64,000 nucleotides of DNA from the IMG/VR virus record IMGVR_UViG_3300044646_003076. One strand, 5' to 3'. This document shows positions 1 through 64,000 of this stretch, in pieces; within the stretch, counting starts at the first letter, position 1; every line of letters starts with the position of its first letter. Under the pieces are notes generated by a model. That model was given only the letters and a program-made list of their open reading frames with translations. It was not told the DNA's origin and ran no database searches. This stretch comes from a virus. The translations under genes were made by a program, and so were the position numbers.

Positions 1-324
1 ATGAACAAATTTGAACAAGCTAGAGATCCCAATGCACATCCAAAAGTCCTAGAACAGCTAGCGACTGATGAGAATTATTTTGTTCGTTGTGTAGTAGCAA
101 GACATCCAAACACACCACCAAAAGCCCTAGAACTACTAGCGACCGATAAGAATTCTTCTATTCGTTGTGACACAGCAAGACAACCAAATACTCCACCAAA
201 AGCACTAGAACTACTAGCGACCGATAAGAATTCTTCTATTCGTTGTAACGTAGCACATAATCCAAACACTCCACACTACATCAAGATGTATCTTAAAATT
301 CAAAAACATCTAAAAACATTATGA
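1..324 (+). CDS. LRV (leucine-rich repeat variant, HEAT-like) repeat protein, 3 units + conserved C-tail
   Basis: 26-aa units NPNTPPKALELLATDxxxxVRxxVAx; tail NPNTPHYIKMYLKIQKHLKTL; N-cap MNKFEQARDPN like other copies. Confidence 0.85.
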   Translation: MNKFEQARDPNAHPKVLEQLATDENYFVRCVVARHPNTPPKALELLATDKNSSIRCDTARQPNTPPKALELLATDKNSSIRCNVAHNPNTPHYIKMYLKIQKHLKTL

Positions 325-806
325 AATACTTAATGCTCTCTGGTATCCCAACTAGCGGAAAATCCACCTATGTAAATAAGCTTCGGGAAATTCATTACTG
401 GCAATCTGCAGTAATCTTATCTACCGATAATTATATTGCTAGAATCGCAGAAGAGTCCGATACCACTTATGATGATGTATTTGAAGAATATATTAAAGAA
501 GCAACAAGACAGTTACACTTAGATTTACAAGAAGCAATTAAACTCAATAAACCGATCATTCACGATCAGACTAATCTAACAATCAAAACTAGAGCAAAAA
601 AACTTAGCAATATTCCTGTTCGCTATCAGAAAATTATTGTACACTTTGAAGTTCCGCTAGAAGAAGCACTGAGAAGAAATAAATGTCGTCCAGGAAAGTT
701 TATTTCTGAAGATATTATCAAAAGAATGTTTTATACTTTTGAACCACCGACTTCAGACGAAGGATTTAATCTAGTCTTGAGGTCAGATCAAGAACTGTCC
801 ATCTGA
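321..806 (+). CDS. P-loop nucleotide/polynucleotide kinase (AAA_33-like)
   Basis: Walker A GIPTSGKST, DQTN motif, lid ALRRNKCR. Confidence 0.8.
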   Translation: MKYLMLSGIPTSGKSTYVNKLREIHYWQSAVILSTDNYIARIAEESDTTYDDVFEEYIKEATRQLHLDLQEAIKLNKPIIHDQTNLTIKTRAKKLSNIPVRYQKIIVHFEVPLEEALRRNKCRPGKFISEDIIKRMFYTFEPPTSDEGFNLVLRSDQELSI

Positions 807-846
807 CAAGCATTTCCATACTATAATAGAGTAGACTTAAAATCCT

Positions 847-995
847 ATGTCCAAAACAAATCAGGTGAGTTTTTTATTAAACTATATGAAGACGAGAAGG
901 TGAAAATTATTACTAAGGGAGAAAAAGGAACAGATCCAGATCATCTTGCTTTTGCCACTGTTATACTTAAAGATACCAAAGATTCTGAAAAATGA
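847..995 (+). pseudogene. small gene split by a 1-nt indel in T6 run (870-875)
   Basis: MSKTNQVSF then -1 frame FIKLYEDEKVKIITKGEK...DSEK*, whose stop overlaps the next ATG. Confidence 0.45.
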
Positions 996-1783
996 GAATT
1001 AAACTATTATCGGATCTACATCTAGATCATGCGAAAGATCTTTCAATAATTGATTATTACACCGAAATGATTCTAACGTCCGGGAATCTTCTCATATTGG
1101 CCGGTGATATTTTATCAGTCAAACATCTTTCTTCTAATGGATTATTGAAGGATGTTTATTCTTCTTTCTTCCGAGAATGCTCTAAACGGTACGATAAGAT
1201 TATCTATGTAATGGGTAATCATGAGCATTTTGGATATAATTGTAGTCGTACAAAAAATAAGATCCAGGAATTTCTACCGAATAACTTTTATCTGCTAGAG
1301 AATCAAACTCTTCAAATTGATAATTGGAATTTTATTGGTTTTACACTATGGACCGATTTCAATAGAGCAAATCCGTTAGATATGATAAATGCATCGTCTT
1401 ATATGAATGATTATAAGGCAATTAGAATTACTGATCGTTATCGTAAATTCAGACCCGAAGACTCTCTCGCATTTCATCGAGGAAGTTTGCACTTTCTAAA
1501 AGAGCAACTCAATCTGATGAGCGATAATGTTTTTGTGATCAGTCATCATACTCCGAGTTATCGTTCGGTTCCACCCAAATTTATCGGCAATATCCATAAT
1601 TCGGCTTATTGTACTTCACTAGATGAGCTTATTATGGATTCTCCACAGATTAAGTATTGGGTGCATGGTCATACACATTGGCATCAAGATTATCATATTG
1701 AACAATGTAGAGTATTATGTAATCCTCATGGTTATTATGGAGAAACTACTGGATTCAATCCTAATTTTGAATTGGAAATCTAA
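992..1783 (+). CDS. calcineurin-like metallophosphoesterase
   Basis: SDLH, AGD, GNHE, SHH, HGHTH motifs. Confidence 0.9.
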   Translation: MRIKLLSDLHLDHAKDLSIIDYYTEMILTSGNLLILAGDILSVKHLSSNGLLKDVYSSFFRECSKRYDKIIYVMGNHEHFGYNCSRTKNKIQEFLPNNFYLLENQTLQIDNWNFIGFTLWTDFNRANPLDMINASSYMNDYKAIRITDRYRKFRPEDSLAFHRGSLHFLKEQLNLMSDNVFVISHHTPSYRSVPPKFIGNIHNSAYCTSLDELIMDSPQIKYWVHGHTHWHQDYHIEQCRVLCNPHGYYGETTGFNPNFELEI

Positions 1784-2058
1784 TGAGTCAACATTCTTTT
1801 GAATCAGAACCTATTACTGCTCAAGAGGCTAGATGTTTGAGTCAAAACTATAATAAATCCGATAGTTTTGAAAGACATATGCAAGAAATTTACGATAGAA
1901 TTAGATTTAATTCTAGTATGGGTAGACGTATTATATTCCATGAACTTTTTCTATCCCATCAAAATGTTGAACGAATTGTTCAAGAACTGTTGGCTAAAGG
2001 ATATAATGTAGAAAAAGAACTATTTCATTCTCATGGTGAATTGTTTATTAGTTGGTAA
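1783..2058 (+). CDS. hypothetical protein (TAxEAR...EIY...ELxxxGYxV...ISW family)
   Basis: operon tiling; paralogous to 16128 and 16394 genes. Confidence 0.75.
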   Translation: MSQHSFESEPITAQEARCLSQNYNKSDSFERHMQEIYDRIRFNSSMGRRIIFHELFLSHQNVERIVQELLAKGYNVEKELFHSHGELFISW

Positions 2059-2143
2059 ATTGTGCCACTCACACAACTGTCCACTAAAACCTGCTTTTTC
2101 TTTCGCTATCTGCTAAACTGAATTCACAAACAACGGAGTAATT

Positions 2144-2497
2144 ATGGGCTCTCTCACGACCTTTACTGTTTATAATGATTTTGCACATCATATCAAAAAG
2201 GATCCCAAGCAATTTGGTGAAAAAGTTTATGAACATATCCGTGAAATGGAGACTGGCGATGTTAGTCTGGAAATCGGCAATTGTTGCGCGACGGTTGCTA
2301 TTGGTCAACAATCTCGTCATGCTGATGATCTCTCAATCTATGTTCACATGGGAAATTGTGTGACCGAAGTGAATCCATATTCGCGCTCTTTTCAGGAATT
2401 AGTCAATAAAAATCCTCAGTTTGCAGATAAATTGATTGATTTTATTGAGGCAGAATTGGAGGAATTGAAAAAATTCAAACAAACAAAAAATAATTGA
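2144..2497 (+). CDS. hypothetical protein
   Basis: RBS ggag, follows class A promoter. Confidence 0.75.
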   Translation: MGSLTTFTVYNDFAHHIKKDPKQFGEKVYEHIREMETGDVSLEIGNCCATVAIGQQSRHADDLSIYVHMGNCVTEVNPYSRSFQELVNKNPQFADKLIDFIEAELEELKKFKQTKNN

Positions 2498-2506
2498 GGT
2501 ATTATC

Positions 2507-3358
2507 ATGGGCTGCTGGAACAAAACTTGTGGATTTTCGGGTCTTTCCATTATGGCGGGAGACCCTGTTTATGTTTTTGTTTTGAAGAAAAGCGATTATT
2601 ATGATCCATGTTCTTCAACTTCAGAATATACACCATTTCTTGCACCATTTGAGAGTTTTTATAATGATTGTAGAAGTGGTGAAAATTCTAGAGGAGTCTG
2701 GCTACCATATATTATGGAAGCTCTTAAGAAGAAACTCATTGAAATGGAGATCGGGGAAAATAAATGTCATGACATTGCAGTAAAACGCGATGATTTTGAT
2801 GTGGATCTCTTCTTCTCAGCAATTAATAAACAACGGTTGTTTATTAATGAACTTCAACCAAGTAATGCTATTCGTTTTACGATGATGCATAAAAGTATCA
2901 TTGATAAAATGTTAGAAGAATTTGAGTTCCGCCATTATGATTTTTTTAGGGAAATGGGGAAATGGGATTATAAATTTGCTGATATTATCACAAGAGTTGA
3001 AAATTATTGGACTAATATTAAATCATTTTATAACATCCATCAATTAATTGATTTTAATAGTAATTCAATCATTGGGTTTTATATTTTCCATTATATGTCA
3101 ACCATCAATTTTATACCGATAAGAGAAGTTATCGGCGAATGCCTACAAAATAACACCGAAGATGAAGTTGTCATTAATCTCATTAAAGAATATCTCAAAG
3201 GATTACACGTTGAGATAATGATGAATCATCTTCGCAAAGCTTGGCTACCTGGAGGATTTGAAGGTTTACAGGATTGTGATTATGAAGATGCATATAAACT
3301 ATTAGTCAATATTACACTTAATCATATCAAAGAAAAAGAAGAAGAATGGGATTATTAA
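2507..3358 (+). CDS. hypothetical protein
   Basis: 283-aa ORF, RBS gagg. Confidence 0.8.
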   Translation: MGCWNKTCGFSGLSIMAGDPVYVFVLKKSDYYDPCSSTSEYTPFLAPFESFYNDCRSGENSRGVWLPYIMEALKKKLIEMEIGENKCHDIAVKRDDFDVDLFFSAINKQRLFINELQPSNAIRFTMMHKSIIDKMLEEFEFRHYDFFREMGKWDYKFADIITRVENYWTNIKSFYNIHQLIDFNSNSIIGFYIFHYMSTINFIPIREVIGECLQNNTEDEVVINLIKEYLKGLHVEIMMNHLRKAWLPGGFEGLQDCDYEDAYKLLVNITLNHIKEKEEEWDY

Positions 3359-3583
3359 ATGTCAAGAACACACCGAAGACAACCAGAAGAAAAGACTTGG
3401 TTTAATCGCAATTATCGCCGACCGAGAACCTTTAATGAGAAAAAACAAATTGAAGATCTTATTCACGATGAAGATGTGAAACTAAGCAATCGTGAAAAAT
3501 CAAAACTCAATAATCTTCCAACCGCCTGGGATGACATTCGTAAAAGTTCCACTTATGAAAAAGATTATAACGATGAAGATTGA
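3359..3583 (+). CDS. small basic hypothetical protein
   Basis: tiles operon. Confidence 0.65.
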   Translation: MSRTHRRQPEEKTWFNRNYRRPRTFNEKKQIEDLIHDEDVKLSNREKSKLNNLPTAWDDIRKSSTYEKDYNDED

Positions 3584-3929
3584 AGAAATGGTTCAAGTTA
3601 TTGTCAGGGAAGGAATTCCAGTGACAATTAAATATAATAAAGAGACAGATGAAGTTCGTTATTATCTTCCGGGATTTTATAAGTCCGATGGATCAGTTTA
3701 TTTGGTAGAGGAAGAGGGTTGTAGAATTTTCTGCTATCAAAGATATGGAGAAAAAACAGAATTGTACGATAATAACTTTATGGACACTCTTGTTGGTGTG
3801 AATTATTATTGGTGGTCGGTAACAAAAGAAAGAAATCCAAATTCCACAATTCTTCCAGATGATTATTGGAAAGATCTTCTAATAAAATCTGGGCATATTA
3901 AAGTTGTAACTAAAACTGAATACGTGTGA
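3573..3929 (+). CDS. hypothetical protein
   Basis: ORF 3492-3929; probable start ATG 3573. Confidence 0.65.
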   Translation: MKIEEMVQVIVREGIPVTIKYNKETDEVRYYLPGFYKSDGSVYLVEEEGCRIFCYQRYGEKTELYDNNFMDTLVGVNYYWWSVTKERNPNSTILPDDYWKDLLIKSGHIKVVTKTEYV

Positions 3930-4456
3930 ATAAAGAACTTATTGATCATCTAAAATCAAGACATCTAAATTTAAAACTTCATCGTCCAATTCTTGATGAA
4001 AAACTATCAATAGCAACCTTTCTTTTCTATAATCTATCAGAACAACTTGTTGGTTATCAACAATACAATCCTAATGGTGATAAAAAGATCTTCAACTCAA
4101 AATTAGGTGGTCGTTATTATACTTATCATAAACAACCAACAATTGCTATTTGGGGCTTAGAATCATATTACATATCAGATGGACCAATTTTTATCACAGA
4201 GGGTATTTTTGACGCAGCGAGATTTACTGAAAGAAATCAAACTGCATTTGCGGTTTGTAGTAATGATCCACCGAAAGATTATAAAAATTGGTTTGACTCA
4301 TTACCAAGAAAAGTTATTGCGATTTGTGATAATGATTCTGCCGGTGAAGAACTGGCTAAGTTTGGAGATTATTATGAAATTGTTCCCGACAACAAAGATG
4401 TAGGAGAATCTTCTGAAGAATATGTTCGTTATCTTATTGAGAAATACACAAAATGA
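3926..4456 (+). CDS. Toprim-domain (primase-like) protein
   Basis: FITEGIFDA and ICDND Toprim motifs; no zinc-binding domain. Confidence 0.7.
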   Translation: MNKELIDHLKSRHLNLKLHRPILDEKLSIATFLFYNLSEQLVGYQQYNPNGDKKIFNSKLGGRYYTYHKQPTIAIWGLESYYISDGPIFITEGIFDAARFTERNQTAFAVCSNDPPKDYKNWFDSLPRKVIAICDNDSAGEELAKFGDYYEIVPDNKDVGESSEEYVRYLIEKYTK

Positions 4457-6228
4457 CTATTATTAAAAACTATCGCACTCATAATTGCGGTCAATTGACA
4501 TCTAAAAATGTTAATGAGATTGTGACGCTTTCTGGATGGATTGATCGTAGACGCGATCATGGTAAATTGATTTTTATTGATCTTCGTGATAGTAGCGGAG
4601 TGATTCAATTAGTTTTATCTAATGAAAATTCCGAACGTCTGAGAGTGGAGACTGTTATTCAGATTATCGGAACCGTTATTTCTAGACCGATTGAGAATAT
4701 CAATAATGAAATTTCAACGGGAGAGATAGAAGTAGAGGTAAGCGATTTAGTTATTCTAAACGAGGTTAAACACGTTCTACCATTTTCTGTTTCAAGAAAT
4801 GAAAGAACTGTTGTGAATGAAGAGTTACGTTTACAGAATCGTTATCTTGATCTTAGAAGTAAACGCATGAGTGATAATATACGAATGCGCCATAAAGTAA
4901 CAAGATCCATTCGTAATTTCTTAGAATCGGAAAATTTTATTGAAGTTGAAACACCTATTCTTAATCGTTCAACTCCAGAAGGTGCAAGAGAATACTTGGT
5001 ACCAAGTAGAATCTATAAAGGAGAATGGTTCTCTCTTTCTCAATCACCACAACTGTTTAAACAGATGCTGATGGTGGGTGGAATTGAAAGATATTATCAA
5101 ATTGCACGATGCTTCAGAGATGAATCTTTAAGAGTTGATCGGCAACCAGAATTTACACAAATTGATTTAGAGATGAGTTTCATGTCTCAAGATGAAATTC
5201 TTTCTCTTAGTGAGAGAATGATTTATAATATCTGGAAAGAAGCAAAAGGCGAAGAATTATCCATTCCTTTTTCTAGAATGAGTTGGAAAGAATCAATGGA
5301 GAGATATGGAACCGATCGGCCAGATATTCGTTATGGGTTAGAATTATTGGATGTATCAAAAATCTTTTCTGATTGTGGTTTTAAGGTATTTTCCAATGCG
5401 ATTAAGAGTGGTGGAGTTGTTAAATGTATTACCATCAATTCTAATAACGAAACAATTACAAAATCCCGTCTTAAAATTGGAGGAGATCTAAATGATTTGG
5501 CGATAAATTTGGGTTCCGGTGGACTCGCATACATCAAAATAAATGACGACCATGAATTTGATTGTATCAACGCCATTAAAGACAATTTAACAGAATTCCA
5601 AAAAACTGAACTGTTAGAAATAACAGAAGCTACATCTGGAAGTCTGATTATATTTTGTGCTGGTACATCTGATGTTGTCAACAAAACACTAGGCAAAATT
5701 CGTCAAGTTCTTGCAGAGGAATTGAATCTCATTACGAATGTAGATTCTTTTTTGTGGATTGTTGATTTTCCTATGTTTGAACATAATCCAATTGAGAATA
5801 AATTGTGCTCGCTTCATCATCCTTTTTGTGCTCCAATTGAAGACGATTTAGGAACAGAACCCGATTTATGGTCTGAGCGAATTGTTCGCTGCCGAGCACA
5901 ATCTTATGACTTGGTTCTCAATGGATACGAATTGGGTGGTGGCTCATTACGAATTCATGATTCCGAATTACAGAGAAAAGTTTTACAGATTCTCGGTCTT
6001 TCTGAAGAAAAGATTGATGATCAATTTGGATTTCTTTTAAATGCATTGGATTCTGGTGCTCCCCCTCATGGCGGATTGGCTTTTGGTTTAGATAGAATTG
6101 TTATGCTTCTTTTGAATGAAGAATCTATTCGTGATGTTATTGCCTTTCCGAAAAGCTCACAAACTAGATGTCTCCTAACGGGTGCTCCTTCAACTGTTTC
6201 AGATAACCAACTTCTTGAATTTGAATAG
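4453..6228 (+). CDS. aspS: aspartyl-tRNA synthetase (cyanobacterial type, probably non-discriminating)
   Basis: RTHNCG, RRDHGKLIFIDLRD OB fold, SPQLFKQ, motif 2 ARCFRDE..RQPEFTQID, GAD insert, HHPF, GGSLRIH, motif 3 GAPPHGGLAFGLDR. Confidence 0.97.
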   Translation: MTIIKNYRTHNCGQLTSKNVNEIVTLSGWIDRRRDHGKLIFIDLRDSSGVIQLVLSNENSERLRVETVIQIIGTVISRPIENINNEISTGEIEVEVSDLVILNEVKHVLPFSVSRNERTVVNEELRLQNRYLDLRSKRMSDNIRMRHKVTRSIRNFLESENFIEVETPILNRSTPEGAREYLVPSRIYKGEWFSLSQSPQLFKQMLMVGGIERYYQIARCFRDESLRVDRQPEFTQIDLEMSFMSQDEILSLSERMIYNIWKEAKGEELSIPFSRMSWKESMERYGTDRPDIRYGLELLDVSKIFSDCGFKVFSNAIKSGGVVKCITINSNNETITKSRLKIGGDLNDLAINLGSGGLAYIKINDDHEFDCINAIKDNLTEFQKTELLEITEATSGSLIIFCAGTSDVVNKTLGKIRQVLAEELNLITNVDSFLWIVDFPMFEHNPIENKLCSLHHPFCAPIEDDLGTEPDLWSERIVRCRAQSYDLVLNGYELGGGSLRIHDSELQRKVLQILGLSEEKIDDQFGFLLNALDSGAPPHGGLAFGLDRIVMLLLNEESIRDVIAFPKSSQTRCLLTGAPSTVSDNQLLEFE

Positions 6229-6370
6229 AGTTTATGGATACCAAAAAAGGACAGTCTAAAATCCGTCCACCTCCGGCTCCACACTCTCAGATCTATGCTA
6301 TGTTGATTAGGTCGGTGAGAGATCAATAATCCACCAACAAAACTTTGTCCTTTACTTTCTGAAAAATATT

Positions 6371-6478
6371 ATGGACCTTCTTAGTAACGTTCGTTCCGCT
6401 GATAACGAAAATCTCAAGTCTTTTATTGAAGAGTGTGTTGATAAAAAACTCAAAGAAATGCGAACTTCTTCCTACTAA
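6371..6478 (+). CDS. 35-aa peptide
   Basis: sole ORF between two class A promoters. Confidence 0.4.
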   Translation: MDLLSNVRSADNENLKSFIEECVDKKLKEMRTSSY

Positions 6479-6561
6479 GAGGACACTTTTTGAACTGTCC
6501 ACCAACCATCCACAACCACCTTCTTCTCCGTTAGTATTCTCGCTGTCGTACTGAACCAACC

Positions 6562-7836
6562 ATGACCAAAGAAGCAACTTTTGAAACTGCCGATCTCTTT
6601 ATTAAGCCTGATGAAGTTTCTTACTTCTCAACTCCGCGCTCCATCTCACATTATAACAACAAACGTGCAGAATATGATGCACTAGAAGCCGAAGAGCGAA
6701 ACTCCAATGGTGAAGTAGACAACAAGATCAAAAAAGCATGTGTTGTTGGTCCACTCATTATTGCTGCAGCCAAAACACTTTCTCTTCATAAAATTTGGCC
6801 AGATATTCCGACTGATTATTTCCGAAATTATCGGCATCTTCTTGAGCTACCAATTCAACTTGAACATCTCAATGATGAGAATGTCTCAAAATGGCTTCGG
6901 GATAATATGTCATATCGGACATTCTTCAATATGATTTATCGTCATGCTCTCCATTACGGAAAAGTTCTTTATCAAGAAGTACAACCACCGAAAAATCTGG
7001 ATAATGTAAACTTTGAAGAACTTCTTAAATCGGAAGAAGGTCCACTGGAAAATATTCTGGATCGGTTGGCAATTCGGGAAGAGCAGATCTATGAGAACTA
7101 TCTCAATGGTATTACCAAAGATCATCTAGAATCAAACCGCGCCATCAACATTCTTTATCATATTGCAGGTCATCCGAACACCTCTTCAGAAACATTGGCC
7201 CGATTGGGTGCCAGGGGAGATCATGTTTCATGTGTGGAGCGACAAATTGCTCTAAATCCGAATACGCCAGAAGAACTTCGTAAACTTCTTATCGTGGAAC
7301 ATGGTATTGAAGATGTAAATTCCCAACTCAAAGACACACTTGATCAGCTCCAAAAAATGCTGCTTAATGGTGCCACTATCGCACCCGAAACACGTAAAGA
7401 TGATGGTACGATTAAAAAATGGCGCTGGCGTCTTATTGATTTTCACGATAACATCAGCTATCTGTATCTGATGCAAGAGATCAAAAATGTAGAGTTCACC
7501 AATAATACAATCAAAAATCCATATCAAGAAGGTTCTTGGACTGTTTATCAACCCAAAGACAGCGTGGCACTGGCAATGTGGGCACAAAAAGTCAAGAATT
7601 GTGTTCGTGTACGTGAAGGCAATGTTCATAGTGGAAATTCCGAAATTGTGTTCATTGAACGTGATGGTCTCCCAGCATATACTGTTGAGGTTAAGCCAGG
7701 ATCACCCAAACGGCGAAATCTATCTGAACTTTCTATTGAAGAGATTCAGGCTTTTGGTGCTCGCAGTGGTGCGACACGCGATGATCAAGGAGTAATTCTG
7801 GATATGATTAAACGTGCGATGGGTGCGAATGTATGA
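6562..7836 (+). CDS. PcfJ-like domain protein with internal degenerate LRV units
   Basis: C-term WTVYQPKDSVALAMWAQKVKNCV resembles PcfJ; HPNTSSETLARL...ALNPNTP LRV-like. Confidence 0.55.
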   Translation: MTKEATFETADLFIKPDEVSYFSTPRSISHYNNKRAEYDALEAEERNSNGEVDNKIKKACVVGPLIIAAAKTLSLHKIWPDIPTDYFRNYRHLLELPIQLEHLNDENVSKWLRDNMSYRTFFNMIYRHALHYGKVLYQEVQPPKNLDNVNFEELLKSEEGPLENILDRLAIREEQIYENYLNGITKDHLESNRAINILYHIAGHPNTSSETLARLGARGDHVSCVERQIALNPNTPEELRKLLIVEHGIEDVNSQLKDTLDQLQKMLLNGATIAPETRKDDGTIKKWRWRLIDFHDNISYLYLMQEIKNVEFTNNTIKNPYQEGSWTVYQPKDSVALAMWAQKVKNCVRVREGNVHSGNSEIVFIERDGLPAYTVEVKPGSPKRRNLSELSIEEIQAFGARSGATRDDQGVILDMIKRAMGANV

Positions 7837-8039
7837 ATTACAAACTACTAATTTATTTTCTACTCTTTGAGATTGGAGAATTCACCGCATTTTGGCTGAT
7901 TGCCGATTATATTCCACTGGCATTGACACAACTACAGATCTTTATTGGTCTTATTGTTATTGATGTGATAGTAACCAAAATCGTATTTCCTGGTGCATTT
8001 ATCACTCTTTACCGAAACATCTTCAACAAACCCAATTGA
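7833..8039 (+). CDS. small membrane protein
   Basis: two hydrophobic segments. Confidence 0.65.
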   Translation: MNYKLLIYFLLFEIGEFTAFWLIADYIPLALTQLQIFIGLIVIDVIVTKIVFPGAFITLYRNIFNKPN

Positions 8040-8052
8040 GAGGAATTTTTAA

Positions 8053-8420
8053 ATGACTAAAAATGACGACTCGGTAATTGTTACTTTTTTCGCCTGGTGT
8101 GGATTGATTCTCGGCATTATCATTCTATTCTCTGCGATTCTTGGACCCTATTATGCTGTATGGCAACAGGGACTTGAGGGTAAATCGGAATTGATGAAAG
8201 CGCAAAAGCACTAGCGCAAGCTGAGGTAGAACGTGCAAAAGGTGTATCACAGGCAAATCAGATTATCGCCAGCTCATTGAAAGATAACCCCGAATATCTT
8301 TCTTATCTTTGGATCACTGGACTTCAAGAAGGAGCTGATCATGGTAACAAAACCATCTACATGATTCCATCACAGACAGCCATTCCTGCGCCAGTTTTCA
8401 ATCTAGACAAAACCACATGA
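8053..8420 (+). pseudogene. membrane-anchored SPFH/band-7-like coiled-coil phage protein, frameshifted by internal deletion
   Basis: frame 1 ...YAVWQQGLEGKSELMKA(QKH*) then second frame ALAQAEVERAKGVSQANQIIASSLKDNPEYLSYLWI...TIYMIP. Confidence 0.6.
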
Positions 8421-8428
8421 ACTAATTT

Positions 8429-8456
8429 AGGCACCTTTAAAGGTGTCCTTTTTATT
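8429..8456 (+). terminator. hairpin + T-tract directly before LRV gene
   Basis: aggcaccttt/aaaggtgtcct then ttttatt. Confidence 0.5.
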
Positions 8457-9014
8457 ATGAATAAAGTTGAATTAGCTAAAGATCCAAACACTCCACTAGA
8501 AACTTTAGAACTTCTAGCGACAGATAAGTATTCTAGTGTTCGCTCCAGAGTAGCACAAAATCCCAATACACCACCAAAAGTCTTAGAACAACTAGCGACT
8601 GATGAGGATGATTTGATTCGTTATTGGGTAGCAGAAAATCCAAACACACCACCAAAAGTTCTAGAACAACTATCAACCGAAAAGGATTCTAGTGTTCGCT
8701 CCAGAGTAGCACAAAATCCCAATACACCACCAAAAGTCTTAGAACAACTAGCGACTGATGAGGATTGGTATGTTCGTTGGGATGTAGCAAAGCATCCCAA
8801 CGCACACCCAAAAGCCCTAGAACAATTAGCGACCGATAAGGATTCTTCGGTTCGTCGTGGTGTAGCATATAATCCAAACACTCCACCAAAAGCCTTAGAA
8901 CAACTAGCGACCGATGAGGATCTTTATGTTTGTCGTAGTGTGGCACGAAATCCAAACACACCACGCTACATCAAAAAGTATATTAAAATTCAAGAACATC
9001 TAAAAACATTATGA
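8457..9014 (+). CDS. LRV repeat protein, 6 units + C-tail
   Basis: 78-nt units; tail PRYIKKYIKIQEHLKTL. Confidence 0.9.
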   Translation: MNKVELAKDPNTPLETLELLATDKYSSVRSRVAQNPNTPPKVLEQLATDEDDLIRYWVAENPNTPPKVLEQLSTEKDSSVRSRVAQNPNTPPKVLEQLATDEDWYVRWDVAKHPNAHPKALEQLATDKDSSVRRGVAYNPNTPPKALEQLATDEDLYVCRSVARNPNTPRYIKKYIKIQEHLKTL

Positions 9015-9331
9015 GAATTCTGTCTATTTCATTTAATGCCTTTATATTAGTCATTGACATTATCATTGTTTTGATTATCAATGTCTTTGAGCTTGTTATT
9101 GCATTCTTGGCTATTTTATTGTTCAATAATCCAGACTATGAACCACTTATCAGTCAAGAAAGGCGGCTTAATTTCATAGATCAAATGAATGATTCTTATC
9201 TAAAACTAAGTGATTTTAACCCTGAGAATTTTGATAATGAGAATGATGCATTAGACTTCATAAATCAACATCTGAAAGACGCTAACCGACTGTACTGGAC
9301 AATGATCCTAGGTGACCCTGAGAGGCCCTAG
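9011..9331 (+). CDS. membrane protein
   Basis: long N-terminal hydrophobic helix; ATG overlaps LRV stop. Confidence 0.65.
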   Translation: MRILSISFNAFILVIDIIIVLIINVFELVIAFLAILLFNNPDYEPLISQERRLNFIDQMNDSYLKLSDFNPENFDNENDALDFINQHLKDANRLYWTMILGDPERP

Positions 9332-9463
9332 AAGATGGCTTTAGTCCGTCTGCCGTGTTCTAGGATGGTCAGCATCACTCAAAGGACGATTTTAGAACTG
9401 TCCACCAGGACCTCTTAGCTCTCTAGAGATATGTTATTCTTTAGAAGAACTAAGAGGTATTTC

Positions 9464-9730
9464 TTGTCAAGAACACTCTATCATGCAACAACACCAAAAA
9501 AGGTACAAAAATACCATCAAACTGGTCACATTATCAAACCTGTTAGAGGATTCACAACTCTTGAAGCTGCAATGGCCTGGGCAATGAAAACTCAACGATC
9601 GGTAATTCTTGAAATCTCAGGGAATGATTGTCATAAACTTCCAGATCATCACAATAAATTCGGAGAAGCGTGGTGGTTTGATGAAAATATCTCCACTTGG
9701 AAATGTATTGTTTCACCAGGAAAGGTTTAA
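9464..9730 (+). CDS. hypothetical protein (LYHATT...G.I motif, possibly ART-like fold)
   Basis: TTG start after aagagg; track start 9431 lies within the promoter. Confidence 0.6.
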   Translation: MSRTLYHATTPKKVQKYHQTGHIIKPVRGFTTLEAAMAWAMKTQRSVILEISGNDCHKLPDHHNKFGEAWWFDENISTWKCIVSPGKV

Positions 9731-9736
9731 TTGATT

Positions 9737-10102
9737 ATGAAATACTGTTATTTTTTGTATGCTAGATCAAACAAAACTTTTACAATTAATTTTACTAAAA
9801 CATTAGACCGTGAAATTTCTGCTACGGACATTATGGAAGTGGAAAAATATCTTGAAACCAGATATCCCGAAAGCGGTAAGTGGACCACTGCTTCAATAAC
9901 TCTTCTGTCAAAAACGAATGAGAATTCAGACGAGACGAATCCTTATGTTGTTCATAATGTCTCACGCAATGAGAAAACTCATTTTCCTTTCCGAAGTGAT
10001 GCTGAAGCTTATTTTGATCTTCTTAAGGATGAATTGGGTTCTGGTTGTGAAATTGAGATGTGTATGATTATTAAGAAGCATGTCCCACCAGAAAGATTGT
10101 GA
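9737..10102 (+). CDS. hypothetical protein
   Basis: tiles operon. Confidence 0.65.
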   Translation: MKYCYFLYARSNKTFTINFTKTLDREISATDIMEVEKYLETRYPESGKWTTASITLLSKTNENSDETNPYVVHNVSRNEKTHFPFRSDAEAYFDLLKDELGSGCEIEMCMIIKKHVPPERL

Positions 10103-10181
10103 CGGTTTTTGATCTGGCACACATCTTGATCCCTGGCGCCGTTCTATCCATTATTCTTGATTAGTTATTGGAGAAAAAACC

Positions 10182-10691
10182 ATGAACATTTTTGCAACTT
10201 CATCTTGTCCCGAACAATCAGCAATCGTTCTTCCCGATAAGCACATCAATAAGATGCCAACTGAATGTTGTCAGATGTTGGCATATGTTGCATCATCTTC
10301 TTACAATAACTACGGAACAATTCCAAAAATCAACGGTGAACCATATAAGACCACAAATATCGCTCATCTTAAGCATCCATGTACTAAATGGGCAGCAGAA
10401 TCAATCCATAATGCTTCCTGGTTGATTTATCATGCGTTTATGTTGTGTGAAGAATTTGAGCGCCGATTTGGCCATAAACATGGAACTTATGATACTCTCA
10501 TGGCAGCTTATGAGATGTTTCCAGAAGGCCAATTTTCGTTGATGACTCCATTTGTTCGCTCAATGGATGAAGTTTTTAAGTTTGATAATACCATTGATAC
10601 GTTTATTGCATATAAGCGTTATCTTGCGAGTAAGCCATGGATTCAAGATAATTATGTTCGTATGCCCGAAAGGAAACCAGAATGGATTTAA
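10182..10691 (+). CDS. denV: pyrimidine-dimer DNA glycosylase/endonuclease V-like protein
   Basis: MNIF...DKHINKMPTECCQML, HPCTKW, EFERRFGHKH, TPFVRSM pattern of cyanophage Pyr_excise family. Confidence 0.75.
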   Translation: MNIFATSSCPEQSAIVLPDKHINKMPTECCQMLAYVASSSYNNYGTIPKINGEPYKTTNIAHLKHPCTKWAAESIHNASWLIYHAFMLCEEFERRFGHKHGTYDTLMAAYEMFPEGQFSLMTPFVRSMDEVFKFDNTIDTFIAYKRYLASKPWIQDNYVRMPERKPEWI

Positions 10692-11014
10692 ATTCTAAAA
10701 TAGTACAAGCTAATAGCCCAAACACCCCAACAAAAGTCCTAGAACAACTAGCGACCGATGCGGATTATCTTGTTCGTTTGGGGGTGGCACATAATCCAAA
10801 CACACCACCAAAAATATTAGAACAACTAGCGACTGATAAGAATCTTGGTGTTCGTTATTGGGTAACAAGAAATCCAAACACACCACCAAAAACCTTAGAA
10901 GTTCTAGCGACCGATAAGAGTTCTGAGGTTCGTGAATGTGTAGCAAGAAATCCAAACACACCACACTACATCAAAAAGTATCTTAAAATTCAAGAACATC
11001 TAAAAACATTATGA
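10682..11014 (+). CDS. LRV repeat protein, 3 units + C-tail
   Basis: repeat units and tail PHYIKKYLKIQEHLKTL. Confidence 0.9.
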   Translation: MDLNSKIVQANSPNTPTKVLEQLATDADYLVRLGVAHNPNTPPKILEQLATDKNLGVRYWVTRNPNTPPKTLEVLATDKSSEVRECVARNPNTPHYIKKYLKIQEHLKTL

Positions 11015-11504
11015 GCAAACTTGAACAAGCTAAACATCCAAACACATCACCAGAAGTCTTAGAAAAACTAGCGACCGATGAGCACTGTTGGGTTCGTCAA
11101 GCTGTAGCAAAAAATCCAAACACTTCGTCAAAAATTCTAGAAATTCTATCTGTTGATGGGGATCCTTGGGTTCGTTATAATGTAGCACTACATCCAAACA
11201 CACCACCAGAAATTCTAGAGCAATTAGCATCTGATAATAAATCTTATATTCGTCGGATAGTAGCAGAAAATCCAAATACACTAACAAAACACTATAACAA
11301 CTAGCTACCGATGAGTATCATTTGGTTCGTGAAGAAGTAGCAAGATATCAAAACAGTCCACCAAAAGCACTAGAACTACTAGCGACCGATGAGGATAACA
11401 ATGTTCTTATTAGGGTATTATTCAATCCAAACACACCTCACTATCTCAAAAAGTATCTTAAAATTCAAGAACATCTGAGGACACTTCTCAAACTGTCACA
11501 ATAA
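11011..11504 (+). pseudogene. LRV repeat protein (5 units + tail) broken by a 1-nt deletion and a GAA>TAA nonsense at 11287-11297
   Basis: aaaacactataacaacta versus canonical aaaacactagaacaacta; downstream frame continues to the tail. Confidence 0.75.
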
Positions 11505-11557
11505 CCACCCATTTCCACCATTCATCCGTTAAACTACAAACTGTATCTGAAGTTATC

Positions 11558-12253
11558 ATGAATTCTTCTGAAATCACAACCGCTGTTAGTGAAGCACTCC
11601 AACGACATATTCCTCTTATTGTTGAAGAGGTAACAACAAAGCTAACCAAGAAAGAAAAATGGGAAGATTATAGTGTTGAGAAACTATCTGCGATGGCTGT
11701 AAGTGAAGATTACAAACAAAGATGTTCCGCAGCAGCACATCCAAGAACACCCATGGAAATCATTTATAAGCTGCTTGAGGATCCGAATCATAATGTTCGG
11801 TTAGCAGTGGGCAGAAATCCTAATATTCCACTCATCACTCTTAGCTCACTTTCATTATATCCATCGTTGCTCAAAAAACTTAAAACTGAGGGGAATTTAA
11901 ATCAAATTATGGAGTTTTTTGATGAAGCTATTAAGTCTAAAGCCAATAAAAGCACCCGACGAAGCTTTAGAATGTTGATTGAAGAAAGAATTATGAATGG
12001 TGATTTTGATGACGAGCTTAATAACGGTATTAGTGGTTGGTATGGAGTTTTTAATTTGAATACACCAGCCAAATCACTTATTAATTGGACTGAAAAAACT
12101 TCAGATTTTTATTATGATTTTAGATTTTTATGTAAACTCATGATTAAATATCGGATCAAAAGATTCCTCCAAACTGCAACGCAAGATGAAAAAGAGTTAT
12201 TGCTTCATGTAGATTCTTTGTTGTTTCGGCGTTATTTTGATTCCACTTCTTAA
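11558..12253 (+). CDS. protein with degenerate LRV units
   Basis: AAAHPRTPMEIIYKLLEDPNHNVRLAVGRNPN. Confidence 0.75.
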   Translation: MNSSEITTAVSEALQRHIPLIVEEVTTKLTKKEKWEDYSVEKLSAMAVSEDYKQRCSAAAHPRTPMEIIYKLLEDPNHNVRLAVGRNPNIPLITLSSLSLYPSLLKKLKTEGNLNQIMEFFDEAIKSKANKSTRRSFRMLIEERIMNGDFDDELNNGISGWYGVFNLNTPAKSLINWTEKTSDFYYDFRFLCKLMIKYRIKRFLQTATQDEKELLLHVDSLLFRRYFDSTS

Positions 12254-12322
12254 ACTGTCACACTACAAACAGAAGATCAGCGTTTCCTGACTTACACTGT
12301 ATGAGTCTTCAACCAGCTTCGT

Positions 12323-12529
12323 ATGACTTTCTCAGAATTCCGCCGAAACGCAAAAAACTCCGCAATCCATAATCCTTCGCGTTCTTATGGGCAAGCGATC
12401 ATGGATTATCTTTATGGTGTTTCTCCTAGACTTTATCATCAAATTCCCGATGGTGCAAATCCCACTCATGACGATTCACGATCTGATGCCTTTTTTGAAT
12501 TTGTTCAGACCAATTGGACCAAGATCTGA
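12323..12529 (+). CDS. hypothetical protein
   Basis: follows class A promoter. Confidence 0.7.
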   Translation: MTFSEFRRNAKNSAIHNPSRSYGQAIMDYLYGVSPRLYHQIPDGANPTHDDSRSDAFFEFVQTNWTKI

Positions 12530-12566
12530 GTTAAACTAAATTCATTCAACTTCATGGTATTTAATT

Positions 12567-12782
12567 ATGTACAATGTAACTTCGCGCCAAGTAACAACCA
12601 AAGTTATTAATCTTTCTCTTGATGGTGAACTAGCAAGAAATTTGGCTAGACTTATTGAAACTCATCAAAAAATTAATAATTCACGATCTGGTTCTTTTTT
12701 TGATTTCGTTAAGATAGAGATTGATCCTAAAATATGTCTTGAACTTGAAAATCTCGCTAATTCTCTCAAGGGACATCTTTAA
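12567..12782 (+). CDS. hypothetical protein
   Basis: tiles operon. Confidence 0.65.
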   Translation: MYNVTSRQVTTKVINLSLDGELARNLARLIETHQKINNSRSGSFFDFVKIEIDPKICLELENLANSLKGHL

Positions 12783-12784
12783 TC

Positions 12785-13012
12785 ATGAGCACAACATTTT
12801 TAAAAAGTAATCAAATCACGATCGGTTCAAAATGGAAGCGTGTTGATGGTTCTAAACAAATTGTAACAATTGACAATATTAAGAATTATCCAGCTTCCGA
12901 TCACGAATTAAGCAATTGGTGTTATGTTTATTATTCCTGGGAAGAAAATGAACAGACTATGAGTGATCATAGAGATCATCTAAGTTTTCAATGTCGTTAT
13001 TGTCCATTATGA
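12785..13012 (+). CDS. hypothetical protein
   Basis: tiles operon. Confidence 0.7.
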   Translation: MSTTFLKSNQITIGSKWKRVDGSKQIVTIDNIKNYPASDHELSNWCYVYYSWEENEQTMSDHRDHLSFQCRYCPL

Positions 13013-13347
13013 CACACGTACAATATAAGCGATATCTTATTCGCAACAAAATGCTCAAATCAAAAAGAAAAGCGGAAAAAGAAGAGCCCAAAATTAAAAG
13101 AAGAATCGGGTATGAAATCTATTATTATGATCCAGAAAATAATGGAAAATTAGCTGAGAGGGATTTTAACTCTGTTATTAGAGCCCGTTCTTTTGTTAAT
13201 AATCTTCTCAAAAAGTATCATCAACAACGTATTGATTTAGAGATTGTTAAAGTCTGGTGTTATCGGAATCATCATCCGAGACACAAGACTTATTATGCCT
13301 GTTATCCCGATGAACCGAACAGATGGATCAAGTGTGACGGTTATTGA
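13009..13347 (+). CDS. basic hypothetical protein
   Basis: ATG overlaps upstream stop. Confidence 0.7.
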   Translation: MTHVQYKRYLIRNKMLKSKRKAEKEEPKIKRRIGYEIYYYDPENNGKLAERDFNSVIRARSFVNNLLKKYHQQRIDLEIVKVWCYRNHHPRHKTYYACYPDEPNRWIKCDGY

Positions 13348-13418
13348 GCTGTCCACTCGTTCTTCTGTTTTTCTCTGATTCTTATTATTCTAATTTTGCT
13401 CACAAGGAGGAATTTTTC

Positions 13419-14609
13419 TTGGCTCATTTTCACAAATCCGGCTCAGTTATTCGTGTTTCTGATTCTGGATCCGATATTCTTGATCAGCTTCCGGTCGGAA
13501 ATTATGTCCTAAAAGTTAATCATATGACTGGTTTCTATCTAGATATGGTGGAAAGCTTCAAACTCCCTGATAAGATTTATGGCGATTGTACCAGTAATGC
13601 AACTCGGGTTTTGAATACTTACAGGGATCGGGCTCGTAATACTGGAGTTCTTCTTGTTGGCCAAAAAGGTAGTGGTAAAACTCTTTTGATGAGGAAGATT
13701 AGTATTGACTCCAATCTTCCTGTAATTATTATCAACAGTAATTTTACCGGAGACACTTTCAATTCATTCTTGAGTTCTATCACACAACCTTGCATTATTC
13801 TTTTTGATGAATTTGAGAAAATTTATGATCGTAAATCTCAAGAACAAGTGCTGACTCTTTTTGATGGCACTTATCAATCAAATAAACTGTTTCTTATTAC
13901 ATCCAACAATAAGTGGACTTTAGATGATAATATGAAGAATCGTCCAGGCCGTATTTATTACCTGTTTGAATTTGGTGGTCTTGGCGAGGCGTTTATTCGG
14001 GAGTATTGTGAAGATAATCTACAAGATAAGAGTAAAATCAATAAAATTATTGTAATCTCAAAGCTCTTTCTAGAATTTAACTTTGATATGCTTCATGCCG
14101 TTGTTGAAGAGACTAATCGTTATGGAGACGAACCAAGTAAATTGCTGAATATTCTTAACACTAAACCTGAATATAGTGATGAGATGACTTACGATGTCAC
14201 CATTAATATTGGGGATCTTACTGTTCCAACTTCGGCTCTAAATTCAGGAGGAAAAGTGAGGGTTAATCCGTTTATGGGTGAATGGAGTATCAGTGTTTAT
14301 TTTTGTTGGAGTAGATTGTTAAACGAAGAGTTGGAACAAATAATCTCTAATGAAATTGATGATCGTGATACTCCCCATACAACTTATCAGGAATGGCTAA
14401 GGGAGCGTCATATTTTCTTCGGGCGTAGTAATAGTGAGATTCCTAGAGGGGAAACCTCATACGATTATCTCAATCTTGATATTTCACCTGATAAAATTGT
14501 GAGGAGTGCTGGTGGGTCTGTTACATTTCAACATGAGAATGGATTCATTGTCACTTTGTCACGCTCAAAACAACCTCAGTCCGTAGATGTGGCCTATTCT
14601 ATGCTTTAA
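13419..14609 (+). CDS. AAA+ ATPase
   Basis: GQKGSGKT, ILFDEFEK, second region of homology RPGRI; TTG start after aaggagg. Confidence 0.9.
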   Translation: MAHFHKSGSVIRVSDSGSDILDQLPVGNYVLKVNHMTGFYLDMVESFKLPDKIYGDCTSNATRVLNTYRDRARNTGVLLVGQKGSGKTLLMRKISIDSNLPVIIINSNFTGDTFNSFLSSITQPCIILFDEFEKIYDRKSQEQVLTLFDGTYQSNKLFLITSNNKWTLDDNMKNRPGRIYYLFEFGGLGEAFIREYCEDNLQDKSKINKIIVISKLFLEFNFDMLHAVVEETNRYGDEPSKLLNILNTKPEYSDEMTYDVTINIGDLTVPTSALNSGGKVRVNPFMGEWSISVYFCWSRLLNEELEQIISNEIDDRDTPHTTYQEWLRERHIFFGRSNSEIPRGETSYDYLNLDISPDKIVRSAGGSVTFQHENGFIVTLSRSKQPQSVDVAYSML

Positions 14610-14703
14610 TCTTTTTGAGTGAGTGGTCGGTTTTCTAGCTGTCCACTCATTCCACCGTTCTCTCGGATTTCCGTTATTGTATTACTAATTCCACGAAACC
14701 ACC

Positions 14704-14961
14704 ATGATCACTGGTCCTGTTTTCTCTATTGATCTCACAAAAGTTGAGTCATTTGATAATCTTCAAGAAGCGATGAATCAGCACACCGATGAGCTTCAAG
14801 AATATTTTGAAGAATTAGCAGCAGAACTTGAAGTTTCTGTTGAGTGTGCTCATGATGTTTGGTATTTGCGCACTAGATCACGGCACACTCCCGAATTGGA
14901 AGCCGAACTTATCAAATTGCATAATGCGGGAACACCTCCCAATATGTGTGAATTTGGTTGA
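14704..14961 (+). CDS. acidic hypothetical protein
   Basis: follows class A promoter. Confidence 0.7.
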   Translation: MITGPVFSIDLTKVESFDNLQEAMNQHTDELQEYFEELAAELEVSVECAHDVWYLRTRSRHTPELEAELIKLHNAGTPPNMCEFG

Positions 14962-14995
14962 ATTACACTCTTTTTCTCAAACCCACAAAACGCAA

Positions 14996-15382
14996 ATGAC
15001 TCCTAAATTTCCCACCAGTTGTTATATCTCCAACATTCATCGTGGAGAGAGCGGACATGTGTATGCGCAACTTAACGGTCCAGATGGAACACTTTTGATT
15101 TCCGCTACTTTAGATTACATCCAAGATCAACTATCTAAAGCGGAATTCGTTCAAGAAAATTTTAGAGGAGTGTACTCGGGAATTGCTAATATTTTCAATT
15201 ATTCCAATAACTCAGGAATCAATAATAGATTTATGAGAATTGGCAACGAAGGATTTTATAATTGGTACGAATGGTCAGGTGAAAGGAACATCTGGAGATG
15301 TTTCAATGACGAACTGATGTGTGATAAAAAAGATCTAGAAAAAGAACTCGAAAAAGCTTATCAATCCTGGAAACTTGTATGA
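14996..15382 (+). CDS. hypothetical protein
   Basis: probable start MTPKF. Confidence 0.65.
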   Translation: MTPKFPTSCYISNIHRGESGHVYAQLNGPDGTLLISATLDYIQDQLSKAEFVQENFRGVYSGIANIFNYSNNSGINNRFMRIGNEGFYNWYEWSGERNIWRCFNDELMCDKKDLEKELEKAYQSWKLV

Positions 15383-15651
15383 AAGAAGATCTTCAAAAAA
15401 TGAGACAAGAGCAGAATCTTCAACTTCTGCCCACGGAAATGAGTTACAAACTCCGCCAAGCTCTTGATGGTAAAGGTCCCTTCGCCGAATTGTGGAAAGA
15501 TGCACCACATCAGGTTCTTCTTATTGCATGTGAAGAAATGGAAGAATTTGCAGAATGGAGTCGGCAAATGGAAGATTCCCAGCGAGAAATTAATGGTGAT
15601 TACGAATCATTTAAAAGAACCCTAAGGACAGTTTCTAAGCTGTCCACTTGA
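15379..15651 (+). CDS. hypothetical protein
   Basis: tiles operon. Confidence 0.7.
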   Translation: MKEDLQKMRQEQNLQLLPTEMSYKLRQALDGKGPFAELWKDAPHQVLLIACEEMEEFAEWSRQMEDSQREINGDYESFKRTLRTVSKLST

Positions 15652-15704
15652 TCCTTCCGATACTCTTCTTTTTTGTTATTCTTGTTTTGTAACCGGAGAT
15701 TTCC

Positions 15705-16100
15705 ATGAGCTACACTCGTTCCAAACTTGATCTTCTTTCCGAGAATGATAGTTTCGGGCCAGATGAAGAAGGCATTTATCCTAGCTATTATCATAACGGA
15801 AAAACTCCCTTTTCGCATCGATACAGTTATGATCCTTTTTATGTGTGGCGCAATAACACAAAACCGAATAACACATATTATTCCGATCGTCTCTATTCAT
15901 GGGATTATAAAAAACACGACGAACTTTGTCAAAAACATTTTGGTAATCAAGGTCAATATTGGAGGCAAAGAAATCCAGAAAAAATTCAAGAATTCCTTCG
16001 GGATTACAGCGACAATCCCAATTTGATCTTGTGTCGTGTTATTGAATATTGTAACAAATCTAATGGATATCCCGTTTGGCGTCTTGACACTTTTCAATAA
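15705..16100 (+). CDS. hypothetical protein (Tyr/Trp-rich)
   Basis: RBS ggag; follows class A promoter. Confidence 0.75.
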   Translation: MSYTRSKLDLLSENDSFGPDEEGIYPSYYHNGKTPFSHRYSYDPFYVWRNNTKPNNTYYSDRLYSWDYKKHDELCQKHFGNQGQYWRQRNPEKIQEFLRDYSDNPNLILCRVIEYCNKSNGYPVWRLDTFQ

Positions 16101-16127
16101 CCCAACACTACCAGAAAGGAACCATCT

Positions 16128-16388
16128 ATGAAACGTTTCACCGCAGCAGAGGCCCGCGAAGCTCAAAAAGAACACTGTGCCACACTACAGGAGATCTATA
16201 GTAAAATTGAAGAACATATTTCTAAATGTGCAACTCTTTGTATTCCATACATTGAGATTAAGATTGATTCAGAGGATTATTATGGAACGGAGTCAGGTAA
16301 ATGGGATCTCATAACTAGAGAACTAGAAAAAGATGGTTATACTGTTAATTATAATGAATATACATACGAGTTTAAAATATCATGGTAA
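16128..16388 (+). CDS. hypothetical protein (ISW family)
   Basis: paralog of 1783 gene. Confidence 0.75.
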   Translation: MKRFTAAEAREAQKEHCATLQEIYSKIEEHISKCATLCIPYIEIKIDSEDYYGTESGKWDLITRELEKDGYTVNYNEYTYEFKISW

Positions 16389-16393
16389 CAAAT

Positions 16394-16681
16394 ATGCCAA
16401 TCACCACATTTAAAAAAGTCCAGAGCGATCCAAATTATTATACAATAGAAGATGTTTTTGATAATGGTGATGAGACACTAGGCGAAATTTATGATGAAAT
16501 TCGTGAATACACTAAAAATCATGATTGCATTGGTTATAATGTGTTTGTAAAATGTTTTCAAGCTAAACGGATTAAATCTGAATTAGAAAGAAATGGTTAC
16601 TATGTTAGTACATCAGAGGTACAAACAAAATGTGATGGTCTTATGACTCATTTGTATATTAGTTGGGATAAAGAAACATGA
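16394..16681 (+). CDS. hypothetical protein (ISW family)
   Basis: paralog of 16128 gene. Confidence 0.7.
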   Translation: MPITTFKKVQSDPNYYTIEDVFDNGDETLGEIYDEIREYTKNHDCIGYNVFVKCFQAKRIKSELERNGYYVSTSEVQTKCDGLMTHLYISWDKET

Positions 16682-16905
16682 AAAAACAAGATCTCATTGA
16701 AACTCTAAGCCGGCTTCCTGACGATACTGAAATTTTTATGATGAGTCCAGAACATCTAAGAAAAGGTCAGTTTCGTTTTAAATCAGTAAACGGTTGTAGT
16801 CAATCGGAAGTCGCTCCTGATTATAGTGCAGGATTTAACATTTATAAACACCTGCAACACAACGAATCCTCTAACGAACTTAAACCCGTTGCTATTCTTT
16901 ATTAA
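16678..16905 (+). CDS. hypothetical protein
   Basis: tiles operon. Confidence 0.7.
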   Translation: MKKQDLIETLSRLPDDTEIFMMSPEHLRKGQFRFKSVNGCSQSEVAPDYSAGFNIYKHLQHNESSNELKPVAILY

Positions 16906-16986
16906 GTGAACAATCCCTAACCCGTCCAATCTATTCCCCTTTCTCCGAATTTCTCTGTTACAATGGAAGCTGATCTCTGAGGTATT

Positions 16987-17679
16987 ATGACCATAAATCT
17001 TTTGGAATTTGTTGAAAAAGAAGTTAATGTATATTTTAATGAAAATCCCCCAATAAAAAATACCTATATCTCTTTCTCTGGTGGTTACTATCACGTAAAG
17101 AATACCAACCCCACTTATCTTTATTGGAATAATGGAAAATCTACTTTTTGTAGTGATCTCAACATCACCCACATTGAATTCACCAAACCAATGAACCAAA
17201 AACAACAACTGATTCAAAAAATCCAATCTCTTGAAGAACAACTGAGGACTACAAAAGAACAACTGAAGAATCTGAAAGTCAAACCAGAAGACGCTGATGT
17301 TGGTGATGTACTAGATGACGGTTCAATCGTTTTTCTACGAGGCGATGATTTTATTATCGTTATGGCTAATCCAGAATTTGACTTATTTTGTCAATATGAC
17401 GACTCAATGGCGAATTATTTTGCATCTACAGTGTTCTTGAAATCGGGCAATGATCGTTCCATCGCCGAATGGTTTCTTCCTGATGCCAATCTTATGAGGC
17501 GGGCGATGCTTGTGCTACCAAATATGTTTAAAAACGAATATTATTGGACATCAAGTAAAGGTAAAGTGGATTTTAATCGTCAAAAGATTTTATGGTGCAA
17601 TGGAGTTGTTCGGGGTTCTGAATCTACCGCTGGGGCTGATCTTTTTTATATGCGAGCCTTCAAGGTAATTCATTTTTGA
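16987..17679 (+). CDS. hypothetical protein with central coiled coil
   Basis: RBS gagg; QQLIQKIQSLEEQLRTTKEQL. Confidence 0.7.
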   Translation: MTINLLEFVEKEVNVYFNENPPIKNTYISFSGGYYHVKNTNPTYLYWNNGKSTFCSDLNITHIEFTKPMNQKQQLIQKIQSLEEQLRTTKEQLKNLKVKPEDADVGDVLDDGSIVFLRGDDFIIVMANPEFDLFCQYDDSMANYFASTVFLKSGNDRSIAEWFLPDANLMRRAMLVLPNMFKNEYYWTSSKGKVDFNRQKILWCNGVVRGSESTAGADLFYMRAFKVIHF

Positions 17680-17683
17680 TAAC

Positions 17684-18724
17684 ATGGCTAAGAGTAATCA
17701 GCTTATTCCAAAAATTCCCGAAGAAGCGTCTTCTGCGATTGATCTAGCCAAGAAAACAACAGATAGAGCTGTTCTTATTGCTCTTTCAAAACATACTAAT
17801 GATGATGTAAGATTCTTTGTTGCTGAAAATCGTTACACTCCTGTCGAAGTTCTCCGGGAACTTTCAAAGGATCCATATTTTACTGTTCGGCTTAAAGTTG
17901 CGGGAAATCCTTCAACTCCTTCAGATGTTTTAGAGAATATTATGGAAAATGATATTTCTCTTAAGGCAGAAGTGGAAAATAATCTTTCTTATAAAAGTAA
18001 AGATAAAGAAGAAGTTCAGGCTTTTCTTAAGAACATTAGTATAACTGATGCCAAAAATTTAGCGGAAAATATTAATACTCCTCCTGAGACACTTATTAAA
18101 CTTGCCAGACATAAAGATTCACTTGTTACTTATCATATATCTTGTAATCCCATGACTCCAACAGAAGCTCTTAGAATTCTTGCCACTCTTGATGATCATG
18201 TTGTAAGAAAATATGTGTTTGATCATAATAATTCGTCAGCAGAAACCTTAGCTATTATTGATGATAGAGACGGTTTTACCACAGGACATTTTAGGATTCT
18301 TTACGACAAACAGGCCAGAATTATTGAAAAATACAAAAGAGAAGAAACACAAAGAGTTGCACAACAAGAACAAGAACAGAAACGTCTAAAAGAAAAAGAA
18401 GAAAAACTTCAGAGAGAATTAGAACTGAGACAAGAATCTCAAAGAATCCTCGCAATTATTAGTAATCCTGAAACACCTATTGAAGAATTATTAAAATACA
18501 GCTATCGTGAAGAACTCATTAACAACCCAACCTATAGGAGATACCTAAATCTCAATAAGACAGACCCAACTGATTTAGAAATTCTAGATTTTCTAGATTG
18601 GGTCTATAATGCAGACACAGAAAAACTAGAAGCCTTTGCTAAACTAGATTTATCTAAGAAATTATCATTGTGGGAAAAACTAATTCTGTTCTTTAAAAAT
18701 CTCTTTAACGGAAAAACATTATGA
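17684..18724 (+). CDS. degenerate LRV/HEAT repeat + coiled-coil protein
   Basis: VRFFVAENRYTPVEVLRELSKD, VAGNPSTP units; Q/E/K-rich helix. Confidence 0.8.
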   Translation: MAKSNQLIPKIPEEASSAIDLAKKTTDRAVLIALSKHTNDDVRFFVAENRYTPVEVLRELSKDPYFTVRLKVAGNPSTPSDVLENIMENDISLKAEVENNLSYKSKDKEEVQAFLKNISITDAKNLAENINTPPETLIKLARHKDSLVTYHISCNPMTPTEALRILATLDDHVVRKYVFDHNNSSAETLAIIDDRDGFTTGHFRILYDKQARIIEKYKREETQRVAQQEQEQKRLKEKEEKLQRELELRQESQRILAIISNPETPIEELLKYSYREELINNPTYRRYLNLNKTDPTDLEILDFLDWVYNADTEKLEAFAKLDLSKKLSLWEKLILFFKNLFNGKTL

Positions 18725-19002
18725 ATCGTTTTGAAAATCTTCTACTCAGCTTAGGTATTGCTGCTTTTATCGGATTGATTATTGCGATGATCGTTCTCAA
18801 CTATAATTACGAAAAGAATTATGTTGCAACGAATGATTGCCATCTCACCGGAAATACTAAAACCGAAGAATACTCATACTGGGTCACTACTGATTCAACG
18901 ACCGGAGCTGGTTTTGTTGATTATGGCGAATACACCACTTATGAGTATTATTGTAATGTCACCGGAAGCAATAAATGGTTTATGTATCGGTTTTACGACT
19001 GA
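18721..19002 (+). CDS. membrane-anchored protein
   Basis: N-terminal TM helix. Confidence 0.7.
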   Translation: MNRFENLLLSLGIAAFIGLIIAMIVLNYNYEKNYVATNDCHLTGNTKTEEYSYWVTTDSTTGAGFVDYGEYTTYEYYCNVTGSNKWFMYRFYD

Positions 19003-19084
19003 TGCCACTTTGAAAGCTGTCCACCACTGAGTTCTCAGCCACGTTATTGGTGCTATAGTACATTCTACCAACAAGGAGTTTTTA

Positions 19085-19723
19085 ATGTCAATCACAACTG
19101 AACAACTAATAGAGATTTTCAAAAAAGTTCTTTCGGAAATAGAAAATCTAAATGTTGTAAACCTTTCTTATGATGAAAAGAGAACGCTTGCTTGCGATCC
19201 CGAAACCTCACCAAAAGCTCTAAAGTTTCTAGCGACCGATGAGGATTATTGGGTTCGTTGGAGTGTAGCAAATAGTCCAAACACTCCACCAAAAGTCCTA
19301 GAACAACTAGCGACCGATGAGGATTCTGTTGTTCGTTCCAAAGTAGCACTAAACCCAAACACTCCACCAGAAGCTCTAGAACTTTTAGTAGCAGATGATA
19401 ATGTTGATGTTCGTTGGAGTGTAGCGGAAAATCCAAACACACCACCAAAAGCCCTAGAACAATTAGCGACCGATGAGGATTATTCGGTTCGTTGTGGTGT
19501 AGCACGGAATCCAAACACTTCACCAAAAGCTCTAGAACAACTAGCGACCGATGAGGATTCTTGGGTTCGTTGTTGTGTAGCAAAAAATCCAAACTACCAA
19601 AAATCTACAGTAAAAGTTCCAGATCTATCTGTGACCGAATATGAGGCCCTAAAAGAACTACTCAAAAATACACAAAATCAAAGTCTAAAATCTCTTTCCA
19701 CTAAACTAGGAGTCATTCAATGA
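19085..19723 (+). CDS. LRV repeat protein, 5 units, alternative N- and C-caps
   Basis: canonical units; tail NPNYQKST...EYEALKELLKN. Confidence 0.9.
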   Translation: MSITTEQLIEIFKKVLSEIENLNVVNLSYDEKRTLACDPETSPKALKFLATDEDYWVRWSVANSPNTPPKVLEQLATDEDSVVRSKVALNPNTPPEALELLVADDNVDVRWSVAENPNTPPKALEQLATDEDYSVRCGVARNPNTSPKALEQLATDEDSWVRCCVAKNPNYQKSTVKVPDLSVTEYEALKELLKNTQNQSLKSLSTKLGVIQ

Positions 19724-19980
19724 TCAAACGAATTATTGCAATTTCAATCTGTGCTCTACTTCTTACTTCATGCACACAGCCCGACCGAACAACTCGTATT
19801 CTGGAAGATCAAGGTTATTCAAATATTCAGACACATGGTTTCGGATTTATGCAACTGTTTCAGTGTTCTGAAGATGACACTTTTAGAACACCCTTTACTG
19901 CTGAATCATCCACAGGCCGGCAAGTTACCGGAGTTGTCTGCTCTGGTATTTTTAAAGGTGCCACCGTTCGTTTTGATTGA
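19720..19980 (+). CDS. putative lipoprotein
   Basis: signal peptide with LLTSC lipobox. Confidence 0.7.
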   Translation: MIKRIIAISICALLLTSCTQPDRTTRILEDQGYSNIQTHGFGFMQLFQCSEDDTFRTPFTAESSTGRQVTGVVCSGIFKGATVRFD

Positions 19981-19989
19981 GGAACTATT

Positions 19990-20370
19990 ATGAACATCAC
20001 TGAACGCATTCAACAAGCAAACGAAAACTTTATCAAACAAAGAGGAGCCTATTATCAGGAGATGAGAGTTATTGCGGAAGATTACACAAAGGAAGTTATT
20101 ACTCCTTTCTGTGAGCGTTATAATTTGACTTATGATCTTTCCGATCATCCTTTCACAGCAGAACAAGGATTTTGGTATAGTGACGGTGATAAGAATTATT
20201 ATGTCAATAGAAAAGACTTCGCTCTAGAACGATATCCTAAAATCTTCTCAGGGTTTCCTGATTCATTTTGGGTTGAATTGCATCAGATTTATGATACGAT
20301 TTATTCGAGCTGTCCAGACCAAGAACACAAACCTATTTTTGAAAATTTTTGCTCTTCTGTTTCAAAATGA
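19990..20370 (+). CDS. hypothetical protein
   Basis: RBS gagg. Confidence 0.7.
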   Translation: MNITERIQQANENFIKQRGAYYQEMRVIAEDYTKEVITPFCERYNLTYDLSDHPFTAEQGFWYSDGDKNYYVNRKDFALERYPKIFSGFPDSFWVELHQIYDTIYSSCPDQEHKPIFENFCSSVSK

Positions 20371-20600
20371 TAATCCCTCTAGGATCAAACCAAAACGAAA
20401 AAATTCTATCCAACGGCAATAAGATTCTCTTTTCTTATTCAAAACCTGTTGCCGCTTTTGTTGTTGGAGAAGGTTATTTGAGAACTTATGATCCTTGTTC
20501 TTATACAACGAATTCTCACATCAATAAATGGATAGAAAACAATGCCTGTGCTCTCGTACCACAAAAACGGATTGATGAGATCCTACATGCCGGTTCATGA
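20367..20600 (+). CDS. hypothetical protein (SYxxPVA...YSxTTxxHINKW type)
   Basis: ATG overlaps upstream stop. Confidence 0.7.
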   Translation: MIIPLGSNQNEKILSNGNKILFSYSKPVAAFVVGEGYLRTYDPCSYTTNSHINKWIENNACALVPQKRIDEILHAGS

Positions 20601-20671
20601 ACTGACACATCTACCATTCAAACATAATCATTCATAATCTACAATAAAAACATCCATTCCACTCTTCGGAA

Positions 20672-21286
20672 ATGAAACCTCAATTCTTCTCCGCTCAAAT
20701 TCCATTTATGGGATTTTATGGTTCCATTCATTCTGATGTTATTGATCACGAAGAAGAACAACTGTTCACTTCTGATACAGGAAAGTTCTATGATGCACTT
20801 TATGATGACTTTTTTCTTCATGTGAATTGGGAACAAGTTTATCAGAAGTATGCAACAGCTTATTGCGATGAATTCGCTAAGACTTTTGGTATCACTCTTG
20901 ATTTTGAAGAGTTAGTTTCTCCGAGAGAATATAACTTCCAAACCGATCGGATTTTCGCAAAGATTTCAAGGAATGATCTTGCAAAGATTCTTAAAAAAGT
21001 TCGCGGGGAGAAACTGAAGAATACAACCAATAAGCTCTTTTCTTCTCGTTCAGGATTCATTTCTCATTATTCCAATAACATCAGAGATTGGGGTAAAATT
21101 TCTACATGGGATCATAATCAAATCTATGCAATTTTAGTTGCGTTCACTGAATCTTCTTTCTCGGAAGATGAAATCTTGTCTAGTATTATTGTAAACAATG
21201 ATGTTAGTGATTGGATTTATGAATCCGCAGATTATGAAGGTAAACTTGCTGTGAGATTTGCTGACATTATGAGGAGAGTTTATTGA
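20672..21286 (+). CDS. hypothetical protein
   Basis: IPFMGFYGS, SPREYNFQTDRIFAKI; follows class A promoter. Confidence 0.8.
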   Translation: MKPQFFSAQIPFMGFYGSIHSDVIDHEEEQLFTSDTGKFYDALYDDFFLHVNWEQVYQKYATAYCDEFAKTFGITLDFEELVSPREYNFQTDRIFAKISRNDLAKILKKVRGEKLKNTTNKLFSSRSGFISHYSNNIRDWGKISTWDHNQIYAILVAFTESSFSEDEILSSIIVNNDVSDWIYESADYEGKLAVRFADIMRRVY

Positions 21287-21867
21287 TGGTCTGCCTAAAA
21301 ACAACAGAATCAAGAGAATCTGCTGCAAAAAATCCAAACACACCACCAAAAGCCCTAGAACAACTAGCGACCGATGAGGATTATTGGGTTCGTTATTGGG
21401 TAGCACATAATCCAAACACACCACCAAAAGCCCTAGAACAACTAGCGACCGATGAGGATGATTTGATTCGTTATTGGGTAGCACTAAATCCAAACACTCC
21501 ACCAAAAGCCCTAGAACAACTAGCGACCGATGAGGATCTTTATGTTCGTTATTGGGTAGCAGAAAATCCAAACACACCACCAAAAGCCCTAGAACAACTA
21601 GCGACCGATGAGGATTCTAGTGTTCGTTGTTGGGTAGCAGAAAATCCAAACACTCCACCAAAAGCCCTAGAGCTTCTAGCGACCGATAAGAATTCTTCGG
21701 TTCGTCGTGGTGTAGCATATAATCTAAACACTTCTCCAAAAGTCCTAGAACAACTTGCGGCCGATCACGTTTGGGTTATTCGTTGGCGTGTGGCAAAAAA
21801 TCCAAACACACCCCGCTACATCAAAAAGTATCTTAAAATTCAAGAACATCTTATGACACTTCCATAA
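21283..21867 (+). CDS. LRV repeat protein, 6 units + C-tail
   Basis: near-perfect 78-nt units; tail PRYIKKYLKIQEHLMTLP. Confidence 0.9.
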   Translation: MMVCLKTTESRESAAKNPNTPPKALEQLATDEDYWVRYWVAHNPNTPPKALEQLATDEDDLIRYWVALNPNTPPKALEQLATDEDLYVRYWVAENPNTPPKALEQLATDEDSSVRCWVAENPNTPPKALELLATDKNSSVRRGVAYNLNTSPKVLEQLAADHVWVIRWRVAKNPNTPRYIKKYLKIQEHLMTLP

Positions 21868-21934
21868 CTGTCCACCGACCAACATCTTCTTCACTTGACT
21901 CCCGCTATTATGGTAACGCCAACGGAGATTTTCA

Positions 21935-22165
21935 ATGTCTAAACAACTTCACGGTTATTATTCAGAAAAACACGCCACCGATGCGCAAATTGGAGAATAT
22001 TTTGTTTATTTGACTCCAACTGGCGAAAAGGTCATTGTCACATTTGTTTGTGAAGAAAAAGATCCTTCTTCATATTTGTGGGACGACAAAATTTATGTTG
22101 GTATTGTAACCAAAATGGTAAAATCAAAAATAACCTCCTCACCCCGGACCCATGAATTCCTCTGA
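21935..22165 (+). CDS. hypothetical protein
   Basis: RBS ggag. Confidence 0.7.
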   Translation: MSKQLHGYYSEKHATDAQIGEYFVYLTPTGEKVIVTFVCEEKDPSSYLWDDKIYVGIVTKMVKSKITSSPRTHEFL

Positions 22166-22463
22166 ACTGATTCAAGGACAAATTGAAGCATTAATGCCTT
22201 CTTATCTGAGAGCTAAAGAAGAAGCAGATAAGGCAAATGCTACACTAACGTCTATTAAAAATCAAATGATGGAGATTATCGGAAAACCACAAACTGTTAA
22301 TACTACTTGGGGGAAAGTTATTCGCAAAAAAGGCAGTAGAACAGTGGCGGTCAAAGGTGAGGCATTGAAAGCCAAAATCAGCAAAATGAAAGAAGATGCG
22401 ATTAAAACAGGTAAAGCCGAAGAAAAAATCGGTTCGGATTCACTTAATTTTTATCTTACATGA
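22152..22463 (+). CDS. hypothetical coiled-coil protein
   Basis: tiles operon. Confidence 0.7.
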   Translation: MNSSELIQGQIEALMPSYLRAKEEADKANATLTSIKNQMMEIIGKPQTVNTTWGKVIRKKGSRTVAVKGEALKAKISKMKEDAIKTGKAEEKIGSDSLNFYLT

Positions 22464-22672
22464 ATGAAATCTTTATTCCTGGTCAAGTTTGGTTGTTCTT
22501 AGGACACATTCAAGATAAAATGATCTGCAGAGAATGTCAGATTATTGAGATTACAAATAACACTCCTAGCGTTATTCGTTTTAGAGAAACGACTGAGAAT
22601 GTAAATGGAGATTTTTATGAAGGTTGTTTTGACAAACTAATCCGGGAGCCAATTGCTGAAGTGGCACAATAG
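22460..22672 (+). CDS. hypothetical protein
   Basis: tiles operon. Confidence 0.65.
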   Translation: MNEIFIPGQVWLFLGHIQDKMICRECQIIEITNNTPSVIRFRETTENVNGDFYEGCFDKLIREPIAEVAQ

Positions 22673-22727
22673 GCTCACATCAGCTCCAAATTCGGAGTCA
22701 TAATAGATCTGTTCGCAATCATTTCTC

Positions 22728-23204
22728 ATGCACATCTTTGAATTTGGTGTCACCACCTTTATTGATTGGCGAAATGTTGAAACTGTTTATGTGAAAGCAG
22801 CATCTTCATCAGATGCAATAAAATTCATGCACACATTGACGGACGAAGATGATGAGACGAAACCTTATGCAGATTTCAGGTTTCGCACTTCGGTTTCTGA
22901 ATGTTGTCTTCCTGTAGATCCAGAAATTTTGGATGCAACAAAACCGCCATCTTTTGTTCTTGTTATTAGTGAAGAGAAACAAGAATTTGAATGGTTGGAA
23001 TGGTATTCTGTTCGTATGAATGGTAAAATTATTGGTGATATTGCTCGAAACAGAAATGTTCAAGAGAATTATTACTTTAGTGCATACGAAAGTTCTTATT
23101 GTGATCGCGCAAGACTTAATCTGGATTTTAGTGGATCCTTTGATACATTAGAAGAAGCAAAAACCAGAGCTTATGATTATGCAGAATATCTCAATCTTTC
23201 GTGA
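22728..23204 (+). CDS. hypothetical protein
   Basis: follows class A promoter. Confidence 0.7.
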   Translation: MHIFEFGVTTFIDWRNVETVYVKAASSSDAIKFMHTLTDEDDETKPYADFRFRTSVSECCLPVDPEILDATKPPSFVLVISEEKQEFEWLEWYSVRMNGKIIGDIARNRNVQENYYFSAYESSYCDRARLNLDFSGSFDTLEEAKTRAYDYAEYLNLS

Positions 23205-23245
23205 CAATCTGCGCCTCATTCCAACACTCAAAAAATTCTAAAATC

Positions 23246-23452
23246 ATGACACAACTCAATCTCACATCTGGGCAAATTCTTGATATTATGGAGGCTCTAC
23301 GTCATAAATTGATTAATGCTCTCAATAATGAAGATGAGCACTTGGCTGTTTATTATGACAACATGATTAAACAATTTGAGGATGTTTATGATAAGTTACA
23401 GGAGCTTCCTGGTGAAAAGAGAGAAGCTCATCTGATTCTGGCGATGAATTAG
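23246..23452 (+). CDS. hypothetical protein
   Basis: probable start MTQLNL. Confidence 0.7.
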   Translation: MTQLNLTSGQILDIMEALRHKLINALNNEDEHLAVYYDNMIKQFEDVYDKLQELPGEKREAHLILAMN

Positions 23453-23556
23453 GACGGTTCATAAGGTGGCACAATAACTCAGCACGACCAGCAAGAAGGC
23501 GTTATCTTATAAAAGTCAACCGACAACAACCACAACACACCGGAGGAAACTCAATC

Positions 23557-23832
23557 ATGGCTCGTAAATCTGCTACTACCGATCCCAGCATTCAGTCTTT
23601 CGCAACCACCGAAGATCTGAATGGTTATCTTCAGACTCTGGAAGATTCCACCACTAAAGCTGCCACGGAATCGGCCCAGAAAATGGAGACTACCGTAACC
23701 ATCAACGGTAAACCTCTCAAATGCACCGTCACTCCGCCCGCTAGGCCCGGTCGCAAGCCGTACACACTCTTTTATGTGGGTGAGAAGCGGCAGGCCAAAA
23801 AGACCATCCCCACGGTTCTTCTGGTGAGCTGA
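23557..23832 (+). CDS. small basic protein, monocistronic
   Basis: own class A promoter, strong RBS ggagg, own terminator, higher GC. Confidence 0.8.
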   Translation: MARKSATTDPSIQSFATTEDLNGYLQTLEDSTTKAATESAQKMETTVTINGKPLKCTVTPPARPGRKPYTLFYVGEKRQAKKTIPTVLLVS

Positions 23833-23845
23833 GGTAGCTTCAATG

Positions 23846-23880
23846 TCGGGGAGAAAACAATACTCCCCGATATTTTTTTA
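23846..23880 (+). terminator. rho-independent terminator
   Basis: tcggggag/ctccccga stem + T-tract. Confidence 0.8.
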
Positions 23881-23900
23881 TCCATCTAAAAATTCCTGAA

Positions 23901-24212
23901 ATGTCAGAACGAGAAATTCTGTTAGCAAGGCAGATTGAAATTTTGCAACATGGACTAGAAGAAGCCCGATCTGCTCTAGCTCAAATTGCATTCAGAATGG
24001 AACACAGAGCTTATGATTTTCCATATTGTTCTAAAGATTGGGCGAATGACTGTAGAGAAGCAGCAACACGCGCCGATAGTCTTGCTAAAATTCCATTGCC
24101 GAAGATTATTAACACCACTAGACACGATCTAAGTCGGTCATTTAATCATCAAAATACCGCTCCAGATTCTTCAAAAGAAAGACCTCGCCGATGGAATAAT
24201 AAGAAACCTTAG
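23901..24212 (+). CDS. hypothetical protein
   Basis: tiles region. Confidence 0.65.
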   Translation: MSEREILLARQIEILQHGLEEARSALAQIAFRMEHRAYDFPYCSKDWANDCREAATRADSLAKIPLPKIINTTRHDLSRSFNHQNTAPDSSKERPRRWNNKKP

Positions 24213-24409
24213 TATGAATTTTTTAACACGCTCAGACAAGTTCCATGAAATTCCTAATCTATTTGATGATCGCGCTAGGTGTTTATGCTGGTTTCGTTGA
24301 TTCTGGCGCCAAACAAGATGTATCTTTCAACAACGCAATATATTGGCCAATAACACTTCCTTATATGATAACCAAGGACTATCTACAACACAACAAATGA
24401 GGAAAACCC

Positions 24410-24751
24410 ATGCTTTTTTCTAACGATGTTTTCAGAGGAGTGGGAGAATATAGTGGAACATTTCTTCATCATTTCTTCTTAGACTGTGCTGCCAAACACG
24501 ACAAAACAAATCCAGGTTTTATTGAACGAATCGCAGAAAAAGAACAAACTGATATTACATTAACTATTGATGGAGAAGAAGTTGATATAACCGAAACTCT
24601 TCAATTTTACTGGTCACAAATGGATGACATGATTAAAGAGCGAGCATGTAAACTAATGCGAGACAAATTTGTTGATATTAGTGATAATTTACAGATTATT
24701 GAAGACACTGTTCTTTGTAAGATGAAGAATGAACTCGGGATTGATTATTAA
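24410..24751 (+). CDS. hypothetical protein
   Basis: RBS gagg. Confidence 0.7.
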   Translation: MLFSNDVFRGVGEYSGTFLHHFFLDCAAKHDKTNPGFIERIAEKEQTDITLTIDGEEVDITETLQFYWSQMDDMIKERACKLMRDKFVDISDNLQIIEDTVLCKMKNELGIDY

Positions 24752-25353
24752 TGATTATGATGAAGAATGAAGATATTACGAAGCTAACACGTAAAGAAAA
24801 ATGTAATCAAGCTAGAGATCCAAACACCCCATCGGAAGTTTTAGAACATTTAGCAACCGATGTGGATTATTCTGTTCGTTATTGGGTGGCACATAATCCA
24901 AATACGTCACCAAAAGCTCTAGAACAACTAGCGACCGATGTGTATTCTAATGTTCGTTGTGGAGTAGCAGAAAACCCAAACACACCACCAAAAGCCCTAG
25001 AACTTCTAGCGACCGATAAGGATCATTTTGTTCGTTGTGATGTAGCAAGAAATCCAAACACTCCACCAACAACATTGGAACTTCTAGCTACTGATAGGTG
25101 TGGTTATGTTCGTTGGGATGTAGCACAAAATCCAAACACTCAACCAAAAAGTCTAGAGCAATTAGCGACCGATAGGTATTATGATGTTCGTCGTGGTGTA
25201 GCAGAAAACCCAAACACACCACCAAAAGCCCTAGAACAACTAGCGACCGATGAGTATTATGGGGTTCGTTATTTTGTAGCACAAAATCCAAACACACCAC
25301 ACTACATCAAAAAGTATCTTAAAATTCAAGAACATCTGAGGACACTTCAATAA
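24751..25353 (+). CDS. LRV repeat protein, 6 units + C-tail
   Basis: canonical units; tail PHYIKKYLKIQEHLRTLQ. Confidence 0.9.
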   Translation: MIMMKNEDITKLTRKEKCNQARDPNTPSEVLEHLATDVDYSVRYWVAHNPNTSPKALEQLATDVYSNVRCGVAENPNTPPKALELLATDKDHFVRCDVARNPNTPPTTLELLATDRCGYVRWDVAQNPNTQPKSLEQLATDRYYDVRRGVAENPNTPPKALEQLATDEYYGVRYFVAQNPNTPHYIKKYLKIQEHLRTLQ

Positions 25354-25419
25354 CTGTCACAATAACCACTCGTTACACCATAGAAATCTGCTAGTATTCA
25401 ACTACAAACCGATCTTCTC

Positions 25420-25581
25420 ATGTCAACACGAATTCTTCCCCACTACAATCCACCACACCGCTCTTTTGGTGGATTTATTCGCTTTCTTCGTAGCGTTATT
25501 AATATTTTGTTGTTGCTAATTGGCTTTATCATCGCATTTTATCTCATAGTCGCTCTTTTGTCATTTTTGTGGTTTCAATAA
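25420..25581 (+). CDS. 53-aa membrane peptide
   Basis: follows class A promoter; C-terminal TM helix. Confidence 0.5.
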   Translation: MSTRILPHYNPPHRSFGGFIRFLRSVINILLLLIGFIIAFYLIVALLSFLWFQ

Positions 25582-25864
25582 TTAAAGGAAATGTTATTGG
25601 AATTATTGGATGCATTCTAATCACACTCATCGTAATCATAGTCACTTATCTAGTGGAAGCCTATAAAAACTACTAATTTATGATAAGTCTAGCAATTTAT
25701 GTCATTTTGTTTCTTCTACTGATCATCTTATATTGTGCAGGTTCATTAATGATTTTTTTGATTATTGAAATCCTAAATGATTAATGTGCCAGTTGAGCTA
25801 GTGTCCACTCTGGCGGCCGTTATTCCGATAAAAGTGTTATAATTAAAAAGTCTTCAAATCTTCA

Positions 25865-26080
25865 GTGAAACTCATGTTTGGCAACACACTCACAATCTAC
25901 ATGAAAAGTGGCAACAAAATTGTGCTGCCCTTTATTTCCGAATATGCCTTTAGATCAGATGGTGAATCTATCACTTATATTAAAATCACGAGAATTTGGT
26001 GGCTTGAATGGTTGTCACGTCAAAAGTTAATCGTTGAAACAATCAATCTGAGACAGATTGAAGCGGTCAGTGTAAAATAA
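25865..26080 (+). CDS. hypothetical protein
   Basis: follows class A promoter. Confidence 0.65.
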   Translation: MKLMFGNTLTIYMKSGNKIVLPFISEYAFRSDGESITYIKITRIWWLEWLSRQKLIVETINLRQIEAVSVK

Positions 26081-26120
26081 TAATTATCAAACTGATTAAA
26101 CACTCCACTCCATACCATCC

Positions 26121-27506
26121 ATGAAACTTCAAGAAATTATTGCCCGTCTGAACACCAAAGAAGAACCCTATTCCGGTGAAGATCTTCAAAAGGAGCTTGG
26201 TCACCAAAATCCAGTGGATCTTTCAATCTTTGGTTTCACTATTCGCACGATCAAGAAATATAGCACTTCCGTAAGAGCTGCCTATAAACTCATTTACCAT
26301 AGTGGTGTTCCAATTTGTATTGCTCATTATTATCAATCATTTCAATATTTTTTGGTTGATTATACGTGGATCAGTGAAGAGATCTATTGGAATATCCTGA
26401 AAATTATTAAAAATATTCACTCTCAAGATATTCGTCTTATTGATCAAAATGAAGAATGGGATCCCGTTGATATTGAACTGGAACCAATTAGTGAAATTAT
26501 TCTGTCCGAAAGACAGAAACTTGAACTGGCAAAAAATCCAAATACTTCTTCTGGATTGTTGGAGTTTCTTGCATCCGATGAGAATGAAGAGGTTCGTTCG
26601 GGAGTAGCACAAAATCCCAATACTCCACCAAAAGTCCTAGAACAACTAGCGACCGATGAGTATTCTTATGTTCGTTGTTGTGTAGCACATAATCCAAATA
26701 CTTCAACAAAAACACTAGAACAACTAGCGACCGATAAGGATTATTGGGTTCGTTGGAGAGTAGCAAAACATCCAAACACATCACCGAAAGTTCTGGAACG
26801 ACTAGCAACAGAAGAGACTGATATTAATGATTATGTTCGTCATGCTGTAGCAGAAAACCCAAATACCCCATCAGAGTTCCTAGTACGTCTAGTAACCAAA
26901 GCTACAGGAGCGTCCGATGTTGATGTTTATATTCGTCGGGGAGTAGCAGGAAATCCAAACACACCATCACCAACATTAGAAGTTCTAGTGACCGATGAAA
27001 ATGATAATGTTCGGAAACTAGCGACCGAAAATCTTAAATCAAGGAATGAAGAGGTTCGTCGGTATGTGGCAGGAAATCCAAACACACCACGTACAACATT
27101 AGAAGTTCTAGCGACCGATGATGATGATTATGTTCGTTGGTTTGTAGCACAAAATCCAAACACACCACCAGAACTTCTAGAAGTGTTGGCGAATGATGAG
27201 GCTCTTAATGTTCGTTGGTTTGTAGCAAAAAATCCAAACACACAGTCAAAAGCCTTAGAACTTCTAGCAATCAATAAGGATTTTGGTGAGCATCATTGGG
27301 GAATTCACTGTGGAGTAGCAGAGCACCCAAACACTCCATTAAAAACTTTAGAACTTTTTGTGACCCATAATAATGGTGCAGTTCGTTATTGTGTGGCAGG
27401 AAATCCAAAAACACCAACCGAAGTCTTAGAAGTGTTGGTTAATGATGAGTTTCTTAATGTTCGGGAACGAGCGACCGAAAATCTTAAATCAAGGACGGTT
27501 GCTTAA
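26121..27506 (+). CDS. fusion of N-terminal domain (paralog of 31960 gene) and about 11 LRV units
   Basis: N-term aligns with 31960-32535; LRV array from about 26515. Confidence 0.85.
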   Translation: MKLQEIIARLNTKEEPYSGEDLQKELGHQNPVDLSIFGFTIRTIKKYSTSVRAAYKLIYHSGVPICIAHYYQSFQYFLVDYTWISEEIYWNILKIIKNIHSQDIRLIDQNEEWDPVDIELEPISEIILSERQKLELAKNPNTSSGLLEFLASDENEEVRSGVAQNPNTPPKVLEQLATDEYSYVRCCVAHNPNTSTKTLEQLATDKDYWVRWRVAKHPNTSPKVLERLATEETDINDYVRHAVAENPNTPSEFLVRLVTKATGASDVDVYIRRGVAGNPNTPSPTLEVLVTDENDNVRKLATENLKSRNEEVRRYVAGNPNTPRTTLEVLATDDDDYVRWFVAQNPNTPPELLEVLANDEALNVRWFVAKNPNTQSKALELLAINKDFGEHHWGIHCGVAEHPNTPLKTLELFVTHNNGAVRYCVAGNPKTPTEVLEVLVNDEFLNVRERATENLKSRTVA

Positions 27507-27574
27507 CTGTCCACCGATGCCACCAGTGACTCGGTAACCATCTTATATTGATTCTGTTACCGAGAGATTTTCTC

Positions 27575-27949
27575 ATGCCACTCACACCAGAAGAGATGGA
27601 AACGTTGGATCTTCGTTCGCCACGATGGCTTGAAGATCCTATTTCTTTCGTTGATAAGTATCATACGGATAATGAGATTGCTGATCTTTTGATGAGTGAT
27701 AGGGAAGTTCTAAAAACTTTTCTTTCTACACTCGGTTGTAGTCTCTCTAATCGTCAAGTGAGAGAAAGTGCTAATTCCGCTACAAGATGGGTTAATGATC
27801 TTAATTCATGTGAAGAGACAGAAGGTCTAACTGATGATATGAAACTATGGCGAGTTGGTAACAAAGCTATTCTGGCATGGCTAAATTCTCACAGAGCCAA
27901 GCGATCAACCTATAGCACAACAAATCCGAATCAATATCGCAGACAATAA
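27575..27949 (+). CDS. hypothetical protein
   Basis: probable start MPLTPEE. Confidence 0.7.
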   Translation: MPLTPEEMETLDLRSPRWLEDPISFVDKYHTDNEIADLLMSDREVLKTFLSTLGCSLSNRQVRESANSATRWVNDLNSCEETEGLTDDMKLWRVGNKAILAWLNSHRAKRSTYSTTNPNQYRRQ

Positions 27950-27985
27950 TAACATCAATTTCATTCATTTATCATCAACAAAATC

Positions 27986-28312
27986 ATGATCTTTACTAAA
28001 GAGGATGTTTTCAAACTCACTAATCTTCTTAATGAAAAATTGGGAGATTTTGGGTATTTTAAAGTTTCCTACACTGCTCTAGGTGGTGCAGATCGGGCAT
28101 CACTGTTTGTTCATTCTTCAAGACAAAAAGAAAAAGAATGGATCTATGGCATTTATCATAACAGTGATTATGCGATCTTTTGTTTAGATTATCTCGGTAA
28201 AATGGAGATTACTAGCAGGCATTATCAGATGCCAAAGATGCGCAAATGTAACATCAAATCTCTTGAAGATGCCGCCGATAGAATTGCCAAATATCTTCTT
28301 GGCGTCCCATAA
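27986..28312 (+). CDS. hypothetical protein
   Basis: tiles operon. Confidence 0.75.
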   Translation: MIFTKEDVFKLTNLLNEKLGDFGYFKVSYTALGGADRASLFVHSSRQKEKEWIYGIYHNSDYAIFCLDYLGKMEITSRHYQMPKMRKCNIKSLEDAADRIAKYLLGVP

Positions 28313-28319
28313 TAACATC

Positions 28320-28550
28320 ATGTATCTTTATACAGTTGAAATTCATTACCAATATAACGACAAGATTGTACAACTTGTTTGTATTCACGATGCGTTGTCT
28401 TATCTCATATACACTTTTGATAAAACAGAAGATATTCTTGAATATACAATTAGTTGTGGCACAAATACGTTATTGACCAAAGAATTTTTTAGTTTTCGGT
28501 GCGATAAACTTGTAACGGAATTTCATTTTGAAGATCCTTATCTAGTGTGA
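28320..28550 (+). CDS. hypothetical protein
   Basis: probable start MYLYTV. Confidence 0.6.
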   Translation: MYLYTVEIHYQYNDKIVQLVCIHDALSYLIYTFDKTEDILEYTISCGTNTLLTKEFFSFRCDKLVTEFHFEDPYLV

Positions 28551-28631
28551 CACTTCAATAACTGACACACACTATATGCTTTCAGTGTCTCAGTAGTGCT
28601 ACAGTTCTTTTGTTACTAAAGGAGTTTAAAG

Positions 28632-29048
28632 ATGACATCCACAGACGAACTCAATTCAGTCATTGAATTTGCAGAAAAAGCCGAAAGGTACGATCTTTTT
28701 GATATCATTCGGGCTTGCCAGAAGATTCGCAAGCTAGGTGAAGGTTCATACTCTAAAATGATTCTCACAGGGAAATTAGATTTTTGGGACTATGGTGTAG
28801 GATTCCTTAACTTTGAAATTAGACATTATTATCATACCACAGAAAAACAACACTACTCTCGTATTTGGTTTGCTACGATTGATGATGGAGATATGGGTGC
28901 ATGGGTTCCTTTCTCAAGTAAAGAAGAAGTCATTGTGTTTAATGATAAATTCGCGGAACAATACTTGAAAGACTTATCAATTTTTCCGACTCTTGAAGAG
29001 TTGAATAAACAATTGCGACCCTTTGGGATTTACATTACACGCGAATAA
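28632..29048 (+). CDS. hypothetical protein
   Basis: RBS aaggag. Confidence 0.75.
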   Translation: MTSTDELNSVIEFAEKAERYDLFDIIRACQKIRKLGEGSYSKMILTGKLDFWDYGVGFLNFEIRHYYHTTEKQHYSRIWFATIDDGDMGAWVPFSSKEEVIVFNDKFAEQYLKDLSIFPTLEELNKQLRPFGIYITRE

Positions 29049-29074
29049 TTTAAACAAACAATCTTTAACTTATT

Positions 29075-29452
29075 ATGAACGACCAACTTCAAGCACAACT
29101 TTCTCGGGTTCTTACACAGATTATGGTATCTGTGGGAGAAGTCAAAGATTTCTCTGTTGCACAACTTCCAGATATTGTTCAACAGTATATCCAATATGGA
29201 ATCTACTCATCTATTTTCTATTCTGTAATTGCTTTTCTGGTTTTTATTGTATGTGTGATTGGTTCTCATAAAGTTTTGAAATATATTAAACAAAAAGGGC
29301 GAGATAATGGTATTTCTCTTTTTATTGCATTTTTTATTGCTATCGGACTTATCAGTATAGTTGCATTCATTGTGAACATTCACAGTTTGATTATGGTTCT
29401 CACTGCACCTAAGGTGTGGTTCATTCTTGAAATCAAAAACCTTCTTTCCTAA
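29075..29452 (+). CDS. membrane protein
   Basis: two TM segments; ends APKVWFILEIKNLL. Confidence 0.75.
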   Translation: MNDQLQAQLSRVLTQIMVSVGEVKDFSVAQLPDIVQQYIQYGIYSSIFYSVIAFLVFIVCVIGSHKVLKYIKQKGRDNGISLFIAFFIAIGLISIVAFIVNIHSLIMVLTAPKVWFILEIKNLLS

Positions 29453-29790
29453 AAGTTTTAGCGATAGATCCGAAATGGTATATTCGGTATCGTGTAGCAA
29501 AGAATCCTAAAACATCGAAAGAAACTCTAGGGATTCTGGCTGCAGATGAAGATTTTAGTATTCGTTTTACTGTGACACAACATCCACATTTAAGTCAAAA
29601 AACCCTAAAAATCCTAGCGTCAGAGGAAGAATATCGTGTTCGTGATGAGGTGGCCTTGCACCCAAACACTTCAACCGAAACACTAGAGATTCTAGCGACA
29701 GATTGTGATTACCGGGTTCGGAGAAATGCAAAGATGCACCCTAATTATAAGATTTCTCGTTGGAATTTTTTGAAGTTTCTGTTCGGGTGA
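29452..29790 (+). pseudogene. 5'-truncated LRV repeat gene (about 4 units, no start codon)
   Basis: frame open from 29431 (KVLAIDPKWYIRYRVAKNPKT...) without ATG; abuts upstream stop. Confidence 0.6.
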
Positions 29791-29873
29791 GTGTCGGTTC
29801 GGCAAGTGGCACAGTCCGAACGTAGCTGGCCCAGAAGAGCTGCTATATTGATTTTGTTCCCAAAGGAAATTCC

Positions 29874-30158
29874 ATGTCACTCTCACCAGAATGGACTAAA
29901 GTTCTTGAGGCTCATTGCAAAAGAGTTGTAGACAACATGAGTTTTGAAGAACTGAAGGCTTATGCCCGACAAATGATGAGTTCTTCGTTTTTGGGTGATG
30001 GTCGTGATTTTCTAGATACTCAGGAAGATCTTGTAGAAGATATTGTAGAACATTGTAACACACACGAAGAAAATGGAGTTTTAGCAGCTAGACAATTTAT
30101 TATTGGTTGTGGTGTTTCTGAAGAAGACGCCGATAATGCCTTGATTGATTATAATTAA
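29874..30158 (+). CDS. hypothetical protein
   Basis: follows class A promoter. Confidence 0.75.
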   Translation: MSLSPEWTKVLEAHCKRVVDNMSFEELKAYARQMMSSSFLGDGRDFLDTQEDLVEDIVEHCNTHEENGVLAARQFIIGCGVSEEDADNALIDYN

Positions 30159-30195
30159 TCTTACTTCTTAACATTCACATCGCTAATTTCTTTCC

Positions 30196-30317
30196 ATGAC
30201 CGGATACACCAAAATCACCGAAAAAAATTCTATGAACTTGGTGGTTTCTCAAATCCTCGCTGTGTGAGAGTAACGCGAGGAGGCTGCTGGGCATACTTTT
30301 ATGAAAACTCACTGTAA
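30196..30317 (+). pseudogene. small gene split by 1-nt indel in A7 run (30221-30227)
   Basis: MTGYTKITEK then -1 frame KFYELGGFSNPRCVRVTRGGCWAYFYENSL*. Confidence 0.5.
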
Positions 30318-30348
30318 CGATAATTAATCCACCACGTTTCTTAAATCC

Positions 30349-30567
30349 ATGAAAATCGCAAAAGTCGCTCACGTCACCAAAAATCAGATCTATCAAATTC
30401 CCGGAGAGATTTATGACGAAGAACATCCTGAATTTGATTGTTATATGCCGGAATACACTGGACATTTCTGGATTGTTGATTGTTTGATCTGTGATAAAAA
30501 CGGAAATCTCCATCCCGACATTCAAAAAGGAGTTCCCGTTTACACCGAACACATGAAGCGAATCTGA
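30349..30567 (+). CDS. hypothetical protein
   Basis: tiles operon. Confidence 0.7.
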   Translation: MKIAKVAHVTKNQIYQIPGEIYDEEHPEFDCYMPEYTGHFWIVDCLICDKNGNLHPDIQKGVPVYTEHMKRI

Positions 30568-30580
30568 ATTATTAAAAACA

Positions 30581-30850
30581 ATGGCAATCACTCCTATTCG
30601 CAAGTTCACAAAAGATGATGAGGTAGAACTAAACATCGCTGCCTCAAATTTTATCGCTCGCCATGAAATCCAATTTTCTCCAATAGAGCAAGAAACGATC
30701 AAAGAAGAAAGTTTGTTTCGCATCTTAGAACTACATGTTCAAGATAATCATCAACTTCGGCGCCTCTGGCAAAAATGCTTTTGTAGTGCATTGAAAGTAC
30801 CAAACTGTTATAACATAGCGATTGGATATGGTTATGTTGGATACAATTAA
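30581..30850 (+). CDS. hypothetical protein
   Basis: tiles operon. Confidence 0.7.
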   Translation: MAITPIRKFTKDDEVELNIAASNFIARHEIQFSPIEQETIKEESLFRILELHVQDNHQLRRLWQKCFCSALKVPNCYNIAIGYGYVGYN

Positions 30851-30859
30851 AGATTATTC

Positions 30860-31108
30860 ATGAGCAAAAATTACACCGATTCTCAAATGACAGATCCCTG
30901 GATAGCGGGAGAGGATCATAATTTACCTCAGCCACTGAGAACAGAAGATGGAAGACTAGAACAATTCATGTTTCGGAATTATCAGCTTTCCGGGCAGAGT
31001 TTTTATTGTGAGTGTGGATGTAATGTATTTCATAGGCCCGATCACAAGAATTTAGATTTATATCAATGTAATTGTTGTGAGCGACAATTTGAGGCTTATG
31101 ATGAATAA
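30860..31108 (+). CDS. small zinc-ribbon protein
   Basis: CECGC and CNCC motifs. Confidence 0.7.
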   Translation: MSKNYTDSQMTDPWIAGEDHNLPQPLRTEDGRLEQFMFRNYQLSGQSFYCECGCNVFHRPDHKNLDLYQCNCCERQFEAYDE

Positions 31109-31167
31109 TTCTAGCAATATTCACATTTACACCGAACACATGAAGCGAATCTGAATCATTAAAAACA

Positions 31168-31320
31168 ATGAAACTTAGTAAAGAAGAAAAACTCCAAGAG
31201 ATTAAATCGGCTTTAGAGAGCCTTTCTACTTCATTATGGGAGGATGCAAACACTTATCATAGTGAATGGCTTGATAGAATTTTGGCGGATTTGGAATCTT
31301 TTATTACAGAGGACACCTGA
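31168..31320 (+). CDS. 50-aa helical protein
   Basis: MKLSKEEKLQEIKSALESL...; stop inside class A dyad. Confidence 0.6.
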   Translation: MKLSKEEKLQEIKSALESLSTSLWEDANTYHSEWLDRILADLESFITEDT

Positions 31321-31393
31321 ACAACTGGCACATAAGCGCTACCATTCCGACATAAGAGTGGTTATTATTCTTTTATTCACTGAGGAAGTTCTT

Positions 31394-31903
31394 TTGACTA
31401 ATTCCGATTCCTGGAAAGCTCTAGGTGAGGCCCAGCGAGCGCTTCTGCTGGCCTCAGAGAGAATTCTTTCTCTAGAGGGTCGCAGTTCCGCCTGGCGCGA
31501 TGCCAGGATCGCTTCTGATCGCGCTCGTGATCTTCTGGTGAGCCGTCAACAAACGCCATCGTGCATTGTGGACAAAATTGAAAAAATCGAAAAAGAACAT
31601 GATAAACAAATGACAGAGTTAGCGGATGAATATCGCAAGGAAGTTATTATTCCATTTTGTAAAAAGTACGGACTCTTATATGGTACCGGAATGGGAACAA
31701 TGTCCTTTTTTGTAAGACATCCAGAAATTGATACTGTTGATGAAATTGATTGTGAATTGAATAAGATTCCAGATTTTGTACCCCAAAAGGCTATTCCTGA
31801 ATTGAAAGAGATATACAAGATTCTAAGAACTGATGATATGAATCCTAATCAATGTTTTGGTTATTATGTTGACGATGTGACAGAAGAAGATCTGGCACAA
31901 TAA
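31394..31903 (+). CDS. hypothetical protein
   Basis: TTG start after gagg and class A promoter at 31309; track start 31244 is upstream of the promoter. Confidence 0.65.
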   Translation: MTNSDSWKALGEAQRALLLASERILSLEGRSSAWRDARIASDRARDLLVSRQQTPSCIVDKIEKIEKEHDKQMTELADEYRKEVIIPFCKKYGLLYGTGMGTMSFFVRHPEIDTVDEIDCELNKIPDFVPQKAIPELKEIYKILRTDDMNPNQCFGYYVDDVTEEDLAQ

Positions 31904-31959
31904 GACCAACATAAGAACGGTTACTCTGTTAGACTGAATCCGATCTCAAAAGAAAAATC

Positions 31960-32535
31960 ATGCACCTTTCTGAACTTATCACAAGACTGGACTCTTTTGA
32001 GCATCCATATAACGGATATGATCTACAAGAAAATTTAGGTTATCGTCCCGATTCATTTTTGGATCTTTCCGAGCATGGTTATACTCGTAAGTCAATTTAT
32101 GAATATCTCTATCCTAAACATTATTTTCTCGTGGGCAAATATCTTGTTTTTCACGATAAAACACCAATCGCAATTTTAACATCACCATTTTTGGAAGAAA
32201 AAAGTGGCGTTAAATGGATCAATGGAAGTGTTTATGAATACACAAAGGCGCATATCAATAAACTACACTGTGCCGAACCGGAAAATCCAGAATGGATAGA
32301 TCCCGATGAAGAATGGCCTGAAACTTATGAAGTTCCTAGTATTAAAAATCTAATTGCGGGTGTTCAGACAAAAGCAATTTATCAGGGAAAAGAGTACACA
32401 ATTGATTGGCAAAATAGGAATTTCATATCTCATCGTTCTCAGGAGTTTCCAGATCAAGTAGTTCCATTGAAAGCGATTCCAGTCAATAATTGGATTCCGA
32501 TTTCACAACTTTCATTTCCTATTCAACTCAAATGA
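31960..32535 (+). CDS. hypothetical protein (paralog of the 26121 N-domain)
   Basis: L.E.I.RL...E.PY.G.DLQ..LG, IDxxEEW shared. Confidence 0.75.
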   Translation: MHLSELITRLDSFEHPYNGYDLQENLGYRPDSFLDLSEHGYTRKSIYEYLYPKHYFLVGKYLVFHDKTPIAILTSPFLEEKSGVKWINGSVYEYTKAHINKLHCAEPENPEWIDPDEEWPETYEVPSIKNLIAGVQTKAIYQGKEYTIDWQNRNFISHRSQEFPDQVVPLKAIPVNNWIPISQLSFPIQLK

Positions 32536-32750
32536 TTAACCAGATTCAACTCATGAATTTTATCATCACTAATCCCTATTGGTTTGTGGCAATTTGTACA
32601 TTTATGGCTCTAACTATTAAGTTGATGATATCTCGTAATAGATATCCGTCATGGAGTAATCTTATTGTTGGAATTGTGAATGTATTGCCAAGCCTTTTTT
32701 GGCCATATTATCTTCTTACCATGCTGATTCTCCGTCTTATTGCAAAATAG
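32532..32750 (+). CDS. small membrane protein
   Basis: two hydrophobic segments. Confidence 0.65.
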   Translation: MINQIQLMNFIITNPYWFVAICTFMALTIKLMISRNRYPSWSNLIVGIVNVLPSLFWPYYLLTMLILRLIAK

Positions 32751-32832
32751 TGGCCAAATAATCAAACTGACACAATAACATTCCATCAGACTCCCAGACT
32801 TCTTATTACGTTCTCAGTTCTCCCGACTTCCT

Positions 32833-33120
32833 ATGGCCAAGAAAATTCTTCCTTCCAGGTTCTATAAAGCAGATTTTTCCGGTAGAGTATCTGATATAAA
32901 GAAAGAAAAAAGAATATCTTGGTATATTGAAAATCAATATGGATCTGTTGAAGAAGGAAATTTCGATGTTGTAACAGAAATTAAATATAGAAATGCTAAA
33001 AAGTCCAGATCTATTGCGAGGCATTACGTTAAAAAAGGTAATATCAATAAAGTTACTCTCATCAAAGTTGTTATGAGAGGTGAATGGCAATTCTTCTTTC
33101 CTAAAGTAATTAAGAGTTAA
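32833..33120 (+). CDS. basic hypothetical protein
   Basis: follows class A promoter. Confidence 0.7.
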   Translation: MAKKILPSRFYKADFSGRVSDIKKEKRISWYIENQYGSVEEGNFDVVTEIKYRNAKKSRSIARHYVKKGNINKVTLIKVVMRGEWQFFFPKVIKS

Positions 33121-33182
33121 GAACACTTGGTAAACTGGCACAAAACTGTTTCCGCCAACATGAAAAGTGTTATGATGAATTC

Positions 33183-34361
33183 ATGTCTACAACACGGACT
33201 ACGATCTCTTCTGAATTAAAAATGTCTATTTTTCGCGGTATTGTTGACATTTTTCCTGAAATTCCAACGGACTTTCTGGCTACACCAAAAAAGGATCAAA
33301 TTGGGGTTTGATCCTACATCGGATAGCTTACATTTGGGACATTCTATTCTTTTAAGAAAGCTCTCCGAATTTCAAAATGCTGGCCATAAACCAGTTATTA
33401 TTATTGGTGACTTTACAGCAAGAATTGGTGATCCAACTGGAAAATCAAAGACGCGCAAACAACTGACAAAAGAAGAAGTTGATGATAATGTTGATACATT
33501 TTTCACCACAATTTCTAAGTTTATTGATGTAAATAATGCTGAATTCGTCTTTAATTCCACTCATCTTAATTCACTCACTTTATCTGAAATTATTAGGCTC
33601 CAGTCAACATTTACAGTAAATCAGTTACTAGCAAAACAAGACTTTAGGGACCGATTCAATAAAGAAAACCCTATCGGTCTACATGAAATGATGTACCCGT
33701 TATTGCAAGGTTTTGATAGCTTTGCTGTAAAATCTGACATTGAATTGGGTGGAGTTGATCAAAAATTTAACGTATCTATCGGTAGAGTTATTCAAAAACA
33801 ATTTGATTCCGATAACCAACAAGTGGGAATGTTAATGCCGATTCTCATTGGAACTGATGGAAAAGAAAAAATGTCCAAGAGTCTCAATAATACCATAGGA
33901 ATAGATGAACACCCGCTTAATATGTTCTCAAAACTGGAAAAATTCCAGACAACATTGTAGACGATTTTATTTTACTTTTGACAGACTTAGGCATGACAAA
34001 TCTGCCTGCCAATCCTAGAGAAAAACAAAAGTTGATGGCAGTTGAAGTAGTTTCAACAATTCATGGTGAAGAAGAAGCCAAAAATGCTCTTAAAAATTCA
34101 GAGGCGATTATCGTATCCGGTGAAACAGAAGTTATTGCCGAAGAAGTCGCTTTTGAAGAAATTAAGCTGCCGATTCTACTCGCTAATTTACTTAAAGATA
34201 TAAATTTTACAAAATCAACAAGTGACGCGAGACGTTTGATAACTTCTGGTGCTATTAAAATAGATGGAATAAAAATTACAGACGAAAAACATACTGTTAA
34301 TGAATTTGGTCAACTCTTACAAGTTTCCCGTAAAAGATTTTTCCGTCTTATTGCAAAATAG
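33183..34361 (+). pseudogene. tyrS: tyrosyl-tRNA synthetase in three frames (+1 at A6 33287-33292, -1 at A5 33938-33942); pseudogene, recoding or sequencing error
   Basis: RGIVDIFP, KLGFDPT..HLGH, IIGDFTARIGDPTGKS, YPLLQGFDS, ELGGVDQKFN, KMSKS, C-terminal S4 domain KSTSDARRLITSGAIKIDG. Confidence 0.9.
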
Positions 34362-34451
34362 TGGCCAATAATCAAACTGGCACAGTCCATTGAATAATGG
34401 GTTGCTTATGGTCTATTATTCATTTGTCAACCGTTCACCACATTACAAACC

Positions 34452-34724
34452 ATGGGTGTGTTCATGGCTGAAACTCAAGACGACAATTGTCTTACATGTC
34501 GGTTTGCACAATGGAAACGCAACACATCTGGCCACCGCTTTCATATATCCGGCGATGGCCGCTGCATTTGGGAAGGGTGGCGGGACTGGAGCATTCCGGG
34601 TTCTATGTACCACGCTGGCAGTGTGGACGAGAAGTTAGCTCCCTCGCAGCCTGGTGGGGGTTATATCAACCGCAAGAAGCCCGTCGGCGACTGCCCATGC
34701 TGGGAGGATATTAAGAATGGCTGA
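34452..34724 (+). CDS. Cys-rich hypothetical protein of foreign (high-GC) composition
   Basis: CLTCRF...C...CPCW; about 57-60% GC in lines counted versus 28% in a tyrS line; bounded by class A dyads. Confidence 0.7.
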   Translation: MGVFMAETQDDNCLTCRFAQWKRNTSGHRFHISGDGRCIWEGWRDWSIPGSMYHAGSVDEKLAPSQPGGGYINRKKPVGDCPCWEDIKNG

Positions 34725-34805
34725 TCTCGGCAACTGTTCACCATCTACGCCAGCGGGCTGATGAGCTGTTATTGTTAATTCAATTCTATCCAAAGGAGAA
34801 CTCTC

Positions 34806-35099
34806 ATGTCACTGAAACTTCGCGGTATTTCTTATACCCGTGACTGGAATTATAAGTCAGAATGGCCCACCAGTTTTGATCATGCTCTCAGAGATAGTAT
34901 TGACAAAATTGCAAAAGGAGATTCTTTCCGTGATGTAAGAATTGAGGATAAATTGGAAGCCACACAAAAAGTCATGGCAAATCTTATTGAACATCTTGTT
35001 CGGAAAGATCTTATGGATAATGAGGAATTTCAGACGATTCTTGAACAAAACGATTACCGACCTGAATTCAAACTTGTTGAGGTAGAAGATGAGGATTGA
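34806..35099 (+). CDS. hypothetical protein
   Basis: RBS aaggag. Confidence 0.75.
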   Translation: MSLKLRGISYTRDWNYKSEWPTSFDHALRDSIDKIAKGDSFRDVRIEDKLEATQKVMANLIEHLVRKDLMDNEEFQTILEQNDYRPEFKLVEVEDED

Positions 35100-35239
35100 T
35101 AAAATCACGACAAGACTTCATAAGAAGTAATGATTCTTTGTGGACACTTCAACAACTGGCACAGTCCATTGAATAATGGGTTGCTTATGGTCTATTATTC
35201 ATTTGTCAACCACAGACGCCTTTCATCACTTCGGTAACC

Positions 35240-35494
35240 ATGAAAACCAACAAACAAGAATTTCTGTTTCTGACCGATTATCAGACAGGAGAGCCGATCT
35301 TTTTGGATATATCACAAATTGCGTCTATCCAACAACTTGTGGACCCTAGGCGCACCCGCATTACCATTCTGACAAGCAACCAGCAATTTCTTGTCAGTGA
35401 AGAAGCTCTGGCCGTTGCTCTTGCCAGCGGGCGCGGCTTTTGGGGACCGAAGGATGATTCAGATGTACAAGAAACACTTAAAGAAATGACTTAA
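35240..35494 (+). CDS. small beta-rich protein (FlbD-like pattern)
   Basis: FLTDYQTGEPIFLDISQIASI...FLVSEE; paralogous to C-term of 36803 gene. Confidence 0.65.
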   Translation: MKTNKQEFLFLTDYQTGEPIFLDISQIASIQQLVDPRRTRITILTSNQQFLVSEEALAVALASGRGFWGPKDDSDVQETLKEMT

Positions 35495-35536
35495 ATTAAC
35501 TCCTATTATTGATTTAACAACCTATTCACCAAAATC

Positions 35537-35737
35537 ATGTTTTATGTTCTAGCAACACTCCAAAATCCTTCTCGTGAAGTCTTTGTTCACTGGACGTATC
35601 CCTATACTCCTTGTTTCTATGCTATTGATAATCCACCAAAATCAGTTTCAAGAGAAGAAGCGGAATGGTTGCTAAGCAAATGCCAGGAATGTCATGGATG
35701 GATGTATGACCACAACTTACGAATTGTGCCAGCCTGA
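35537..35737 (+). CDS. hypothetical protein
   Basis: tiles operon. Confidence 0.6.
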   Translation: MFYVLATLQNPSREVFVHWTYPYTPCFYAIDNPPKSVSREEAEWLLSKCQECHGWMYDHNLRIVPA

Positions 35738-35782
35738 GCATACTAATGGACCATTGATTAGTGATGCAATTTTCAATGTCAT

Positions 35783-35812
35783 CCTCCTCTAATACAGGAG
35801 GTTTTTATTGTC
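35783..35812 (+). terminator. rho-independent terminator (family with ttttattgtc tail; also 36595-36629, 37316-37347, 39648-39680, 40227-40259, 44170-44200, 45106-45133, 47911-47943, 48999-49033)
   Basis: cctcct-ctaatac-aggagg + tttttattgtc. Confidence 0.8.
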
Positions 35813-35906
35813 CAAATGTCGGAAGCCGGTTCAAGAAGTGGCACAATAGGCTTTTCATTGTTCCTAGGTTCTGGTTAAACTATTATTGTTCTCAAACAGA
35901 GAAATC

Positions 35907-36587
35907 ATGCTCACTTTCGCTTCTGCTACAGATCTTCTCGGAAACCGCCAATCAAAAAAGCTGGCCAATAATACCTATCTGAGAAAAGAAAATGATTATT
36001 TTGTAGTCCGATTGCATGAAACCGATATTATCACAATCGCTCCTGATGATTCCTGTATTCTTCACAACGAAGGATATTTCACCAAAACAACTAAAGAACG
36101 ACTGAATAGTTATTCTTCCGCGACCATCGTTCAGGAAAAGGGTATTTGGTATGTAAGGGGCATTCCATTTTATGATGGAATGATTATTGATAAAAATGGC
36201 AATCCCGTTAATACAATCAATAATACAGACGAAGTTCAGAAAAAGAAGAAAAGGCTGGATATTATGGTGAAAAAGTTTATTGAAGGTTATTGTGAATGGG
36301 CATTGGAAAATGGTATTGAACGATCTAATGGTGACTGTTGGTTGTGTTTGTTTGGACAAGATAATAACCTAGATCACATTTACAGTCATCTGGAAGAACA
36401 GTATTATTTTGGTTCATTTGTTGATGTTGTTATCAGACAAAGTAATTATAACAATCCTGATTTTATTCGTCAATATACCTCATCTCAATTAAGAACATCT
36501 AAATCTAGTTCTCATCTAAAAAGACTTCTGACAACATATTTTAAAAAAGTCAAACCAAATCTTATGGAATTTGTTACACTGGAATGA
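35907..36587 (+). CDS. hypothetical protein
   Basis: KKLANNTYL, VRLHETDII, GYFTKTTKERLN. Confidence 0.8.
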   Translation: MLTFASATDLLGNRQSKKLANNTYLRKENDYFVVRLHETDIITIAPDDSCILHNEGYFTKTTKERLNSYSSATIVQEKGIWYVRGIPFYDGMIIDKNGNPVNTINNTDEVQKKKKRLDIMVKKFIEGYCEWALENGIERSNGDCWLCLFGQDNNLDHIYSHLEEQYYFGSFVDVVIRQSNYNNPDFIRQYTSSQLRTSKSSSHLKRLLTTYFKKVKPNLMEFVTLE

Positions 36588-36802
36588 AAACCACATCCTC
36601 CTCTAATCCAGGAGGATTTTTTATTGTCCATAAAACTCAAATTTATTAAAAGACTTCCAAACGTAGTACCCATTCCCGAAAATGAAATCATGTAAATTTA
36701 TTAAAGTCTAAAGGACAGTTAAGAAACTGGCACAGTCTATTGGATAATGGATTGCTTATGGCCTATTATTGATTTGTTCATTCACAAACGAGGATTTCTC
36801 TC

Positions 36803-37276
36803 ATGTCCACGATTAAGGTTCAAATTGTTGGTGGTGGTTCTGTTAAGAGTCTTATTGAAGCCGGCCCGGAATCTTGTAATCCCGAATTCGCCAAGAATAA
36901 TCATCTCACCTTTCATGCTTATTCTGATACAATGAAAGCCCGGATTCTTGAACAAATGATTAAATCTCCTGCAAGAATCGGGATTTCGTTTACTGATGAA
37001 CCATATAGGACTGGAGAATGGCATGAACCATTGATTGTTGATGCAATTTTCAATCGTTCACAATCACTCGTTAGACAAGAATTTCTAACCCTGACCGATT
37101 ATCAGACAGGAGAGCCGATCTATTTGGATGTATCACAAATTACGTTCATCCGGCAGATTGGGAGTGGTGATACTTACCCCAGACATACCAGCGTTGGTAC
37201 GCTGTCAAACAATCAGGTATTTCTTGTCAGGGAAGAAGCGGCATGGATCGCCCGGATTATAGCGAAAAAGATGTAA
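36803..37276 (+). CDS. two-domain hypothetical protein; C-term paralog of 35240 gene
   Basis: nucleotide identity 37076-37140 with 35265-35330. Confidence 0.7.
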   Translation: MSTIKVQIVGGGSVKSLIEAGPESCNPEFAKNNHLTFHAYSDTMKARILEQMIKSPARIGISFTDEPYRTGEWHEPLIVDAIFNRSQSLVRQEFLTLTDYQTGEPIYLDVSQITFIRQIGSGDTYPRHTSVGTLSNNQVFLVREEAAWIARIIAKKM

Positions 37277-37360
37277 AAACGAACCATCGATTGCTGATAC
37301 AAATTTCAATGTCATCCTCCTCTAATCCAGGGGGTTTTTTATTGTCTAAAAATGTAAAAA

Positions 37361-37867
37361 TCACCCATTCTCCATCTGATAAAGAATCTTTCTTAGACCA
37401 CGAGTGTTAATATAATTTTCCATGGCCTCTTTTAGAAATTGATTCAAAAACTCTGTAGAAGTAGGAACAGAATAACCTTTCAGTTTAACCGCCTTGTAGA
37501 GCATTTTAAAATCTTTTATTATCTTTTTGTCCAACAATAAGATTTCGTCTTTTTTAGCTTTCTCCCATGTAACATTATTAACAGAACAATCCATTCTGTC
37601 TTTACTTTTATACTTGATTCTTTTTGAATTAGAAATGTTGGGGAGAAATGCTTTTGCAACTAAGTTACCTACAAGAATACATCTTCTACGGTGAGTTTTA
37701 TCATAAATCCAGACAGCCTTATTTGTCTTTACTCTTCCATCTTTTAGTTTAATGAGAGTGTTATTTCTTTTCATTGACCATATTTCGCCAGAGTCAGAGA
37801 CGAAATACCCCTCAAAGTCCTCGTAACCGGAAATGCTATTTATTGCCGTCAAATTGGTTGGTATCAC
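37361..37867 (-). CDS. NUMOD4/HNH-derived protein, probably nuclease-dead
   Basis: FEGYFVSDSGEIWS N-term, LVAKAFLPN, DCSVNNVTW lacking the catalytic His; late promoter upstream. Confidence 0.6.
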   Translation of the reverse strand: MIPTNLTAINSISGYEDFEGYFVSDSGEIWSMKRNNTLIKLKDGRVKTNKAVWIYDKTHRRRCILVGNLVAKAFLPNISNSKRIKYKSKDRMDCSVNNVTWEKAKKDEILLLDKKIIKDFKMLYKAVKLKGYSVPTSTEFLNQFLKEAMENYINTRGLRKILYQMENG

Positions 37868-37891
37868 TGGGCTTATTTGGACAGAGATAAT

Positions 37892-37898
37892 TATTTAA
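37892..37898 (-). promoter_or_regulatory. T4-type late promoter (TTAAATA)
   Basis: 25 nt upstream of minus-strand ORF start. Confidence 0.5.
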
Positions 37899-37944
37899 GC
37901 ATTCTGTATGAAAGTTAGTATTTTTAAGAGTTTTCTTGTCATAG

Positions 37945-38345
37945 TATAGGAATTGTGAATTGATAATGATTGTTATTGGTTAATAATTCGTATTGTTTAA
38001 TTATTGATAATATTTCGTATCGTTTATCGTTTGTTATTGTTATTCGTATTGTTTATTGTGTTTAAGACCCTTATTGATAAGAATTCGTATTGTTTATTGT
38101 TTATTATTGTAATTCGTATCATTTATTGTGTTTGATCTGGTTATTGTTGTTATTGTGTTTGAGACCCTTATTGATAATAATTCGTATCGTTTATTGTGTT
38201 TGATCTGGTTATTGTTGTTATTGTGTTTGAGACCCTTATTATTCTTAGTAATCTCGGGCTTCCTGTGATAACAACAGCAACCACCAATAACAACAGCAAC
38301 CACCAATAACAACAGCAACCACCAATAACCACAGCAAAAGAATAA
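37945..38345. repeat. strand-skewed repeat region: 6x TTCGTAT(T/C)(G/A)TTTA, 62-bp direct repeat (38111/38179), 3x 19-bp tandem ATAACAACAGCAACCACCA
   Basis: direct inspection; TG-rich left arm, AC-rich right arm. Confidence 0.9.
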
Positions 38346-38402
38346 CAAACTTATTGATAATCATTCTCAATAATACCATAAGAGATCCTAATACCCCAAC
38401 TC

Positions 38403-38431
38403 TTGACAACGATACTCCAACCGTCTATATT
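38403..38431 (+). promoter_or_regulatory. sigma70-type early promoter
   Basis: TTGACA-17-TATATT. Confidence 0.8.
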
Positions 38432-38456
38432 ACTTCTATACCCCAGAGGTTCTCCG

Positions 38457-38999
38457 ATGCCCACCACCAAAACAATCACTCTGTATAAGTTTGATGAGTT
38501 GAGCGAAGAAGCCCAGAATAATGCAATCTCCAAACTGTACAGTATAAATGTAGACCACGATTGGTGGGATCACATTTATGAAGATGCCAAAACTATCGGT
38601 CTTAAGATTGAAGAGTTTAATCTTGATCGTAAGAAAATCACCGGCACACTAAATGAATATCTGCTTGATTGTTGTCGTTCAATCCGACATAATCACGGTA
38701 AAGAATGCGAAACATTTAAGACTGCTCAACAATATCTACAAGAATATATTCAGCTATTTGTTAAATGGAAAGAAAATGATACCGAAGAAGACGTTTTTTG
38801 GAAACCCACTGATTGGTTATATGAATTCAAATATACTGACGAAGCCGATGAGATTACAAATGAATTCAGGAAAGCTCTACTCCAAGATTATCTTATCATG
38901 TTGGATAAAGAATATGAGTATTTGACTAGCGAAGAAGAAATTAAACAAGCAATAGAAGCTAATGAATATCTCTTCCATGAGGACGGAACACTGGAATAA
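38457..38999 (+). CDS. hypothetical protein (T.TLYKFDELSEEAQ...W family)
   Basis: start MPTTKT after gagg; ends NEYLFHEDG. Confidence 0.8.
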   Translation: MPTTKTITLYKFDELSEEAQNNAISKLYSINVDHDWWDHIYEDAKTIGLKIEEFNLDRKKITGTLNEYLLDCCRSIRHNHGKECETFKTAQQYLQEYIQLFVKWKENDTEEDVFWKPTDWLYEFKYTDEADEITNEFRKALLQDYLIMLDKEYEYLTSEEEIKQAIEANEYLFHEDGTLE

Positions 39000-39439
39000 C
39001 ACCTGTTACAATAACTAACATTTGCTTCGGTATTATTATATCGGAGCATTTGTTATATCTTTACATTTAGTCTTAATAACATCTTATAGTGTCCGTAAGA
39101 GTTATTATACATGATACAATGCACTAATGGTCCATGAGTGTTCCAGTTTATCAAGTGTCCACTGCTACCACCGCTCCTTCATAATATGGGTTATTGTTAT
39201 TAAGTTCTCAAGAGATCACTCAAATGGAGACTGTTTTATTGTATTGAAATCTGAATAGCAATTCATTTAATAACATCTTTCTGGAGAATCTAATGGATGT
39301 TCCTTTCCTGTTCTTTTTTATTGTCTTTACAATCATGGGTTGGGCCATTTACTATAACAACCACAACGAATAAGACACTTCATAAACCGTCTACTAATAA
39401 CATCACACCTACAATAACAACGAATCATTCAAAACAACT

Positions 39440-39628
39440 ATGGAACTACTTACCAATCAAGTGAACGTGGTATTTCTTATTATTCAAACCGCTGTAGCCT
39501 TATATTTCACCTTCTTTCTTGATAATCTCACTCATAAGGCATTTAAGGAATTGGATGTAGACAAAAGGCGTCTTATTTCATGGGGAATGTTCTTTCTGAT
39601 GATCATCTCTCTTAAAACTCTTAACTGA
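39440..39628 (+). CDS. small membrane protein
   Basis: two hydrophobic segments. Confidence 0.55.
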   Translation: MELLTNQVNVVFLIIQTAVALYFTFFLDNLTHKAFKELDVDKRRLISWGMFFLMIISLKTLN

Positions 39629-39994
39629 ACTCAAAAGTGTTTCATATAGCTAGGACTAATAATCCTAGCTTTTTATTGTCTAATAATCTAATAACATAAA
39701 TAATAACAGGTAATAACAATCCTCTTACACCTCCGGCCTCTGTAGTCACTGTCTCAAAGAGATCAAATTACACACCACTAAGGTTCTTAAAGATTAAAAA
39801 TCCTACTTCCAACCGAATAACAAAAACAGTAATAAAACTGATTATATTTTATTGCTTATAATAATTCAAGTAGAAAGCGTTAGCGCAATCTACGATTTTT
39901 TAGTATCTGCGTGTACCAGTTTATCAAGTGTCCACTGCTACCACCGCTCCTTCATAATATGGGTTATTGTTATTAAGTCCTCAGGGAAACAACA

Positions 39995-40168
39995 ATGTCC
40001 CGCAAAGTCACTGTCACATTCACAACCAAAATGGTGTTAAATGTGGATGATGATGGTATCACTGATGAATATCTAATCAGGCACCTTACACGCTTCATGA
40101 ACAATCCAGCATACACCAAACTTATTGAGGATGAAAGGTACGACTTTAAGATTGAAGAGGAAGCGTAG
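39995..40168 (+). CDS. 57-aa hypothetical protein
   Basis: follows class A promoter 39912. Confidence 0.6.
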   Translation: MSRKVTVTFTTKMVLNVDDDGITDEYLIRHLTRFMNNPAYTKLIEDERYDFKIEEEA

Positions 40169-40403
40169 GTAATAATCTACAGATACGGCCACAAAACTGA
40201 CCAGATCCTTCCATAGTGTTTCATATAGCTAGGACTAATAATCCTAGCTTTTTATTGTCCAATAATAATTCAAGTAGAAAGCGTTAGCGCAATCTACGAT
40301 TTTTTAGTATCTGCGTGTACCAGTTTATCAAGTGTCCACTCATGGTTGCTTGATCTTTTAATACCTGTTATATTGTTATTGATCTAAAAGAATTCCACTC
40401 GCC

Positions 40404-40586
40404 ATGCTAACGATTTTTATCATTTACTTATACATGGTCACTTGCACATATTGGGCTCTTGTTGCATTACGAACTCCGAGTAATTTTTCCGAACGAGGTC
40501 TTATGATATGGGCTGCATTATGGTGGCCGGTATTGATTCCAAGTGTGTTAATTGCTAAGATCCTAAAGGAATTGGATTCTTTATGA
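40404..40586 (+). CDS. small membrane protein
   Basis: hydrophobic, AALWWP motif. Confidence 0.65.
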   Translation: MLTIFIIYLYMVTCTYWALVALRTPSNFSERGLMIWAALWWPVLIPSVLIAKILKELDSL

Positions 40587-40664
40587 CACTCCATAAGCTG
40601 TCCACTCATCACCAATAATCCCAGCACTATCCGCTAACATGATTACTGTTATTGGATTTCTTCC

Positions 40665-40826
40665 ATGAAAATCAACTGGCTTAATCTTCTTCTTCTGGTA
40701 TCGGGAAGTTCCATTTCCCTGTCTATTCTTACTTTGTTGTTTGGTCCTTTTCCCTTTCTTGTTCCTCTTCTTCATGGAGCAGTTTGGGGATTGTTATCGG
40801 TTTGTTTTTTCCCCCTTACTAAGTGA
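40665..40826 (+). CDS. 53-aa 2-TM peptide (MKINWLNL family copy 1)
   Basis: read from sequence, below track cutoff. Confidence 0.7.
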   Translation: MKINWLNLLLLVSGSSISLSILTLLFGPFPFLVPLLHGAVWGLLSVCFFPLTK

Positions 40827-40830
40827 TCCA

Positions 40831-40986
40831 ATGAAAATCAACTGGCTTAATCTTCTTATTTGTTTGATAGGAATTATTAGTAATATTATTCTTTTCACTT
40901 TGCTTTTCGGACCACTTCACCCTCTTTCTGCAATGATAGTTGGTATTGTATGGGGACTGTTTTTCCCAGGTATTGATAATGATTGA
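40831..40986 (+). CDS. 51-aa 2-TM peptide (MKINWLNL family copy 2)
   Basis: same 5' end. Confidence 0.7.
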   Translation: MKINWLNLLICLIGIISNIILFTLLFGPLHPLSAMIVGIVWGLFFPGIDND

Positions 40987-40990
40987 TCCA

Positions 40991-41158
40991 ATGAAAATCA
41001 ACTGGCTTAATCTCTTTTATTGGCTCCTTGTCAATCAGGTTTCATTAACAGTGTTTACTGTGTTCTTTGGTCATGTAGACATTTTGACAGCAATAATAAC
41101 TGGTACTTTCTGGGGTGTCGTATCAAATTACACTCTTACGATTTTTTATTACGAATGA
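40991..41158 (+). CDS. 55-aa 2-TM peptide (MKINWLNL family copy 3)
   Basis: same 5' end. Confidence 0.7.
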   Translation: MKINWLNLFYWLLVNQVSLTVFTVFFGHVDILTAIITGTFWGVVSNYTLTIFYYE

Positions 41159-41397
41159 TGTCACACCACAAGTACATTGTTGAAGTTAGGAACATTGATG
41201 GTTCCTTGGCAAGTTTATCAGAAGTGGAAAAGAAAAGACAAGAACATCCACATCTGTTTTCAAAAGAAGAATTTACAATATATGAACTTTGTTATTATGC
41301 GTCATTTGGACAGGGGCGAGATGTTCCAACTGGTCCTGTAGGTTTGCCCAAATTTATGCAAGATATTGGTATTTCTTATCGGCTTAAAACATGGTAA
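41155..41397 (+). CDS. hypothetical protein
   Basis: ATG overlaps upstream stop. Confidence 0.65.
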   Translation: MMSHHKYIVEVRNIDGSLASLSEVEKKRQEHPHLFSKEEFTIYELCYYASFGQGRDVPTGPVGLPKFMQDIGISYRLKTW

Positions 41398-41600
41398 CAA
41401 TAGAACCATTCTTATCAAGTTATGAAATCCATCTTAAACGTTGTTATACCGCAATAAGTTTACACACTCCAATAAAAGATCTAATGATATTAGCAAATGA
41501 CGAGGATCATTTTATTTGGGATTTGGTAGCAGAAAATCCAAACTGCCCACGTTATCTTAAAAGATACATTGCAATTAAAAAGTATCTAATGAAACTGTGA
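41391..41600 (+). CDS. minimal LRV protein (1 unit + divergent C-tail)
   Basis: ILANDEDHFIWDLVAENPNCPRYLKRYIAIKKYL. Confidence 0.7.
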   Translation: MVTIEPFLSSYEIHLKRCYTAISLHTPIKDLMILANDEDHFIWDLVAENPNCPRYLKRYIAIKKYLMKL

Positions 41601-41678
41601 CACTTCATAAGCTGTCCATCTAATTCCGATGTTCTCAACACCATCCACTAACATAATTACTGTTATTGGATTTCTTCC

Positions 41679-41987
41679 ATGAAAATCTATCTTGATGATG
41701 AGCGGTCAACACCAACAGGATGGATTCGTTGTTATTGGCCCGATGAGGTTATAACACTTCTACAGAATAACATCGTTGATATTATCTCACTGGATCACGA
41801 TCTTGGTGATGATAATAGAGGCACAGGAAACGATGTAATCTTATGGATTGAAGAACAAGTCTTTACCAATAACTATAAGCCGCCGATTATTCAGGTGCAT
41901 TCGGCTAACAGTTCTGCGAGATTGAAGATGGAGAATGGTATTAAATCCATTCAAAGACGAGTAGCGAGACTCTGTGCCACTTCATAA
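41679..41987 (+). CDS. cyclic-phosphate-processing receiver-like domain protein
   Basis: KIYLDDER, ISLDHDLG, TGNDVILWIEE, VHSAN. Confidence 0.75.
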   Translation: MKIYLDDERSTPTGWIRCYWPDEVITLLQNNIVDIISLDHDLGDDNRGTGNDVILWIEEQVFTNNYKPPIIQVHSANSSARLKMENGIKSIQRRVARLCATS

Positions 41988-42057
41988 GCTGTCCACCGGA
42001 ACCACCGATTCCCAATAATCCGCTGTATTGTTATTAAGTCCCAGAAAAGGAATTTCA

Positions 42058-42306
42058 ATGTCTACTCTCACTCCCGAACAACTTTCCGAGCTTCTTGATG
42101 ATTATTGTGATCGTGTTATCAACAAAACCGATCCCGATACAATCGTTGGAGTTAATATCACCACAACGGTAACACATTCCGATGGTTCCATTACGGAATT
42201 TGTTGATATTCACTCCCCAAAAGAAGAGTCAAACCGGGTTATCAAGAAACCCGCTCCCCAAGAAAATAGGCCCTATCGTATCAACTGTTTTTCTGAAGAC
42301 AAATAA
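42058..42306 (+). CDS. hypothetical protein
   Basis: start MSTLTP after class A promoter. Confidence 0.6.
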   Translation: MSTLTPEQLSELLDDYCDRVINKTDPDTIVGVNITTTVTHSDGSITEFVDIHSPKEESNRVIKKPAPQENRPYRINCFSEDK

Positions 42307-42330
42307 TAACCTCAAATTTCTCCTCCTCCA

Positions 42331-42576
42331 ATGAGCACCCCAAATCAGGCAATTTTTGAGAATCATCTGAAGAATGCTTATGAGGATCTCTTTGCTAACA
42401 ATCCAGAGTATTCTTATGCTGCGAGTAGAACAACTCCGGTAGATCTTGCTCATAAAATGACAGAATCTCTCGTAACCGGACAAGGAAATAAAGATGGTGA
42501 TGGTATCAAAAGAGCATGTAAAGCGGTAGGAATTAAACACACTTATAAAGCAATCAAAGAATATCTTAACCAATAA
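42331..42576 (+). CDS. hypothetical protein
   Basis: NKDGDGIKRACKAVGIKHTYKAI. Confidence 0.75.
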   Translation: MSTPNQAIFENHLKNAYEDLFANNPEYSYAASRTTPVDLAHKMTESLVTGQGNKDGDGIKRACKAVGIKHTYKAIKEYLNQ

Positions 42577-42599
42577 CCATCCACATTTCTTCTCTTCCA

Positions 42600-42881
42600 A
42601 TGAGCACCCCAACTAAAACTGAATACATTCAGATGCCGGCTATTTCCACGCCAGCTATTGTAAATCATCTTCACGCTCTCCCTGAAGGTAAAGAAAAAAA
42701 TACACTTCGTTTGCAATATCTTATGCGCTATCTCTCAACTTATAGAGAAGCACCCGATATTAAGACATTGACGAATGATGTTCTTTATGCACTCGGGGTT
42801 GTAACCGATCCAGTTAATTTCACCGGAGCCATCGGACTTACTGAATATAAAAACTTTCTCAAAGAAAATCATCTTTCATAA
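42600..42881 (+). CDS. hypothetical protein
   Basis: 5' end similar to 42331 gene. Confidence 0.7.
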   Translation: MSTPTKTEYIQMPAISTPAIVNHLHALPEGKEKNTLRLQYLMRYLSTYREAPDIKTLTNDVLYALGVVTDPVNFTGAIGLTEYKNFLKENHLS

Positions 42882-42998
42882 CAACCATACACATTTAACA
42901 ATAAACACCAATAATATCTGCTGAGGTATAACAATACTTCAGCTTTTGTTATATTCTTATTTTTTGTCTTAAAAAATGAATAGGGTGTCCGTATCTGT

Positions 42999-43092
42999 AT
43001 TCTACTGATGGTGTTGGGATCCGTCAAGCATTCTTCCATAAGCAATTCTGATCGGTTAAGGGGTTGACCTAAGCGGTTCCAGGGTCTATATT
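42999..43092. promoter_or_regulatory. Class B divergent sigma70 promoter pair 1
   Basis: left TTGACG-17-TAGAAT; right TTGACC-17-TATATT; core ataagcaattctgatcggttaa. Confidence 0.85.
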
Positions 43093-43119
43093 ATGGAAGT
43101 TCATCAGACAAGCCTTCTT

Positions 43120-43488
43120 ATGTCCCGGAATCCCGCTCCCGAACTGAAGCACGACATTGCAGTTCATGAGGGGTTCGTAACCCTGAATAATAACGATGAT
43201 GGTTTCTATACACAATACTTCAATAATCGGGAAGAGGTTGAGCAATTCATCGCTGAGCTACGTGAGGCAATGGATAATGTATGGCCGGATGGTGTTAATC
43301 CTGAAGAACTGCAGGAAGAATGTTATCAAAAACGAGAGGAAGAGCGTCAAGAATACTTGCGCAATAATCCTCCTCGGCCACAAACACCAGAAGAGATTGA
43401 ACGTAATAAAAGGCTGATGACACTTCTTGATAAACTGGCTAATGATGATTCATATAGTGTTTGTTCTCATGTAGCGGAAAATCCCTGA
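43120..43488 (+). CDS. hypothetical protein ending in one LRV unit
   Basis: C-term LLDKLANDDSYSVCSHVAENP*. Confidence 0.7.
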   Translation: MSRNPAPELKHDIAVHEGFVTLNNNDDGFYTQYFNNREEVEQFIAELREAMDNVWPDGVNPEELQEECYQKREEERQEYLRNNPPRPQTPEEIERNKRLMTLLDKLANDDSYSVCSHVAENP

Positions 43489-43566
43489 TTCATCACACCA
43501 TAAGCACCTATCCACAACATAATACGTTAACACCCTCCTCTACCACTGCCTTTTCAGCGACATTAT

Positions 43567-43604
43567 TGTGCTCAGGGAGTCCTTTATCCTTGAGCACATT
43601 TTTG
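43567..43604 (+). terminator. rho-independent terminator
   Basis: tgtgctcaggga/tccttgagcaca + ttttt. Confidence 0.7.
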
Positions 43605-43806
43605 TAGCTGAGATCCAAGATGATCTAAATAAATCTAAAAAACCTTTTATCGGGAATTTCGGTCTGAAGGTGCTATGGGTCATTCCGTCAAATAAGATCA
43701 CCGATAATTTCATTGTTATAATAAATGTTATGTGCCAGTCCATAAGCTGTCCACCGATACTCTCATGTTCCCATAATCTGCTGTATTGTTAAGAAGTCTT
43801 CAGAGA

Positions 43807-44151
43807 ATGTCTCTCATGGCTCTCAATTGGAAAGTTCCTGTTTCTTCTCTTCTGAGCCGTCTTCAGGATAATGACTATAAGATTTTCTCAGTCAATAATG
43901 GAGGCGAGACTATTCTTATTGACCAGAATCTTTCCAATGGAACTGCAAGAGCAAAGGCAGTAGAAGAGATTGTTTCTGTAGACGCATCTGCAATTGCTCT
44001 TATCAAGAATAAACAAACATTTGCGGTTTATATTGTATTAGGTAATGATCCACATGAGATTGCAGCCGATTATACTAATGATGAAGAATTGGAAAAAGTT
44101 ATTGATGAATTTGCTGATAGTTGGCAGGATAAGAAATGTCCTAGGATGTGA
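43807..44151 (+). CDS. hypothetical protein
   Basis: follows last class A promoter. Confidence 0.75.
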   Translation: MSLMALNWKVPVSSLLSRLQDNDYKIFSVNNGGETILIDQNLSNGTARAKAVEEIVSVDASAIALIKNKQTFAVYIVLGNDPHEIAADYTNDEELEKVIDEFADSWQDKKCPRM

Positions 44152-44241
44152 AACAATGATGAAATAATAACCCTAGAGTAATTCTGGGGTTTTATTGTTT
44201 ATAATTTGAGAAGAAAAATAAGATAGTCTGTCCGTATCTCT

Positions 44242-44335
44242 ATTCTAGTCGTATTTTATCGGCTGTCAAGGTCTGAACTGATAAGCACTTCTGATCGGTT
44301 AAAGGCTTGACGTAGGCATCAATCCGGTCCATACT
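44242..44335. promoter_or_regulatory. Class B divergent promoter pair 2
   Basis: left TTGACA-16-TAGAAT; right TTGACG-17-CATACT. Confidence 0.85.
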
Positions 44336-44360
44336 ATGGAAGTCAACCGGAACCGATCCG

Positions 44361-44528
44361 ATGGCCCAAACCTTCCGCCCTGTCTGCGACATTCAGAGCA
44401 GAAATCCGTTCATGGTAGCGGTAATCAAAGATGATGAGAACCTTCTCATCGACGGGGAACCTTCAGTAATTCCAATGTGGTGGATCGCATCGGAATATGC
44501 GAAACTTTATGCTGGTGATGTGAAATGA
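44361..44528 (+). CDS. 55-aa hypothetical protein
   Basis: first ORF after promoter; stop overlaps next ATG. Confidence 0.6.
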   Translation: MAQTFRPVCDIQSRNPFMVAVIKDDENLLIDGEPSVIPMWWIASEYAKLYAGDVK

Positions 44529-44734
44529 GCAATACTAAATTCCGAATTGTTAAATATAACGATTCCTTTGAAGAACTTCACATTCTTCAAGTCTGTCACT
44601 CGTATGAGGAAGCAGACCAAAGATTCCAATACTGGGATGAGAAATACCCAAACGATTATATTGAAATTCTTACTCCAGAAGACTGGAGATATTTTCAATT
44701 AGGTTCTAATCCCTCTGTTTTTGTTACATCATGA
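44525..44734 (+). CDS. hypothetical protein
   Basis: tiles operon. Confidence 0.7.
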   Translation: MSNTKFRIVKYNDSFEELHILQVCHSYEEADQRFQYWDEKYPNDYIEILTPEDWRYFQLGSNPSVFVTS

Positions 44735-45093
44735 TTTTCCAAACAAGTTACACGATCACCGGGCATCTTCAGCGCCAATTAGCGGCAGTTGCTACTCCAA
44801 TCGTTGAGAATTGGTTCACAGATGTACTGATCCACGACACTGCTGCTACCGAAGATATGGAAATTGGCGAAGTTCGTTTATGGGCACTTCGCAAAACGGG
44901 TACATGGTTGTGTACTCTGAAGCAAGATATTTCTGAGCATAACGAATTCACTGGACTTGTTACTTCAATTATGAGGCATCCCGATGAATATAATGACGGA
45001 TATTATCATCTTTTTCTATTGCATAAGATCTCAGCAGATAAGCTGAAGATTACACCGACAACTTATGAAGAAATGTCCTATGTGAATGTGTGA
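44731..45093 (+). CDS. hypothetical protein
   Basis: WALRKTGTWL motif. Confidence 0.7.
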   Translation: MIFQTSYTITGHLQRQLAAVATPIVENWFTDVLIHDTAATEDMEIGEVRLWALRKTGTWLCTLKQDISEHNEFTGLVTSIMRHPDEYNDGYYHLFLLHKISADKLKITPTTYEEMSYVNV

Positions 45094-45175
45094 GATAACA
45101 AATGCCCCGGAGAAATCTGGGGTTTTTATTGTTTATACTTTGATAAGAAAAATAGAATAGGATCTCCGTATCTGT

Positions 45176-45270
45176 ATTCTAGTCATATTTTTATCGGTTG
45201 TCAAGGTCTGGAGTCATAACCATTTCTGATCGGTTGAAGGCTTGACGTATGCGGCTTCCGGGTCCATACT
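45176..45270. promoter_or_regulatory. Class B divergent promoter pair 3
   Basis: left TTGACA-17-TAGAAT; right TTGACG-17-CATACT. Confidence 0.85.
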
Positions 45271-45300
45271 ATGGAAGTCAACCGCAAGGAAATTGATCCC

Positions 45301-45597
45301 ATGGACCAAGCCGATTTTCTCGCTATTGCCAAAGAAACCGCATCTTACGTGATAGAGCACGAGCGGAATAATGTTCTGAGCAACAAAAATAATCTTGATC
45401 TTTCAACATTCAGTTCCTTTCTTGATGGGATCAAAGGCCACCAATACTATAATGCCTTAGTGTTGAAATGTGATGGATGTGAGACGTACATTCTCATGCA
45501 GCTTAATACAGATTATCGTGAAATCGTGTGTAGAATGTCGGGTGATGAAGCCCGCGAATTCGTAGAGCATTTTCATGATATTGTCCTGAACGAATGA
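45301..45597 (+). CDS. hypothetical protein
   Basis: start MDQADF after aagga. Confidence 0.7.
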   Translation: MDQADFLAIAKETASYVIEHERNNVLSNKNNLDLSTFSSFLDGIKGHQYYNALVLKCDGCETYILMQLNTDYREIVCRMSGDEAREFVEHFHDIVLNE

Positions 45598-45694
45598 TCT
45601 GAATACAAACACATTTGCTAGGGTATAACAATACTCTAGCATTTGTTATAGTCTTATATTTTGTGGAAAAATAAGATAGTCTGTCCGTATCTCT

Positions 45695-45789
45695 ATTCTA
45701 CTGGTAATAATCCAGTTTGTCAAGGTCTGGAGTCATAAGCACTTCTGATCGGTTAAGGGCTTGACGTATGCGGCTTCCGGGCCCATACT
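45695..45789. promoter_or_regulatory. Class B divergent promoter pair 4
   Basis: left TTGACA-17-TAGAAT; right TTGACG-17-CATACT. Confidence 0.85.
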
Positions 45790-45814
45790 AAGGAAGTCAA
45801 CCGGAACCGATCCG

Positions 45815-46012
45815 ATGAGCAACCTTTCCCCAACCGTTTATCAAGACAACGGATTCGCAGATAGGAAAGAATACCTCGATTCTTTGCGGGAAGAGTATGG
45901 CGGTTTGGTGGATGTTCTCACCAGCATTCTTCCAGCATCAGAAGATTTTGATGGCTTGGTTACGGAATTGGAAGATGCTCTGGCCAGCGGAGAATATGAC
46001 GAATTGATCTGA
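45815..46012 (+). CDS. acidic early protein (YQDNGFADRKEYLDSLREEYG...EDFDGLV)
   Basis: pattern recalled from cyanophage early genes. Confidence 0.75.
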   Translation: MSNLSPTVYQDNGFADRKEYLDSLREEYGGLVDVLTSILPASEDFDGLVTELEDALASGEYDELI

Positions 46013-46334
46013 TTTCTTACTTTTATTCCATCGCATTTCTTCCCATGGACGCTTCCAACCTTTCCGCATCACAAGCTAGAGAAAAGATCATTGAATGGGG
46101 AGAAGAATTCACATTTGAGATTGTCTGTCGTGAAATCGTGTGTAGAATGTCGGGTGATGAAGCCCGCGAATTTGTGGAGGATTTTCATGATAATGTCCTG
46201 AACAATTGAGAAGATCAAATCTTGGTACAATTGAATAACAAATACAAACACATTTGCTTCGGTATTATTATATCGGAGCATTTGTTATATTATTATACTT
46301 TCTTGTAAAAATAGAATAGTCTGTCCGTATCTCT

Positions 46335-46429
46335 ATTCTACTGGTAATAATCCAGTTTGTCAAGGTCTGGAGTCATAAGCACTTCTGATCGGTTAAGGGC
46401 TTGACGTTTGCCACGGCTGGGTCCATACT
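46335..46429. promoter_or_regulatory. Class B divergent promoter pair 5
   Basis: identical to pair 4 over about 90 bp. Confidence 0.85.
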
Positions 46430-46459
46430 AAGTAAGTCAAACAACCCGGAAGGTTTCCG

Positions 46460-46810
46460 ATGAACTCGTCTCATCCGATCTTTAAGAGTCTTCCTTCTCT
46501 TAAAAGGGAGATTCGGGAACTTCTCATCTCAATCAAAAAAGATCAGGATTGGAAACAACTTCGCGCTGATTTTTCGGATGATGAGACACCACATATTCAG
46601 GTGACCATCGGTTGCACATTTAATGAAGGTACAATCTCATGGAATTATCAAACTGGAGACAATTCCTACACTGGTGGTGCTTATGACCACCCAGAATGGT
46701 TCATTGTTTATCTAACGAGTCGTGCAAATTGTTCTAACGAAGCGAAAGATATTATCAGTGAAATTGAAGGAAGAATTTATGAGTGCTTTAGCACTCTTAA
46801 CAATAACTAA
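46460..46810 (+). CDS. hypothetical protein (YQTGDNSYTGGAY motif)
   Basis: first ORF after promoter. Confidence 0.8.
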   Translation: MNSSHPIFKSLPSLKREIRELLISIKKDQDWKQLRADFSDDETPHIQVTIGCTFNEGTISWNYQTGDNSYTGGAYDHPEWFIVYLTSRANCSNEAKDIISEIEGRIYECFSTLNNN

Positions 46811-46830
46811 TCCATTCATTCTGTGATTCC

Positions 46831-47097
46831 ATGTTCTCACTTTTCTTCTTCACTGGCAATGATCCCGAATTAGCTTTTGATATTAAAGATAGAATTGCAC
46901 GATATATTGATGAATACGTCAAAGAAGGCGAATTTGATACCTATGAAAGTGCAATTGATCGGATGAATAATATCGGATCCCGTTGGATATTTTATCCTAA
47001 TGCTTGTATTATTGAAGGCGAAAAAGTTATAGGGATTTATATGGAGGATGGAGTTAATTATACTCCGAAGAAAATTGAAGAGTTTGTGGAAGTATAA
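46831..47097 (+). CDS. hypothetical protein
   Basis: IGSRWIFYP motif. Confidence 0.7.
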   Translation: MFSLFFFTGNDPELAFDIKDRIARYIDEYVKEGEFDTYESAIDRMNNIGSRWIFYPNACIIEGEKVIGIYMEDGVNYTPKKIEEFVEV

Positions 47098-47186
47098 CAA
47101 ACAAAAGGGTTGGGTATAACAATACCTGACCCGATCTTATAGTCTTATATTTTCTTGTAAAAATAGAGTAGGCTTCCCGTATCTGT

Positions 47187-47281
47187 ATTCTATTGGTGAT
47201 AATTCAGTTTGTCAAGATCTGGACTGATAAGCACTTCTGATCGGTTAAACGGTTGACGGTGGCCGATGGTGGTTGTATATT
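47187..47281. promoter_or_regulatory. Class B divergent promoter pair 6
   Basis: left TTGACA-17-TAGAAT; right TTGACG-17-TATATT. Confidence 0.85.
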
Positions 47282-47322
47282 ATGGGTGTTCAAACATTCC
47301 TGGCAGGTTGCCGGCTCCACCG

Positions 47323-47487
47323 ATGCGATTCTCAACCCCACAGAAGATTTCCAAATTTTTCTATCTGGGATGGAATCCGAATTCTTATGATGAGATTTTC
47401 GGATTCTCTCTTTTGAATTTTTACGTCGGATTCTACTACGAATCTGGCTGGTGTGCGGGATTTCTTGACGCGAATGGGTGCCTCTGA
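47323..47487 (+). CDS. small hypothetical protein
   Basis: start MRFSTP. Confidence 0.5.
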   Translation: MRFSTPQKISKFFYLGWNPNSYDEIFGFSLLNFYVGFYYESGWCAGFLDANGCL

Positions 47488-47518
47488 AAAGTATTACAAT
47501 CCTCTCGCAGTCTTTCCC

Positions 47519-47884
47519 ATGAAATCACTCAAGATCCCCGTTGTTCTCACCACAACAAAAATAACTGAAGATCAATGGAAAGAGTTTATTTCTGATACAA
47601 TCGGTGACATTTCTGGTGAAATGGTTACAGTTGGGCCATGGCAAGTTCCGGTTAAGTTTGTGGCACTAGCAGCATCTTATACGTGGAAAAATGAAGGTTA
47701 TGGGGCTGTTATTGAATCTGTTACGCTATATGGAAAGCGCACGCTATGCAGAGTAAAAGAAAGCGACTATAAGTTGGAGGGTATCGTTAGCATTAAAGGT
47801 GTGAAGAGGAGAGCCTATACTTCTTCCATTATGTTTGAACTTCCCGATGGTCGGCTATATAATGTGGCAACAATTCAGGTATGA
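47519..47884 (+). CDS. hypothetical protein (duplicate of 48607-48972)
   Basis: high nucleotide identity to C-term of 48205 gene. Confidence 0.75.
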   Translation: MKSLKIPVVLTTTKITEDQWKEFISDTIGDISGEMVTVGPWQVPVKFVALAASYTWKNEGYGAVIESVTLYGKRTLCRVKESDYKLEGIVSIKGVKRRAYTSSIMFELPDGRLYNVATIQV

Positions 47885-48067
47885 AATAGCAAACACAATA
47901 ATTATACAATGGCCCCGATTAACCTCCGGGGTTTTTTATTGTCTTCTAATCTATTTGTTATTTTCTATAACAGTCTGTAGCATTTGTTTGTATTATTATA
48001 TGCGTCTAATTTGTTTGTTATATTATTATACTTTATGAAAAAACAGTACAGGGCTCCCGTTGATTTA

Positions 48068-48162
48068 ATTATACAGCCGAGGCTGGCCATAGTCAAGGTC
48101 TGGAGTCATAAGCATTCCTGATCGGTTAAACGGTTGACGGTGGCCGATGGTGGCTGTATATT
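48068..48162. promoter_or_regulatory. Class B divergent promoter pair 7
   Basis: left TTGACT-17-TATAAT; right TTGACG-17-TATATT. Confidence 0.85.
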
Positions 48163-48204
48163 ATGAGAGTCCAAACATTCCTGGCAGGTTGCCAGGCTCA
48201 TTCC

Positions 48205-48972
48205 ATGGAAAGGCTCAAAGGTTCTAGTCTTGCTCGCACCGTTAAATTCATGCGGGAAGCCGGAAAGACTACTAAAGAGATAGTAATATCTTGTGGATAC
48301 GGTAGAGAAGAAGAAGGTAAAATTCCACATTATACAGCATTTTACGAGGAGCTTCTTATCGTTCGTGATAACGAAAAGCGATATGAAGCGATGTCTAGTA
48401 ATGTGAACAAACGCCGCGATAATGTTTTGCATTATTTGCTTTCTGCAATTGAGTATAGAACGAAATATGAATATAGAAACGATTGGGCAGATCGTTGTGA
48501 TTATAGCGAGGAATCATACAGTGCTGATGATAACTATATTGTCCGTTATTATGGCGATAAGATTGCACTTTTCACCCAAACTGGGGTGCAATTTTTTATT
48601 CCTTCAATGAAATCTCTCACTCTTCCCGTTAATGTCACCACAGCAAAAATAACCGTTGAGCAATGGAAAGAGTTTATTTCCGAAACAATCGGGGACATTT
48701 CTGGTGAAATGGTCACAGTTGGGCCATGGAAAGTTCCGATTAAGATTGTAGCACTAGCAGCATCTTATACGTGGAAAAATGATGGTTACGGTGACTTTAT
48801 TGAATCTGTTACGCTATATGGAAAGCGGACTCTCTGCAATGTAAAAGAAAGCGGCTATGATTTGGAAGGTATCGTTAGCATTAAAGGTGTGAAGAGGAGA
48901 GCCTATACTTCATCCATTATGTTTGAACTGCCAGATGGGCGCCTATATAATGTGGCAACCATTCAGGTATGA
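48205..48972 (+). CDS. fusion: AbrB-like cyanobacterial regulator N-domain + middle module + copy of 47519 protein
   Basis: LKGSSL...KEIVISCGY...HYTAFYEELL resembles the AbrB-like CGY/FTAFYEALL motif. Confidence 0.6.
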   Translation: MERLKGSSLARTVKFMREAGKTTKEIVISCGYGREEEGKIPHYTAFYEELLIVRDNEKRYEAMSSNVNKRRDNVLHYLLSAIEYRTKYEYRNDWADRCDYSEESYSADDNYIVRYYGDKIALFTQTGVQFFIPSMKSLTLPVNVTTAKITVEQWKEFISETIGDISGEMVTVGPWKVPIKIVALAASYTWKNDGYGDFIESVTLYGKRTLCNVKESGYDLEGIVSIKGVKRRAYTSSIMFELPDGRLYNVATIQV

Positions 48973-49069
48973 AATAGCAAACACAATAAGTATACAAAGG
49001 CCCCCGGTTTAATCGCCGGGGTTTTTTATTGTCTTCTAATCTATTTGTTATTCTCTATAACAGTCTGTA

Positions 49070-49377
49070 GCATTTGATTGTATTGTTATATCGGTTGATG
49101 TGTTTGTTATTGTTATTGTGTGTTATGTGTATTTGTTTGTATTATTAACAGTGTGTAATGACAGTTGATTTGTTATTTTGTATGCTTATCGGCCCCGCCT
49201 AGCGATAATAATCCATAAGCCCCCCAATAACCCCCAATAATCCATAATAAGCCCCCAATAATAATCTGACCCTTTGAAATAATATATCAAATATCCATGG
49301 GTCCCCTATACCCCCTTAAAATATACCGATACCATTTTTTCAAAAAATTTCCGCCGGCAAAAATTTTCCCAAAAGGG
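49070..49377. other. non-coding early/late junction with TG-rich then AC-rich arms, C-runs and phased A-tracts
   Basis: ggccccgcctagcg core, ccccaataa repeats, aaaaaatttccgccggcaaaaattttccc. Confidence 0.7.
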
Positions 49378-49599
49378 TCAACTCGTTTCCATCACATAAG
49401 ACAGATTAACATTTAATCCGATCCATAAATCAACAGAAAAATATAAATCCGTCTCTGGATCCGAAAGCATCATATCAAGCCAGTATTCAAAATTTGTACC
49501 TACTTGATACCAACCCCAATATATCTTCTCAAAGAAATTACATCTCATCTTTATTCTCCTTATCAACACATAAAAATTCTTGTCCTCTGGCCTCGGCAT
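49378..49599 (-). CDS. hypothetical protein
   Basis: ORF track; start uncertain (possibly 49548). Confidence 0.5.
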   Translation of the reverse strand: MPRPEDKNFYVLIRRIKMRCNFFEKIYWGWYQVGTNFEYWLDMMLSDPETDLYFSVDLWIGLNVNLSYVMETS

Positions 49600-49780
49600 C
49601 TAATAACCGTTCAAATAAATCAAGTCCGGCTAGAATAACTTCCATTTTTGTTAATCCTGATCTATAAGCAGCGGAGGACAATTTATTCATAGCTTCGTCG
49701 TTGAAAGTGATTATGAACTGATGTTTTGTCATGATTGGTTTTGTTGATAATAATTTCTCAATAAATTCTTTAAGTTTCAT
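49538..49780 (-). CDS. ribbon-helix-helix-like DNA-binding protein
   Basis: FIITFNDEAMNKLSSAAYRSGLTKMEVILAGLDLF pattern. Confidence 0.5.
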   Translation of the reverse strand: MKLKEFIEKLLSTKPIMTKHQFIITFNDEAMNKLSSAAYRSGLTKMEVILAGLDLFERLLDAEARGQEFLCVDKENKDEM

Positions 49781-50049
49781 TTTGTGATCCCCAATTCATT
49801 ATAGCGTTCTCTATTTTCAGGTAGTTGAAACTTATGCATGTGAGATTTTTTCTCTAATTTTTCAAGACGTTGAAAGATTTCTACCATAATACCATACAAC
49901 TTATCTTCTCCATTGGGATTATTTTCCAGATCAATAAGAAATGATAACTTATTCCAATAATCTTTTTTACTCATTTTGTCTTCGTCGCCAAATACCACCC
50001 TAACACGAAAATCTCTTTCTGTCAAGTGGTCCAGTGAACGAACTGACAC
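49777..50049 (-). CDS. hypothetical protein
   Basis: tiles minus operon. Confidence 0.65.
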   Translation of the reverse strand: MSVRSLDHLTERDFRVRVVFGDEDKMSKKDYWNKLSFLIDLENNPNGEDKLYGIMVEIFQRLEKLEKKSHMHKFQLPENRERYNELGITK

Positions 50050-50096
50050 ACAGATTTTCTACATAGATTGATTCAGTAAAAATCGTCTTTAATCTT

Positions 50097-50294
50097 ATGA
50101 AGGAAACCAAATATCACATCTATCTCAATAATAAATGTGTTAATTATAATCTATCTGAAGCAGAATTTAATAAAATCTGGAATGATTATCTACACATGGC
50201 GACCATTCATAAAAATCTCAACAGAGAAGATCTATCTTATGAAGAGGTGGTGTTTGACAAATCAACCTACTCTCTTCAAGGTACTATATACTGA
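50097..50294 (+). CDS. conserved cyanophage hypothetical protein
   Basis: KYHIYLNNKC..NLSEAEF pattern. Confidence 0.7.
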   Translation: MKETKYHIYLNNKCVNYNLSEAEFNKIWNDYLHMATIHKNLNREDLSYEEVVFDKSTYSLQGTIY

Positions 50295-50319
50295 GCACTG
50301 AAGTTTATAAAGGTGAAAC

Positions 50320-51204
50320 ATGAAAGGTTTTAAAGTGAAAGCGGTAGAACCGGTTCAAGAGGATATGGATACTCTTATTGAACGAGCAAAGAATAAACTA
50401 AAAGGAAAGACCATCGTATTCTGTCTTCCCGGTAGATCGGTTTCTTATACATTCTTAAAGAATTTTGTTCAGTTATGTTTTGATCTTGCTGGTAATGGTA
50501 CCGCATTTGCCATTCAACAAGATTATTCTTCCATGGTGAATTTTGCTCGTTGTAAATGTCTTGGTTATAATGTAACCCGAGGTAAGTTTCAGATTCCTTG
50601 GGACGGTAGATTACATTATGATTATCAAATGTGGATTGATAGTGATATCGTCTTTAACAGCGCGGTTTTTTGGAAATTGATTGATACTGCCATTTTTAAC
50701 GAAGAGAAAGCCGATAACAGAAATTCAGAACAATGGCCGCTAATGAATAAAACCGAAGAGGAATTAGATTCCATCGGTCGTTGGAATGAAGCTGTTCGTA
50801 AAGAAAGAATTCAACGACTCAATCTAAAATGTAATCCTGTTACCAGTGGTTATTATGCCACCGAAGATCGCACCACCGTTCCCGTTGCACACTGGATCTA
50901 CGATGGTGAAGAATTTATTCGCAATGGTGGTATGATGAAATCAGAAACACTAGAATCCATGGCCGCTCGTAAAAAACCATTTACTTGCGATTACGTTGGT
51001 TTTGGATTCGTATTAGTGGCTCATGGTGTTTTTGAAAATATGATCTATCCGGTCTTTGGTCCTAAATTACAAGCCTACGATAATGGTATTGAAGACTTCT
51101 GTGGGGAAGACGTTGGCTTCTGTCTCGATGCAAAGGAACTCGGAGTTGAGATTGTTGTAGATCCCGCTGTACGAGTTGGTCACGAGAAAATGGTTGTACT
51201 CTGA
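50320..51204 (+). CDS. glycosyltransferase-like (GT-A) cyanophage protein
   Basis: YDYQMWIDSDIVF (DxD), GFGFVLV..GVFE, GEDVGFC, VRVGHEK. Confidence 0.8.
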   Translation: MKGFKVKAVEPVQEDMDTLIERAKNKLKGKTIVFCLPGRSVSYTFLKNFVQLCFDLAGNGTAFAIQQDYSSMVNFARCKCLGYNVTRGKFQIPWDGRLHYDYQMWIDSDIVFNSAVFWKLIDTAIFNEEKADNRNSEQWPLMNKTEEELDSIGRWNEAVRKERIQRLNLKCNPVTSGYYATEDRTTVPVAHWIYDGEEFIRNGGMMKSETLESMAARKKPFTCDYVGFGFVLVAHGVFENMIYPVFGPKLQAYDNGIEDFCGEDVGFCLDAKELGVEIVVDPAVRVGHEKMVVL

Positions 51205-51347
51205 TGTACTGGAACATTTATTACGACAATAAGCTTCTATATAAAGAAGTAACAGACGAAGAACGCAAAACGATACAGAGAGCATTAATGGAAAAAGTCA
51301 CAGATGGCGCAATGGACATTACACTTATTAAAATGGAGGTAGTATGA
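51204..51347 (+). CDS. 47-aa hypothetical protein
   Basis: start overlaps upstream stop, stop overlaps next start. Confidence 0.6.
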   Translation: MYWNIYYDNKLLYKEVTDEERKTIQRALMEKVTDGAMDITLIKMEVV

Positions 51348-51481
51348 AAAAGAATTTATCGGGCGGAAGAATTATTGAATCCCAGCCCAAAAAATCACGT
51401 CAAGGAGATGGCAAACACACCAAAAACTCTGCAACCAGTAGAAATGCAAAACGCAAACCCACTCGCGGTCAAGGCCGTTGA
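51344..51481 (+). CDS. small very basic cyanophage protein
   Basis: IESQPKKSRQGDGKHTK..ATSRN..RKPTRGQGR. Confidence 0.7.
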   Translation: MKKNLSGGRIIESQPKKSRQGDGKHTKNSATSRNAKRKPTRGQGR

Positions 51482-51884
51482 AGAATGGATTCAAAGAGTC
51501 TCTCAGTCTCGTTCAGAGCTGGGAGGCTTTTCTGTATGTCCTTATGCATCTAAAGCATCTTATAAGATCGTTGAATGTGACATTGATAAACTAGAACTCC
51601 TATCAAATTATGATATTCTAATTTACATCGTCAATGAGTCTTTACTAGAAGAAATCAATAAATGGATAGAACATTATAACGAAGAGTATTCAGATTGGAT
51701 CTTTCTAGAAGACTGTGCTACCTACGATACCTTTATTAATGGTGTTCAGACCAATAACGGAAGTCTCAATTTAATACTTGCTCAGCCCAAGAAAGATTTA
51801 CTAAAAGCCCGCGAAGCATTAAAAAAGACCAGTTACTATTCGTTCTGGTCCGATGAGTATTATAATGAAATCGTTGGAGATTAA
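51375..51884 (+). CDS. hypothetical protein (DUF1415-like CPYA motif); true start probably near 51444-51480
   Basis: WIQRVSQSRSELGGFSVCPYA. Confidence 0.65.
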   Translation: MNPSPKNHVKEMANTPKTLQPVEMQNANPLAVKAVEEWIQRVSQSRSELGGFSVCPYASKASYKIVECDIDKLELLSNYDILIYIVNESLLEEINKWIEHYNEEYSDWIFLEDCATYDTFINGVQTNNGSLNLILAQPKKDLLKAREALKKTSYYSFWSDEYYNEIVGD

Positions 51885-52252
51885 CGAAGTCTTACGTTAG
51901 CGAGATTGGTTGTTCTTTTTCTTTTCTCTTCCTGCGATGCCTGAGGCTTTTCGTTTCTAATCTTTTCTTGAGTATCGGCAAGATTTCTTAATGCAACAGT
52001 ATAACGCTGTCTTTGTTTTGGAGATACCTGCTTCATCTGCCAATCAAGAAGAATAGAATGTTTCCAATCTTCGCTCATTACACTCATAATATTTCTGGCA
52101 GCATCTTCGCTATCAACAAAGCCCTCATCAATCAGATATTCAAGAACCAGATCATAAAGCTCTACATCCTCTTTTTGAAACACTTCTGAAGAATTGGTGC
52201 TTTCATAAACACCCAAATAAGCCTCGTGAAGACTATAATACTTACCGTTCAT
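51881..52252 (-). CDS. putative virion internal protein
   Basis: LHEAYLGVY and YLIDEGF..SEDAARNIMSVMSEDW motif; late promoter 52275-52281. Confidence 0.65.
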   Translation of the reverse strand: MNGKYYSLHEAYLGVYESTNSSEVFQKEDVELYDLVLEYLIDEGFVDSEDAARNIMSVMSEDWKHSILLDWQMKQVSPKQRQRYTVALRNLADTQEKIRNEKPQASQEEKRKRTTNLANVRLR

Positions 52253-52290
52253 TATTGTTTTTTAGAATATAAGTTATTTAGAATTTATTG

Positions 52291-52929
52291 CTAAAATGGT
52301 AGTAATGCACCTAGAGTAGTCTTAACAAGAAAATCTTTAGCTTTTCTCACTGGTTTTGATCTAGCTATTCTTCTACCAGAATTTCTTGATTGTTTTGTTA
52401 GAACTCTATTTGCCTTTCTTGTGACGGATTTTATTTTGCGATCTCTTTCTCTTACTCTTTTTAGTTTGTCTCGTAATGCTTTCTTTGTGTTTTTATCAGT
52501 GGTGTTTTTAATTTGTTTCTGGATTCGTTGCACTTGCCCAAAAATCTCCATGATCAATTCTTCGCTCAATTTTGGATTTCTAATTCTACTATCCGAAACA
52601 CTAAAATCTTTATTTCTTCCGCTATTTTTGTTGAAACCAAAAGACTTATAGAATTTTTCTAACTTTCCTTTCTTTCCCTTATCGGCTTGTGGTGTTAGTG
52701 TAACTCTTTTGTTTTGTTTATCGGCATAACGAGTCAGACCTTTCATCGCTCTTGAGCCGATTCCTTGATTTCTTTTTTCTTTTGGTACTTCAATTGAATG
52801 AAGACGAATATCACCACTATTACTAAGAGTAGAATGAAACTTCATTCCAGGATGTTTTCTTCGCCAGGCAGAGCCTATTTTATCTAAGGATTCTTGTGAT
52901 TCGGCAATAAACTGGCGAAAGGTTTTCAT
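52291..52929 (-). CDS. GNAT acetyltransferase with T4-type capsid-targeting N-terminus
   Basis: MKTFRQFIAE; IEVPKEKRNQGIGS motif A; FYKSFGF motif B. Confidence 0.75.
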   Translation of the reverse strand: MKTFRQFIAESQESLDKIGSAWRRKHPGMKFHSTLSNSGDIRLHSIEVPKEKRNQGIGSRAMKGLTRYADKQNKRVTLTPQADKGKKGKLEKFYKSFGFNKNSGRNKDFSVSDSRIRNPKLSEELIMEIFGQVQRIQKQIKNTTDKNTKKALRDKLKRVRERDRKIKSVTRKANRVLTKQSRNSGRRIARSKPVRKAKDFLVKTTLGALLPF

Positions 52930-53474
52930 CTTCTTTTTGGTTGAGTTTTAGTTCTTTGTGGTTTATCTTTTGCTCTTATTGTTGGCGGCGCATTTTTGCT
53001 GATGTTCTTGTTAGCGGTATCTATGTCAACCATAATATAACTTCCCTTACCAGCTTTTGCACCCGCATTATGAGCATCTGGTACCCGAACTATTTTATGA
53101 CCTCTCTTGATGTATTCTCTAGATTGTTGTATAGGACTTACCTTCTTTGCTCTTTTCATGAGTTCTTCACCTTCATATTTTTGTAGTAGCTCCTTTTTCT
53201 TTTCTCTAGATTTTTTATGTGATATTGTATTTGTTACTTTAGGATTAACAAATTTAAGATTCACTCTAGAATAACCATAATCATTACCCACTCTAGGTGT
53301 AGGAGTTGTATATACAGTTTTATTAGTTTTTTCTGGATGATAAGTTCCCGATGACGGAGATTCTTTGAAGCCTGATTTTAAAATGGAATTTTTATTTTCT
53401 CTAGAAGTGTAATGAGCGGTTCTCAAAACTCTCATTCTTTTGGCTTCGGTAATAAACTGGCGAAAGGTTTTCAT
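52926..53474 (-). CDS. ADP-ribosyltransferase-like protein with capsid-targeting N-terminus
   Basis: MKTFRQFITE; HYT..SILKSGF..G..VYTT..Y. Confidence 0.55.
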   Translation of the reverse strand: MKTFRQFITEAKRMRVLRTAHYTSRENKNSILKSGFKESPSSGTYHPEKTNKTVYTTPTPRVGNDYGYSRVNLKFVNPKVTNTISHKKSREKKKELLQKYEGEELMKRAKKVSPIQQSREYIKRGHKIVRVPDAHNAGAKAGKGSYIMVDIDTANKNISKNAPPTIRAKDKPQRTKTQPKRR

Positions 53475-53884
53475 CTTCCAAATTTTCTAATATTACTTTT
53501 TGCATTACCAACTTCAATATATTTTTTTGTTTTTCGGTTTTCTATATCACGTTTCATCTCTCTTGATTCGGGATGACTTAAATCACCACGAACCATTCTA
53601 GAAAACATTCTTCCCTGCCTATAACCTTTTAGTTTATCAATTCTAGTCCTAACCTCTTTTTTAGTGTCGGGTAAATTACCACTGTCTGTTCTATAATCAT
53701 CCCGGGATTTTTTATCATATTTGGCGCCTCTGTTTGCAGAATGAAACATGCGCCTGATTCCAGTTTGTCGATCTCTTAATGAAGTTGATCCTGTTGCTCT
53801 TTTGTTTCTTATGTCCTCTTTTTCTAAAGGACTAAGATTTTTTTCTTGTTTGGCCTCGGCCATAAACTCTCTATAAGTCTTCAT
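53471..53884 (-). CDS. basic internal head protein
   Basis: true start MKTYREFMAE at 53884. Confidence 0.7.
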   Translation of the reverse strand: MKTYREFMAEAKQEKNLSPLEKEDIRNKRATGSTSLRDRQTGIRRMFHSANRGAKYDKKSRDDYRTDSGNLPDTKKEVRTRIDKLKGYRQGRMFSRMVRGDLSHPESREMKRDIENRKTKKYIEVGNAKSNIRKFGR

Positions 53885-53885
53885 A

Positions 53886-54260
53886 TTAATAACCGTGTTT
53901 TGGAATTTGATGTGAATATTGACGAAGTATAACAGCAGCAGTAGCATTAGCCTCATTTTCAATATCGCTACCATCACCACCATCCATCTCTTTACCACTT
54001 GCTTTTTGTTTATAATGAACCAACTCATGAGCCAGTGTGCGATAAATGTCCATAGGATGACGTTCTGCGATCTGAATTCTTATCGTATCGTCAGAAAGAT
54101 TATACATTCCAAAGGTCTTATGTTTCGCCGAAAATTCAGGATTATCAATAATAATAACATTAGGAGTTTCTTCTATTTCAAGATGGTCACAAGCAAACTT
54201 AAGAAAGTCTTTGACTTGCGATCTTTTTGATTCAGTAAGAAATTCAGTGTACTTCTTCAT
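53886..54260 (-). CDS. zincin metallopeptidase-like protein with capsid-targeting-like N-terminus
   Basis: MKKYTEFLTE; TLAHELVHYKQ (HExxH) and downstream ENEANA. Confidence 0.75.
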   Translation of the reverse strand: MKKYTEFLTESKRSQVKDFLKFACDHLEIEETPNVIIIDNPEFSAKHKTFGMYNLSDDTIRIQIAERHPMDIYRTLAHELVHYKQKASGKEMDGGDGSDIENEANATAAVILRQYSHQIPKHGY

Positions 54261-54822
54261 CTAGAATACTTTGAATCCAGTTTTCACTCATCGCTTCCAT
54301 AATATTTCTTGCAGCTTTTTCGGTTTTTGCAAAATTATTGTCCACCAAATAAGCAATAATAGTATCAACTTCCTCTTTTCTTAATCCAATTTCTTTATCT
54401 TCTCTTCTTCTAGTACCAATAACTGCATTCATTCGCCTTTTTAGCTTTTGTTTGGCCTGAGAATCTTCACCCCAATTTCGCTCATCTGGATGAGGATCTT
54501 TCCAGTCATCATGTTTTCCGATATCTCTTTCGCGGCTTTTAGGTAAAAATGTTGTTTTTACTGAGTCCCGCGACCTTAATTTGGAATCCTCTTTCACTAA
54601 TTTTCTAACAGTTTCACGTCTTTTATTGTGAAGATGTTCTACATCCTTTCTTGTGAATTTTGGATCTGCAGCTTTTTTGGCACCCTTCTCAATATTTTTC
54701 TTCACTGCTTCAATATCAACAGCTTCATTAACACGATAGCGAATTCTTTCTGCATAAGGAAAGAATTCTCTCGTGACAGTACAACCATACATGTCATAAT
54801 AAGAATCCAGTAATTCGTCCAT
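54244..54822 (-). CDS. putative virion internal protein
   Basis: YLVDNNFAKTEKAARNIMEAMSENW motif shared with 51881 gene. Confidence 0.7.
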   Translation of the reverse strand: MDELLDSYYDMYGCTVTREFFPYAERIRYRVNEAVDIEAVKKNIEKGAKKAADPKFTRKDVEHLHNKRRETVRKLVKEDSKLRSRDSVKTTFLPKSRERDIGKHDDWKDPHPDERNWGEDSQAKQKLKRRMNAVIGTRRREDKEIGLRKEEVDTIIAYLVDNNFAKTEKAARNIMEAMSENWIQSILDEEVH

Positions 54823-54845
54823 CGGGTGCGCCTAGTAGATAATCC

Positions 54846-54870
54846 TATTTAGAATTTTGACACCTAAATA
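54846..54870. promoter_or_regulatory. divergent T4-type late promoters (CTAAATA on each strand); further copy at 55131-55137
   Basis: tatttag 54846-54852 and ctaaata 54864-54870 between divergent late genes. Confidence 0.75.
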
Positions 54871-54933
54871 ACCTTGGTGATTAAGGAACCACCTTAAAAG
54901 TTTCTCTTAATCCAAATTTAGGAGAATAGACTA

Positions 54934-55134
54934 ATGCCTGCTGTAGACCGCGATGTGATGTATATGCAAGAGACATTTGGTACCACTTGTCTCGCAACTG
55001 ATTATGGTGCTCTTGAACTTCGGGAAGTAATTCACGATCGCAAAGATAAAAAAGTTAAAACCGAAGATAAAGAACTGTTTTCTCTAGAATCTTCTTGGGA
55101 TTATGGTCTTGAACCGAATGTTATTAACGGCTAA
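54934..55134 (+). CDS. conserved cyanophage hypothetical protein
   Basis: VDRDVMYMQETFGTT.L.TDY; usual position before gp25. Confidence 0.7.
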   Translation: MPAVDRDVMYMQETFGTTCLATDYGALELREVIHDRKDKKVKTEDKELFSLESSWDYGLEPNVING

Positions 55135-55156
55135 ATAACTCTTAATTTAGTATAAA

Positions 55157-55555
55157 ATGCCAGTAGAGCGGATAAGTCGTTCTTTTAAGGATATAAGTAT
55201 TTCATTTGATGTTAATCCATTAACTCGTGATCTTATCGTACTTAAAAATGAAACGGCTATTGTCCGCTCTATTCGCAATTTAATCTCAACAATAAAAGGA
55301 GAGATCCCCTATTCAGATAAAGGTAGTAATATTACTAATCTTTTATTTGAAAATATGAATTCCATAACTTCGTCGCTGATTGAAAGTGAAGTCACTGATA
55401 CCATTACTCGCTATGAGCCTAGAGTGTCTCTTATAAGCGTAGTTGTGAATCCCGATTACGATAATAACACTTATGATATTGTAATTACATATACGATCGT
55501 AGGAATAGATGTTCCACCACAACAACTAACTCTGGTTCTTAATACCGTCCGATAA
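55157..55555 (+). CDS. gp25: baseplate wedge subunit gp25
   Basis: FKDISISF..NPLT.DL..LKNETAI.RS, YEPRV. Confidence 0.9.
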   Translation: MPVERISRSFKDISISFDVNPLTRDLIVLKNETAIVRSIRNLISTIKGEIPYSDKGSNITNLLFENMNSITSSLIESEVTDTITRYEPRVSLISVVVNPDYDNNTYDIVITYTIVGIDVPPQQLTLVLNTVR

Positions 55556-57453
55556 TGGCCATAGTCAATCTCACTTCACTAGATTTCAATGAAATAAAAG
55601 CCTCTTTAAGAGATTATCTTAGAGCCAATTCAAACTTTAGTGATTATGATTTTGAGGGTTCTAACTTTTCTACTATTATTGATATTCTTGCCTATAATAC
55701 TTACATCTCCTCATACAATACCAACATGGTATCTAATGAGGTTTTTCTTGATTCGGCAACATTAAGAGAGAATGTTGTATCAAGAGCAAAAGAAATCGGT
55801 TATACTCCAAGATCCAGAACCGCTGCAAGAGCCAATATTAGTTTTACCGTTGACACCACTAATCTACCCATTAATCCAATCACACTGACTCTTAAAAAGG
55901 GAGTTGTGGTTACGAGTGATTCTTTTAATGGTGCTAGTTACACTTTTTCTATTCTTGAAGATATTATCGCACCAGTTATTAATAACATTGCAACCTTCAA
56001 TAACATTTCAGTTTATGAAGGATCTTTTATTGTTCAGAATTTTACCGTAGTTGATGATAATTCAAGATTTCGTCTTGATAACGAGGGAATTGATACTTCG
56101 CTTATTAATGTTCTTATTCGTGAAAGCAATCTAACAAACGTAACACAAAAATATAATCTTACTAAAAATCTTTTTAATGTAACGTCCACTTCTAAAGTTT
56201 TCTTTGTACAAGAAGTAGAAGACGAAAGATATGAACTTCTTTTTGGTGATGATATTTTTGGGAAGAAATTGGAGTCCAATACTCTTATTGATGTCTCTTA
56301 TATTATTACAAGTGGCGAAGATGGTAATGGCATCGGAACATTTAATTTCAATGGTAGAATTGTTGATAATAATGGTAGAATCGTAAATTCCGATATTTCT
56401 AAAATCACCACTAATACGCCGGCTTTTGGTGGTAAGGCTATTGAGTCTCTTTCTTCAATCAAAAAGTTTGCACCATTAAATTATTCTACACAACAAAGAG
56501 CCGTAACCGCCGCTGATTATGAGGCTATTATTCCTCAGATCTATCCGGAAGCAGAATCGGTATCGGCTTTTGGTGGCGAAACATTAACACCACCAAAGTA
56601 CGGAAAGGTTTATATTTCAATTAAGCCAATCAATGGACCATTCGTTTCTAATGGAGTAAAAGATAATATCAAGACACTACTTCGCAAATACTCTGTTGGT
56701 GGTATTGTTCCTGAGATTATTGATCTCAAATATCTTTACATTGAATTTGAGTCTGCTGTTTATTATAATTCCAATTTTTCAACATCACCTGAAACTCTTA
56801 AAACCACAATTACTAATAATATTGAATCTTACGCTAATTCTTCTGAATTGAATCGCTATGGTGCGAGATTCAAATATAGCAAGTTTCTTAAAATTATTGA
56901 CGAAAGCGATAGTGCAATAACATCAAATATTACAAAGATAACAATCCGCCGTGGAATGAAGGCGGAGATTAATAAATTCGCTTTCTATGAAATTTGTTTT
57001 GGTAATGCGATTCATATCAATAAGCAGACCGGTTATAATATCAAGTCTACCGCATTTAGAATCGCGGGTTCAAGTTATGATGTTTATTTTTCAGATAGAC
57101 CATCTAATGATGAAACTGGAACAATTTTCATCTTCCGTCTTGATGCATCTCAACAACCAGTTGTTATTAGAAACAACGTGGGAACGATAAATTACAAAAA
57201 AGGAGAGATTCTTCTTAACCCCATAAATATTACATCTACTCAAAAAACAGTAGGTTTTGATAATATTATTGATCTTAAAGTGACACCCAAATCAAACGAT
57301 GTTATTGGTCTACAAGATCTATATTTACAACTGATTACAAGTTCAAGTACAGTAAATATGCTTTCTGATACCATCTCTTCTGGTTATGATATTTCAGGTG
57401 TCAATTATGTTTCAACTTCTAGCTATTTTAACGGGGAATTAATCATCAAATAA
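55555..57453 (+). CDS. gp6: baseplate wedge subunit gp6
   Basis: LDFNEIKASL..YL, DYDFEGS, FLDSATLRENVVS, QQRAVTAADY, PPKYGKVYISIKP. Confidence 0.93.
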   Translation: MAIVNLTSLDFNEIKASLRDYLRANSNFSDYDFEGSNFSTIIDILAYNTYISSYNTNMVSNEVFLDSATLRENVVSRAKEIGYTPRSRTAARANISFTVDTTNLPINPITLTLKKGVVVTSDSFNGASYTFSILEDIIAPVINNIATFNNISVYEGSFIVQNFTVVDDNSRFRLDNEGIDTSLINVLIRESNLTNVTQKYNLTKNLFNVTSTSKVFFVQEVEDERYELLFGDDIFGKKLESNTLIDVSYIITSGEDGNGIGTFNFNGRIVDNNGRIVNSDISKITTNTPAFGGKAIESLSSIKKFAPLNYSTQQRAVTAADYEAIIPQIYPEAESVSAFGGETLTPPKYGKVYISIKPINGPFVSNGVKDNIKTLLRKYSVGGIVPEIIDLKYLYIEFESAVYYNSNFSTSPETLKTTITNNIESYANSSELNRYGARFKYSKFLKIIDESDSAITSNITKITIRRGMKAEINKFAFYEICFGNAIHINKQTGYNIKSTAFRIAGSSYDVYFSDRPSNDETGTIFIFRLDASQQPVVIRNNVGTINYKKGEILLNPINITSTQKTVGFDNIIDLKVTPKSNDVIGLQDLYLQLITSSSTVNMLSDTISSGYDISGVNYVSTSSYFNGELIIK

Positions 57454-57454
57454 T

Positions 57455-60400
57455 ATGAAAATTGAACTCTCATCTATTGTAGAAAATCAGTTACCTCTCT
57501 ATGTTAGAGAAGAATATCCTTTAGCTGCAGAGTTTCTTAAGCAATATTACATATCAGATAATGCTAATAAGATCGTTCAAAATATTGATGAATATTTGGA
57601 TCTTGATGTAATTTTTGATATTCCCGAAAGCACAATTCTTTTAAATTCAATTGATTTTGACGATGATGTTATTAATGTATCATCAACAAAAGGATCTCCT
57701 GAGACTTATGGTCTTCTGAAGATTGATAATGAAATAATTACATATATTTCAAAAACTGATACATCTTTTAATGGATGCATTAGAGGATTCAGTGCAGTAG
57801 AAAGAGCAGCTTCTTCGCAACTTGTTTTTACTGATTCCAACGCGGCAATTCATAATTCAGAATCAAAAGTTTATAATCTTAGTTCATTTTTTCTTAAAGA
57901 ATTCTTTTTCAAGATCAAACAGAAAATTGCTCCGGGTTTTGAGAATCGCAATCTGTATTCTTCTCTTAACCAAGCTAATTTTCTAAAGCATCTTAAAGAC
58001 TTTTATCAATCAAAAGGTACCGAAGAATCTTTTCGTCTACTCTTTGCCGCTCTTTATGGAACCGATGTAAAACTCATTCTACCACGAGATCGGCTATTTT
58101 CAGCTTCCAATGCACAATATAGAGTTACAAAGAAACTTGTTGTTGAAGCACTTCAAGGAAATCCGAAGGAATTAGTTAATGGTACTATCTACCAAGATTC
58201 CGATGGTTTTATTCCGGAAGCAAGAGGAACCATTACCTATATTGAACAGATTATTCGCAACAATAAACCATACTTCGTCATTAGTCTAGACTACGATTAC
58301 GATAAAGATATTGATGTATCAGGTTCCCTAAAGAGTGAATTCACCGTTCATCCACAAACACTAACTCTTTCCGTTTCCACCTCTAACTCATCATTTATTG
58401 ATGTAGATTCCACGGTTGGATTTCCTGATAGCGGCACTCTCATCACAAAAAACGAAGATGGGACCGATCTTGTTATTCAATACACATCAAAGAGTTTAAA
58501 TCAATTTCTCGGTTGTAGTGGAATAACTTCTGAAATTAAACAAGGATCTTCAGTTCGGTTTGATTCTTTCGCTTATGGTTATAATTCTAATCAAGAAATC
58601 GTAAAGCTAAGAGTCACTGGAGTTCTTGATGAACCTCAATTTATTGATGATACAAATTCTTATAATCCAAAAGAGGAGTTTGAAATTGAAACTCTAGGAT
58701 TTCCTTCGGTGGATCTAAGAGCCAACGATTGGAAATTCAATATTCCACTAACTTATAATATCGCTAGTATTGAATTACTTGATTTTAGTGATCTCTCTTA
58801 TAAAGTAGAGACGATTGATAATTGTGTATTTTCTGTTGGTGATAATTGTGTATTAGTTCCACCATCTTCAATTGAGAATCCTGGAACAGTTTCCAATATT
58901 CTTAATAACAACACAATCGTCGCCAGTTTTGATTCCCCTGTTAATCTGGAACAGACTCACGTACTTAAAAAGATTATCACGAAAACTAGATTTCAAGATG
59001 CACCAGAGCTTGACATTTATAATGCCAATGTTCAAAATACCTATCTTGATTCAGATAAGAATGTATATGTTCTTTCTCCGTCACTACCTTCCTATCTGTT
59101 TGCAGAACTCACAACAAATACGGGTAAAATAACATTCTCTGGAACTTTCAATAATCAAATTGATTTACCAACCGATCATCCATTTTTTACCGGTGATATT
59201 ATCGTTTATCGTCCTGATAGTTCAACAAACAAACTTCTTGATGAAGGAATTTATTTTATTAAGAAGGTGGATGAAAAAACAATTAAACTCGCACTCAGTA
59301 GAGAAAATCTTTACAATCAAACATATGTTGAATTTTCTGGAAGTGTCACTAATAGTACATTAGAATTCTTTGAATTCACTGGTTTAAATCTCGCACCGAA
59401 GAGCATCCAACCTCAAAATCTGATTAGGAAGCTAGTCACACCAAGGCTTTCTAGTCAAAGAAATGAGACAACCTTATCTGCTGTTGGTATTCTCAAAAAC
59501 GGTGTTGAGATTATGAATTATAAATCTCCACATCAGATCTTTTATGGTCCAATAACAAAAGTTGTTGCATCTGCTCCAGGTAAAGATTATGATATTATCA
59601 ATCCTCCTACCTTAACATTAACAGATCAAAGCGGATCTGGGGCATTAATTCATCCTGCAATAACTGGTTCACTAAAGCGAATTGATCTAGTATATTCTGG
59701 ATTTGATTATATTGATGAGCCTTCAATTACAATAAAAGGGGGTAATGGTAAAAATGCCTCAGCTAAGGCTAATCTTATTGACTTTGATCATATTGAATTT
59801 TTCAATGCTAATAATGTTTCATTAACTCAAGAGATTATTGGATTTTCAACTTACCATAAATTCCGCCATGGAGAAGAAGTTGTTTATAATGCTAATGGTC
59901 AGCCTCCAGTTGGTGGATTGATTTCGCGTGAAAAGTATTTTATCAATGTTAAAAATGGCATAGAAGTATCTTTACATAAAAACCAGTCTGATGCTATTTC
60001 TGGTATCAGTAGCATCAATTTAACAACCAAAAGCACTGGACTACATTCACTAAAAGCTCTTAATAAGAAAAAGAAAATTGGATCTATTTCAGTTCTAAGC
60101 GAAGGGGAAAATTATAAGTACAGAAAAAATCTGATTACTGGTATTAACACTTCTACTGGTATTATTGAAGTAAAAGATCATAAATTTGAAAGCGGAGAAT
60201 TAGTATTCTACTACACATCTTCAACTCCATCAACAGGAATAACCAATAATACTCAGTATTATGTTAATGTTATTGATGAAAATCATGTGACATTAGCCGG
60301 AATTAATACTATCAAGTCGGATGATTTTAATTACCTCAGTGGTCAATATATCGGTATCACATCTCTCAGTTCTTCTATTCAATATCTTTCATATCCTCCT

Positions 60401-63400
60401 ATTGAAGTTGAGTTAAAAGGTAGAATCGGAGTAACGACTTTTGATTCTACAACATTTAATTCAGAAATTATTCCAATTTTCAGAGGTGGAATAGTAGATG
60501 TCACTCTTGAGTCTGGTGGCAGTTCTTATGGTTCTCAAGATATTCTAGATTATTCTATTGAACCAAAAATCACAATAACAAAAGGTAGTGGAGCACAATT
60601 AAAACCTATAATTAATAACGGGAAAATTATAGGTGTTATTATTCAATATGCGGGTTCTAATTATAAATCAACACCAGATGTAATTGTTCAAGGTGACGGT
60701 TATAATGCAATTCTAACACCAATTATTCAAAATGGTATTATTGTTGATGTAAAAATTATATCTGGTGGATTTGGTTATACCACAGAAAAAACATTCATTA
60801 CAATAAATTCTTCTGGTGAAGGTGCCCAATTTAAAACAACTATTAGATCGTGGAGAATTAATAACTTTGAAAAGCTCTATAAATCAAATTACTTTAGTGA
60901 AGATGACGGTGTTATTGCTAATGCTCTTAATCCAAATAATGGATTACAATATTATCACCTGTTTGCACCAAGAAAGCTAAGATCATCCACATATTCAAAG
61001 AATGTCTTAAATGGTGTTACAGTTTTTCAAAAGGATCTTCAAGTAGATCAAAACAATAAAGAAATAGATTCCACCGTACATTCACCAATTCTGGGTTGGG
61101 CTTATGATGGAAATCCCATTTATGGTCCTTATGGATATGCCTCAAGATTTAACTCAACCAGTATAAAACAATTAACAAGTGGCTACACACTAAAAACAAA
61201 TCTGGCACTTGAAAATGAAAATAGGCCAGATCAAAACATCTATACTGTAGGATTATTTGTAGAAGATTATGAATATACAGCTTCTGGTGATCTGGATGAA
61301 CATAATGGTCGCTATTGTGTAACTCCAGAGTTCCCAAATGGTGTTTATGCATATTTTACCACTTTTGAAGATGTTGCATCAACGTCAGGTGCATTTGCAA
61401 ACTATAAAAAACCAAAATTTCCTTATGTTATTGGTAACTCTTACTATTCTAAGGCAATTGATTTTAATTTTGATCCAAAATCAAACCAATCCCAAGTCAA
61501 TTTTAGTGATTTAGGATTACTAAGAAATACTTTACCATATAATTTGAAATCTAACAACACTAATTATGAAGGACTATTGTTACCTTATGAAGTAAAAAAG
61601 GCTATTTTTACTATAAAAACAGTAAATCCATCAAATATTAATAAAATTGACGTACTTCATGGTGGAGATGGATATAAGGTCAACGATACTATTGAACTGG
61701 AGAGCAATAATTTAGCAAAAATCTCAAAAATTAGAGGAAAATCAGTAACCGGAGTTGCCTGTTCTGAGAATTTCGTAGAAAATCTAGAACTCCTGTCTAA
61801 AAATAGTGAATTAATCGCTTATTCTACCACACCTCACCCATTTAAAGATGGCGATTCCCTATTTTTCAGTTCTTATGATGGTAAAAATACAAAACAAAAG
61901 GTAAAAATTAGAGAAAATCAGCTTATTTTATCAGTTGGAGTACAATCAAGTAGTATTACCGGAATTGTTACTCATTTTAATGTCTATGGAAATCTTTCAG
62001 AAGACGATATAAAACCAAATGATATCTATAAAATCGGAAATGAAGAAATAAAAATTCTAACGGTTGATAATATTGGGTCAAGAGTCTGGATAGAAAGACA
62101 ATATAATGGAACATCGGGGATAAACTCTTTTCCTGTGGGATTTGCTTTCACTGAAAAATCAAGAAAGTTGATTTTTTCCAATAATATTGGAATTAGTAGC
62201 AATATAATCAACAAACAGTATTATTTTAAGCCTTCTGAATCTGTGGGTCTGGGTACTACCACCACTAATAGAGTTTTTATTAGTTCTCCTGGTGTTGGTG
62301 CAACATTTATTGATATTCCAGCAAGATCAATTTATCTTGAAAATCATAATTTACAAACTAATGCAAAACTATCTTATAGTGCTCATGGAAATCAACCAAT
62401 TTCAGTTTTAATTAATGGTGTAACTGGAGTACTTCTTAACACATTTTCAAGTCTTTATGTTGCAAGATATAATGATAATTTAATTGGTCTTTCAACAACT
62501 CCCATCGGAATTGGATCTACTGGATCTTTTATTGGTATTGGTACAACCACATCTCTTTTGAGTTTTACAAATTTTGGTGACGGTTCGTACCATAGTTTTA
62601 ACACACAATATACCTCATTAAAAGGTGATGTGATTAAACAGGATATTATTGTATCAGCCGCCTCAAGTCACAATTTAAGTCTTGAAGATAATATTAATCT
62701 TTCTGTAATTTCTGGAATAACAACTCATATTAGACTAAAATATTCCGATTATAATAGAAGAATTACATCAAAAGAAGTATCAATTCAAAATGTTGACATT
62801 GACAATAATATACTAAAATTCAACGAACATTCTTTTAAAACCTGTGAAAGGGTAATCTATACTACAACATCAAGTATTTCAGGACTCAATAACAACGGAA
62901 TTTATTATGTCATATCTATAAACAAATTTAAGTTAAAACTTGCAACCTCAAAATATAATGCAGAAAATCTTATTGAAGTAGATTTACAATCTGGTGGTTC
63001 GGGTTCACTTTCGTCTATCAATCCACCTTTAAGACTTGAAAGAAATTCCACTATCGTTTTTGATCTTTCTGATTCTTCTCTTGGTTATGTAAAAAATGGT
63101 TTTTCATATTCGGCATTTTCTTTTGATGTATATTATGATCCGGAATTAAATTTCTCCTATTTTAATAATGGAAAATCTCCCCAATTAAATCTAACTTTTT
63201 CTGGTAGTATTGGAGTTAATACTGATGCAAGAGCAACTCTTAAAATAGATGAATTTACTCCTTCAATTCTTTATTATGATCTAAAGCCCCTCAATAGAGA
63301 AGTGCCTACAGTCAAATATGAAAAAGTTATTGATATTATTCAAATCAATTATAACACTCTTCGGATTGAAGAATCATCACTCAGCGGGAATTATAAAATT

Positions 63401-64000
63401 AAGTCCTTCGGAGAAGATACTTTTGTTCTAGAGTCTAGAAATCTTATTGATAATAAAACATATCTTGATGATGATAATACTTTAACTTATACAACAAATT
63501 CTGAAAGTAGCTCTGGTGCTATTGTAGAAATTCAACTCACCAAAAATAATAATAACAATTATAAACTTCCGAATATCACAAAAATTAATTCGGTAAACGG
63601 TTCGGATGCGAATCTAGAAGTATCACGAGTTGGTATTGGTTCTATTAAAACGATAACACTAAATGATATTGGTTTTGATTATTCTTCAGATTATACGGTT
63701 AAACCAAAATTAAATCTTCCAAAAATTCTAAAGTCTGAACCTCTTTATACTATTGATAGAGTTGAGGTTATCAGCACACCAGTTACTTACTATGTTCCAC
63801 CAAAACTGGTTCTTATTGATAATCACAATAATAAACCTCTACTGGATGCGGTATTCAGTTATAATACACAACAAGGAACTGTTGATATTATTAAGAACAC
63901 AAAGAATATTATTGGAACAAATCCATATATTGTTCCCACCAATAATTCTTTTGGTCTTGAGATCAGCAATATTAGTTTCAATCCAACCACTAAAGATGTC
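57455..64000 (+). CDS. gp7: gp7-like baseplate wedge initiator, >2180 aa, runs off window end (absent from ORF track)
   Basis: SIVENQLPLYVREEYP..AEFLKQYY, SKGTEESFRLLF.ALY, SPILGWAYDGNPIYGPYG, GDLDEHNGR; frame spot-checked open to the end. Confidence 0.85.
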   Translation, partial: MKIELSSIVENQLPLYVREEYPLAAEFLKQYYISDNANKIVQNIDEYLDLDVIFDIPESTILLNSIDFDDDVINVSSTKGSPETYGLLKIDNEIITYISKTDTSFNGCIRGFSAVERAASSQLVFTDSNAAIHNSESKVYNLSSFFLKEFFFKIKQKIAPGFENRNLYSSLNQANFLKHLKDFYQSKGTEESFRLLFAALYGTDVKLILPRDRLFSASNAQYRVTKKLVVEALQGNPKELVNGTIYQDSDGFIPEARGTITYIEQIIRNNKPYFVISLDYDYDKDIDVSGSLKSEFTVHPQTLTLSVSTSNSSFIDVDSTVGFPDSGTLITKNEDGTDLVIQYTSKSLNQFLGCSGITSEIKQGSSVRFDSFAYGYNSNQEIVKLRVTGVLDEPQFIDDTNSYNPKEEFEIETLGFPSVDLRANDWKFNIPLTYNIASIELLDFSDLSYKVETIDNCVFSVGDNCVLVPPSSIENPGTVSNILNNNTIVASFDSPVNLEQTHVLKKIITKTRFQDAPELDIYNANVQNTYLDSDKNVYVLSPSLPSYLFAELTTNTGKITFSGTFNNQIDLPTDHPFFTGDIIVYRPDSSTNKLLDEGIYFIKKVDEKTIKLALSRENLYNQTYVEFSGSVTNSTLEFFEFTGLNLAPKSIQPQNLIRKLVTPRLSSQRNETTLSAVGILKNGVEIMNYKSPHQIFYGPITKVVASAPGKDYDIINPPTLTLTDQSGSGALIHPAITGSLKRIDLVYSGFDYIDEPSITIKGGNGKNASAKANLIDFDHIEFFNANNVSLTQEIIGFSTYHKFRHGEEVVYNANGQPPVGGLISREKYFINVKNGIEVSLHKNQSDAISGISSINLTTKSTGLHSLKALNKKKKIGSISVLSEGENYKYRKNLITGINTSTGIIEVKDHKFESGELVFYYTSSTPSTGITNNTQYYVNVIDENHVTLAGINTIKSDDFNYLSGQYIGITSLSSSIQYLSYPPIEVELKGRIGVTTFDSTTFNSEIIPIFRGGIVDVTLESGGSSYGSQDILDYSIEPKITITKGSGAQLKPIINNGKIIGVIIQYAGSNYKSTPDVIVQGDGYNAILTPIIQNGIIVDVKIISGGFGYTTEKTFITINSSGEGAQFKTTIRSWRINNFEKLYKSNYFSEDDGVIANALNPNNGLQYYHLFAPRKLRSSTYSKNVLNGVTVFQKDLQVDQNNKEIDSTVHSPILGWAYDGNPIYGPYGYASRFNSTSIKQLTSGYTLKTNLALENENRPDQNIYTVGLFVEDYEYTASGDLDEHNGRYCVTPEFPNGVYAYFTTFEDVASTSGAFANYKKPKFPYVIGNSYYSKAIDFNFDPKSNQSQVNFSDLGLLRNTLPYNLKSNNTNYEGLLLPYEVKKAIFTIKTVNPSNINKIDVLHGGDGYKVNDTIELESNNLAKISKIRGKSVTGVACSENFVENLELLSKNSELIAYSTTPHPFKDGDSLFFSSYDGKNTKQKVKIRENQLILSVGVQSSSITGIVTHFNVYGNLSEDDIKPNDIYKIGNEEIKILTVDNIGSRVWIERQYNGTSGINSFPVGFAFTEKSRKLIFSNNIGISSNIINKQYYFKPSESVGLGTTTTNRVFISSPGVGATFIDIPARSIYLENHNLQTNAKLSYSAHGNQPISVLINGVTGVLLNTFSSLYVARYNDNLIGLSTTPIGIGSTGSFIGIGTTTSLLSFTNFGDGSYHSFNTQYTSLKGDVIKQDIIVSAASSHNLSLEDNINLSVISGITTHIRLKYSDYNRRITSKEVSIQNVDIDNNILKFNEHSFKTCERVIYTTTSSISGLNNNGIYYVISINKFKLKLATSKYNAENLIEVDLQSGGSGSLSSINPPLRLERNSTIVFDLSDSSLGYVKNGFSYSAFSFDVYYDPELNFSYFNNGKSPQLNLTFSGSIGVNTDARATLKIDEFTPSILYYDLKPLNREVPTVKYEKVIDIIQINYNTLRIEESSLSGNYKIKSFGEDTFVLESRNLIDNKTYLDDDNTLTYTTNSESSSGAIVEIQLTKNNNNNYKLPNITKINSVNGSDANLEVSRVGIGSIKTITLNDIGFDYSSDYTVKPKLNLPKILKSEPLYTIDRVEVISTPVTYYVPPKLVLIDNHNNKPLLDAVFSYNTQQGTVDIIKNTKNIIGTNPYIVPTNNSFGLEISNISFNPTTKDV

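Follow-up and report, generated by a model that had tools for sequence, protein, structure and literature searches.

A variable family of capped LRV repeat proteins, resembling a library of binders, in an uncultured T4-like phage

Introduction

What might a phage gain from encoding gene after gene built from one 26-residue repeat, fixed in its framework and variable at a few positions? The question is raised by a 64,000-nt stretch of viral DNA (IMG/VR record IMGVR_UViG_3300044646_003076; hereafter, the window). Its source is an uncultured, large T4-like phage of the cyanomyovirus type, related to freshwater cyanophages, and related contigs suggest a genome of ~240 kb. A preliminary description of the window had reported a 26-aa/78-nt unit (NPNTPPKALEQLATDxxxxVRxxVAx), present in more than 45 copies and dispersed over many genes, and had compared the set to an antibody-like repertoire. 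The explanation that we favor, and to which we attach moderate confidence, is a lineage-specific, fast-turnover family of capped LRV alpha-solenoids with a putative binding stripe diversified by recombination and selection. From its sequences and a structural model, the family has the look of a naturally occurring binder library.

Genes of the LRV family in the window

We identified 12-14 genes or gene pieces of the LRV family (PF01816) in the window, with ~49 HMM-supported units of 26 residues. A strict pattern recovers 42 units and the unit HMM (E<1e-3) 49, so the earlier count was correct. All genes described here are on the plus strand. The coordinates listed previously all hold LRV units on that strand; the membership stands, although the boundaries of three genes (29452, 11011 and 21283) needed correcting. 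Each protein consists of a short N-cap, 1 to ~13 units, and a C-terminal capping helix.

The gene at 1-324 encodes the N-cap MNKFEQAR, three units and the C-cap NPNTPHYIKMYLKIQKHLKTL, and its 3' end overlaps the start of a gene for an AAA_33/KTI12-like kinase (321-806). An N-cap, six units and a C-cap are encoded at 8457-9014 (Pfam LRV 137 bits; the protein used for modelling), and three units with a C-cap at 10682-11014. The adjoining gene at 11011-11504 is broken by a 1-nt deletion near 11285-11298 into a piece with three units (11011-11304) and an out-of-frame continuation with two units and the C-cap (11298-11504). Six near-consensus units and a C-cap are encoded at 21283-21867 (163 bits), where the start is likely the ATG at 21286, and another six units with a C-cap at 24751-25353. 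The longest array, ~13 units of which some have insertions, is at 26121-27506 (194 bits); it follows a 145-aa N-terminal domain that is paralogous to the product of 31960-32535. A second subfamily is represented at 19085-19723 (five units, 116 bits), with its own N-terminal helix, its own C-terminal tail and a GCTGTCCA element 70 nt upstream.

Other members are diverged or incomplete. In the 346-aa protein encoded at 17684-18724 (55.5 bits), the units are degenerate and the middle part is charged and coiled. The LRV-like gene at 11558-12253 is borderline (21.5 bits against a cut-off of 21.6). A 5'-truncated piece with three to four units at 29431-29790, previously listed as 29452, has a frame open from 29431 and a first canonical start at 29572; the part from 29572 to 29790 scores 28 bits. 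The smallest member, at 41391-41600, encodes one degenerate unit and a C-cap, and was recognized by the unit HMM (E 4.7e-12) without a Pfam match. Two further genes are possible members. One, at 43093-43488, beyond positions 1-41600, has an unrelated N-terminal part and a single C-terminal LRV-like unit. The other, at 6562-7836, encodes a 424-aa protein with a weak LRV-like stretch at residues ~185-257; it matches LRV paralogues by BLASTP (E 1e-5 to 3e-7), has no match in the Pfam search and would be a distant relative.

Repeat identity and predicted fold

The assignment to LRV and HEAT-like repeats made in the preliminary description is supported by Pfam scores, an AlphaFold model, Foldseek and a match to 1LRV. 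Six window genes score 55-194 bits with Pfam LRV (gathering cut-off 21.6 bits). These scores are far above those for HEAT_2 (PF13646), which exceed the 27.7-bit cut-off for the whole protein in four genes (30.8-41.9 bits) but for no single stretch by itself. The units do carry the HEAT-type D-x4-V-R signature. No HEAT_PBS domain (PBS-lyase, CpcE/F, NblB type) was found among Pfam matches with E<0.01 for eight LRV proteins.

The AlphaFold (AF2) model of the 185-aa protein of 8457-9014 (pLDDT 94.8) has 14 helices, including two in each of the six units. Helix A spans unit positions 6-12 and helix B positions 18-26. V20, R21, V24 and A25 of helix B pack inward, and positions 18, 19, 22, 23 and 26, together with loop positions 16-17, are predicted to form one exposed stripe that is continuous across units; their placement on one face is deduced from the register of the helix and by comparison with alphaRep and 1LRV. 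The fixed framework and variable face described earlier are real, and the variable residues share a single side of helix B.

The sole solved sequence homologue is 1LRV, the leucine-rich repeat variant protein of Azotobacter vinelandii (phmmer E 1e-18, query 21283-21867; Foldseek with the model, TM 0.68, 28% identity). Its repeat is homologous, with the same two-helix unit, and shares L-x2-L-x2-D-x4-V-R-x2-V-A with the phage units, which have 26 rather than 24 residues because of the NPNTP linker. Unlike 1LRV, the phage proteins lack an Fe-S domain; they are small and capped, their paralogues number in the dozens, and their aromatic stripe is hypervariable. We know of no function for 1LRV.

Variable positions and selection

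Among units in the window, entropy is 2.9-3.5 bits at positions 18, 19, 22, 23 and 26 and 2.2 bits at 16-17, compared with 1.2-2.2 bits at the semi-variable positions 1, 5-8, 11 and 14 and ≤0.72 bits in the core framework (2-4, 9, 10, 12, 13, 15, 20, 21, 24 and 25). Variation is concentrated where it had been reported, and these positions are indeed hypervariable, but to call the variation free was an overstatement, as the alphabet is restricted and skewed toward W, Y, C and S. Relative to the other proteins of the window, positions 18/19/22/23 are enriched in W (13-fold, p 8e-19), C (8-fold), Y (3-fold) and S (2-fold); of the other residues claimed to be enriched, R reaches merely 1.7-fold and D is not enriched. 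The skew arises largely via T-ending codons one mutational step apart. There are 109 distinct five-residue signatures among 116 units. At positions 18/19/22/23, W, Y and C together account for 39% of residues in the phage family and 10% in six named cyanobacterial LRV proteins, a small comparison set of 18 units.

The framework is marked by particular codons. Ala13 is encoded by GCG in 69% of cases (background 11%), and other rare codons are similarly elevated: ACC (83% vs. 21%), CGT (92% vs. 21%) and CTA (69-78% vs. 17%). Use of the same rare synonymous codons probably reflects identity by descent.

Non-synonymous change is concentrated at the variable codons, where dN/dS is about 1.6-1.8 (1.8 for all unit pairs), compared with about 0.2 in the framework (0.18 for all pairs); the estimates are rough, being drawn from seven short, saturated codons, and dS is lowered by a pronounced preference for T-ending codons (92%, compared with about 80% in the background). 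The units are also non-independent samples. For nearest-neighbor unit pairs, variable dN is 0.715 and framework dS 0.138, the latter biased downward by the choice of neighbors on framework similarity. When two units differ at no more than one of their 57 framework bases, 4-12 of the 21 bases in their variable codons differ, with the exception of one identical tandem duplicate.

Such a pattern could in principle come from an ordinary repeat family without adaptive diversification, in which the core is conserved, the helix-B surface drifts, gene conversion homogenizes the rest and all copies have one generic role, for example as scaffold or chaperone. We regard this as unlikely. A conserved core with a variable surface is seen in every solenoid family, the same positions vary in cellular LRV proteins, concerted evolution alone could explain the uniform framework codons, and the roughness of the dN/dS estimates leaves room for drift. 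However, helix-A and loop residues that are also exposed (K7, E10, Q11, T14 and D15) are conserved and only the helix-B stripe varies, and the W and C enrichment is far from the expectation for drift in an AT-rich genome. The near-uniqueness of the signatures is also difficult to reconcile with drift, and a single generic role would leave ~30 intact paralogues unexplained.

Origin of the variation

The genes constitute a germline multigene family that probably evolves by recombination and selection. In this respect, the earlier parallel with lamprey VLRs and antibodies fails, given that no somatic assembly or hypermutation is involved and no reverse transcriptase was found. A VLR-like somatic receptor was rejected because the genes are complete and capped and the exact 200-aa protein of 24751-25353 is present in five contigs from several samples.

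Programmed hypermutation of the DGR type, or cassette assembly, would generate variation in real time. Only a few codons change, and NNT codons are frequent among them, which is what such a process might leave behind, but the idea is largely refuted, and we give it hardly any weight. No RVT_1 match was found in a 125-kb sister contig (G001), no reverse-transcriptase family among the window ORFs scanned against Pfam, and no template-like copy in six-frame HMM scans. The codon pattern is not adenine-specific, because changes also occur at third positions (TGT/TGG) and those in codon 17 fall mostly on the first base, and ~80% T-ending codons is the normal bias of the genome. Recurrence of one exact protein across samples also argues against variation in real time.

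Turnover between strains

The sister contig is syntenic with the window (flanks 90-97% identical, gp6 99.8%) and encodes 28 LRV genes with 92 units. Orthologous LRV genes retain their caps while unit counts change: two in the sister contig versus six in the window (8457-9014), two versus five (19085-19723), three versus six (21283-21867, and in one further gene) and five versus ~13 (26121-27506, where the orthologue is 281 aa and the five units are HMM-supported). The positional orthologue of 1-324 has four units rather than three, and the truncated piece at 29431-29790 has no counterpart in the sister contig. When first and last units are compared by position, 68% of variable positions differ between strains versus 24% of other positions (Fisher p 8e-15). 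Genes outside the family are 92-99% identical, a contrast that further counts against non-adaptive drift. Units seldom have their closest relative within the same gene (13 of 116 cases); usually it belongs to a different gene or to the other genome. The family includes one frameshifted and one truncated gene.

The protein of 17684-18724 is 91% identical to its orthologue, and thus not hypervariable; together with the end units of 26121, which are also conserved between strains, it indicates that an arms race does not involve every member.

A second related contig encodes 33 LRV units. The capped design recurs in L102, which is more distantly related and has a framework consensus of its own. 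We did not detect the family in B23, the nearest cultured phage tested, or in a complete 243-kb relative. Judged by sequence comparison, strain turnover likely marks the LRV genes as determinants of host range or defense evasion in freshwater cyanophage populations.

Possible functions

We propose that near-identical framework stretches of ~50 nt would allow units to be duplicated, lost or swapped by phage recombination, both inside a gene and across dispersed genes, in a form of concerted, birth-and-death evolution, while selection favors new side chains on the variable stripe. The stripe would be a protein-binding surface, although stacking between the aromatic side chains of neighboring repeats may in part serve stability. 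Production of the repertoire during infection would precede late gene expression, and its partners would be variable; host defense or other host proteins in an arms race seem the likeliest, and the preliminary description had also named phycobilisome components as conceivable targets. In strand and in tight packing, the LRV genes match the non-structural block, and no late-type CTAAATA motif was found in 1-43.6 kb, which indirectly suggests early expression. A role as capsid-targeted internal proteins, as in T4-like phages, is not indicated: the genes are located in the non-structural block, and the N-caps MNKFEQAR, MNKVELAK and MSKLEQAK, read by eye, show no L/I-x-E prohead-protease site of the kind expected in a capsid-targeting sequence (MKTYQEFIAE-like).

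The conserved C-terminus raises the question of whether the proteins are adaptors, in which the stripe picks targets and the C-terminal helix (NPNTP-H-YIKKYLKIQEHLKTL) docks onto one common partner. That partner could belong to the phage, as an effector, or to the host, as with the Clp protease system, and the targets would be modified, sequestered or degraded. We think the adaptor reading improbable, though several features fit. The 17 copies of the C-cap tail show purifying selection along with high synonymous divergence (dS 0.63, dN/dS 0.27). In the model, the tail forms a helix of 15 residues in place of helix A, which has 7, and it is retained even in the one-unit gene at 41391-41600. A phage ClpS gene adjoins LRV genes, and the order ClpS, LRV, LRV, AAA_33 kinase occurs in both the sister contig and L102. 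However, a capping helix needs conservation for folding alone, tails differ in other subfamilies (19085, 26121, and 'NPNTPIHILK' types elsewhere), the ClpS neighborhood is one locus of ~30, and the common partner is hypothetical. A more specific version, which we consider rather doubtful, is a phage targeting system in which each face seizes a different host or rival-phage protein and the C-terminal helix plugs into a shared machine; the conserved ClpS neighbor hints at host Clp protease. If true, proteolysis or another effector would be redirected to a changing target list, and unit shuffling among ~30 genes would make this a bacterial-virus counterpart of poxvirus ankyrin/F-box adaptors.

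It is very unlikely that the arrays instead read DNA or RNA as nucleic-acid binders or regulators. HEAT-like repeats of AlkC/AlkD bind DNA, metagenome annotators call some homologues AlkC or CopG/RHH, a ribbon-helix-helix tail is present in some relatives, and a precomputed RHH_1 match is recorded for P0002, which is related to the 19085 subfamily. The AlkC profile match is weak and not significant (E 1.5), however, and Pfam identifies no RHH domain in the window's own genes. Further, there is no consistent positive charge (pI 4.7-9.4, mostly near neutral or acidic), and variable faces rich in W, Y and C are typical of protein interfaces.

Comparison with known systems

The closest viral structures are from uncultured Caudovirales (for example, A0A6J5NQI3 and A0A6J5PUA4; Foldseek E 2e-11, 30-35% identity). 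'Leucine rich repeat variant' entries in BFVD/UniProt indicate that phage LRV proteins are already in databases, but the Caudovirales entries are automatic annotations only, and the literature searched yielded no description of an LRV family in phages or of such a family being expanded or hypervariable.

Poxviruses and giant viruses encode families of ankyrin-repeat proteins that act as host-range factors, some with a C-terminal PRANC/F-box-like motif. The poxvirus families likewise show lineage-specific expansion and copy numbers that change from strain to strain, and many of their members end in a conserved C-terminal motif, but the fold and the host domain differ, and an F-box-like motif was not detected in the phage LRV proteins. 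Lamprey VLRs and DGRs also place variation at ligand-facing positions of a fixed scaffold. The likeness is in design logic only: the phage family lacks somatic assembly, reverse transcriptase and template repeat, and is stable across samples.

By structure, alphaRep binders in complexes match the model at TM 0.73-0.75 with ~20% sequence identity. AlphaRep proteins, for which HEAT_2 is the natural basis, are also built as an N-cap, n two-helix units of the same framework and a C-cap. Their variable positions 18, 19, 22, 23, 26 and 30 form the concave binding face (PMC3754942), and the first five of these vary alike in the second helix of the phage units. AlphaRep units are man-made, have 31 residues and come from phage display, whereas the phage units are natural, have 26 residues and are germline-encoded in putative binders. 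If the phage proteins are binders, a phage clade evolved the design that engineers reached for alphaRep and DARPin libraries: a rigid capped solenoid, a uniform framework that possibly eases recombination, and one aromatic-rich face that diversifies. They would then offer a tractable system for viral recognition repertoires renewed without immune-type machinery and a route to the host proteins that a cyanophage needs to neutralize, and natural phage solenoids could perhaps be mined as ready-made binders.

LRV genes and repeat composition

LRV units (26 residues; Pfam LRV, PF01816) were identified in every gene for which the preliminary description had claimed them, and its estimate of more than 45 units is borne out by 49 at E<1e-3 with a unit HMM, all on the plus strand. 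Six genes score 55-194 bits with Pfam LRV (cut-off 21.6 bits) and the piece at 29572 scores 28 bits; 11558-12253 is borderline at 21.5 bits. The gene list requires some correction. The open frames 11011-11304 and 11298-11504 are one gene split by a 1-nt deletion, and 29431-29790 is a 5'-truncated piece. Also present are a single unit at the end of 43093-43488 and a weak LRV-like stretch in 6562-7836. Searches of NCBIfam and PADLOC gave no meaningful match.

Entropy was computed per position over 42 strict units. As proposed, it is high at positions 18, 19, 22, 23 and 26 (2.9-3.5 bits) and low at core framework positions (at most 0.72 bits), with positions 16-17 intermediate (2.2 bits). Relative to other proteins of the window, positions 18, 19, 22 and 23 are enriched in Trp (13-fold), Cys (8-fold), Tyr (3-fold) and Ser (2-fold). 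Thus, of the enrichment claimed for Y, W, R, C, S and D, that of Arg is only marginal and that of Asp is not seen. The five-residue signatures are nearly all different (109 distinct in 116 units of the window and G001, a sister-strain contig).

Predicted structure of the variable face

The AlphaFold2 model of 8457-9014 (pLDDT 94.8) is a solenoid with two helices per unit, helix A at unit positions 6-12 and helix B at 18-26. In helix B, V20, R21, V24 and A25 share one side. From helix geometry, positions 18, 19, 22, 23 and 26 (i, i+1, i+4, i+5, i+8) would span an arc of about 140 degrees on the opposite side. The exposed helix A and loop residues K7, E10, Q11, T14 and D15 are conserved, so the variability is one-sided rather than spread over the whole exposed surface.

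Foldseek matches include 1LRV (TM 0.68), which is the only solved homologue by sequence, alphaRep binders in complexes (TM 0.73-0.75) and the HEAT repeats of PP2A-A, whose D-x4-V-R signature is also matched by the unit profile. In alphaReps, positions 18, 19, 22, 23, 26 and 30 were randomised and form the concave, target-contacting face (PMC3754942). This set contains all five variable positions of the phage helix B.

Codon uniformity and selection

Codon choice in the framework is uniform, including at positions whose codon the genome otherwise uses rarely. Examples (LRV framework versus background) are GCG for Ala13 (69% vs 11%), ACC (83% vs 21%), CGT (92% vs 21%), CTA (69-78% vs 17%) and GTA (90% vs 26%). 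This uniformity indicates identity by descent or gene conversion.

The expectation of elevated dN/dS at the variable positions was upheld: over all unit pairs (Nei-Gojobori), the framework has a value of 0.18 and the seven variable codons a value of 1.8, and between nearest-neighbour units a framework dS of 0.138 compares with a variable-codon dN of 0.715, all rough figures given short, saturated sites, strong codon bias and non-independent pairs. The variable face, rich in aromatic residues and changing rapidly on one side of a rigid scaffold, has the pattern of a protein-binding surface and is a candidate for one.

Purifying selection acts on the C-cap tail (dN/dS 0.27 at dS 0.63). The needs of folding alone could account for this, as could docking shared by all members; the latter is the basis of an alternative in which the C-cap helix would dock all members onto one common partner.

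Strain comparison and turnover of units

G001 (IMG/VR contig 3300044591_002420, 125 kb) is syntenic with the window, with flanks that are 90-97% identical, and encodes 92 units in 28 LRV genes. Ordinary genes compared between the two have dN/dS of 0.01-0.3. Positional orthologues of LRV genes keep their N- and C-caps and differ in unit number: window versus G001, there are 6 vs 2 units in 8457-9014, 5 vs 2 in 19085-19723, 6 vs 3 in 21283-21867, 6 vs 3 in 24751-25353 and about 13 vs 5 in 26121-27506. In the first and last units of orthologues, 68% of variable versus 24% of other positions differ (p 8e-15). The comparison thus strengthens the original observation of hypervariable positions on a fixed scaffold, which is confirmed. 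Across both genomes, a unit usually has its closest relative outside its own gene, either elsewhere in the same genome or in the other one. This, the differing unit numbers and the broken copies are consistent with recombination at the level of units and with birth-and-death turnover of LRV genes.

A diversity-generating retroelement (DGR) was rejected as the source of variation on the grounds of the codon pattern, of the failure to find a reverse transcriptase (none in G001) or a template-like copy (none in the window by unit HMM scan), and of the exact 24751-25353 protein, which recurs in five contigs spanning several samples. Nothing points to mutagenesis of LRV genes in real time. The analogy with an antibody-like library fits their architecture and evolution but does not extend to somatic diversification.

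Distribution

We identified no LRV units in Synechococcus phage B23 (complete genome), in a complete 243-kb IMG/VR relative or in three further large relatives, and no tblastn match to 21283-21867 in phage B3. A 46-kb contig from the same sample as the window carries 33 units, and one of its LRV open frames is 747 aa long. The more distant relative L102 (244-kb ENA scaffold) encodes the same capped mini-genes with its own framework consensus, NPNTPPETLERLANDK. Frameworks are thus uniform per genome and distinct between genomes, which is what concerted evolution would be expected to yield.

Named cellular homologues are cyanobacterial (32-47% identity). Trp, Tyr and Cys make up 10% of residues at four helix-B positions in these (a small sample) versus 39% in the phage family. 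A contig scan with 21283-21867, using search patterns drawn from variable stretches, gave one weak Obscuribacterales match, which is no guide to origin or host. "Leucine rich repeat variant" proteins of uncultured Caudovirales are already present in BFVD; our literature search found no paper on phage LRV families.

Genomic context and possible function

In G001 (64112-66482) and L102 (5185-6927) the gene order is ClpS, LRV, LRV and an AAA_33/KTI12-like kinase. Window positions 1-806 correspond to the last two genes. Because the window begins inside this conserved block, a phage ClpS gene is probably present immediately before position 1. Among 20 genes neighbouring LRV genes, Pfam identified only the AAA_33 kinase, a pyrimidine-dimer glycosylase and a Kyano_Gp96-like protein, and no recurrent partner family.

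LRV arrays are fused to unrelated N- or C-terminal parts in 19085, 26121 and 43093, which fits a candidate modular recognition domain. In the largest LRV protein, the N-terminal domain (145 aa; 26121-26555) has a stand-alone paralogue at 31960-32535 (30% identity, E 9e-10). We found no usable match for this domain in the ESM Atlas by features, and TM was below 0.4 by structure. LRV proteins differ widely in net charge, evidence against both a DNA-mimic role and general DNA binding; the DNA-mimic role was rejected as acidity is not consistent among them.

Expression signals

CTAAATA, a T4-late-like motif, occurs less often in the window than expected (5 sites vs 14.3). Its sites (43625, 54864 and 55131, and on the minus strand 52275-52281 and 54846-54852) are confined to 43.6 kb and the surroundings of the baseplate genes and a minus-strand operon; none is upstream of an LRV gene. 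The timing of LRV gene expression is only hinted at. Sigma-70 promoter and terminator sites at 8-28 kb are no more frequent than in shuffles and so give no information on timing. LRV gene 19085 shares the upstream element GCTGTCCA with eight other plus-strand genes. This conserved element (13348, 14638, 15639, 19016, 20309, 40597, 41611, 41988 and 43746) starts with a GTGACA-like arm, continues with ATAA-GCTGTCCAC and is situated about 70-85 nt upstream of the nine genes; a GTTATTG-like box comes after it. These sites probably represent a class of promoter or operator specific to the phage.

Phage and genome setting

T4-type baseplate genes occupy the right end of the window: the gp6 wedge is encoded at 55555-57453, and a giant virion protein resembling gp7 from 57455 onwards. 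Among cultured phages, the closest are Synechococcus phages B3 and B23 (gp6 64% identical), 244-kb myoviruses of subarctic lake origin that infect the Synechococcus-Cyanobium complex and have a G+C content of 34.8% (PMC7171214); that of the window is 31-40%. Proteins identical to those of the window are also encoded in several metagenome samples from JGI and Logan.

In the first 43 kb of the window, small plus-strand genes are densely packed, and the stop codon of one often overlaps the start codon of the next. Also within this block are an AAA ATPase, a DenV-like glycosylase, a full AspRS (tRNA-synt_2 and GAD; 4453-6228) and a split TyrRS, with a catalytic ORF (33241-33960) and, 17 nt downstream, a separate S4/SYY C-terminal ORF (33978-34361). 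No tRNA genes were found in the window. G001 encodes a 487-aa ORF (66489-67952), absent from the window, that by eye resembles class II LysRS.

The minus-strand operon (51881-54822) lies upstream of the baseplate genes, and its gene 52291-52929 has a weak GNAT acetyltransferase match. The adjacent genes 47453-47884 and 48163-48972, which have no Pfam family, share a 121-residue segment (86% identity) and are a recent duplication; G001 has a single copy. An 11.7-kb contig from JGI sample 3300059473 (which carries P0007) encodes LRV genes of the window's family with the same C-cap, an IS605 OrfB/TnpB (Cas12f-like) and a Val_tRNA-synt_C domain gene. This contig may come from elsewhere in the window's genome or from a sister genome.

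Follow-up and report, generated by a model that had tools for sequence, protein, structure and literature searches.

The window, by which we mean the whole 64,000-nt stretch that was analysed, comes from a lake-water T4-like cyanophage in which approximately 38 small genes are each headed by one promoter unit made up of a dyad and a −10 box (Table 1). A scan with a combined dyad and −10 rule gave 38 dyad sites within 779–50050 (0.75 expected by chance); the series runs from 779 to 43731, with one orphan at 50027. Both count and range equal those of an earlier sequence-only reading, whose seven pairs of dyad and −10 coordinates were all reproduced (7/7). A scan with a symmetric weight matrix returned 36 sites above 12 bits in the window against 0.6 in shuffled sequence, and an example dyad pattern allowing up to three mismatches matched 15 times against none in 100 shuffles. 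The consensus is [T]GTG[A/C]CA[G/C]TT-N4-AA[C/G]TG[T/G]C[A/C]AC (24 bp). The 10-4-10 inverted repeat originally described thus exists, in a refined form: the dyad is not perfect and has a polarity, in that the right arm AACTG is better conserved than the left arm CA[G/C]TT, and its outer GTG/CAC can shift by 1 nt.

The same reading had placed a TAN3T box 38–40 nt past the right half-site, often TG-extended and without a consistent −35, and all three features hold. At the 36 strongest sites TAnnnT begins 39 or 40 nt past the first base of the right arm in 31 cases and 38–40 nt past it in 34, other offsets scoring 0–5; no offset peak was found on the mirror side of the dyad at these 36 sites. 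The best TTGACA match at 16–18 nt spacing scored 2.53/6, compared with 2.58/6 for all the other TAnnnT boxes of the window. TGn precedes the −10 at 12 of 34 sites (35%, background 9%) and G occupies −14 at 65% of sites (background 23%). The −10 boxes of the window are weak (13/37 within one mismatch of TATAAT) and lie a fixed 28–32 nt upstream of the start codon. Judged from the −10 position, the dyad would span approximately −65 to −42, with its centre near −53.5.

Table 1. Dyad sites and associated promoter elements in the window.
Span	Strand	Dyad	−10 box	ATG	Score (bits)	Remark
779..837	+	779–802	TAGACT, 832		16.8	
2061..2119	+	2061–2084	TAAACT, 2114	2144	24.0	
6247..6304	+	6247–6270	TATGTT, 6299		13.7	
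6479..6537	+	6479–6502	TAGTAT, 6532	6562	23.9	
9382..9440	+	9382–9405	TATTCT, 9435		16.1	
10098..10157	+	10098–10121	TATTCT, 10152	10182	24.9	
11477..11535	+	11477–11500	TAAACT, 11530	11558	25.9	
12239..12298	+	12239–12262	TACACT, 12293	12323	22.0	
13333..13391	+	13333–13356	TATTCT, 13386		23.0	heads AAA ATPase gene; upstream gene's stop codon mid-dyad
14623..14680	+	14623–14646	TATTGT, 14675	14704	15.2	
15624..15682	+	15624–15647	TATTCT, 15677	15705	19.7	
18085..18143	+				12.0	doubtful weak site, within ORF 17684–18724
19001..19059	+	19001–19024	TATAGT, 19054	19085	20.5	−10 TG-extended
20586..20645	+	20586–20609	TACAAT, 20640	20672	21.1	
21852..21911	+	21852–21875	TATTAT, 21906	21935	23.0	
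22645..22668	+	22645–22668			23.4	no TAnnnT at canonical offset; CATAAT-like box after
23450..23508	+	23450–23473	TATCTT, 23503	23557	23.4	
25338..25397	+	25338–25361	TAGTAT, 25392	25420	26.3	
25785..25843	+	25785–25808	TATAAT, 25838		23.4	
27491..27549	+	27491–27514	TATATT, 27544		19.6	
28546..28605	+	28546–28569	TACAGT, 28600	28632	26.2	
29790..29849	+	29790–29813	TATATT, 29844	29874	21.7	
31309..31368	+	31309–31332	TATTAT, 31363		25.4	
31876..31935	+	31876–31899	TAGACT, 31930	31960	19.8	
33119..33176	+	33119–33142	TATGAT, 33171		20.5	
34361..34419	+	34361–34384	TATTAT, 34414	34452	19.1	
35140..35198	+	35140–35163	TATTAT, 35193	35240	28.3	
35822..35881	+	35822–35845	TAAACT, 35876		23.1	
36711..36769	+	36711–36734	TATTAT, 36764	36803	25.0	
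39139..39197	+	39139–39162	TATTGT, 39192		22.6	
39371..39394	+	39371–39394			16.0	no −10 at canonical offset
39912..39970	+	39912–39935	TATTGT, 39965	39995	23.3	
40316..40374	+	40316–40339	TATATT, 40369	40404	23.3	
40582..40640	+	40582–40605	TAACAT, 40635	40665	20.5	
41596..41654	+	41596–41619	TAACAT, 41649	41679	23.6	
41973..42031	+	41973–41996	TATTGT, 42026		25.9	
43731..43789	+	43731–43754	TATTGT, 43784		25.0	final unit of series
50027..50050	.	50027–50050			17.5	orphan without −10 box, beyond small-gene region

Occurrence in other T4-like cyanophages

The dyad promoter unit was present in every T4-like cyanophage examined; a new class peculiar to this phage is not supported. With the −10 at 39 ± 1 nt, B23 has 57 units, S-SRM01 28, S-CRM01 27, P-HM2 13, Syn9 9 and P-TIM68 3; the close uncultured relative G006 has 48, and a profile search also found the dyad in S-PM2 and P-SSM2. 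Units with the same spacing head small-gene clusters in these relatives. The Syn9 sites lie in the gp55–gp93 cluster of small genes, just before the baseplate genes, an arrangement like that of the window. Copy density is 38 in 44 kb here and 48 in 125 kb in G006. Footprinting over 16 cassettes orthologous between these two phages gave 96.9% identity at the specified dyad positions and 97.9% in the −10 box, compared with 88.7% in the spacer and 89.1% in the N4 centre. A good −35 accompanies up to a quarter of the relatives' units (S-CRM01 7/27, S-SRM01 5/28), so the dyad may modulate these promoters rather than be required.

In Syn9 and P-TIM40, Doron et al. 2016 (ISME J 10:1437) reportedly described a 'novel regulatory element' of early genes. 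We take the dyad class to be, very probably, this element as reported for Syn9, and hold its identity with the cyanophage early element with good confidence. Both stand upstream of small early-cluster genes, are abundant and are conserved among T4-like cyanophages, and the dyad and spacing of the window recur in Syn9 before genes of the gp55–gp93 cluster; this phage differs in having far more copies, and the two motifs are probably identical. Synteny with Syn9, together with the early element reported by that study, suggests where transcription of the units would start and that the class is early. The middle-mode expression proposed at the outset was not supported, given this most probable assignment and the position of the Syn9 sites. 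If the class is early, the binding factor must already be present at injection.

The class is distinct from the T4 MotA box and from CRP/NtcA sites, as the sequence-only reading had it. It shares with T4 MotA/AsiA and class II CRP/NtcA promoters a −10 and an activator site in place of the missing −35; the MotA box, however, has 9 bp, is not palindromic and sits at −30, and the CRP (TGTGA-N6-TCACA) and NtcA (GTA-N8-TAC) sites are 14–16 bp long and centred at −41.5. Cyanomyoviruses have neither motA nor asiA (PMC2984593).

Similarity to host Yfr2 promoters

We compared 41 regions upstream of Yfr2 (Rfam Cyano-1) genes, which had been found in 44 picocyanobacterial genomes. The left-arm core occurs at −62 to −54 in 26 of the 41, where chance would give approximately one. 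Over dyad positions 1–10, the base frequencies of host and phage correlate at 9 of the 10 (r = 0.94–1.00), the A/C split at position 5 is common to both, and the distance from arm to TAnnnT peaks at 48–49 nt in the host and 48 nt in the phage. Both arms are better conserved in the phage, and the host right arm reads nAGCGnCC rather than AACTGnCAC. Six of the 41 host promoters carry a palindrome of reverse arm order, AACTGnCAC-N1-2-GTGnCAGTT (21–22 nt), most likely the CGRE1 of Lambrecht et al. 2018 (PMC6191309). Neither the window nor five of seven further phage genomes contained this palindrome; the remaining two, P-HM2 and P-TIM68, have one loose match each. Yfr2 promoters apart, no further dyad sites turned up in five host genomes searched by profile and by pattern, so a host regulon would be tiny.

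The GntR-family protein PMM1637 (PlmA) binds CGRE1 of the MED4 yfr2 promoters in pull-down and EMSA experiments and activates a yfr2 promoter in a reporter; homologues occur in all cyanobacteria, and phages are not mentioned (PMC6191309). That work covers yfr2 promoters of both Prochlorococcus and marine Synechococcus. The phage units resemble these promoters in the 9–10-nt arm GTG[A/C]CAGTT with the same degenerate positions, in the 48–49 nt from arm to −10, and in being activator-type sites without a −35; they differ in the right arm and in the reversed order of the perfect host palindrome. The published start of CGRE1, 55–57 nt before the start site (PMC6191309), does not obviously equal the position found here. 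A single GntR gene of approximately 340 aa was found in each of the three hosts searched, and no GntR domain in nine phage records. From these sequence comparisons PlmA emerges as a hypothetical binder of the dyad, to which we give slightly less than an even chance; it stays a hypothesis because the phage arm order differs from that of the host palindrome. Both arrangements should not fit one rigid dimer, which counts against PlmA.

Competing explanations and proposed mechanism

Of the dimeric phage activator near −53 originally proposed, the dimer-type site centred at approximately −53.5 stands; a phage-encoded factor is not the best candidate, since no phage DNA-binding gene was found in all carriers and the arms and register match host Yfr2 promoters. 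We consider it unlikely that a phage-encoded dimer, delivered by the virion or expressed from a few dyad-independent promoters, binds and activates. The arm order unlike that of the host palindrome and the lack of such sites in host genomes outside a few Yfr2 promoters speak for it, as does a strongly conserved 50–70-aa family (P0001, phrog_1308) with a predicted three-helix HTH (pLDDT >95). Its best fold matches, though weak, are all DNA-binding HTH domains (sigma region 4, DeoR, homeodomains), and its gene lies within a dyad-driven operon in B23 and G006. However, this family is absent from P-HM2, which has 13 units, and from P-TIM68; DUF7717 is also missing from P-HM2. P2 Ogr and P4 Delta late promoters have a dyad TGT-N12-ACA centred near −55 and no −35. 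They share with the cyanophage units the −10, the lack of a −35 and the dyad near −55, a position that lets a small activator reach the alpha subunit; they differ in sequence, in site length (18 bp against 24 bp) and in being late rather than early. No Ogr/Delta zinc-finger gene was found in eight cyanophage records, and the GntR search of the phages was equally negative. A factor for early genes must moreover exist at time zero, and a phage activator leaves unexplained why the dyad matches the arm and register of host Yfr2 promoters so precisely.

Less probable still is a shut-off operator, with the −10 promoters, extended or not, firing immediately and unaided until a host or phage protein on the dyad represses the early class. 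Early classes of T4-like phages do get shut off, the S-CRM01 and S-SRM01 units with full −35 and −10 should need no help, and about a third of the units in the window have a TG-extended −10. Against this, a site at −65 to −42 lies clear of the core contacts of the polymerase, the usual position of a repressor, and the weak −10 boxes of the window without a −35 are typical of activator-dependent promoters. PMM1637 also activates the related host promoters (PMC6191309).

We regard as very improbable that the repeat is only a structure (an upstream-gene terminator or processing hairpin, or a cruciform) or a recombination cassette like the promoter-early stem-loops (PeSLs) of other T4-like phages (Arbiol 2010; Comeau 2014, PMC4122927), rather than a protein site in transcription. 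The dyad does sit at the 3′ terminus of the preceding gene, whose stop codon often falls mid-dyad; between dyad and −10, S-SRM01 and B23 have a genuine hairpin, rich in G+C and with a T-run; and 11 of 71 ends of synteny blocks with G006 fall inside cassettes (4.0 expected, p ∼ 0.0025). PeSLs, a precedent (PMC4122927), are likewise regulatory cassettes conserved in the intergenic gaps that separate small genes of hyperplastic regions, and synteny breakpoints are enriched at the dyad cassettes of this phage. The PeSL repeat, however, is a terminator hairpin. Across 128 dyad sites from five phages, arm complementarity equalled the independent-column expectation at 10/10 mirrored pairs (pair 8/17: 0.38 observed, 0.46 expected), and because the arms do not covary we read the dyad as a site for protein rather than as a hairpin. 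Furthermore, pairing at the variable position is impossible in the most frequent combination, CACTT...AACTG, the stem is weak with no T-run after it, and the −10 distance is fixed on one side only. Recombination at cassettes that are conserved is to be expected as a side effect.

We have little doubt that the dyad unit combines a promoter with a protein site. The full explanation that we prefer, at slightly better than an even chance, is one of early promoters for host RNA polymerase with a dyad-bound dimer, most likely host PlmA. Each unit would be read by host polymerase with the primary sigma factor from a −10 box, often TG-extended, without a −35, and a dimeric protein on the 24-bp dyad would be required or would boost initiation; it probably activates rather than represses, and at −65 to −42 could contact the alpha C-terminal domains. 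The units, which head small, fast-changing genes of takeover type, would be this phage's copies of an early regulatory element common to the T4-like cyanophages (Kyanoviridae). Being conserved, they would also act as joints at which genes are shuffled. In its arms and in its register to the −10, the phage dyad copies the upstream element of the host Yfr2 small-RNA promoters, being a symmetrised version of that element. The likeliest binder would be a host protein already in the cell at DNA entry, namely the single GntR regulator PlmA (PMM1637 in Prochlorococcus MED4), and this host regulator is thus a testable candidate for the dyad-binding protein.

Geometry of the promoter units

The sequence-only reading had described 38 copies of a recurring inverted repeat coupled to a -10 box, and motif counts and spacing in the window confirm the observation as a whole. 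Its example pattern, with up to three mismatches allowed, matched 15 times compared with none in shuffled sequence. A symmetric weight matrix gave 36 sites above 12 bits (0.6 in shuffles), and a combined rule, with a cut-off of 12 bits for the dyad, or of 8 bits where a TAnnnT box stands at the right offset, gave 38 sites versus 0.75. The dyad is a 24-bp imperfect two-armed site, [T]GTG[A/C]CA[G/C]TT-N4-AA[C/G]TG[T/G]C[A/C]AC. Of the 36 matrix sites, 31 have a + strand TAnnnT box that begins 39 or 40 nt past the start of the right arm, and 34 have one within the claimed 38-40 nt. Any other offset yielded 0-5 matches, and the mirror side has no peak. Since the peak lies on one side only, the units are polar and directed at the downstream gene.

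The 25-nt spacer between dyad and -10 carries no information content. As had been proposed, there is no -35: the best TTGACA match at 16-18 nt spacing averages 2.53 of 6 positions, compared with 2.58 for all other TAnnnT boxes. The extended -10 is also real: TGn stands ahead of the -10 in 35% of units, where the background is 9%, and 65% have G at -14 (background 23%). In most units 28-32 nt separate the start of the -10 from the start codon; with dyad, -10 and start codon at fixed distances, the whole ∼ 85-nt cassette has a fixed geometry. The units head small + strand genes between 779 and 43789, upstream of gp25/gp6. Dyads often incorporate the preceding gene's stop codon in their N4 centre or right arm (..TAAC.., ..TGAGC..; examples in the table), so that the left arm also codes for the last residues of the upstream protein. 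Three cassettes share a nearly identical 60-nt spacer and leader with a short internal inverted repeat (CCATTGAATAATGG); these are recent duplicates or the result of gene conversion between promoters.

Coordinates of the features discussed in the text (positions on the record named)
Feature	Record	Position	Strand	Remark
Stop codon of upstream gene inside dyad centre	window	13345-13347, 21865-21867, 25351-25353, 27504-27506		examples
Cassettes with shared spacer and leader	window	34361-34470, 35140-35250, 36711-36820		
Orphan dyad	window	50027-50050		17.5 bits; no -10 at canonical distance; outside small-gene region
Aspartyl-tRNA synthetase gene	window	4453-6228		class II, full length
gp6 ORF	window	55555-57453		baseplate wedge protein
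CTAAATA boxes	window	54864, 55131	+	upstream of gp25/gp6
CTAAATA boxes	window	52281, 54852	-	upstream of minus-strand operon 51881-54822
TTGAC[A/C/G]-N17-TATATT promoters	window	38426, 43087, 47276, 48157	+	host-like, four near-identical, no dyad
50-70-aa HTH family (P0001 type)	G006 (L135)	18292-18504		phrog_1308/1920
50-70-aa HTH family (P0001 type)	Syn9	57929-58093		phrog_1308/1920
50-70-aa HTH family (P0001 type)	S-CRM01	76330-76488		phrog_1308/1920
Dyads with mirror-side TAnnnT	B23 (L009-L013)	117131, 117707		examples
Phage-type dyad in a host genome	Cyanobium sp. N.Huapi 1H5 (L144)	G002:C5:164396-164417		

A probable protein site at possible joints of gene shuffling

An inverted repeat of this kind could act in the transcript, as a hairpin or terminator, or in the DNA, as a protein site. 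The transcript reading is rejected on the absence of covariation between the arms. In 128 oriented sites pooled from five phages, the complementary fraction corresponded to the independent-column expectation at each of ten mirrored position pairs; at the variable inner pair 8/17 it was 0.38, below the expected 0.46, and the commonest arm combination, CACTT...AACTG, is unable to pair there. On these alignments the dyad is a protein site and not a hairpin. The promoter-proximal right arm is better conserved than the left, with C at position 17 in 105 of the 128 sites, and the outer GTG/CAC may shift one base nearer or farther. Sixteen orthologous cassettes could be compared between the window and its close uncultured relative IMGVR_UViG_3300044591_002420 (G006): the specified dyad positions are 96.9% and the -10 97.9% identical, compared with 88.7% for the spacer and 89.1% for the N4 centre. 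A sigma-54-like reading of TGGCAC was rejected, there being no -12 element at a fixed spacing; cyanobacteria are not known to have sigma-54.

Only 16 of the 36 cassettes have a collinear orthologue in G006. Ends of blocks aligned between the two genomes fall inside the 70-bp cassettes in 11 of 71 cases, where 4.0 are expected (p ∼ 0.0025), a pattern that points to a modular shuffling of genes at the promoters. This enrichment would make the cassettes shuffling joints like the promoter-early stem-loop (PeSL) cassettes of T4-like phages (PMC4122927), which likewise serve as indel and shuffling joints between close relatives. The PeSL repeat, however, is a transcript hairpin (terminator), and the dyad, by the covariation result, is not. 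The PeSL study does not cover cyanophages (PMC4122927).

Source phage and probable assignment to the early-gene class

The window comes from an uncultured cyanomyovirus of the T4-like group. Its gp6 (Pfam Gp6-like, phrog_219) shares 64% identity with the gp6 proteins of Synechococcus phages B3 and B23, and 50-55% with those of P-TIM68, S-SM2 and S-SRM01. A DNA-level search of the phage collection with positions 1-25000 gave no match; G006 shows 75-98% DNA identity and spans the window plus 65 kb upstream of it. From 1 to ∼ 44 kb the ORFs are, with few exceptions, small and + strand, and the structural module begins at ∼ 55 kb. Rfam, searched over the whole window at the gathering cut-off, returned no match. 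The window contains no tRNA gene, yet it encodes an aspartyl-tRNA synthetase with tRNA-synt_2, anticodon-binding OB fold and GAD domains. The structural module is flanked by CTAAATA boxes that look like this phage's form of the T4-type late promoter; the exact string TATAAATA has no occurrence in the window. The four dyad-less host-like promoters, two of which stand only a few nucleotides ahead of an ORF start, may form a second promoter class. Host-like promoters reportedly drive the middle genes of Syn9.

The dyad, followed by TAnnnT with the same spacing, occurs in nine phages besides that of the window, both marine and freshwater. At 39 ± 1 nt we counted 57 units in B23, 48 in G006, 28 in S-SRM01, 27 in S-CRM01, 13 in P-HM2, 9 in Syn9 and 3 in P-TIM68, and a sequence-only covariance model found the dyad in S-PM2 and P-SSM2 too. 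The relatives have a -10 nearer to TATAAT than the window does, and as many as one unit in four also has a good -35; the spacer in S-SRM01 and B23 is often filled by a G+C-rich terminator hairpin. In B23, 18 of 43 dyads are accompanied by a TAnnnT at the mirrored distance on the opposite strand, above the ∼ 26% expected by chance (window, only 6 of 36), and these may be divergent antisense promoters.

The Syn9 sites cluster at 43-53 kb, before genes of the gp55-gp93 small-gene block and just upstream of the baseplate genes, in a region syntenic with the window. Their positions on Syn9 are 43113, 44774, 47204, 48558, 49078, 51000, 51211 and 52996, with further sites at 127492, 130353 and 148742. 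Doron et al. 2016 (ISME J 10:1437) reportedly described a novel regulatory element that controls Syn9 early-gene transcription, is abundant and conserved among T4-like cyanophages, and had no binding factor assigned. The window dyads likewise lie upstream of small genes of the early cluster, and they share the abundance and the conservation. Judged by position, abundance and conservation, the dyad class is very probably this known early-gene element. The sequence-only reading had taken it for a new, middle-mode system; middle-mode timing is unlikely given the Syn9 synteny and the reported early element, and an element common to nine further phages is not new. Our literature search, whose reach did not extend to Doron et al. 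2016, found no description of the dyad. The window contributes the richest set of these promoters known, from a freshwater phage, and gives a very clean motif.

Candidate factors, including the host regulator PlmA

The host polymerase with its primary sigma factor would use the -10 or extended -10 box, and a dyad-bound dimer with its centre near -53.5 would replace the contact of the missing -35, probably by touching the alpha C-terminal domains. This part of the earlier interpretation, the architecture, stands. So does the distinction from CRP/NtcA class II sites, which are 14-16 bp long (TGTGA-N6-TCACA or GTA-N8-TAC) and centred at -41.5, whereas the phage site has 24 bp, arm centres separated by 14 bp and a midpoint near -53.5. 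P2 Ogr and P4 Delta are activators at dyads near -55. Their architecture is that of the phage units, but eight cyanophage records lack the gene, with no match to the Ogr/Delta zinc finger (PF04606) above cut-off.

A phage-encoded activator, as originally proposed, is probably wrong, since no phage candidate was found in all unit carriers; a factor already in the cell before infection fits an early class. DUF7717 (Syn9 gp69), from the early region, is absent from P-HM2. P0001, a very conserved small protein with a predicted three-helix HTH fold, is absent from P-HM2 and P-TIM68, both unit carriers. Members of its 50-70-aa family (N-terminus MRPETREAMEMLF...) share 65-90% identity among marine and freshwater cyanomyoviruses, with translational coupling to the gene before; the family occurs in seven of nine phages and in none of the hosts. 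The pan-conserved DUF7207, DUF6433, DUF3110 and Sm-like protein have no detectable DNA-binding family, GNAT was the only family match among five possible capsid-targeted proteins encoded at 51881-54822, and no GntR domain was found in nine phage records.

On the host side, Lambrecht et al. 2018 (PMC6191309) describe CGRE1, a conserved palindromic element upstream of yfr2 genes. They report that a CGRE1 pull-down captures PMM1637 (PlmA of Prochlorococcus MED4, a GntR-family regulator), that this protein binds in EMSA but no longer does so with the R50A change, that it acts as an activator in an E. coli reporter, and that homologues occur in all cyanobacteria. The strict pattern and the phage-trained covariance model (R1) gave 0-2 chance-level matches in five picocyanobacterial genomes, that of the Syn9 host WH7803 among them; the model missed the host Yfr2 sites because they are too asymmetric. 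A search with Rfam Cyano-1 gave Yfr2 genes in 44 genomes, and we examined 41 upstream regions. In 26 of the 41, the core of the left arm sits at -62 to -54 relative to the start of the RNA model (∼ 1 expected by chance). In these 26, host and phage base frequencies over dyad positions 1-10 correlate with r = 0.94-1.00 at nine of ten positions; position 5, for example, is A 0.54 / C 0.38 in hosts and A 0.55 / C 0.40 in phages. The arm-to-TAnnnT distance peaks at 48-49 nt in hosts and at 48 nt in the phage. The host yfr2 promoters match the phage units in arm sequence and also in position relative to the promoter, although the published CGRE1 numbering of -55 to -57 does not obviously agree with the phage geometry. 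A single GntR gene of ∼ 340 codons is present in each of the three hosts searched.

The likeness ends at the second arm, which in hosts is nAGCGnCC, unlike the phage right arm. CGRE1 is described as a 21-22-nt palindrome with GTTG/GTTA flanks 13-14 nt apart (PMC6191309). AACTGnCAC-N1-2-GTGnCAGTT best fits that verbal description; it occurs in 6 of the 41 host promoters and not at all in the window, G006, B23, S-SRM01, Syn9 or S-CRM01, and its arm order is reversed relative to the phage dyad. With these similarities and differences, PlmA is a well-motivated candidate binder of the phage dyad rather than a finding, and we put its chances at slightly under even. In the G+C-rich genome of Cyanobium sp. 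N.Huapi 1H5, an A+T-rich patch away from any Yfr2 gene contains a good dyad of the phage type, TGTGACGGTC-GAAC-AACTGTCTAC; this may be phage-derived DNA.

How early transcription proceeds in T4-like cyanophages, which lack T4's Alt/Mod, MotA and AsiA, has been a question since the first genomes (PMC2984593). The dyad element itself very likely belongs to a kind already described; what is interesting and testable is the link to PlmA, and no such link to T4-like cyanophage early promoters was found in the literature. Comparison with host Yfr2 promoters, added to the clean motif of the window, turns PlmA on the phage dyad into a concrete testable hypothesis. A broader and more tentative proposal from the same comparison is that all T4-like cyanophages might start their infection programme via one borrowed host regulator, PlmA, acting on symmetrised Yfr2-promoter sites before dozens of early genes. 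Were this true, the onset of infection would be tied to the nitrogen, light and energy state of the host, and the phage sites would draw PlmA away from the host Yfr2 circuit. Should PlmA prove to be the binder, the early phase of infection would be linked to a regulator of stress and nutrient responses in the host, and this protein could influence host range or resistance.

Follow-up and report, generated by a model that had tools for sequence, protein, structure and literature searches.

LRV genes of the window

The 64-kb stretch analysed here (the window) comes from a T4-like cyanomyophage, whose hyperplastic early-gene region it represents, and carries some ten dispersed genes for leucine-rich repeat variant (LRV; PF01816) proteins, named below by their first positions (Table 1; LRV genes are counted for the phage as those within the window). 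The phage is identified by gp6- and gp7-like baseplate genes, and the nearest cultured phages are the Synechococcus phages B3 and B23, at 64% amino acid identity. Megablast of the window against cultured phages matched nothing, and tblastn with gene 21283 gave one weak match only, to a Moorella phage. A protein search for relatives of gene 8457 found none above 57% identity and a metagenome scan with a conserved neighbour gene as query found none above 44%, while the P0007 contig, met in the hunt for closer relatives or population variants, offered a short and unrelated context. IMG/VR scans with three neighbour genes returned a sole close contig, IMGVR_UViG_3300044591_002420, a metagenome assembly estimated to be 51% complete and the only close relative in the searchable collections (the relative, below). 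A full-text literature search across some 8.4 million papers found no paper pairing leucine-rich repeat variant with phage, or LRV with cyanophage.

Seven of the genes score 68–194 bits over the whole protein against Pfam LRV, for which the cut-off is 21.6 bits. All LRV copies but 11011, which is frameshifted, are complete open reading frames with their own start and tail. The conserved LRV-containing protein encoded at 17684 has a pS of 0.10 and a pN of 0.05 relative to its counterpart in the relative.

Table 1. LRV genes of the window and the shared segments within them
Feature	Position	Strand	Evidence and remarks
LRV gene, 3 units and conserved C-terminal tail; NAHPK in unit 1	1–324	+	Pfam LRV, E 2.8e-19
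LRV gene 8457, 6 canonical units and tail unit (PRYIKKY variant)	8457–9014	+	Pfam LRV, E 3.8e-41; collinear with 21283
80-nt exact intragenic tract, cassette 1 and scaffold 2	8530–8609	+	80/80 identical to 8686–8765
Second copy of 80-nt tract, cassette 3 and scaffold 4	8686–8765	+	80/80 identical to 8530–8609
Cassette 2 of 8457 (DEDDLIRYWVA)	8601–8633	+	33/33 identical to 21451–21483, in register; flanking scaffold differs at 5/45 nt
Cassette 5 of 8457 (SSVRRGVAY)	8842–8874	+	33/33 identical to 21692–21724, in register; flanking scaffold differs at 10/45 nt
35-nt match (scaffold and LY dicodon) to 21512–21546	8896–8930	+	Unit 6 of 8457 and unit 3 of 21283, hence out of register; 6 nt hypervariable
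LRV gene, 3 units and tail; stop overlaps start of next LRV gene (ATGA)	10682–11014	+	Pfam LRV
LRV gene broken by frameshift and stop near 11290–11304; resumes in other frame to normal tail	11011–11504	+	
Divergent LRV-containing protein, 346 aa, conserved, not hypervariable	17684–18724	+	Pfam LRV, E 3.9e-15
LRV gene, 5 units, different C-terminal domain	19085–19723	+	Pfam LRV
LRV gene 21283, 6 canonical units and tail unit (PRYIKKY variant)	21283–21867	+	Pfam LRV; AlphaFold2 pLDDT 94.9
Cassette 2 of 21283	21451–21483	+	Partner of 8601–8633
Cassette 5 of 21283	21692–21724	+	Partner of 8842–8874
Third 7-unit LRV gene	24751–25353	+	Pfam LRV
Long LRV gene, 461 aa, N-terminal non-repeat domain	26121–27506	+	Pfam LRV
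Open frame with 3–4 divergent LRV units	29431–29790	+	Start codon ambiguous

A two-helix solenoid with one hypervariable stripe

The proteins belong to the same sequence family as 1LRV, the leucine-rich repeat variant protein of Azotobacter vinelandii (Pfam PF01816, LRV_2 PF25591), which is matched by sequence with an E-value of 1.1e-18. The AlphaFold2 model of gene 21283 is a two-helix repeat solenoid like that of 1LRV, with helices of seven and nine residues alternating, and Foldseek places 1LRV at the top of its matches (E 1.2e-6, TM 0.66). Unlike 1LRV, the phage genes stand alone as small arrays and have a C-terminal capping helix particular to the family (YIKKYLKIQEHLKTL type); they also occur in multiple copies and are hypervariable at fixed positions.

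Each unit has 26 residues, with a short helix A (the scaffold) followed by a nine-residue helix B at unit positions 18–26 of the model. Column entropy is greatest at positions 16–19, 22, 23 and 26, and the hypervariable columns map to one face of helix B (18, 19, 22, 23, 26) and to the loop positions 16–17. The variable face is enriched in S, Y, W, C, R, G and D. A similar arrangement is found in the artificial alphaRep binders, which are built of HEAT-like repeats and have variable positions 18, 19, 22, 23, 26 and 30 (PMC3754942). The fold is alike (TM 0.68–0.71), as is the second-helix stripe of the form i, i+1, i+4, i+5, i+8; however, the phage repeat is 26 residues long rather than 31, and the phage sequences are natural and their binding putative. 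The stripe is likely to be a binding surface.

Identity patches between and within paralogs

The original prediction, which held that genes 13 kb apart share identical variable cassettes, was correct as to the matches themselves: both 33-nt matches between 8457 and 21283 are exact, as is the 80-nt repeat within 8457. The two 33-nt matches lie at a single offset of 12,850 nt, making 8457 and 21283 collinear seven-unit paralogs. The best two matches, cassettes 2 and 5, thus sit in register in both genes and do not demonstrate that the cassettes occur in different combinations, as had been claimed. The out-of-register case put forward, DEDLYV in unit 6 of 8457 and unit 3 of 21283, does correspond to an exact 35-nt match, but the sharing of left dicodons (codons 18–19, which include LY) is at the level of chance: 11 pairs against 9.5 expected (P = 0.32) when each codon column is permuted independently. 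The NAHPK variant is indeed common to gene 1–324 (unit 1) and gene 8457 (unit 5), but the scaffolds around it differ at 7/45 nt and the differences include synonymous ones inside the motif; its sharing is old or convergent. A possible chimera, in which unit 2 of 8457 would combine units 2 and 3 of 21283 (a 42-nt match, 8617–8658 = 21545–21586), was dropped, as it has three informative nucleotides, all with common states.

Other forms of sharing are well above the same column-permutation null. Three pairs of near-identical whole cassettes are present against 0.05 expected (P < 0.0005), and the right dicodon (codons 22–23) is shared by 23 pairs against 6.5 expected. The cassette pairs, with 0–1 differences in 30 nt, lie in scaffolds with 5, 10 and 13 differences in 45 nt, the last being units 1 and 3 of 8457 (one difference between the cassettes). 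The finding of identical cassettes in scaffolds that differ by 11–29% bears out the proposal that these genes have been shaped by recombination or gene conversion, the breakpoints lying within the near-invariant scaffold. Genealogies are discordant along the sequence, nearest neighbours by cassette not being nearest neighbours by scaffold, and distances between scaffolds hardly correlate with those between cassettes (Mantel r = 0.17). The scaffold distance matrix lacks a diagonal because the scaffolds of 21283 have been homogenised; its units 1, 2 and 4 have 51–54 nt of identical scaffold. Clustering of units by gene is weak at scaffold sites (0.170 vs 0.184, P = 0.03) and absent at the hypervariable codons (P = 0.09).

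Selection for the same binding residues could in theory have made the cassettes identical independently, given the restricted amino-acid alphabet at the variable sites and the recurrence of the YW and RG dicodons. However, the synonymous choices are identical too (Ser-Ser is TCT-TCG in these two units only, and TCT-AGT or TCT-TCT elsewhere), and with near-identical cassettes so far in excess of expectation, convergence is extremely unlikely.

A more substantial alternative is whole-gene duplication followed by independent point mutation, with no exchange and with cassettes 2 and 5 just unchanged so far. The single offset of the two matches fits this history, as do the seven units of both genes, the rare CGC (PRY) codon in both tails and the GTG in unit 6 of both; gene 24751 too has right half-cassettes in register with 8457 and 21283 (WD in unit 4, RG in unit 5, YW..H in unit 1), although the in-register signal over the three seven-unit genes is marginal (P = 0.076). 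Four observations make duplication without exchange unlikely. The in-register cassette distances between 8457 and 21283 (11, 2, 11, 10, 1 and 15 of 33 nt) are bimodal and over-dispersed rather than Poisson (P = 0.002). The flanking scaffolds differ by 11–22% around fastest-evolving sites that are themselves identical. The 80-nt tract within 8457 replaced sequence, leaving the number of units as it was. Lastly, the positional orthologs in the relative, whose flanks are conserved, do not resemble each other and contain none of the shared cassettes, having three units or 4+2 units in place of seven. The cassettes common to the two collinear paralogs are either recent, lineage-specific conversion patches or what is left of a copy of the whole array.

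Comparison with the relative

Sharing of whole cassettes is seen within the two genomes and not between them. Taking whole-cassette identity as an exact match over all of codons 18, 19, 22 and 23, the small counts of recent events are 3 within the window and 4 within the relative, with 0 of 2,624 unit pairs identical between them (Fisher P = 0.010; P = 0.038 without two tandem cases). No window cassette has a match within one mismatch among the 64 units of the relative. An exact-pattern scan of 2.9 million IMG/VR contigs for both shared cassettes gave no match, and did not recover the window's own contig either.

The sharp-edged tracts of the window, one of 80 nt and two of 33 nt, have a longer counterpart in the relative, a clear case of conversion in which two loci 57 kb apart agree at 143 of 146 nt. 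The tract takes in the last cassette and the tail and runs for 45 nt into the non-coding flank, and outside it identity falls to 69% and 42%. Its flank is native to the 89-kb locus, to judge from the ortholog in the window; for most events the direction of copying is inferred.

The window seems to derive from the assembly of an uncultured phage, and repeats that collapsed or paths that became chimeric when short metagenome reads were assembled might have made the shared segments or the order of units. Scaffold repeats identical over 51–54 nt, a repeat of 80 nt and the smaller number of units at every locus of the relative are all compatible with such an artefact, and repeat collapse might account for part of the difference in unit number between the phages. 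However, the 33-nt matches are edged within 1–2 nt on both sides by locus-specific variants, so that spanning k-mers of at least ~35 nt should exist in the reads; all arrays are in frame with intact tails; and the relative, assembled independently, has the same kind of patches. That the shared segments or unit order are products of assembly is therefore highly improbable.

Source of the diversity

Shuffling was originally proposed to generate combinatorial diversity, but as the main generator it is not borne out. No window cassette recurs in the relative, and at the hypervariable codons pN is 0.44 and pS 0.22, as against a pN of 0.03–0.05 and a pS of 0.13–0.18 in the backbone. The half-unit modules of the prediction are not seen in codon linkage, which has no block structure: codons 22–23 give the sole strong linkage (z 5.8), codons 19 and 22, spanning the GTTCGT core, are unlinked, and codons 18 and 23 are linked. 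A PHI test, run on 37 units aligned over 78 nt, did not reach significance (P 0.74–0.89) and so lends recombination no formal support, although saturation of the hypervariable sites and clustering of fast sites may dull it. Most of the surface variety comes from fast point substitution and not from the shuffling of a fixed set of cassettes. Cassette copying in fact reduces within-genome diversity at the moment of the event.

Patchwise gene conversion, gain and loss of units, birth and loss of genes and point substitution probably shape the LRV family jointly. Gene birth and loss would have produced, among others, the in-register paralogs 8457, 21283 and 24751, and unequal recombination would add or remove units and fuse or split genes. 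Short-tract ectopic conversion (~30–150 nt) would act between units and between loci kilobases apart, the homology being supplied by the 45–57-nt near-identical scaffolds and the conserved tail. Rapid point substitution at the hypervariable codons, probably under positive selection, would be the main supply of surface diversity.

The prediction that no dedicated recombinase is encoded in the window stands: the ~40 open reading frames scanned include no reverse transcriptase, integrase, recombinase, HNH or other nuclease gene. We therefore infer that conversion is carried out by the general recombination and replication machinery of the phage. Genes for general recombination are likewise absent from the window, and no RecA-family match was found in the relative's contig, an uninformative negative at an estimated 51% completeness; uvsX and uvsY were present in 16/16 cyanomyophages compared (PMC3037559).

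Likeness to known systems

Ectopic gene conversion and concerted evolution are known from TAL-effector repeats, poxvirus ankyrin-repeat families and MHC micro-conversion. The LRV genes resemble such interlocus conversion in their short, sharp-edged identity patches between paralogs, in a homogenised framework with diverse contact residues, in sharing that is greater within than between genomes, and in needing no dedicated enzyme. They differ in setting and scale: a lytic T4-like cyanophage, a 26-residue LRV unit, and tracts that go down to ~33 nt and are mostly in register.

Segmental gene conversion also underlies antigenic variation at Borrelia vlsE, Neisseria pilE/pilS and Treponema tprK, where, as here, short segments are copied between homologous cassettes by way of conserved flanks. 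The limitation of hypervariability to fixed codons in a large, dispersed family might suggest a dedicated programme of this type, with an archive of cassettes feeding an expression site, or else a diversity-generating retroelement, which in phages likewise diversifies a protein surface at fixed codons. However, the LRV copies are complete genes, so there is no silent archive, nor is there a single expression site or any sign of programmed or high-frequency switching, and the codon linkage lacks modular blocks. As to retroelements, examination of the window and of 125 kb from the relative gave no template repeat or reverse transcriptase, and all bases vary, without an adenine-specific pattern. 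Either form of dedicated diversification is very unlikely.

Implications

Known phage routes to diversity in binding proteins are retroelements and tail-fibre module swaps. Here a lytic T4-like cyanophage keeps a large solenoid family in which the framework is near-constant while a single helical stripe changes faster than silent sites do, and general recombination and point substitution are the only mechanisms for which there is evidence. Through conversion, patches spread and are re-assorted, for the most part in register, and the cassettes are not a fixed, reusable library. It follows that positional orthology of LRV genes between strains should not be assumed, and that short-read assemblies of LRV arrays call for read-level validation.

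In-register patchy conversion among two dozen dispersed LRV genes could conceivably be a selected evolvability mechanism rather than a by-product of recombination. The phage would then possess an antibody-like repertoire of binders, re-assorting helix-B stripes on ecological time scales, also between co-infecting relatives, and so tracking host targets or defences without a dedicated enzyme; this proposal is doubtful. Should the LRV proteins turn out to be binders directed at the host, they would provide a natural equivalent of the engineered alphaRep scaffolds.

Gene conversion between collinear LRV genes

Sequence comparison supports real and recent short-tract gene conversion among the dispersed LRV genes. 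Most of the examples first cited, however, are patches that collinear paralogs share in register, and conversion is likely to be secondary in the generation of diversity. Each LRV unit (26 residues, 78 nt) consists of a scaffold (helix A) followed by a cassette (helix B) carrying the hypervariable codons; genes are named here by their start positions. The exact matches listed in the original prediction were all correct on recheck. Against a null in which each codon column was permuted independently among 37 units, near-identical whole cassettes were in clear excess (3 pairs against 0.05 expected, P<0.0005) and codons 22-23 were shared by 23 pairs against 6.5 expected, whilst sharing of codons 18-19 (11 pairs against 9.5, P=0.32) was not unusual. 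The LY coincidence between genes 8457 and 21283, a 35-nt match that is mainly consensus scaffold, thus carries no weight by itself as evidence of exchange. Nor does the NAHPK motif, present in two genes, indicate recent exchange, since the two units differ at 7/45 scaffold nucleotides, synonymous sites inside the motif included.

The two best matches had been offered as cassettes in different combinations. Both, however, lie at a single offset of 12,850 nt, and genes 8457 and 21283, each with six canonical units and a tail unit, have in common, in register, cassettes 2 and 5, a rare CGC tail codon and a rare GTG in unit 6; the matches are therefore collinear. The seven-unit gene 24751 has right half-cassettes in common with them, also in register (YW..H in unit 1, WD in unit 4, RG in unit 5). 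Taken alone, the two 33-nt matches agree with whole-gene duplication, the outcome that the original prediction had itself set against shuffling. However, the in-register cassette distances between the two genes are 11, 2, 11, 10, 1 and 15 of 33 nt, a pattern at odds with gradual divergence from a single ancestor. These distances are over-dispersed (chi-square 18.6, P=0.002), cassettes being either copied or random-like, with no intermediates.

Five lines of evidence, these distances among them, point to conversion being needed beyond duplication. The three near-identical cassette pairs have 0-1 differences in 30 nt at the fastest-evolving sites, against 5, 10 and 13 in 45 nt in the adjoining scaffolds. 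Distances between scaffolds are nearly uncorrelated with those between cassettes (Mantel r=0.17, P=0.07), and the scaffold-nearest and cassette-nearest neighbours of a unit are usually in different genes. No diagonal is seen in the scaffold distance matrix for 8457 against 21283, the 51-54-nt scaffolds of units 1, 2 and 4 in gene 21283 being identical. Finally, within gene 8457, 8530-8609 is exactly 8686-8765 (cassette 1 plus scaffold 2 equals cassette 3 plus scaffold 4), so placed that sequence was replaced with the unit count unchanged; this 80-nt repeat, like the order of units with identical scaffolds, is known here from the assembly alone. The right edge of the tract (8609) abuts the left edge (8601) of the match to gene 21283, which accounts for the two genes having the same cassette 2 on different scaffolds. 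Locus-specific variants lie within 1-2 nt of the 33-nt matches on both sides, so that the reads must contain k-mers of more than ~35 nt spanning the match.

Recency and extent of converted tracts

Exact matches covering all 12 nt of codons 18, 19, 22 and 23 were found in 3/820 unit pairs within the window and 4/2,016 within its closest relative (IMGVR_UViG_3300044591_002420), and in 0/2,624 pairs between the two phages (within against between, Fisher P=0.010; P=0.038 without two tandem cases). An exact-pattern scan of IMG/VR, which also missed the window's own contig, gave no occurrence of the two shared cassettes. The shared identities thus appear to postdate separation of the phages, being confined to within-phage comparisons.

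The clearest tract is in the relative, where 32350-32495 and 89141-89286 are identical at 143/146 positions spanning the last cassette, the tail and ~45 nt of non-coding sequence downstream, beyond which identity drops to 69% (left) and 42% (right). The 89-kb locus is the native home of the downstream flank, since the window ortholog, gene 24751, carries it at 91% identity, and the tract represents an ectopic conversion across 57 kb. The relative has two further patches, one of them out of register, linking the last unit of an array with an internal unit (19652-19705, 37576-37630). Of the five inter-locus patches, four keep register when counted from the tail, as expected if full-length arrays pair by longest homology.

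The LRV family and its setting

The window appears to come from an uncultured T4-like cyanomyophage, since T4-type baseplate proteins are encoded at its right end, namely a gp6-like wedge subunit (phrog_219, E 8e-195) and a giant gp7-like product, the best cultured matches to gp6 are Synechococcus phages B3 and B23 (64% amino acid identity), and megablast found no close cultured relative. The G+C content is 36%, no tRNA genes are present in the window, and its first 30 kb consist of small, mostly unannotated plus-strand genes.

Arrays of 78-nt period occur at eight places (TRF; units were catalogued by motif scan), and Pfam LRV (PF01816) is found in seven genes at 68-194 bits. A common tail (NPNTP-H/R-YIKKYLKIQEHLKTL type) ends five LRV genes and the frameshifted 11011 copy, which reflects either decay of a family member or an error in sequencing. 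Variation in 36 canonical units is concentrated at positions 16-19, 22, 23 and 26 (entropy 2.2-3.3 bits), with positions 2, 3, 9, 10, 12, 15, 21, 24 and 25 nearly invariant. An AlphaFold2 model of the gene 21283 product (pLDDT 94.9, pTM 0.85) has alternating helices of 7 and 9 residues and a 14-residue capping helix formed by the tail. With helix B at positions 18-26, the hypervariable residues fall on one face, spaced i, i+1, i+4, i+5 and i+8. The top Foldseek match is 1LRV, and the model also resembles the artificial alphaRep binders (TM 0.68-0.71), in whose libraries repeat positions 18, 19, 22, 23, 26 and 30 are randomised (PMC3754942). This likeness in variable-stripe architecture suggests that the LRV proteins may have a binding function. 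Hypervariability is not common to all LRV genes of the phage, since the 346-residue copy is conserved between both phages. The short dyad-flanked AT-rich boxes between the TAACTGTC motif and the next ATG are probably cassette-junction promoters.

LRV loci and other features of the window and their counterparts in the closest relative
Feature	Window position	Relative	Remarks
LRV locus 8457	8457-9014	3 units	7 units
LRV locus 21283	21283-21867	4-unit then 2-unit gene, ATGA stop/start overlap (85846-86360)	one 7-unit gene
LRV locus 19085	from 19085	three fewer units	
LRV locus 24751	24751-25353	three fewer units	
LRV gene 26121	from 26121	180 residues shorter	
LRV gene, frameshifted	11011-11504		frameshift of one base, with a stop, near 11290-11304; runs on in another frame to normal tail
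Two genes, reverse case	10682-11504	one gene (78941-79354)	
Conserved divergent LRV copy	17684-18724	91% amino acid identity, pN 0.05	346 aa
Divergent LRV open frame	29431-29790		
TAACTGTC motif	21868-21940, 25354-25425, 27507-27580		motif, then AT-rich boxes, after LRV genes with RTLP/RTLQ-type tails
Aspartyl-type class II tRNA synthetase	4453-6228	98% identical	tRNA-synt_2 and GAD domains, E 3.5e-118
Tyrosyl or tryptophanyl-type class I synthetase, split	33241-33960, 33978-34361		catalytic ORF and separate S4/C-terminal ORF
DenV-like pyrimidine-dimer DNA glycosylase and AAA_33/KTI12-like kinase	10182-10691 and 321-806		among LRV genes; glycosylase Pyr_excise, E 8e-10
Outlier gene	6562-7836	71% amino acid identity, pS 0.53	immediately upstream of gene 8457; no Pfam family
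Non-coding AT-rich direct repeats	37964-38337		dense; periods 27, 68-70 and 97 nt; 19-nt repeat, 3.7 copies, 98% match

Turnover between the two phages

Synteny with the relative (125 kb, completeness estimated at 51%) extends over window 1-38 kb. For 18/19 non-LRV orthologs pS is 0.03-0.25 (mostly 0.08-0.16) and pN 0.01-0.08; pooled over all 19, the outlier included, the values are 0.175 and 0.046. The outlier, whose neighbours have 92-98% amino acid identity, may have undergone allelic replacement or be a second fast-evolving locus.

All the hypervariable LRV loci are present in the relative at the same positions, with flanks and leader conserved, but their arrays differ. LRV genes fuse or split between the phages, and the tail-ATGA-leader junction acts as a module open to gain or loss. 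For units anchored by unique flanks, pN is 0.44 and pS 0.22 at hypervariable codons, against 0.12 and 0.28 at scaffold codons. Among the 64 canonical units of the relative, none has a cassette within one mismatch of a window cassette; the closest are at 2-14 of 30 nt, mostly 3-9. The two phages have no stable cassette pool in common, so the hypervariable codons turn over faster than silent sites diverge.

Machinery and the source of diversity

The original prediction of no dedicated recombinase in the window holds among the ~40 ORFs scanned, in which neither Pfam nor PHROGs gave a reverse transcriptase, integrase, recombinase or homing nuclease. There is no sign of a dedicated mechanism. Conversion may proceed by general phage recombination or template switching. 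The recombination genes uvsX and uvsY are found in all 16 cyanomyophages among 26 T4-like genomes compared (PMC3037559); both are absent from the window, and the relative's contig, with completeness estimated at 51%, has no RecA-family match.

Shuffling as the source of diversity stands only in part: the copying of patches is supported, as a process that is not the main source. PHI on the unit alignment was not significant (P 0.74-0.89). Mutual information between codons (105 units) showed a weak, diffuse association from which a single pair, 22-23, stood out as strong (z 5.8). Across the GTTCGT core, codon 19 shows no linkage to codon 22 while codon 18 is linked to codon 23, and half-units do not form blocks. 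Grouping of units by gene is slight. These features, together with the comparison with the relative, argue that point substitution, probably under positive selection, gives most new surfaces, and conversion is read as copying or re-assorting patches occasionally and as keeping the scaffolds uniform.
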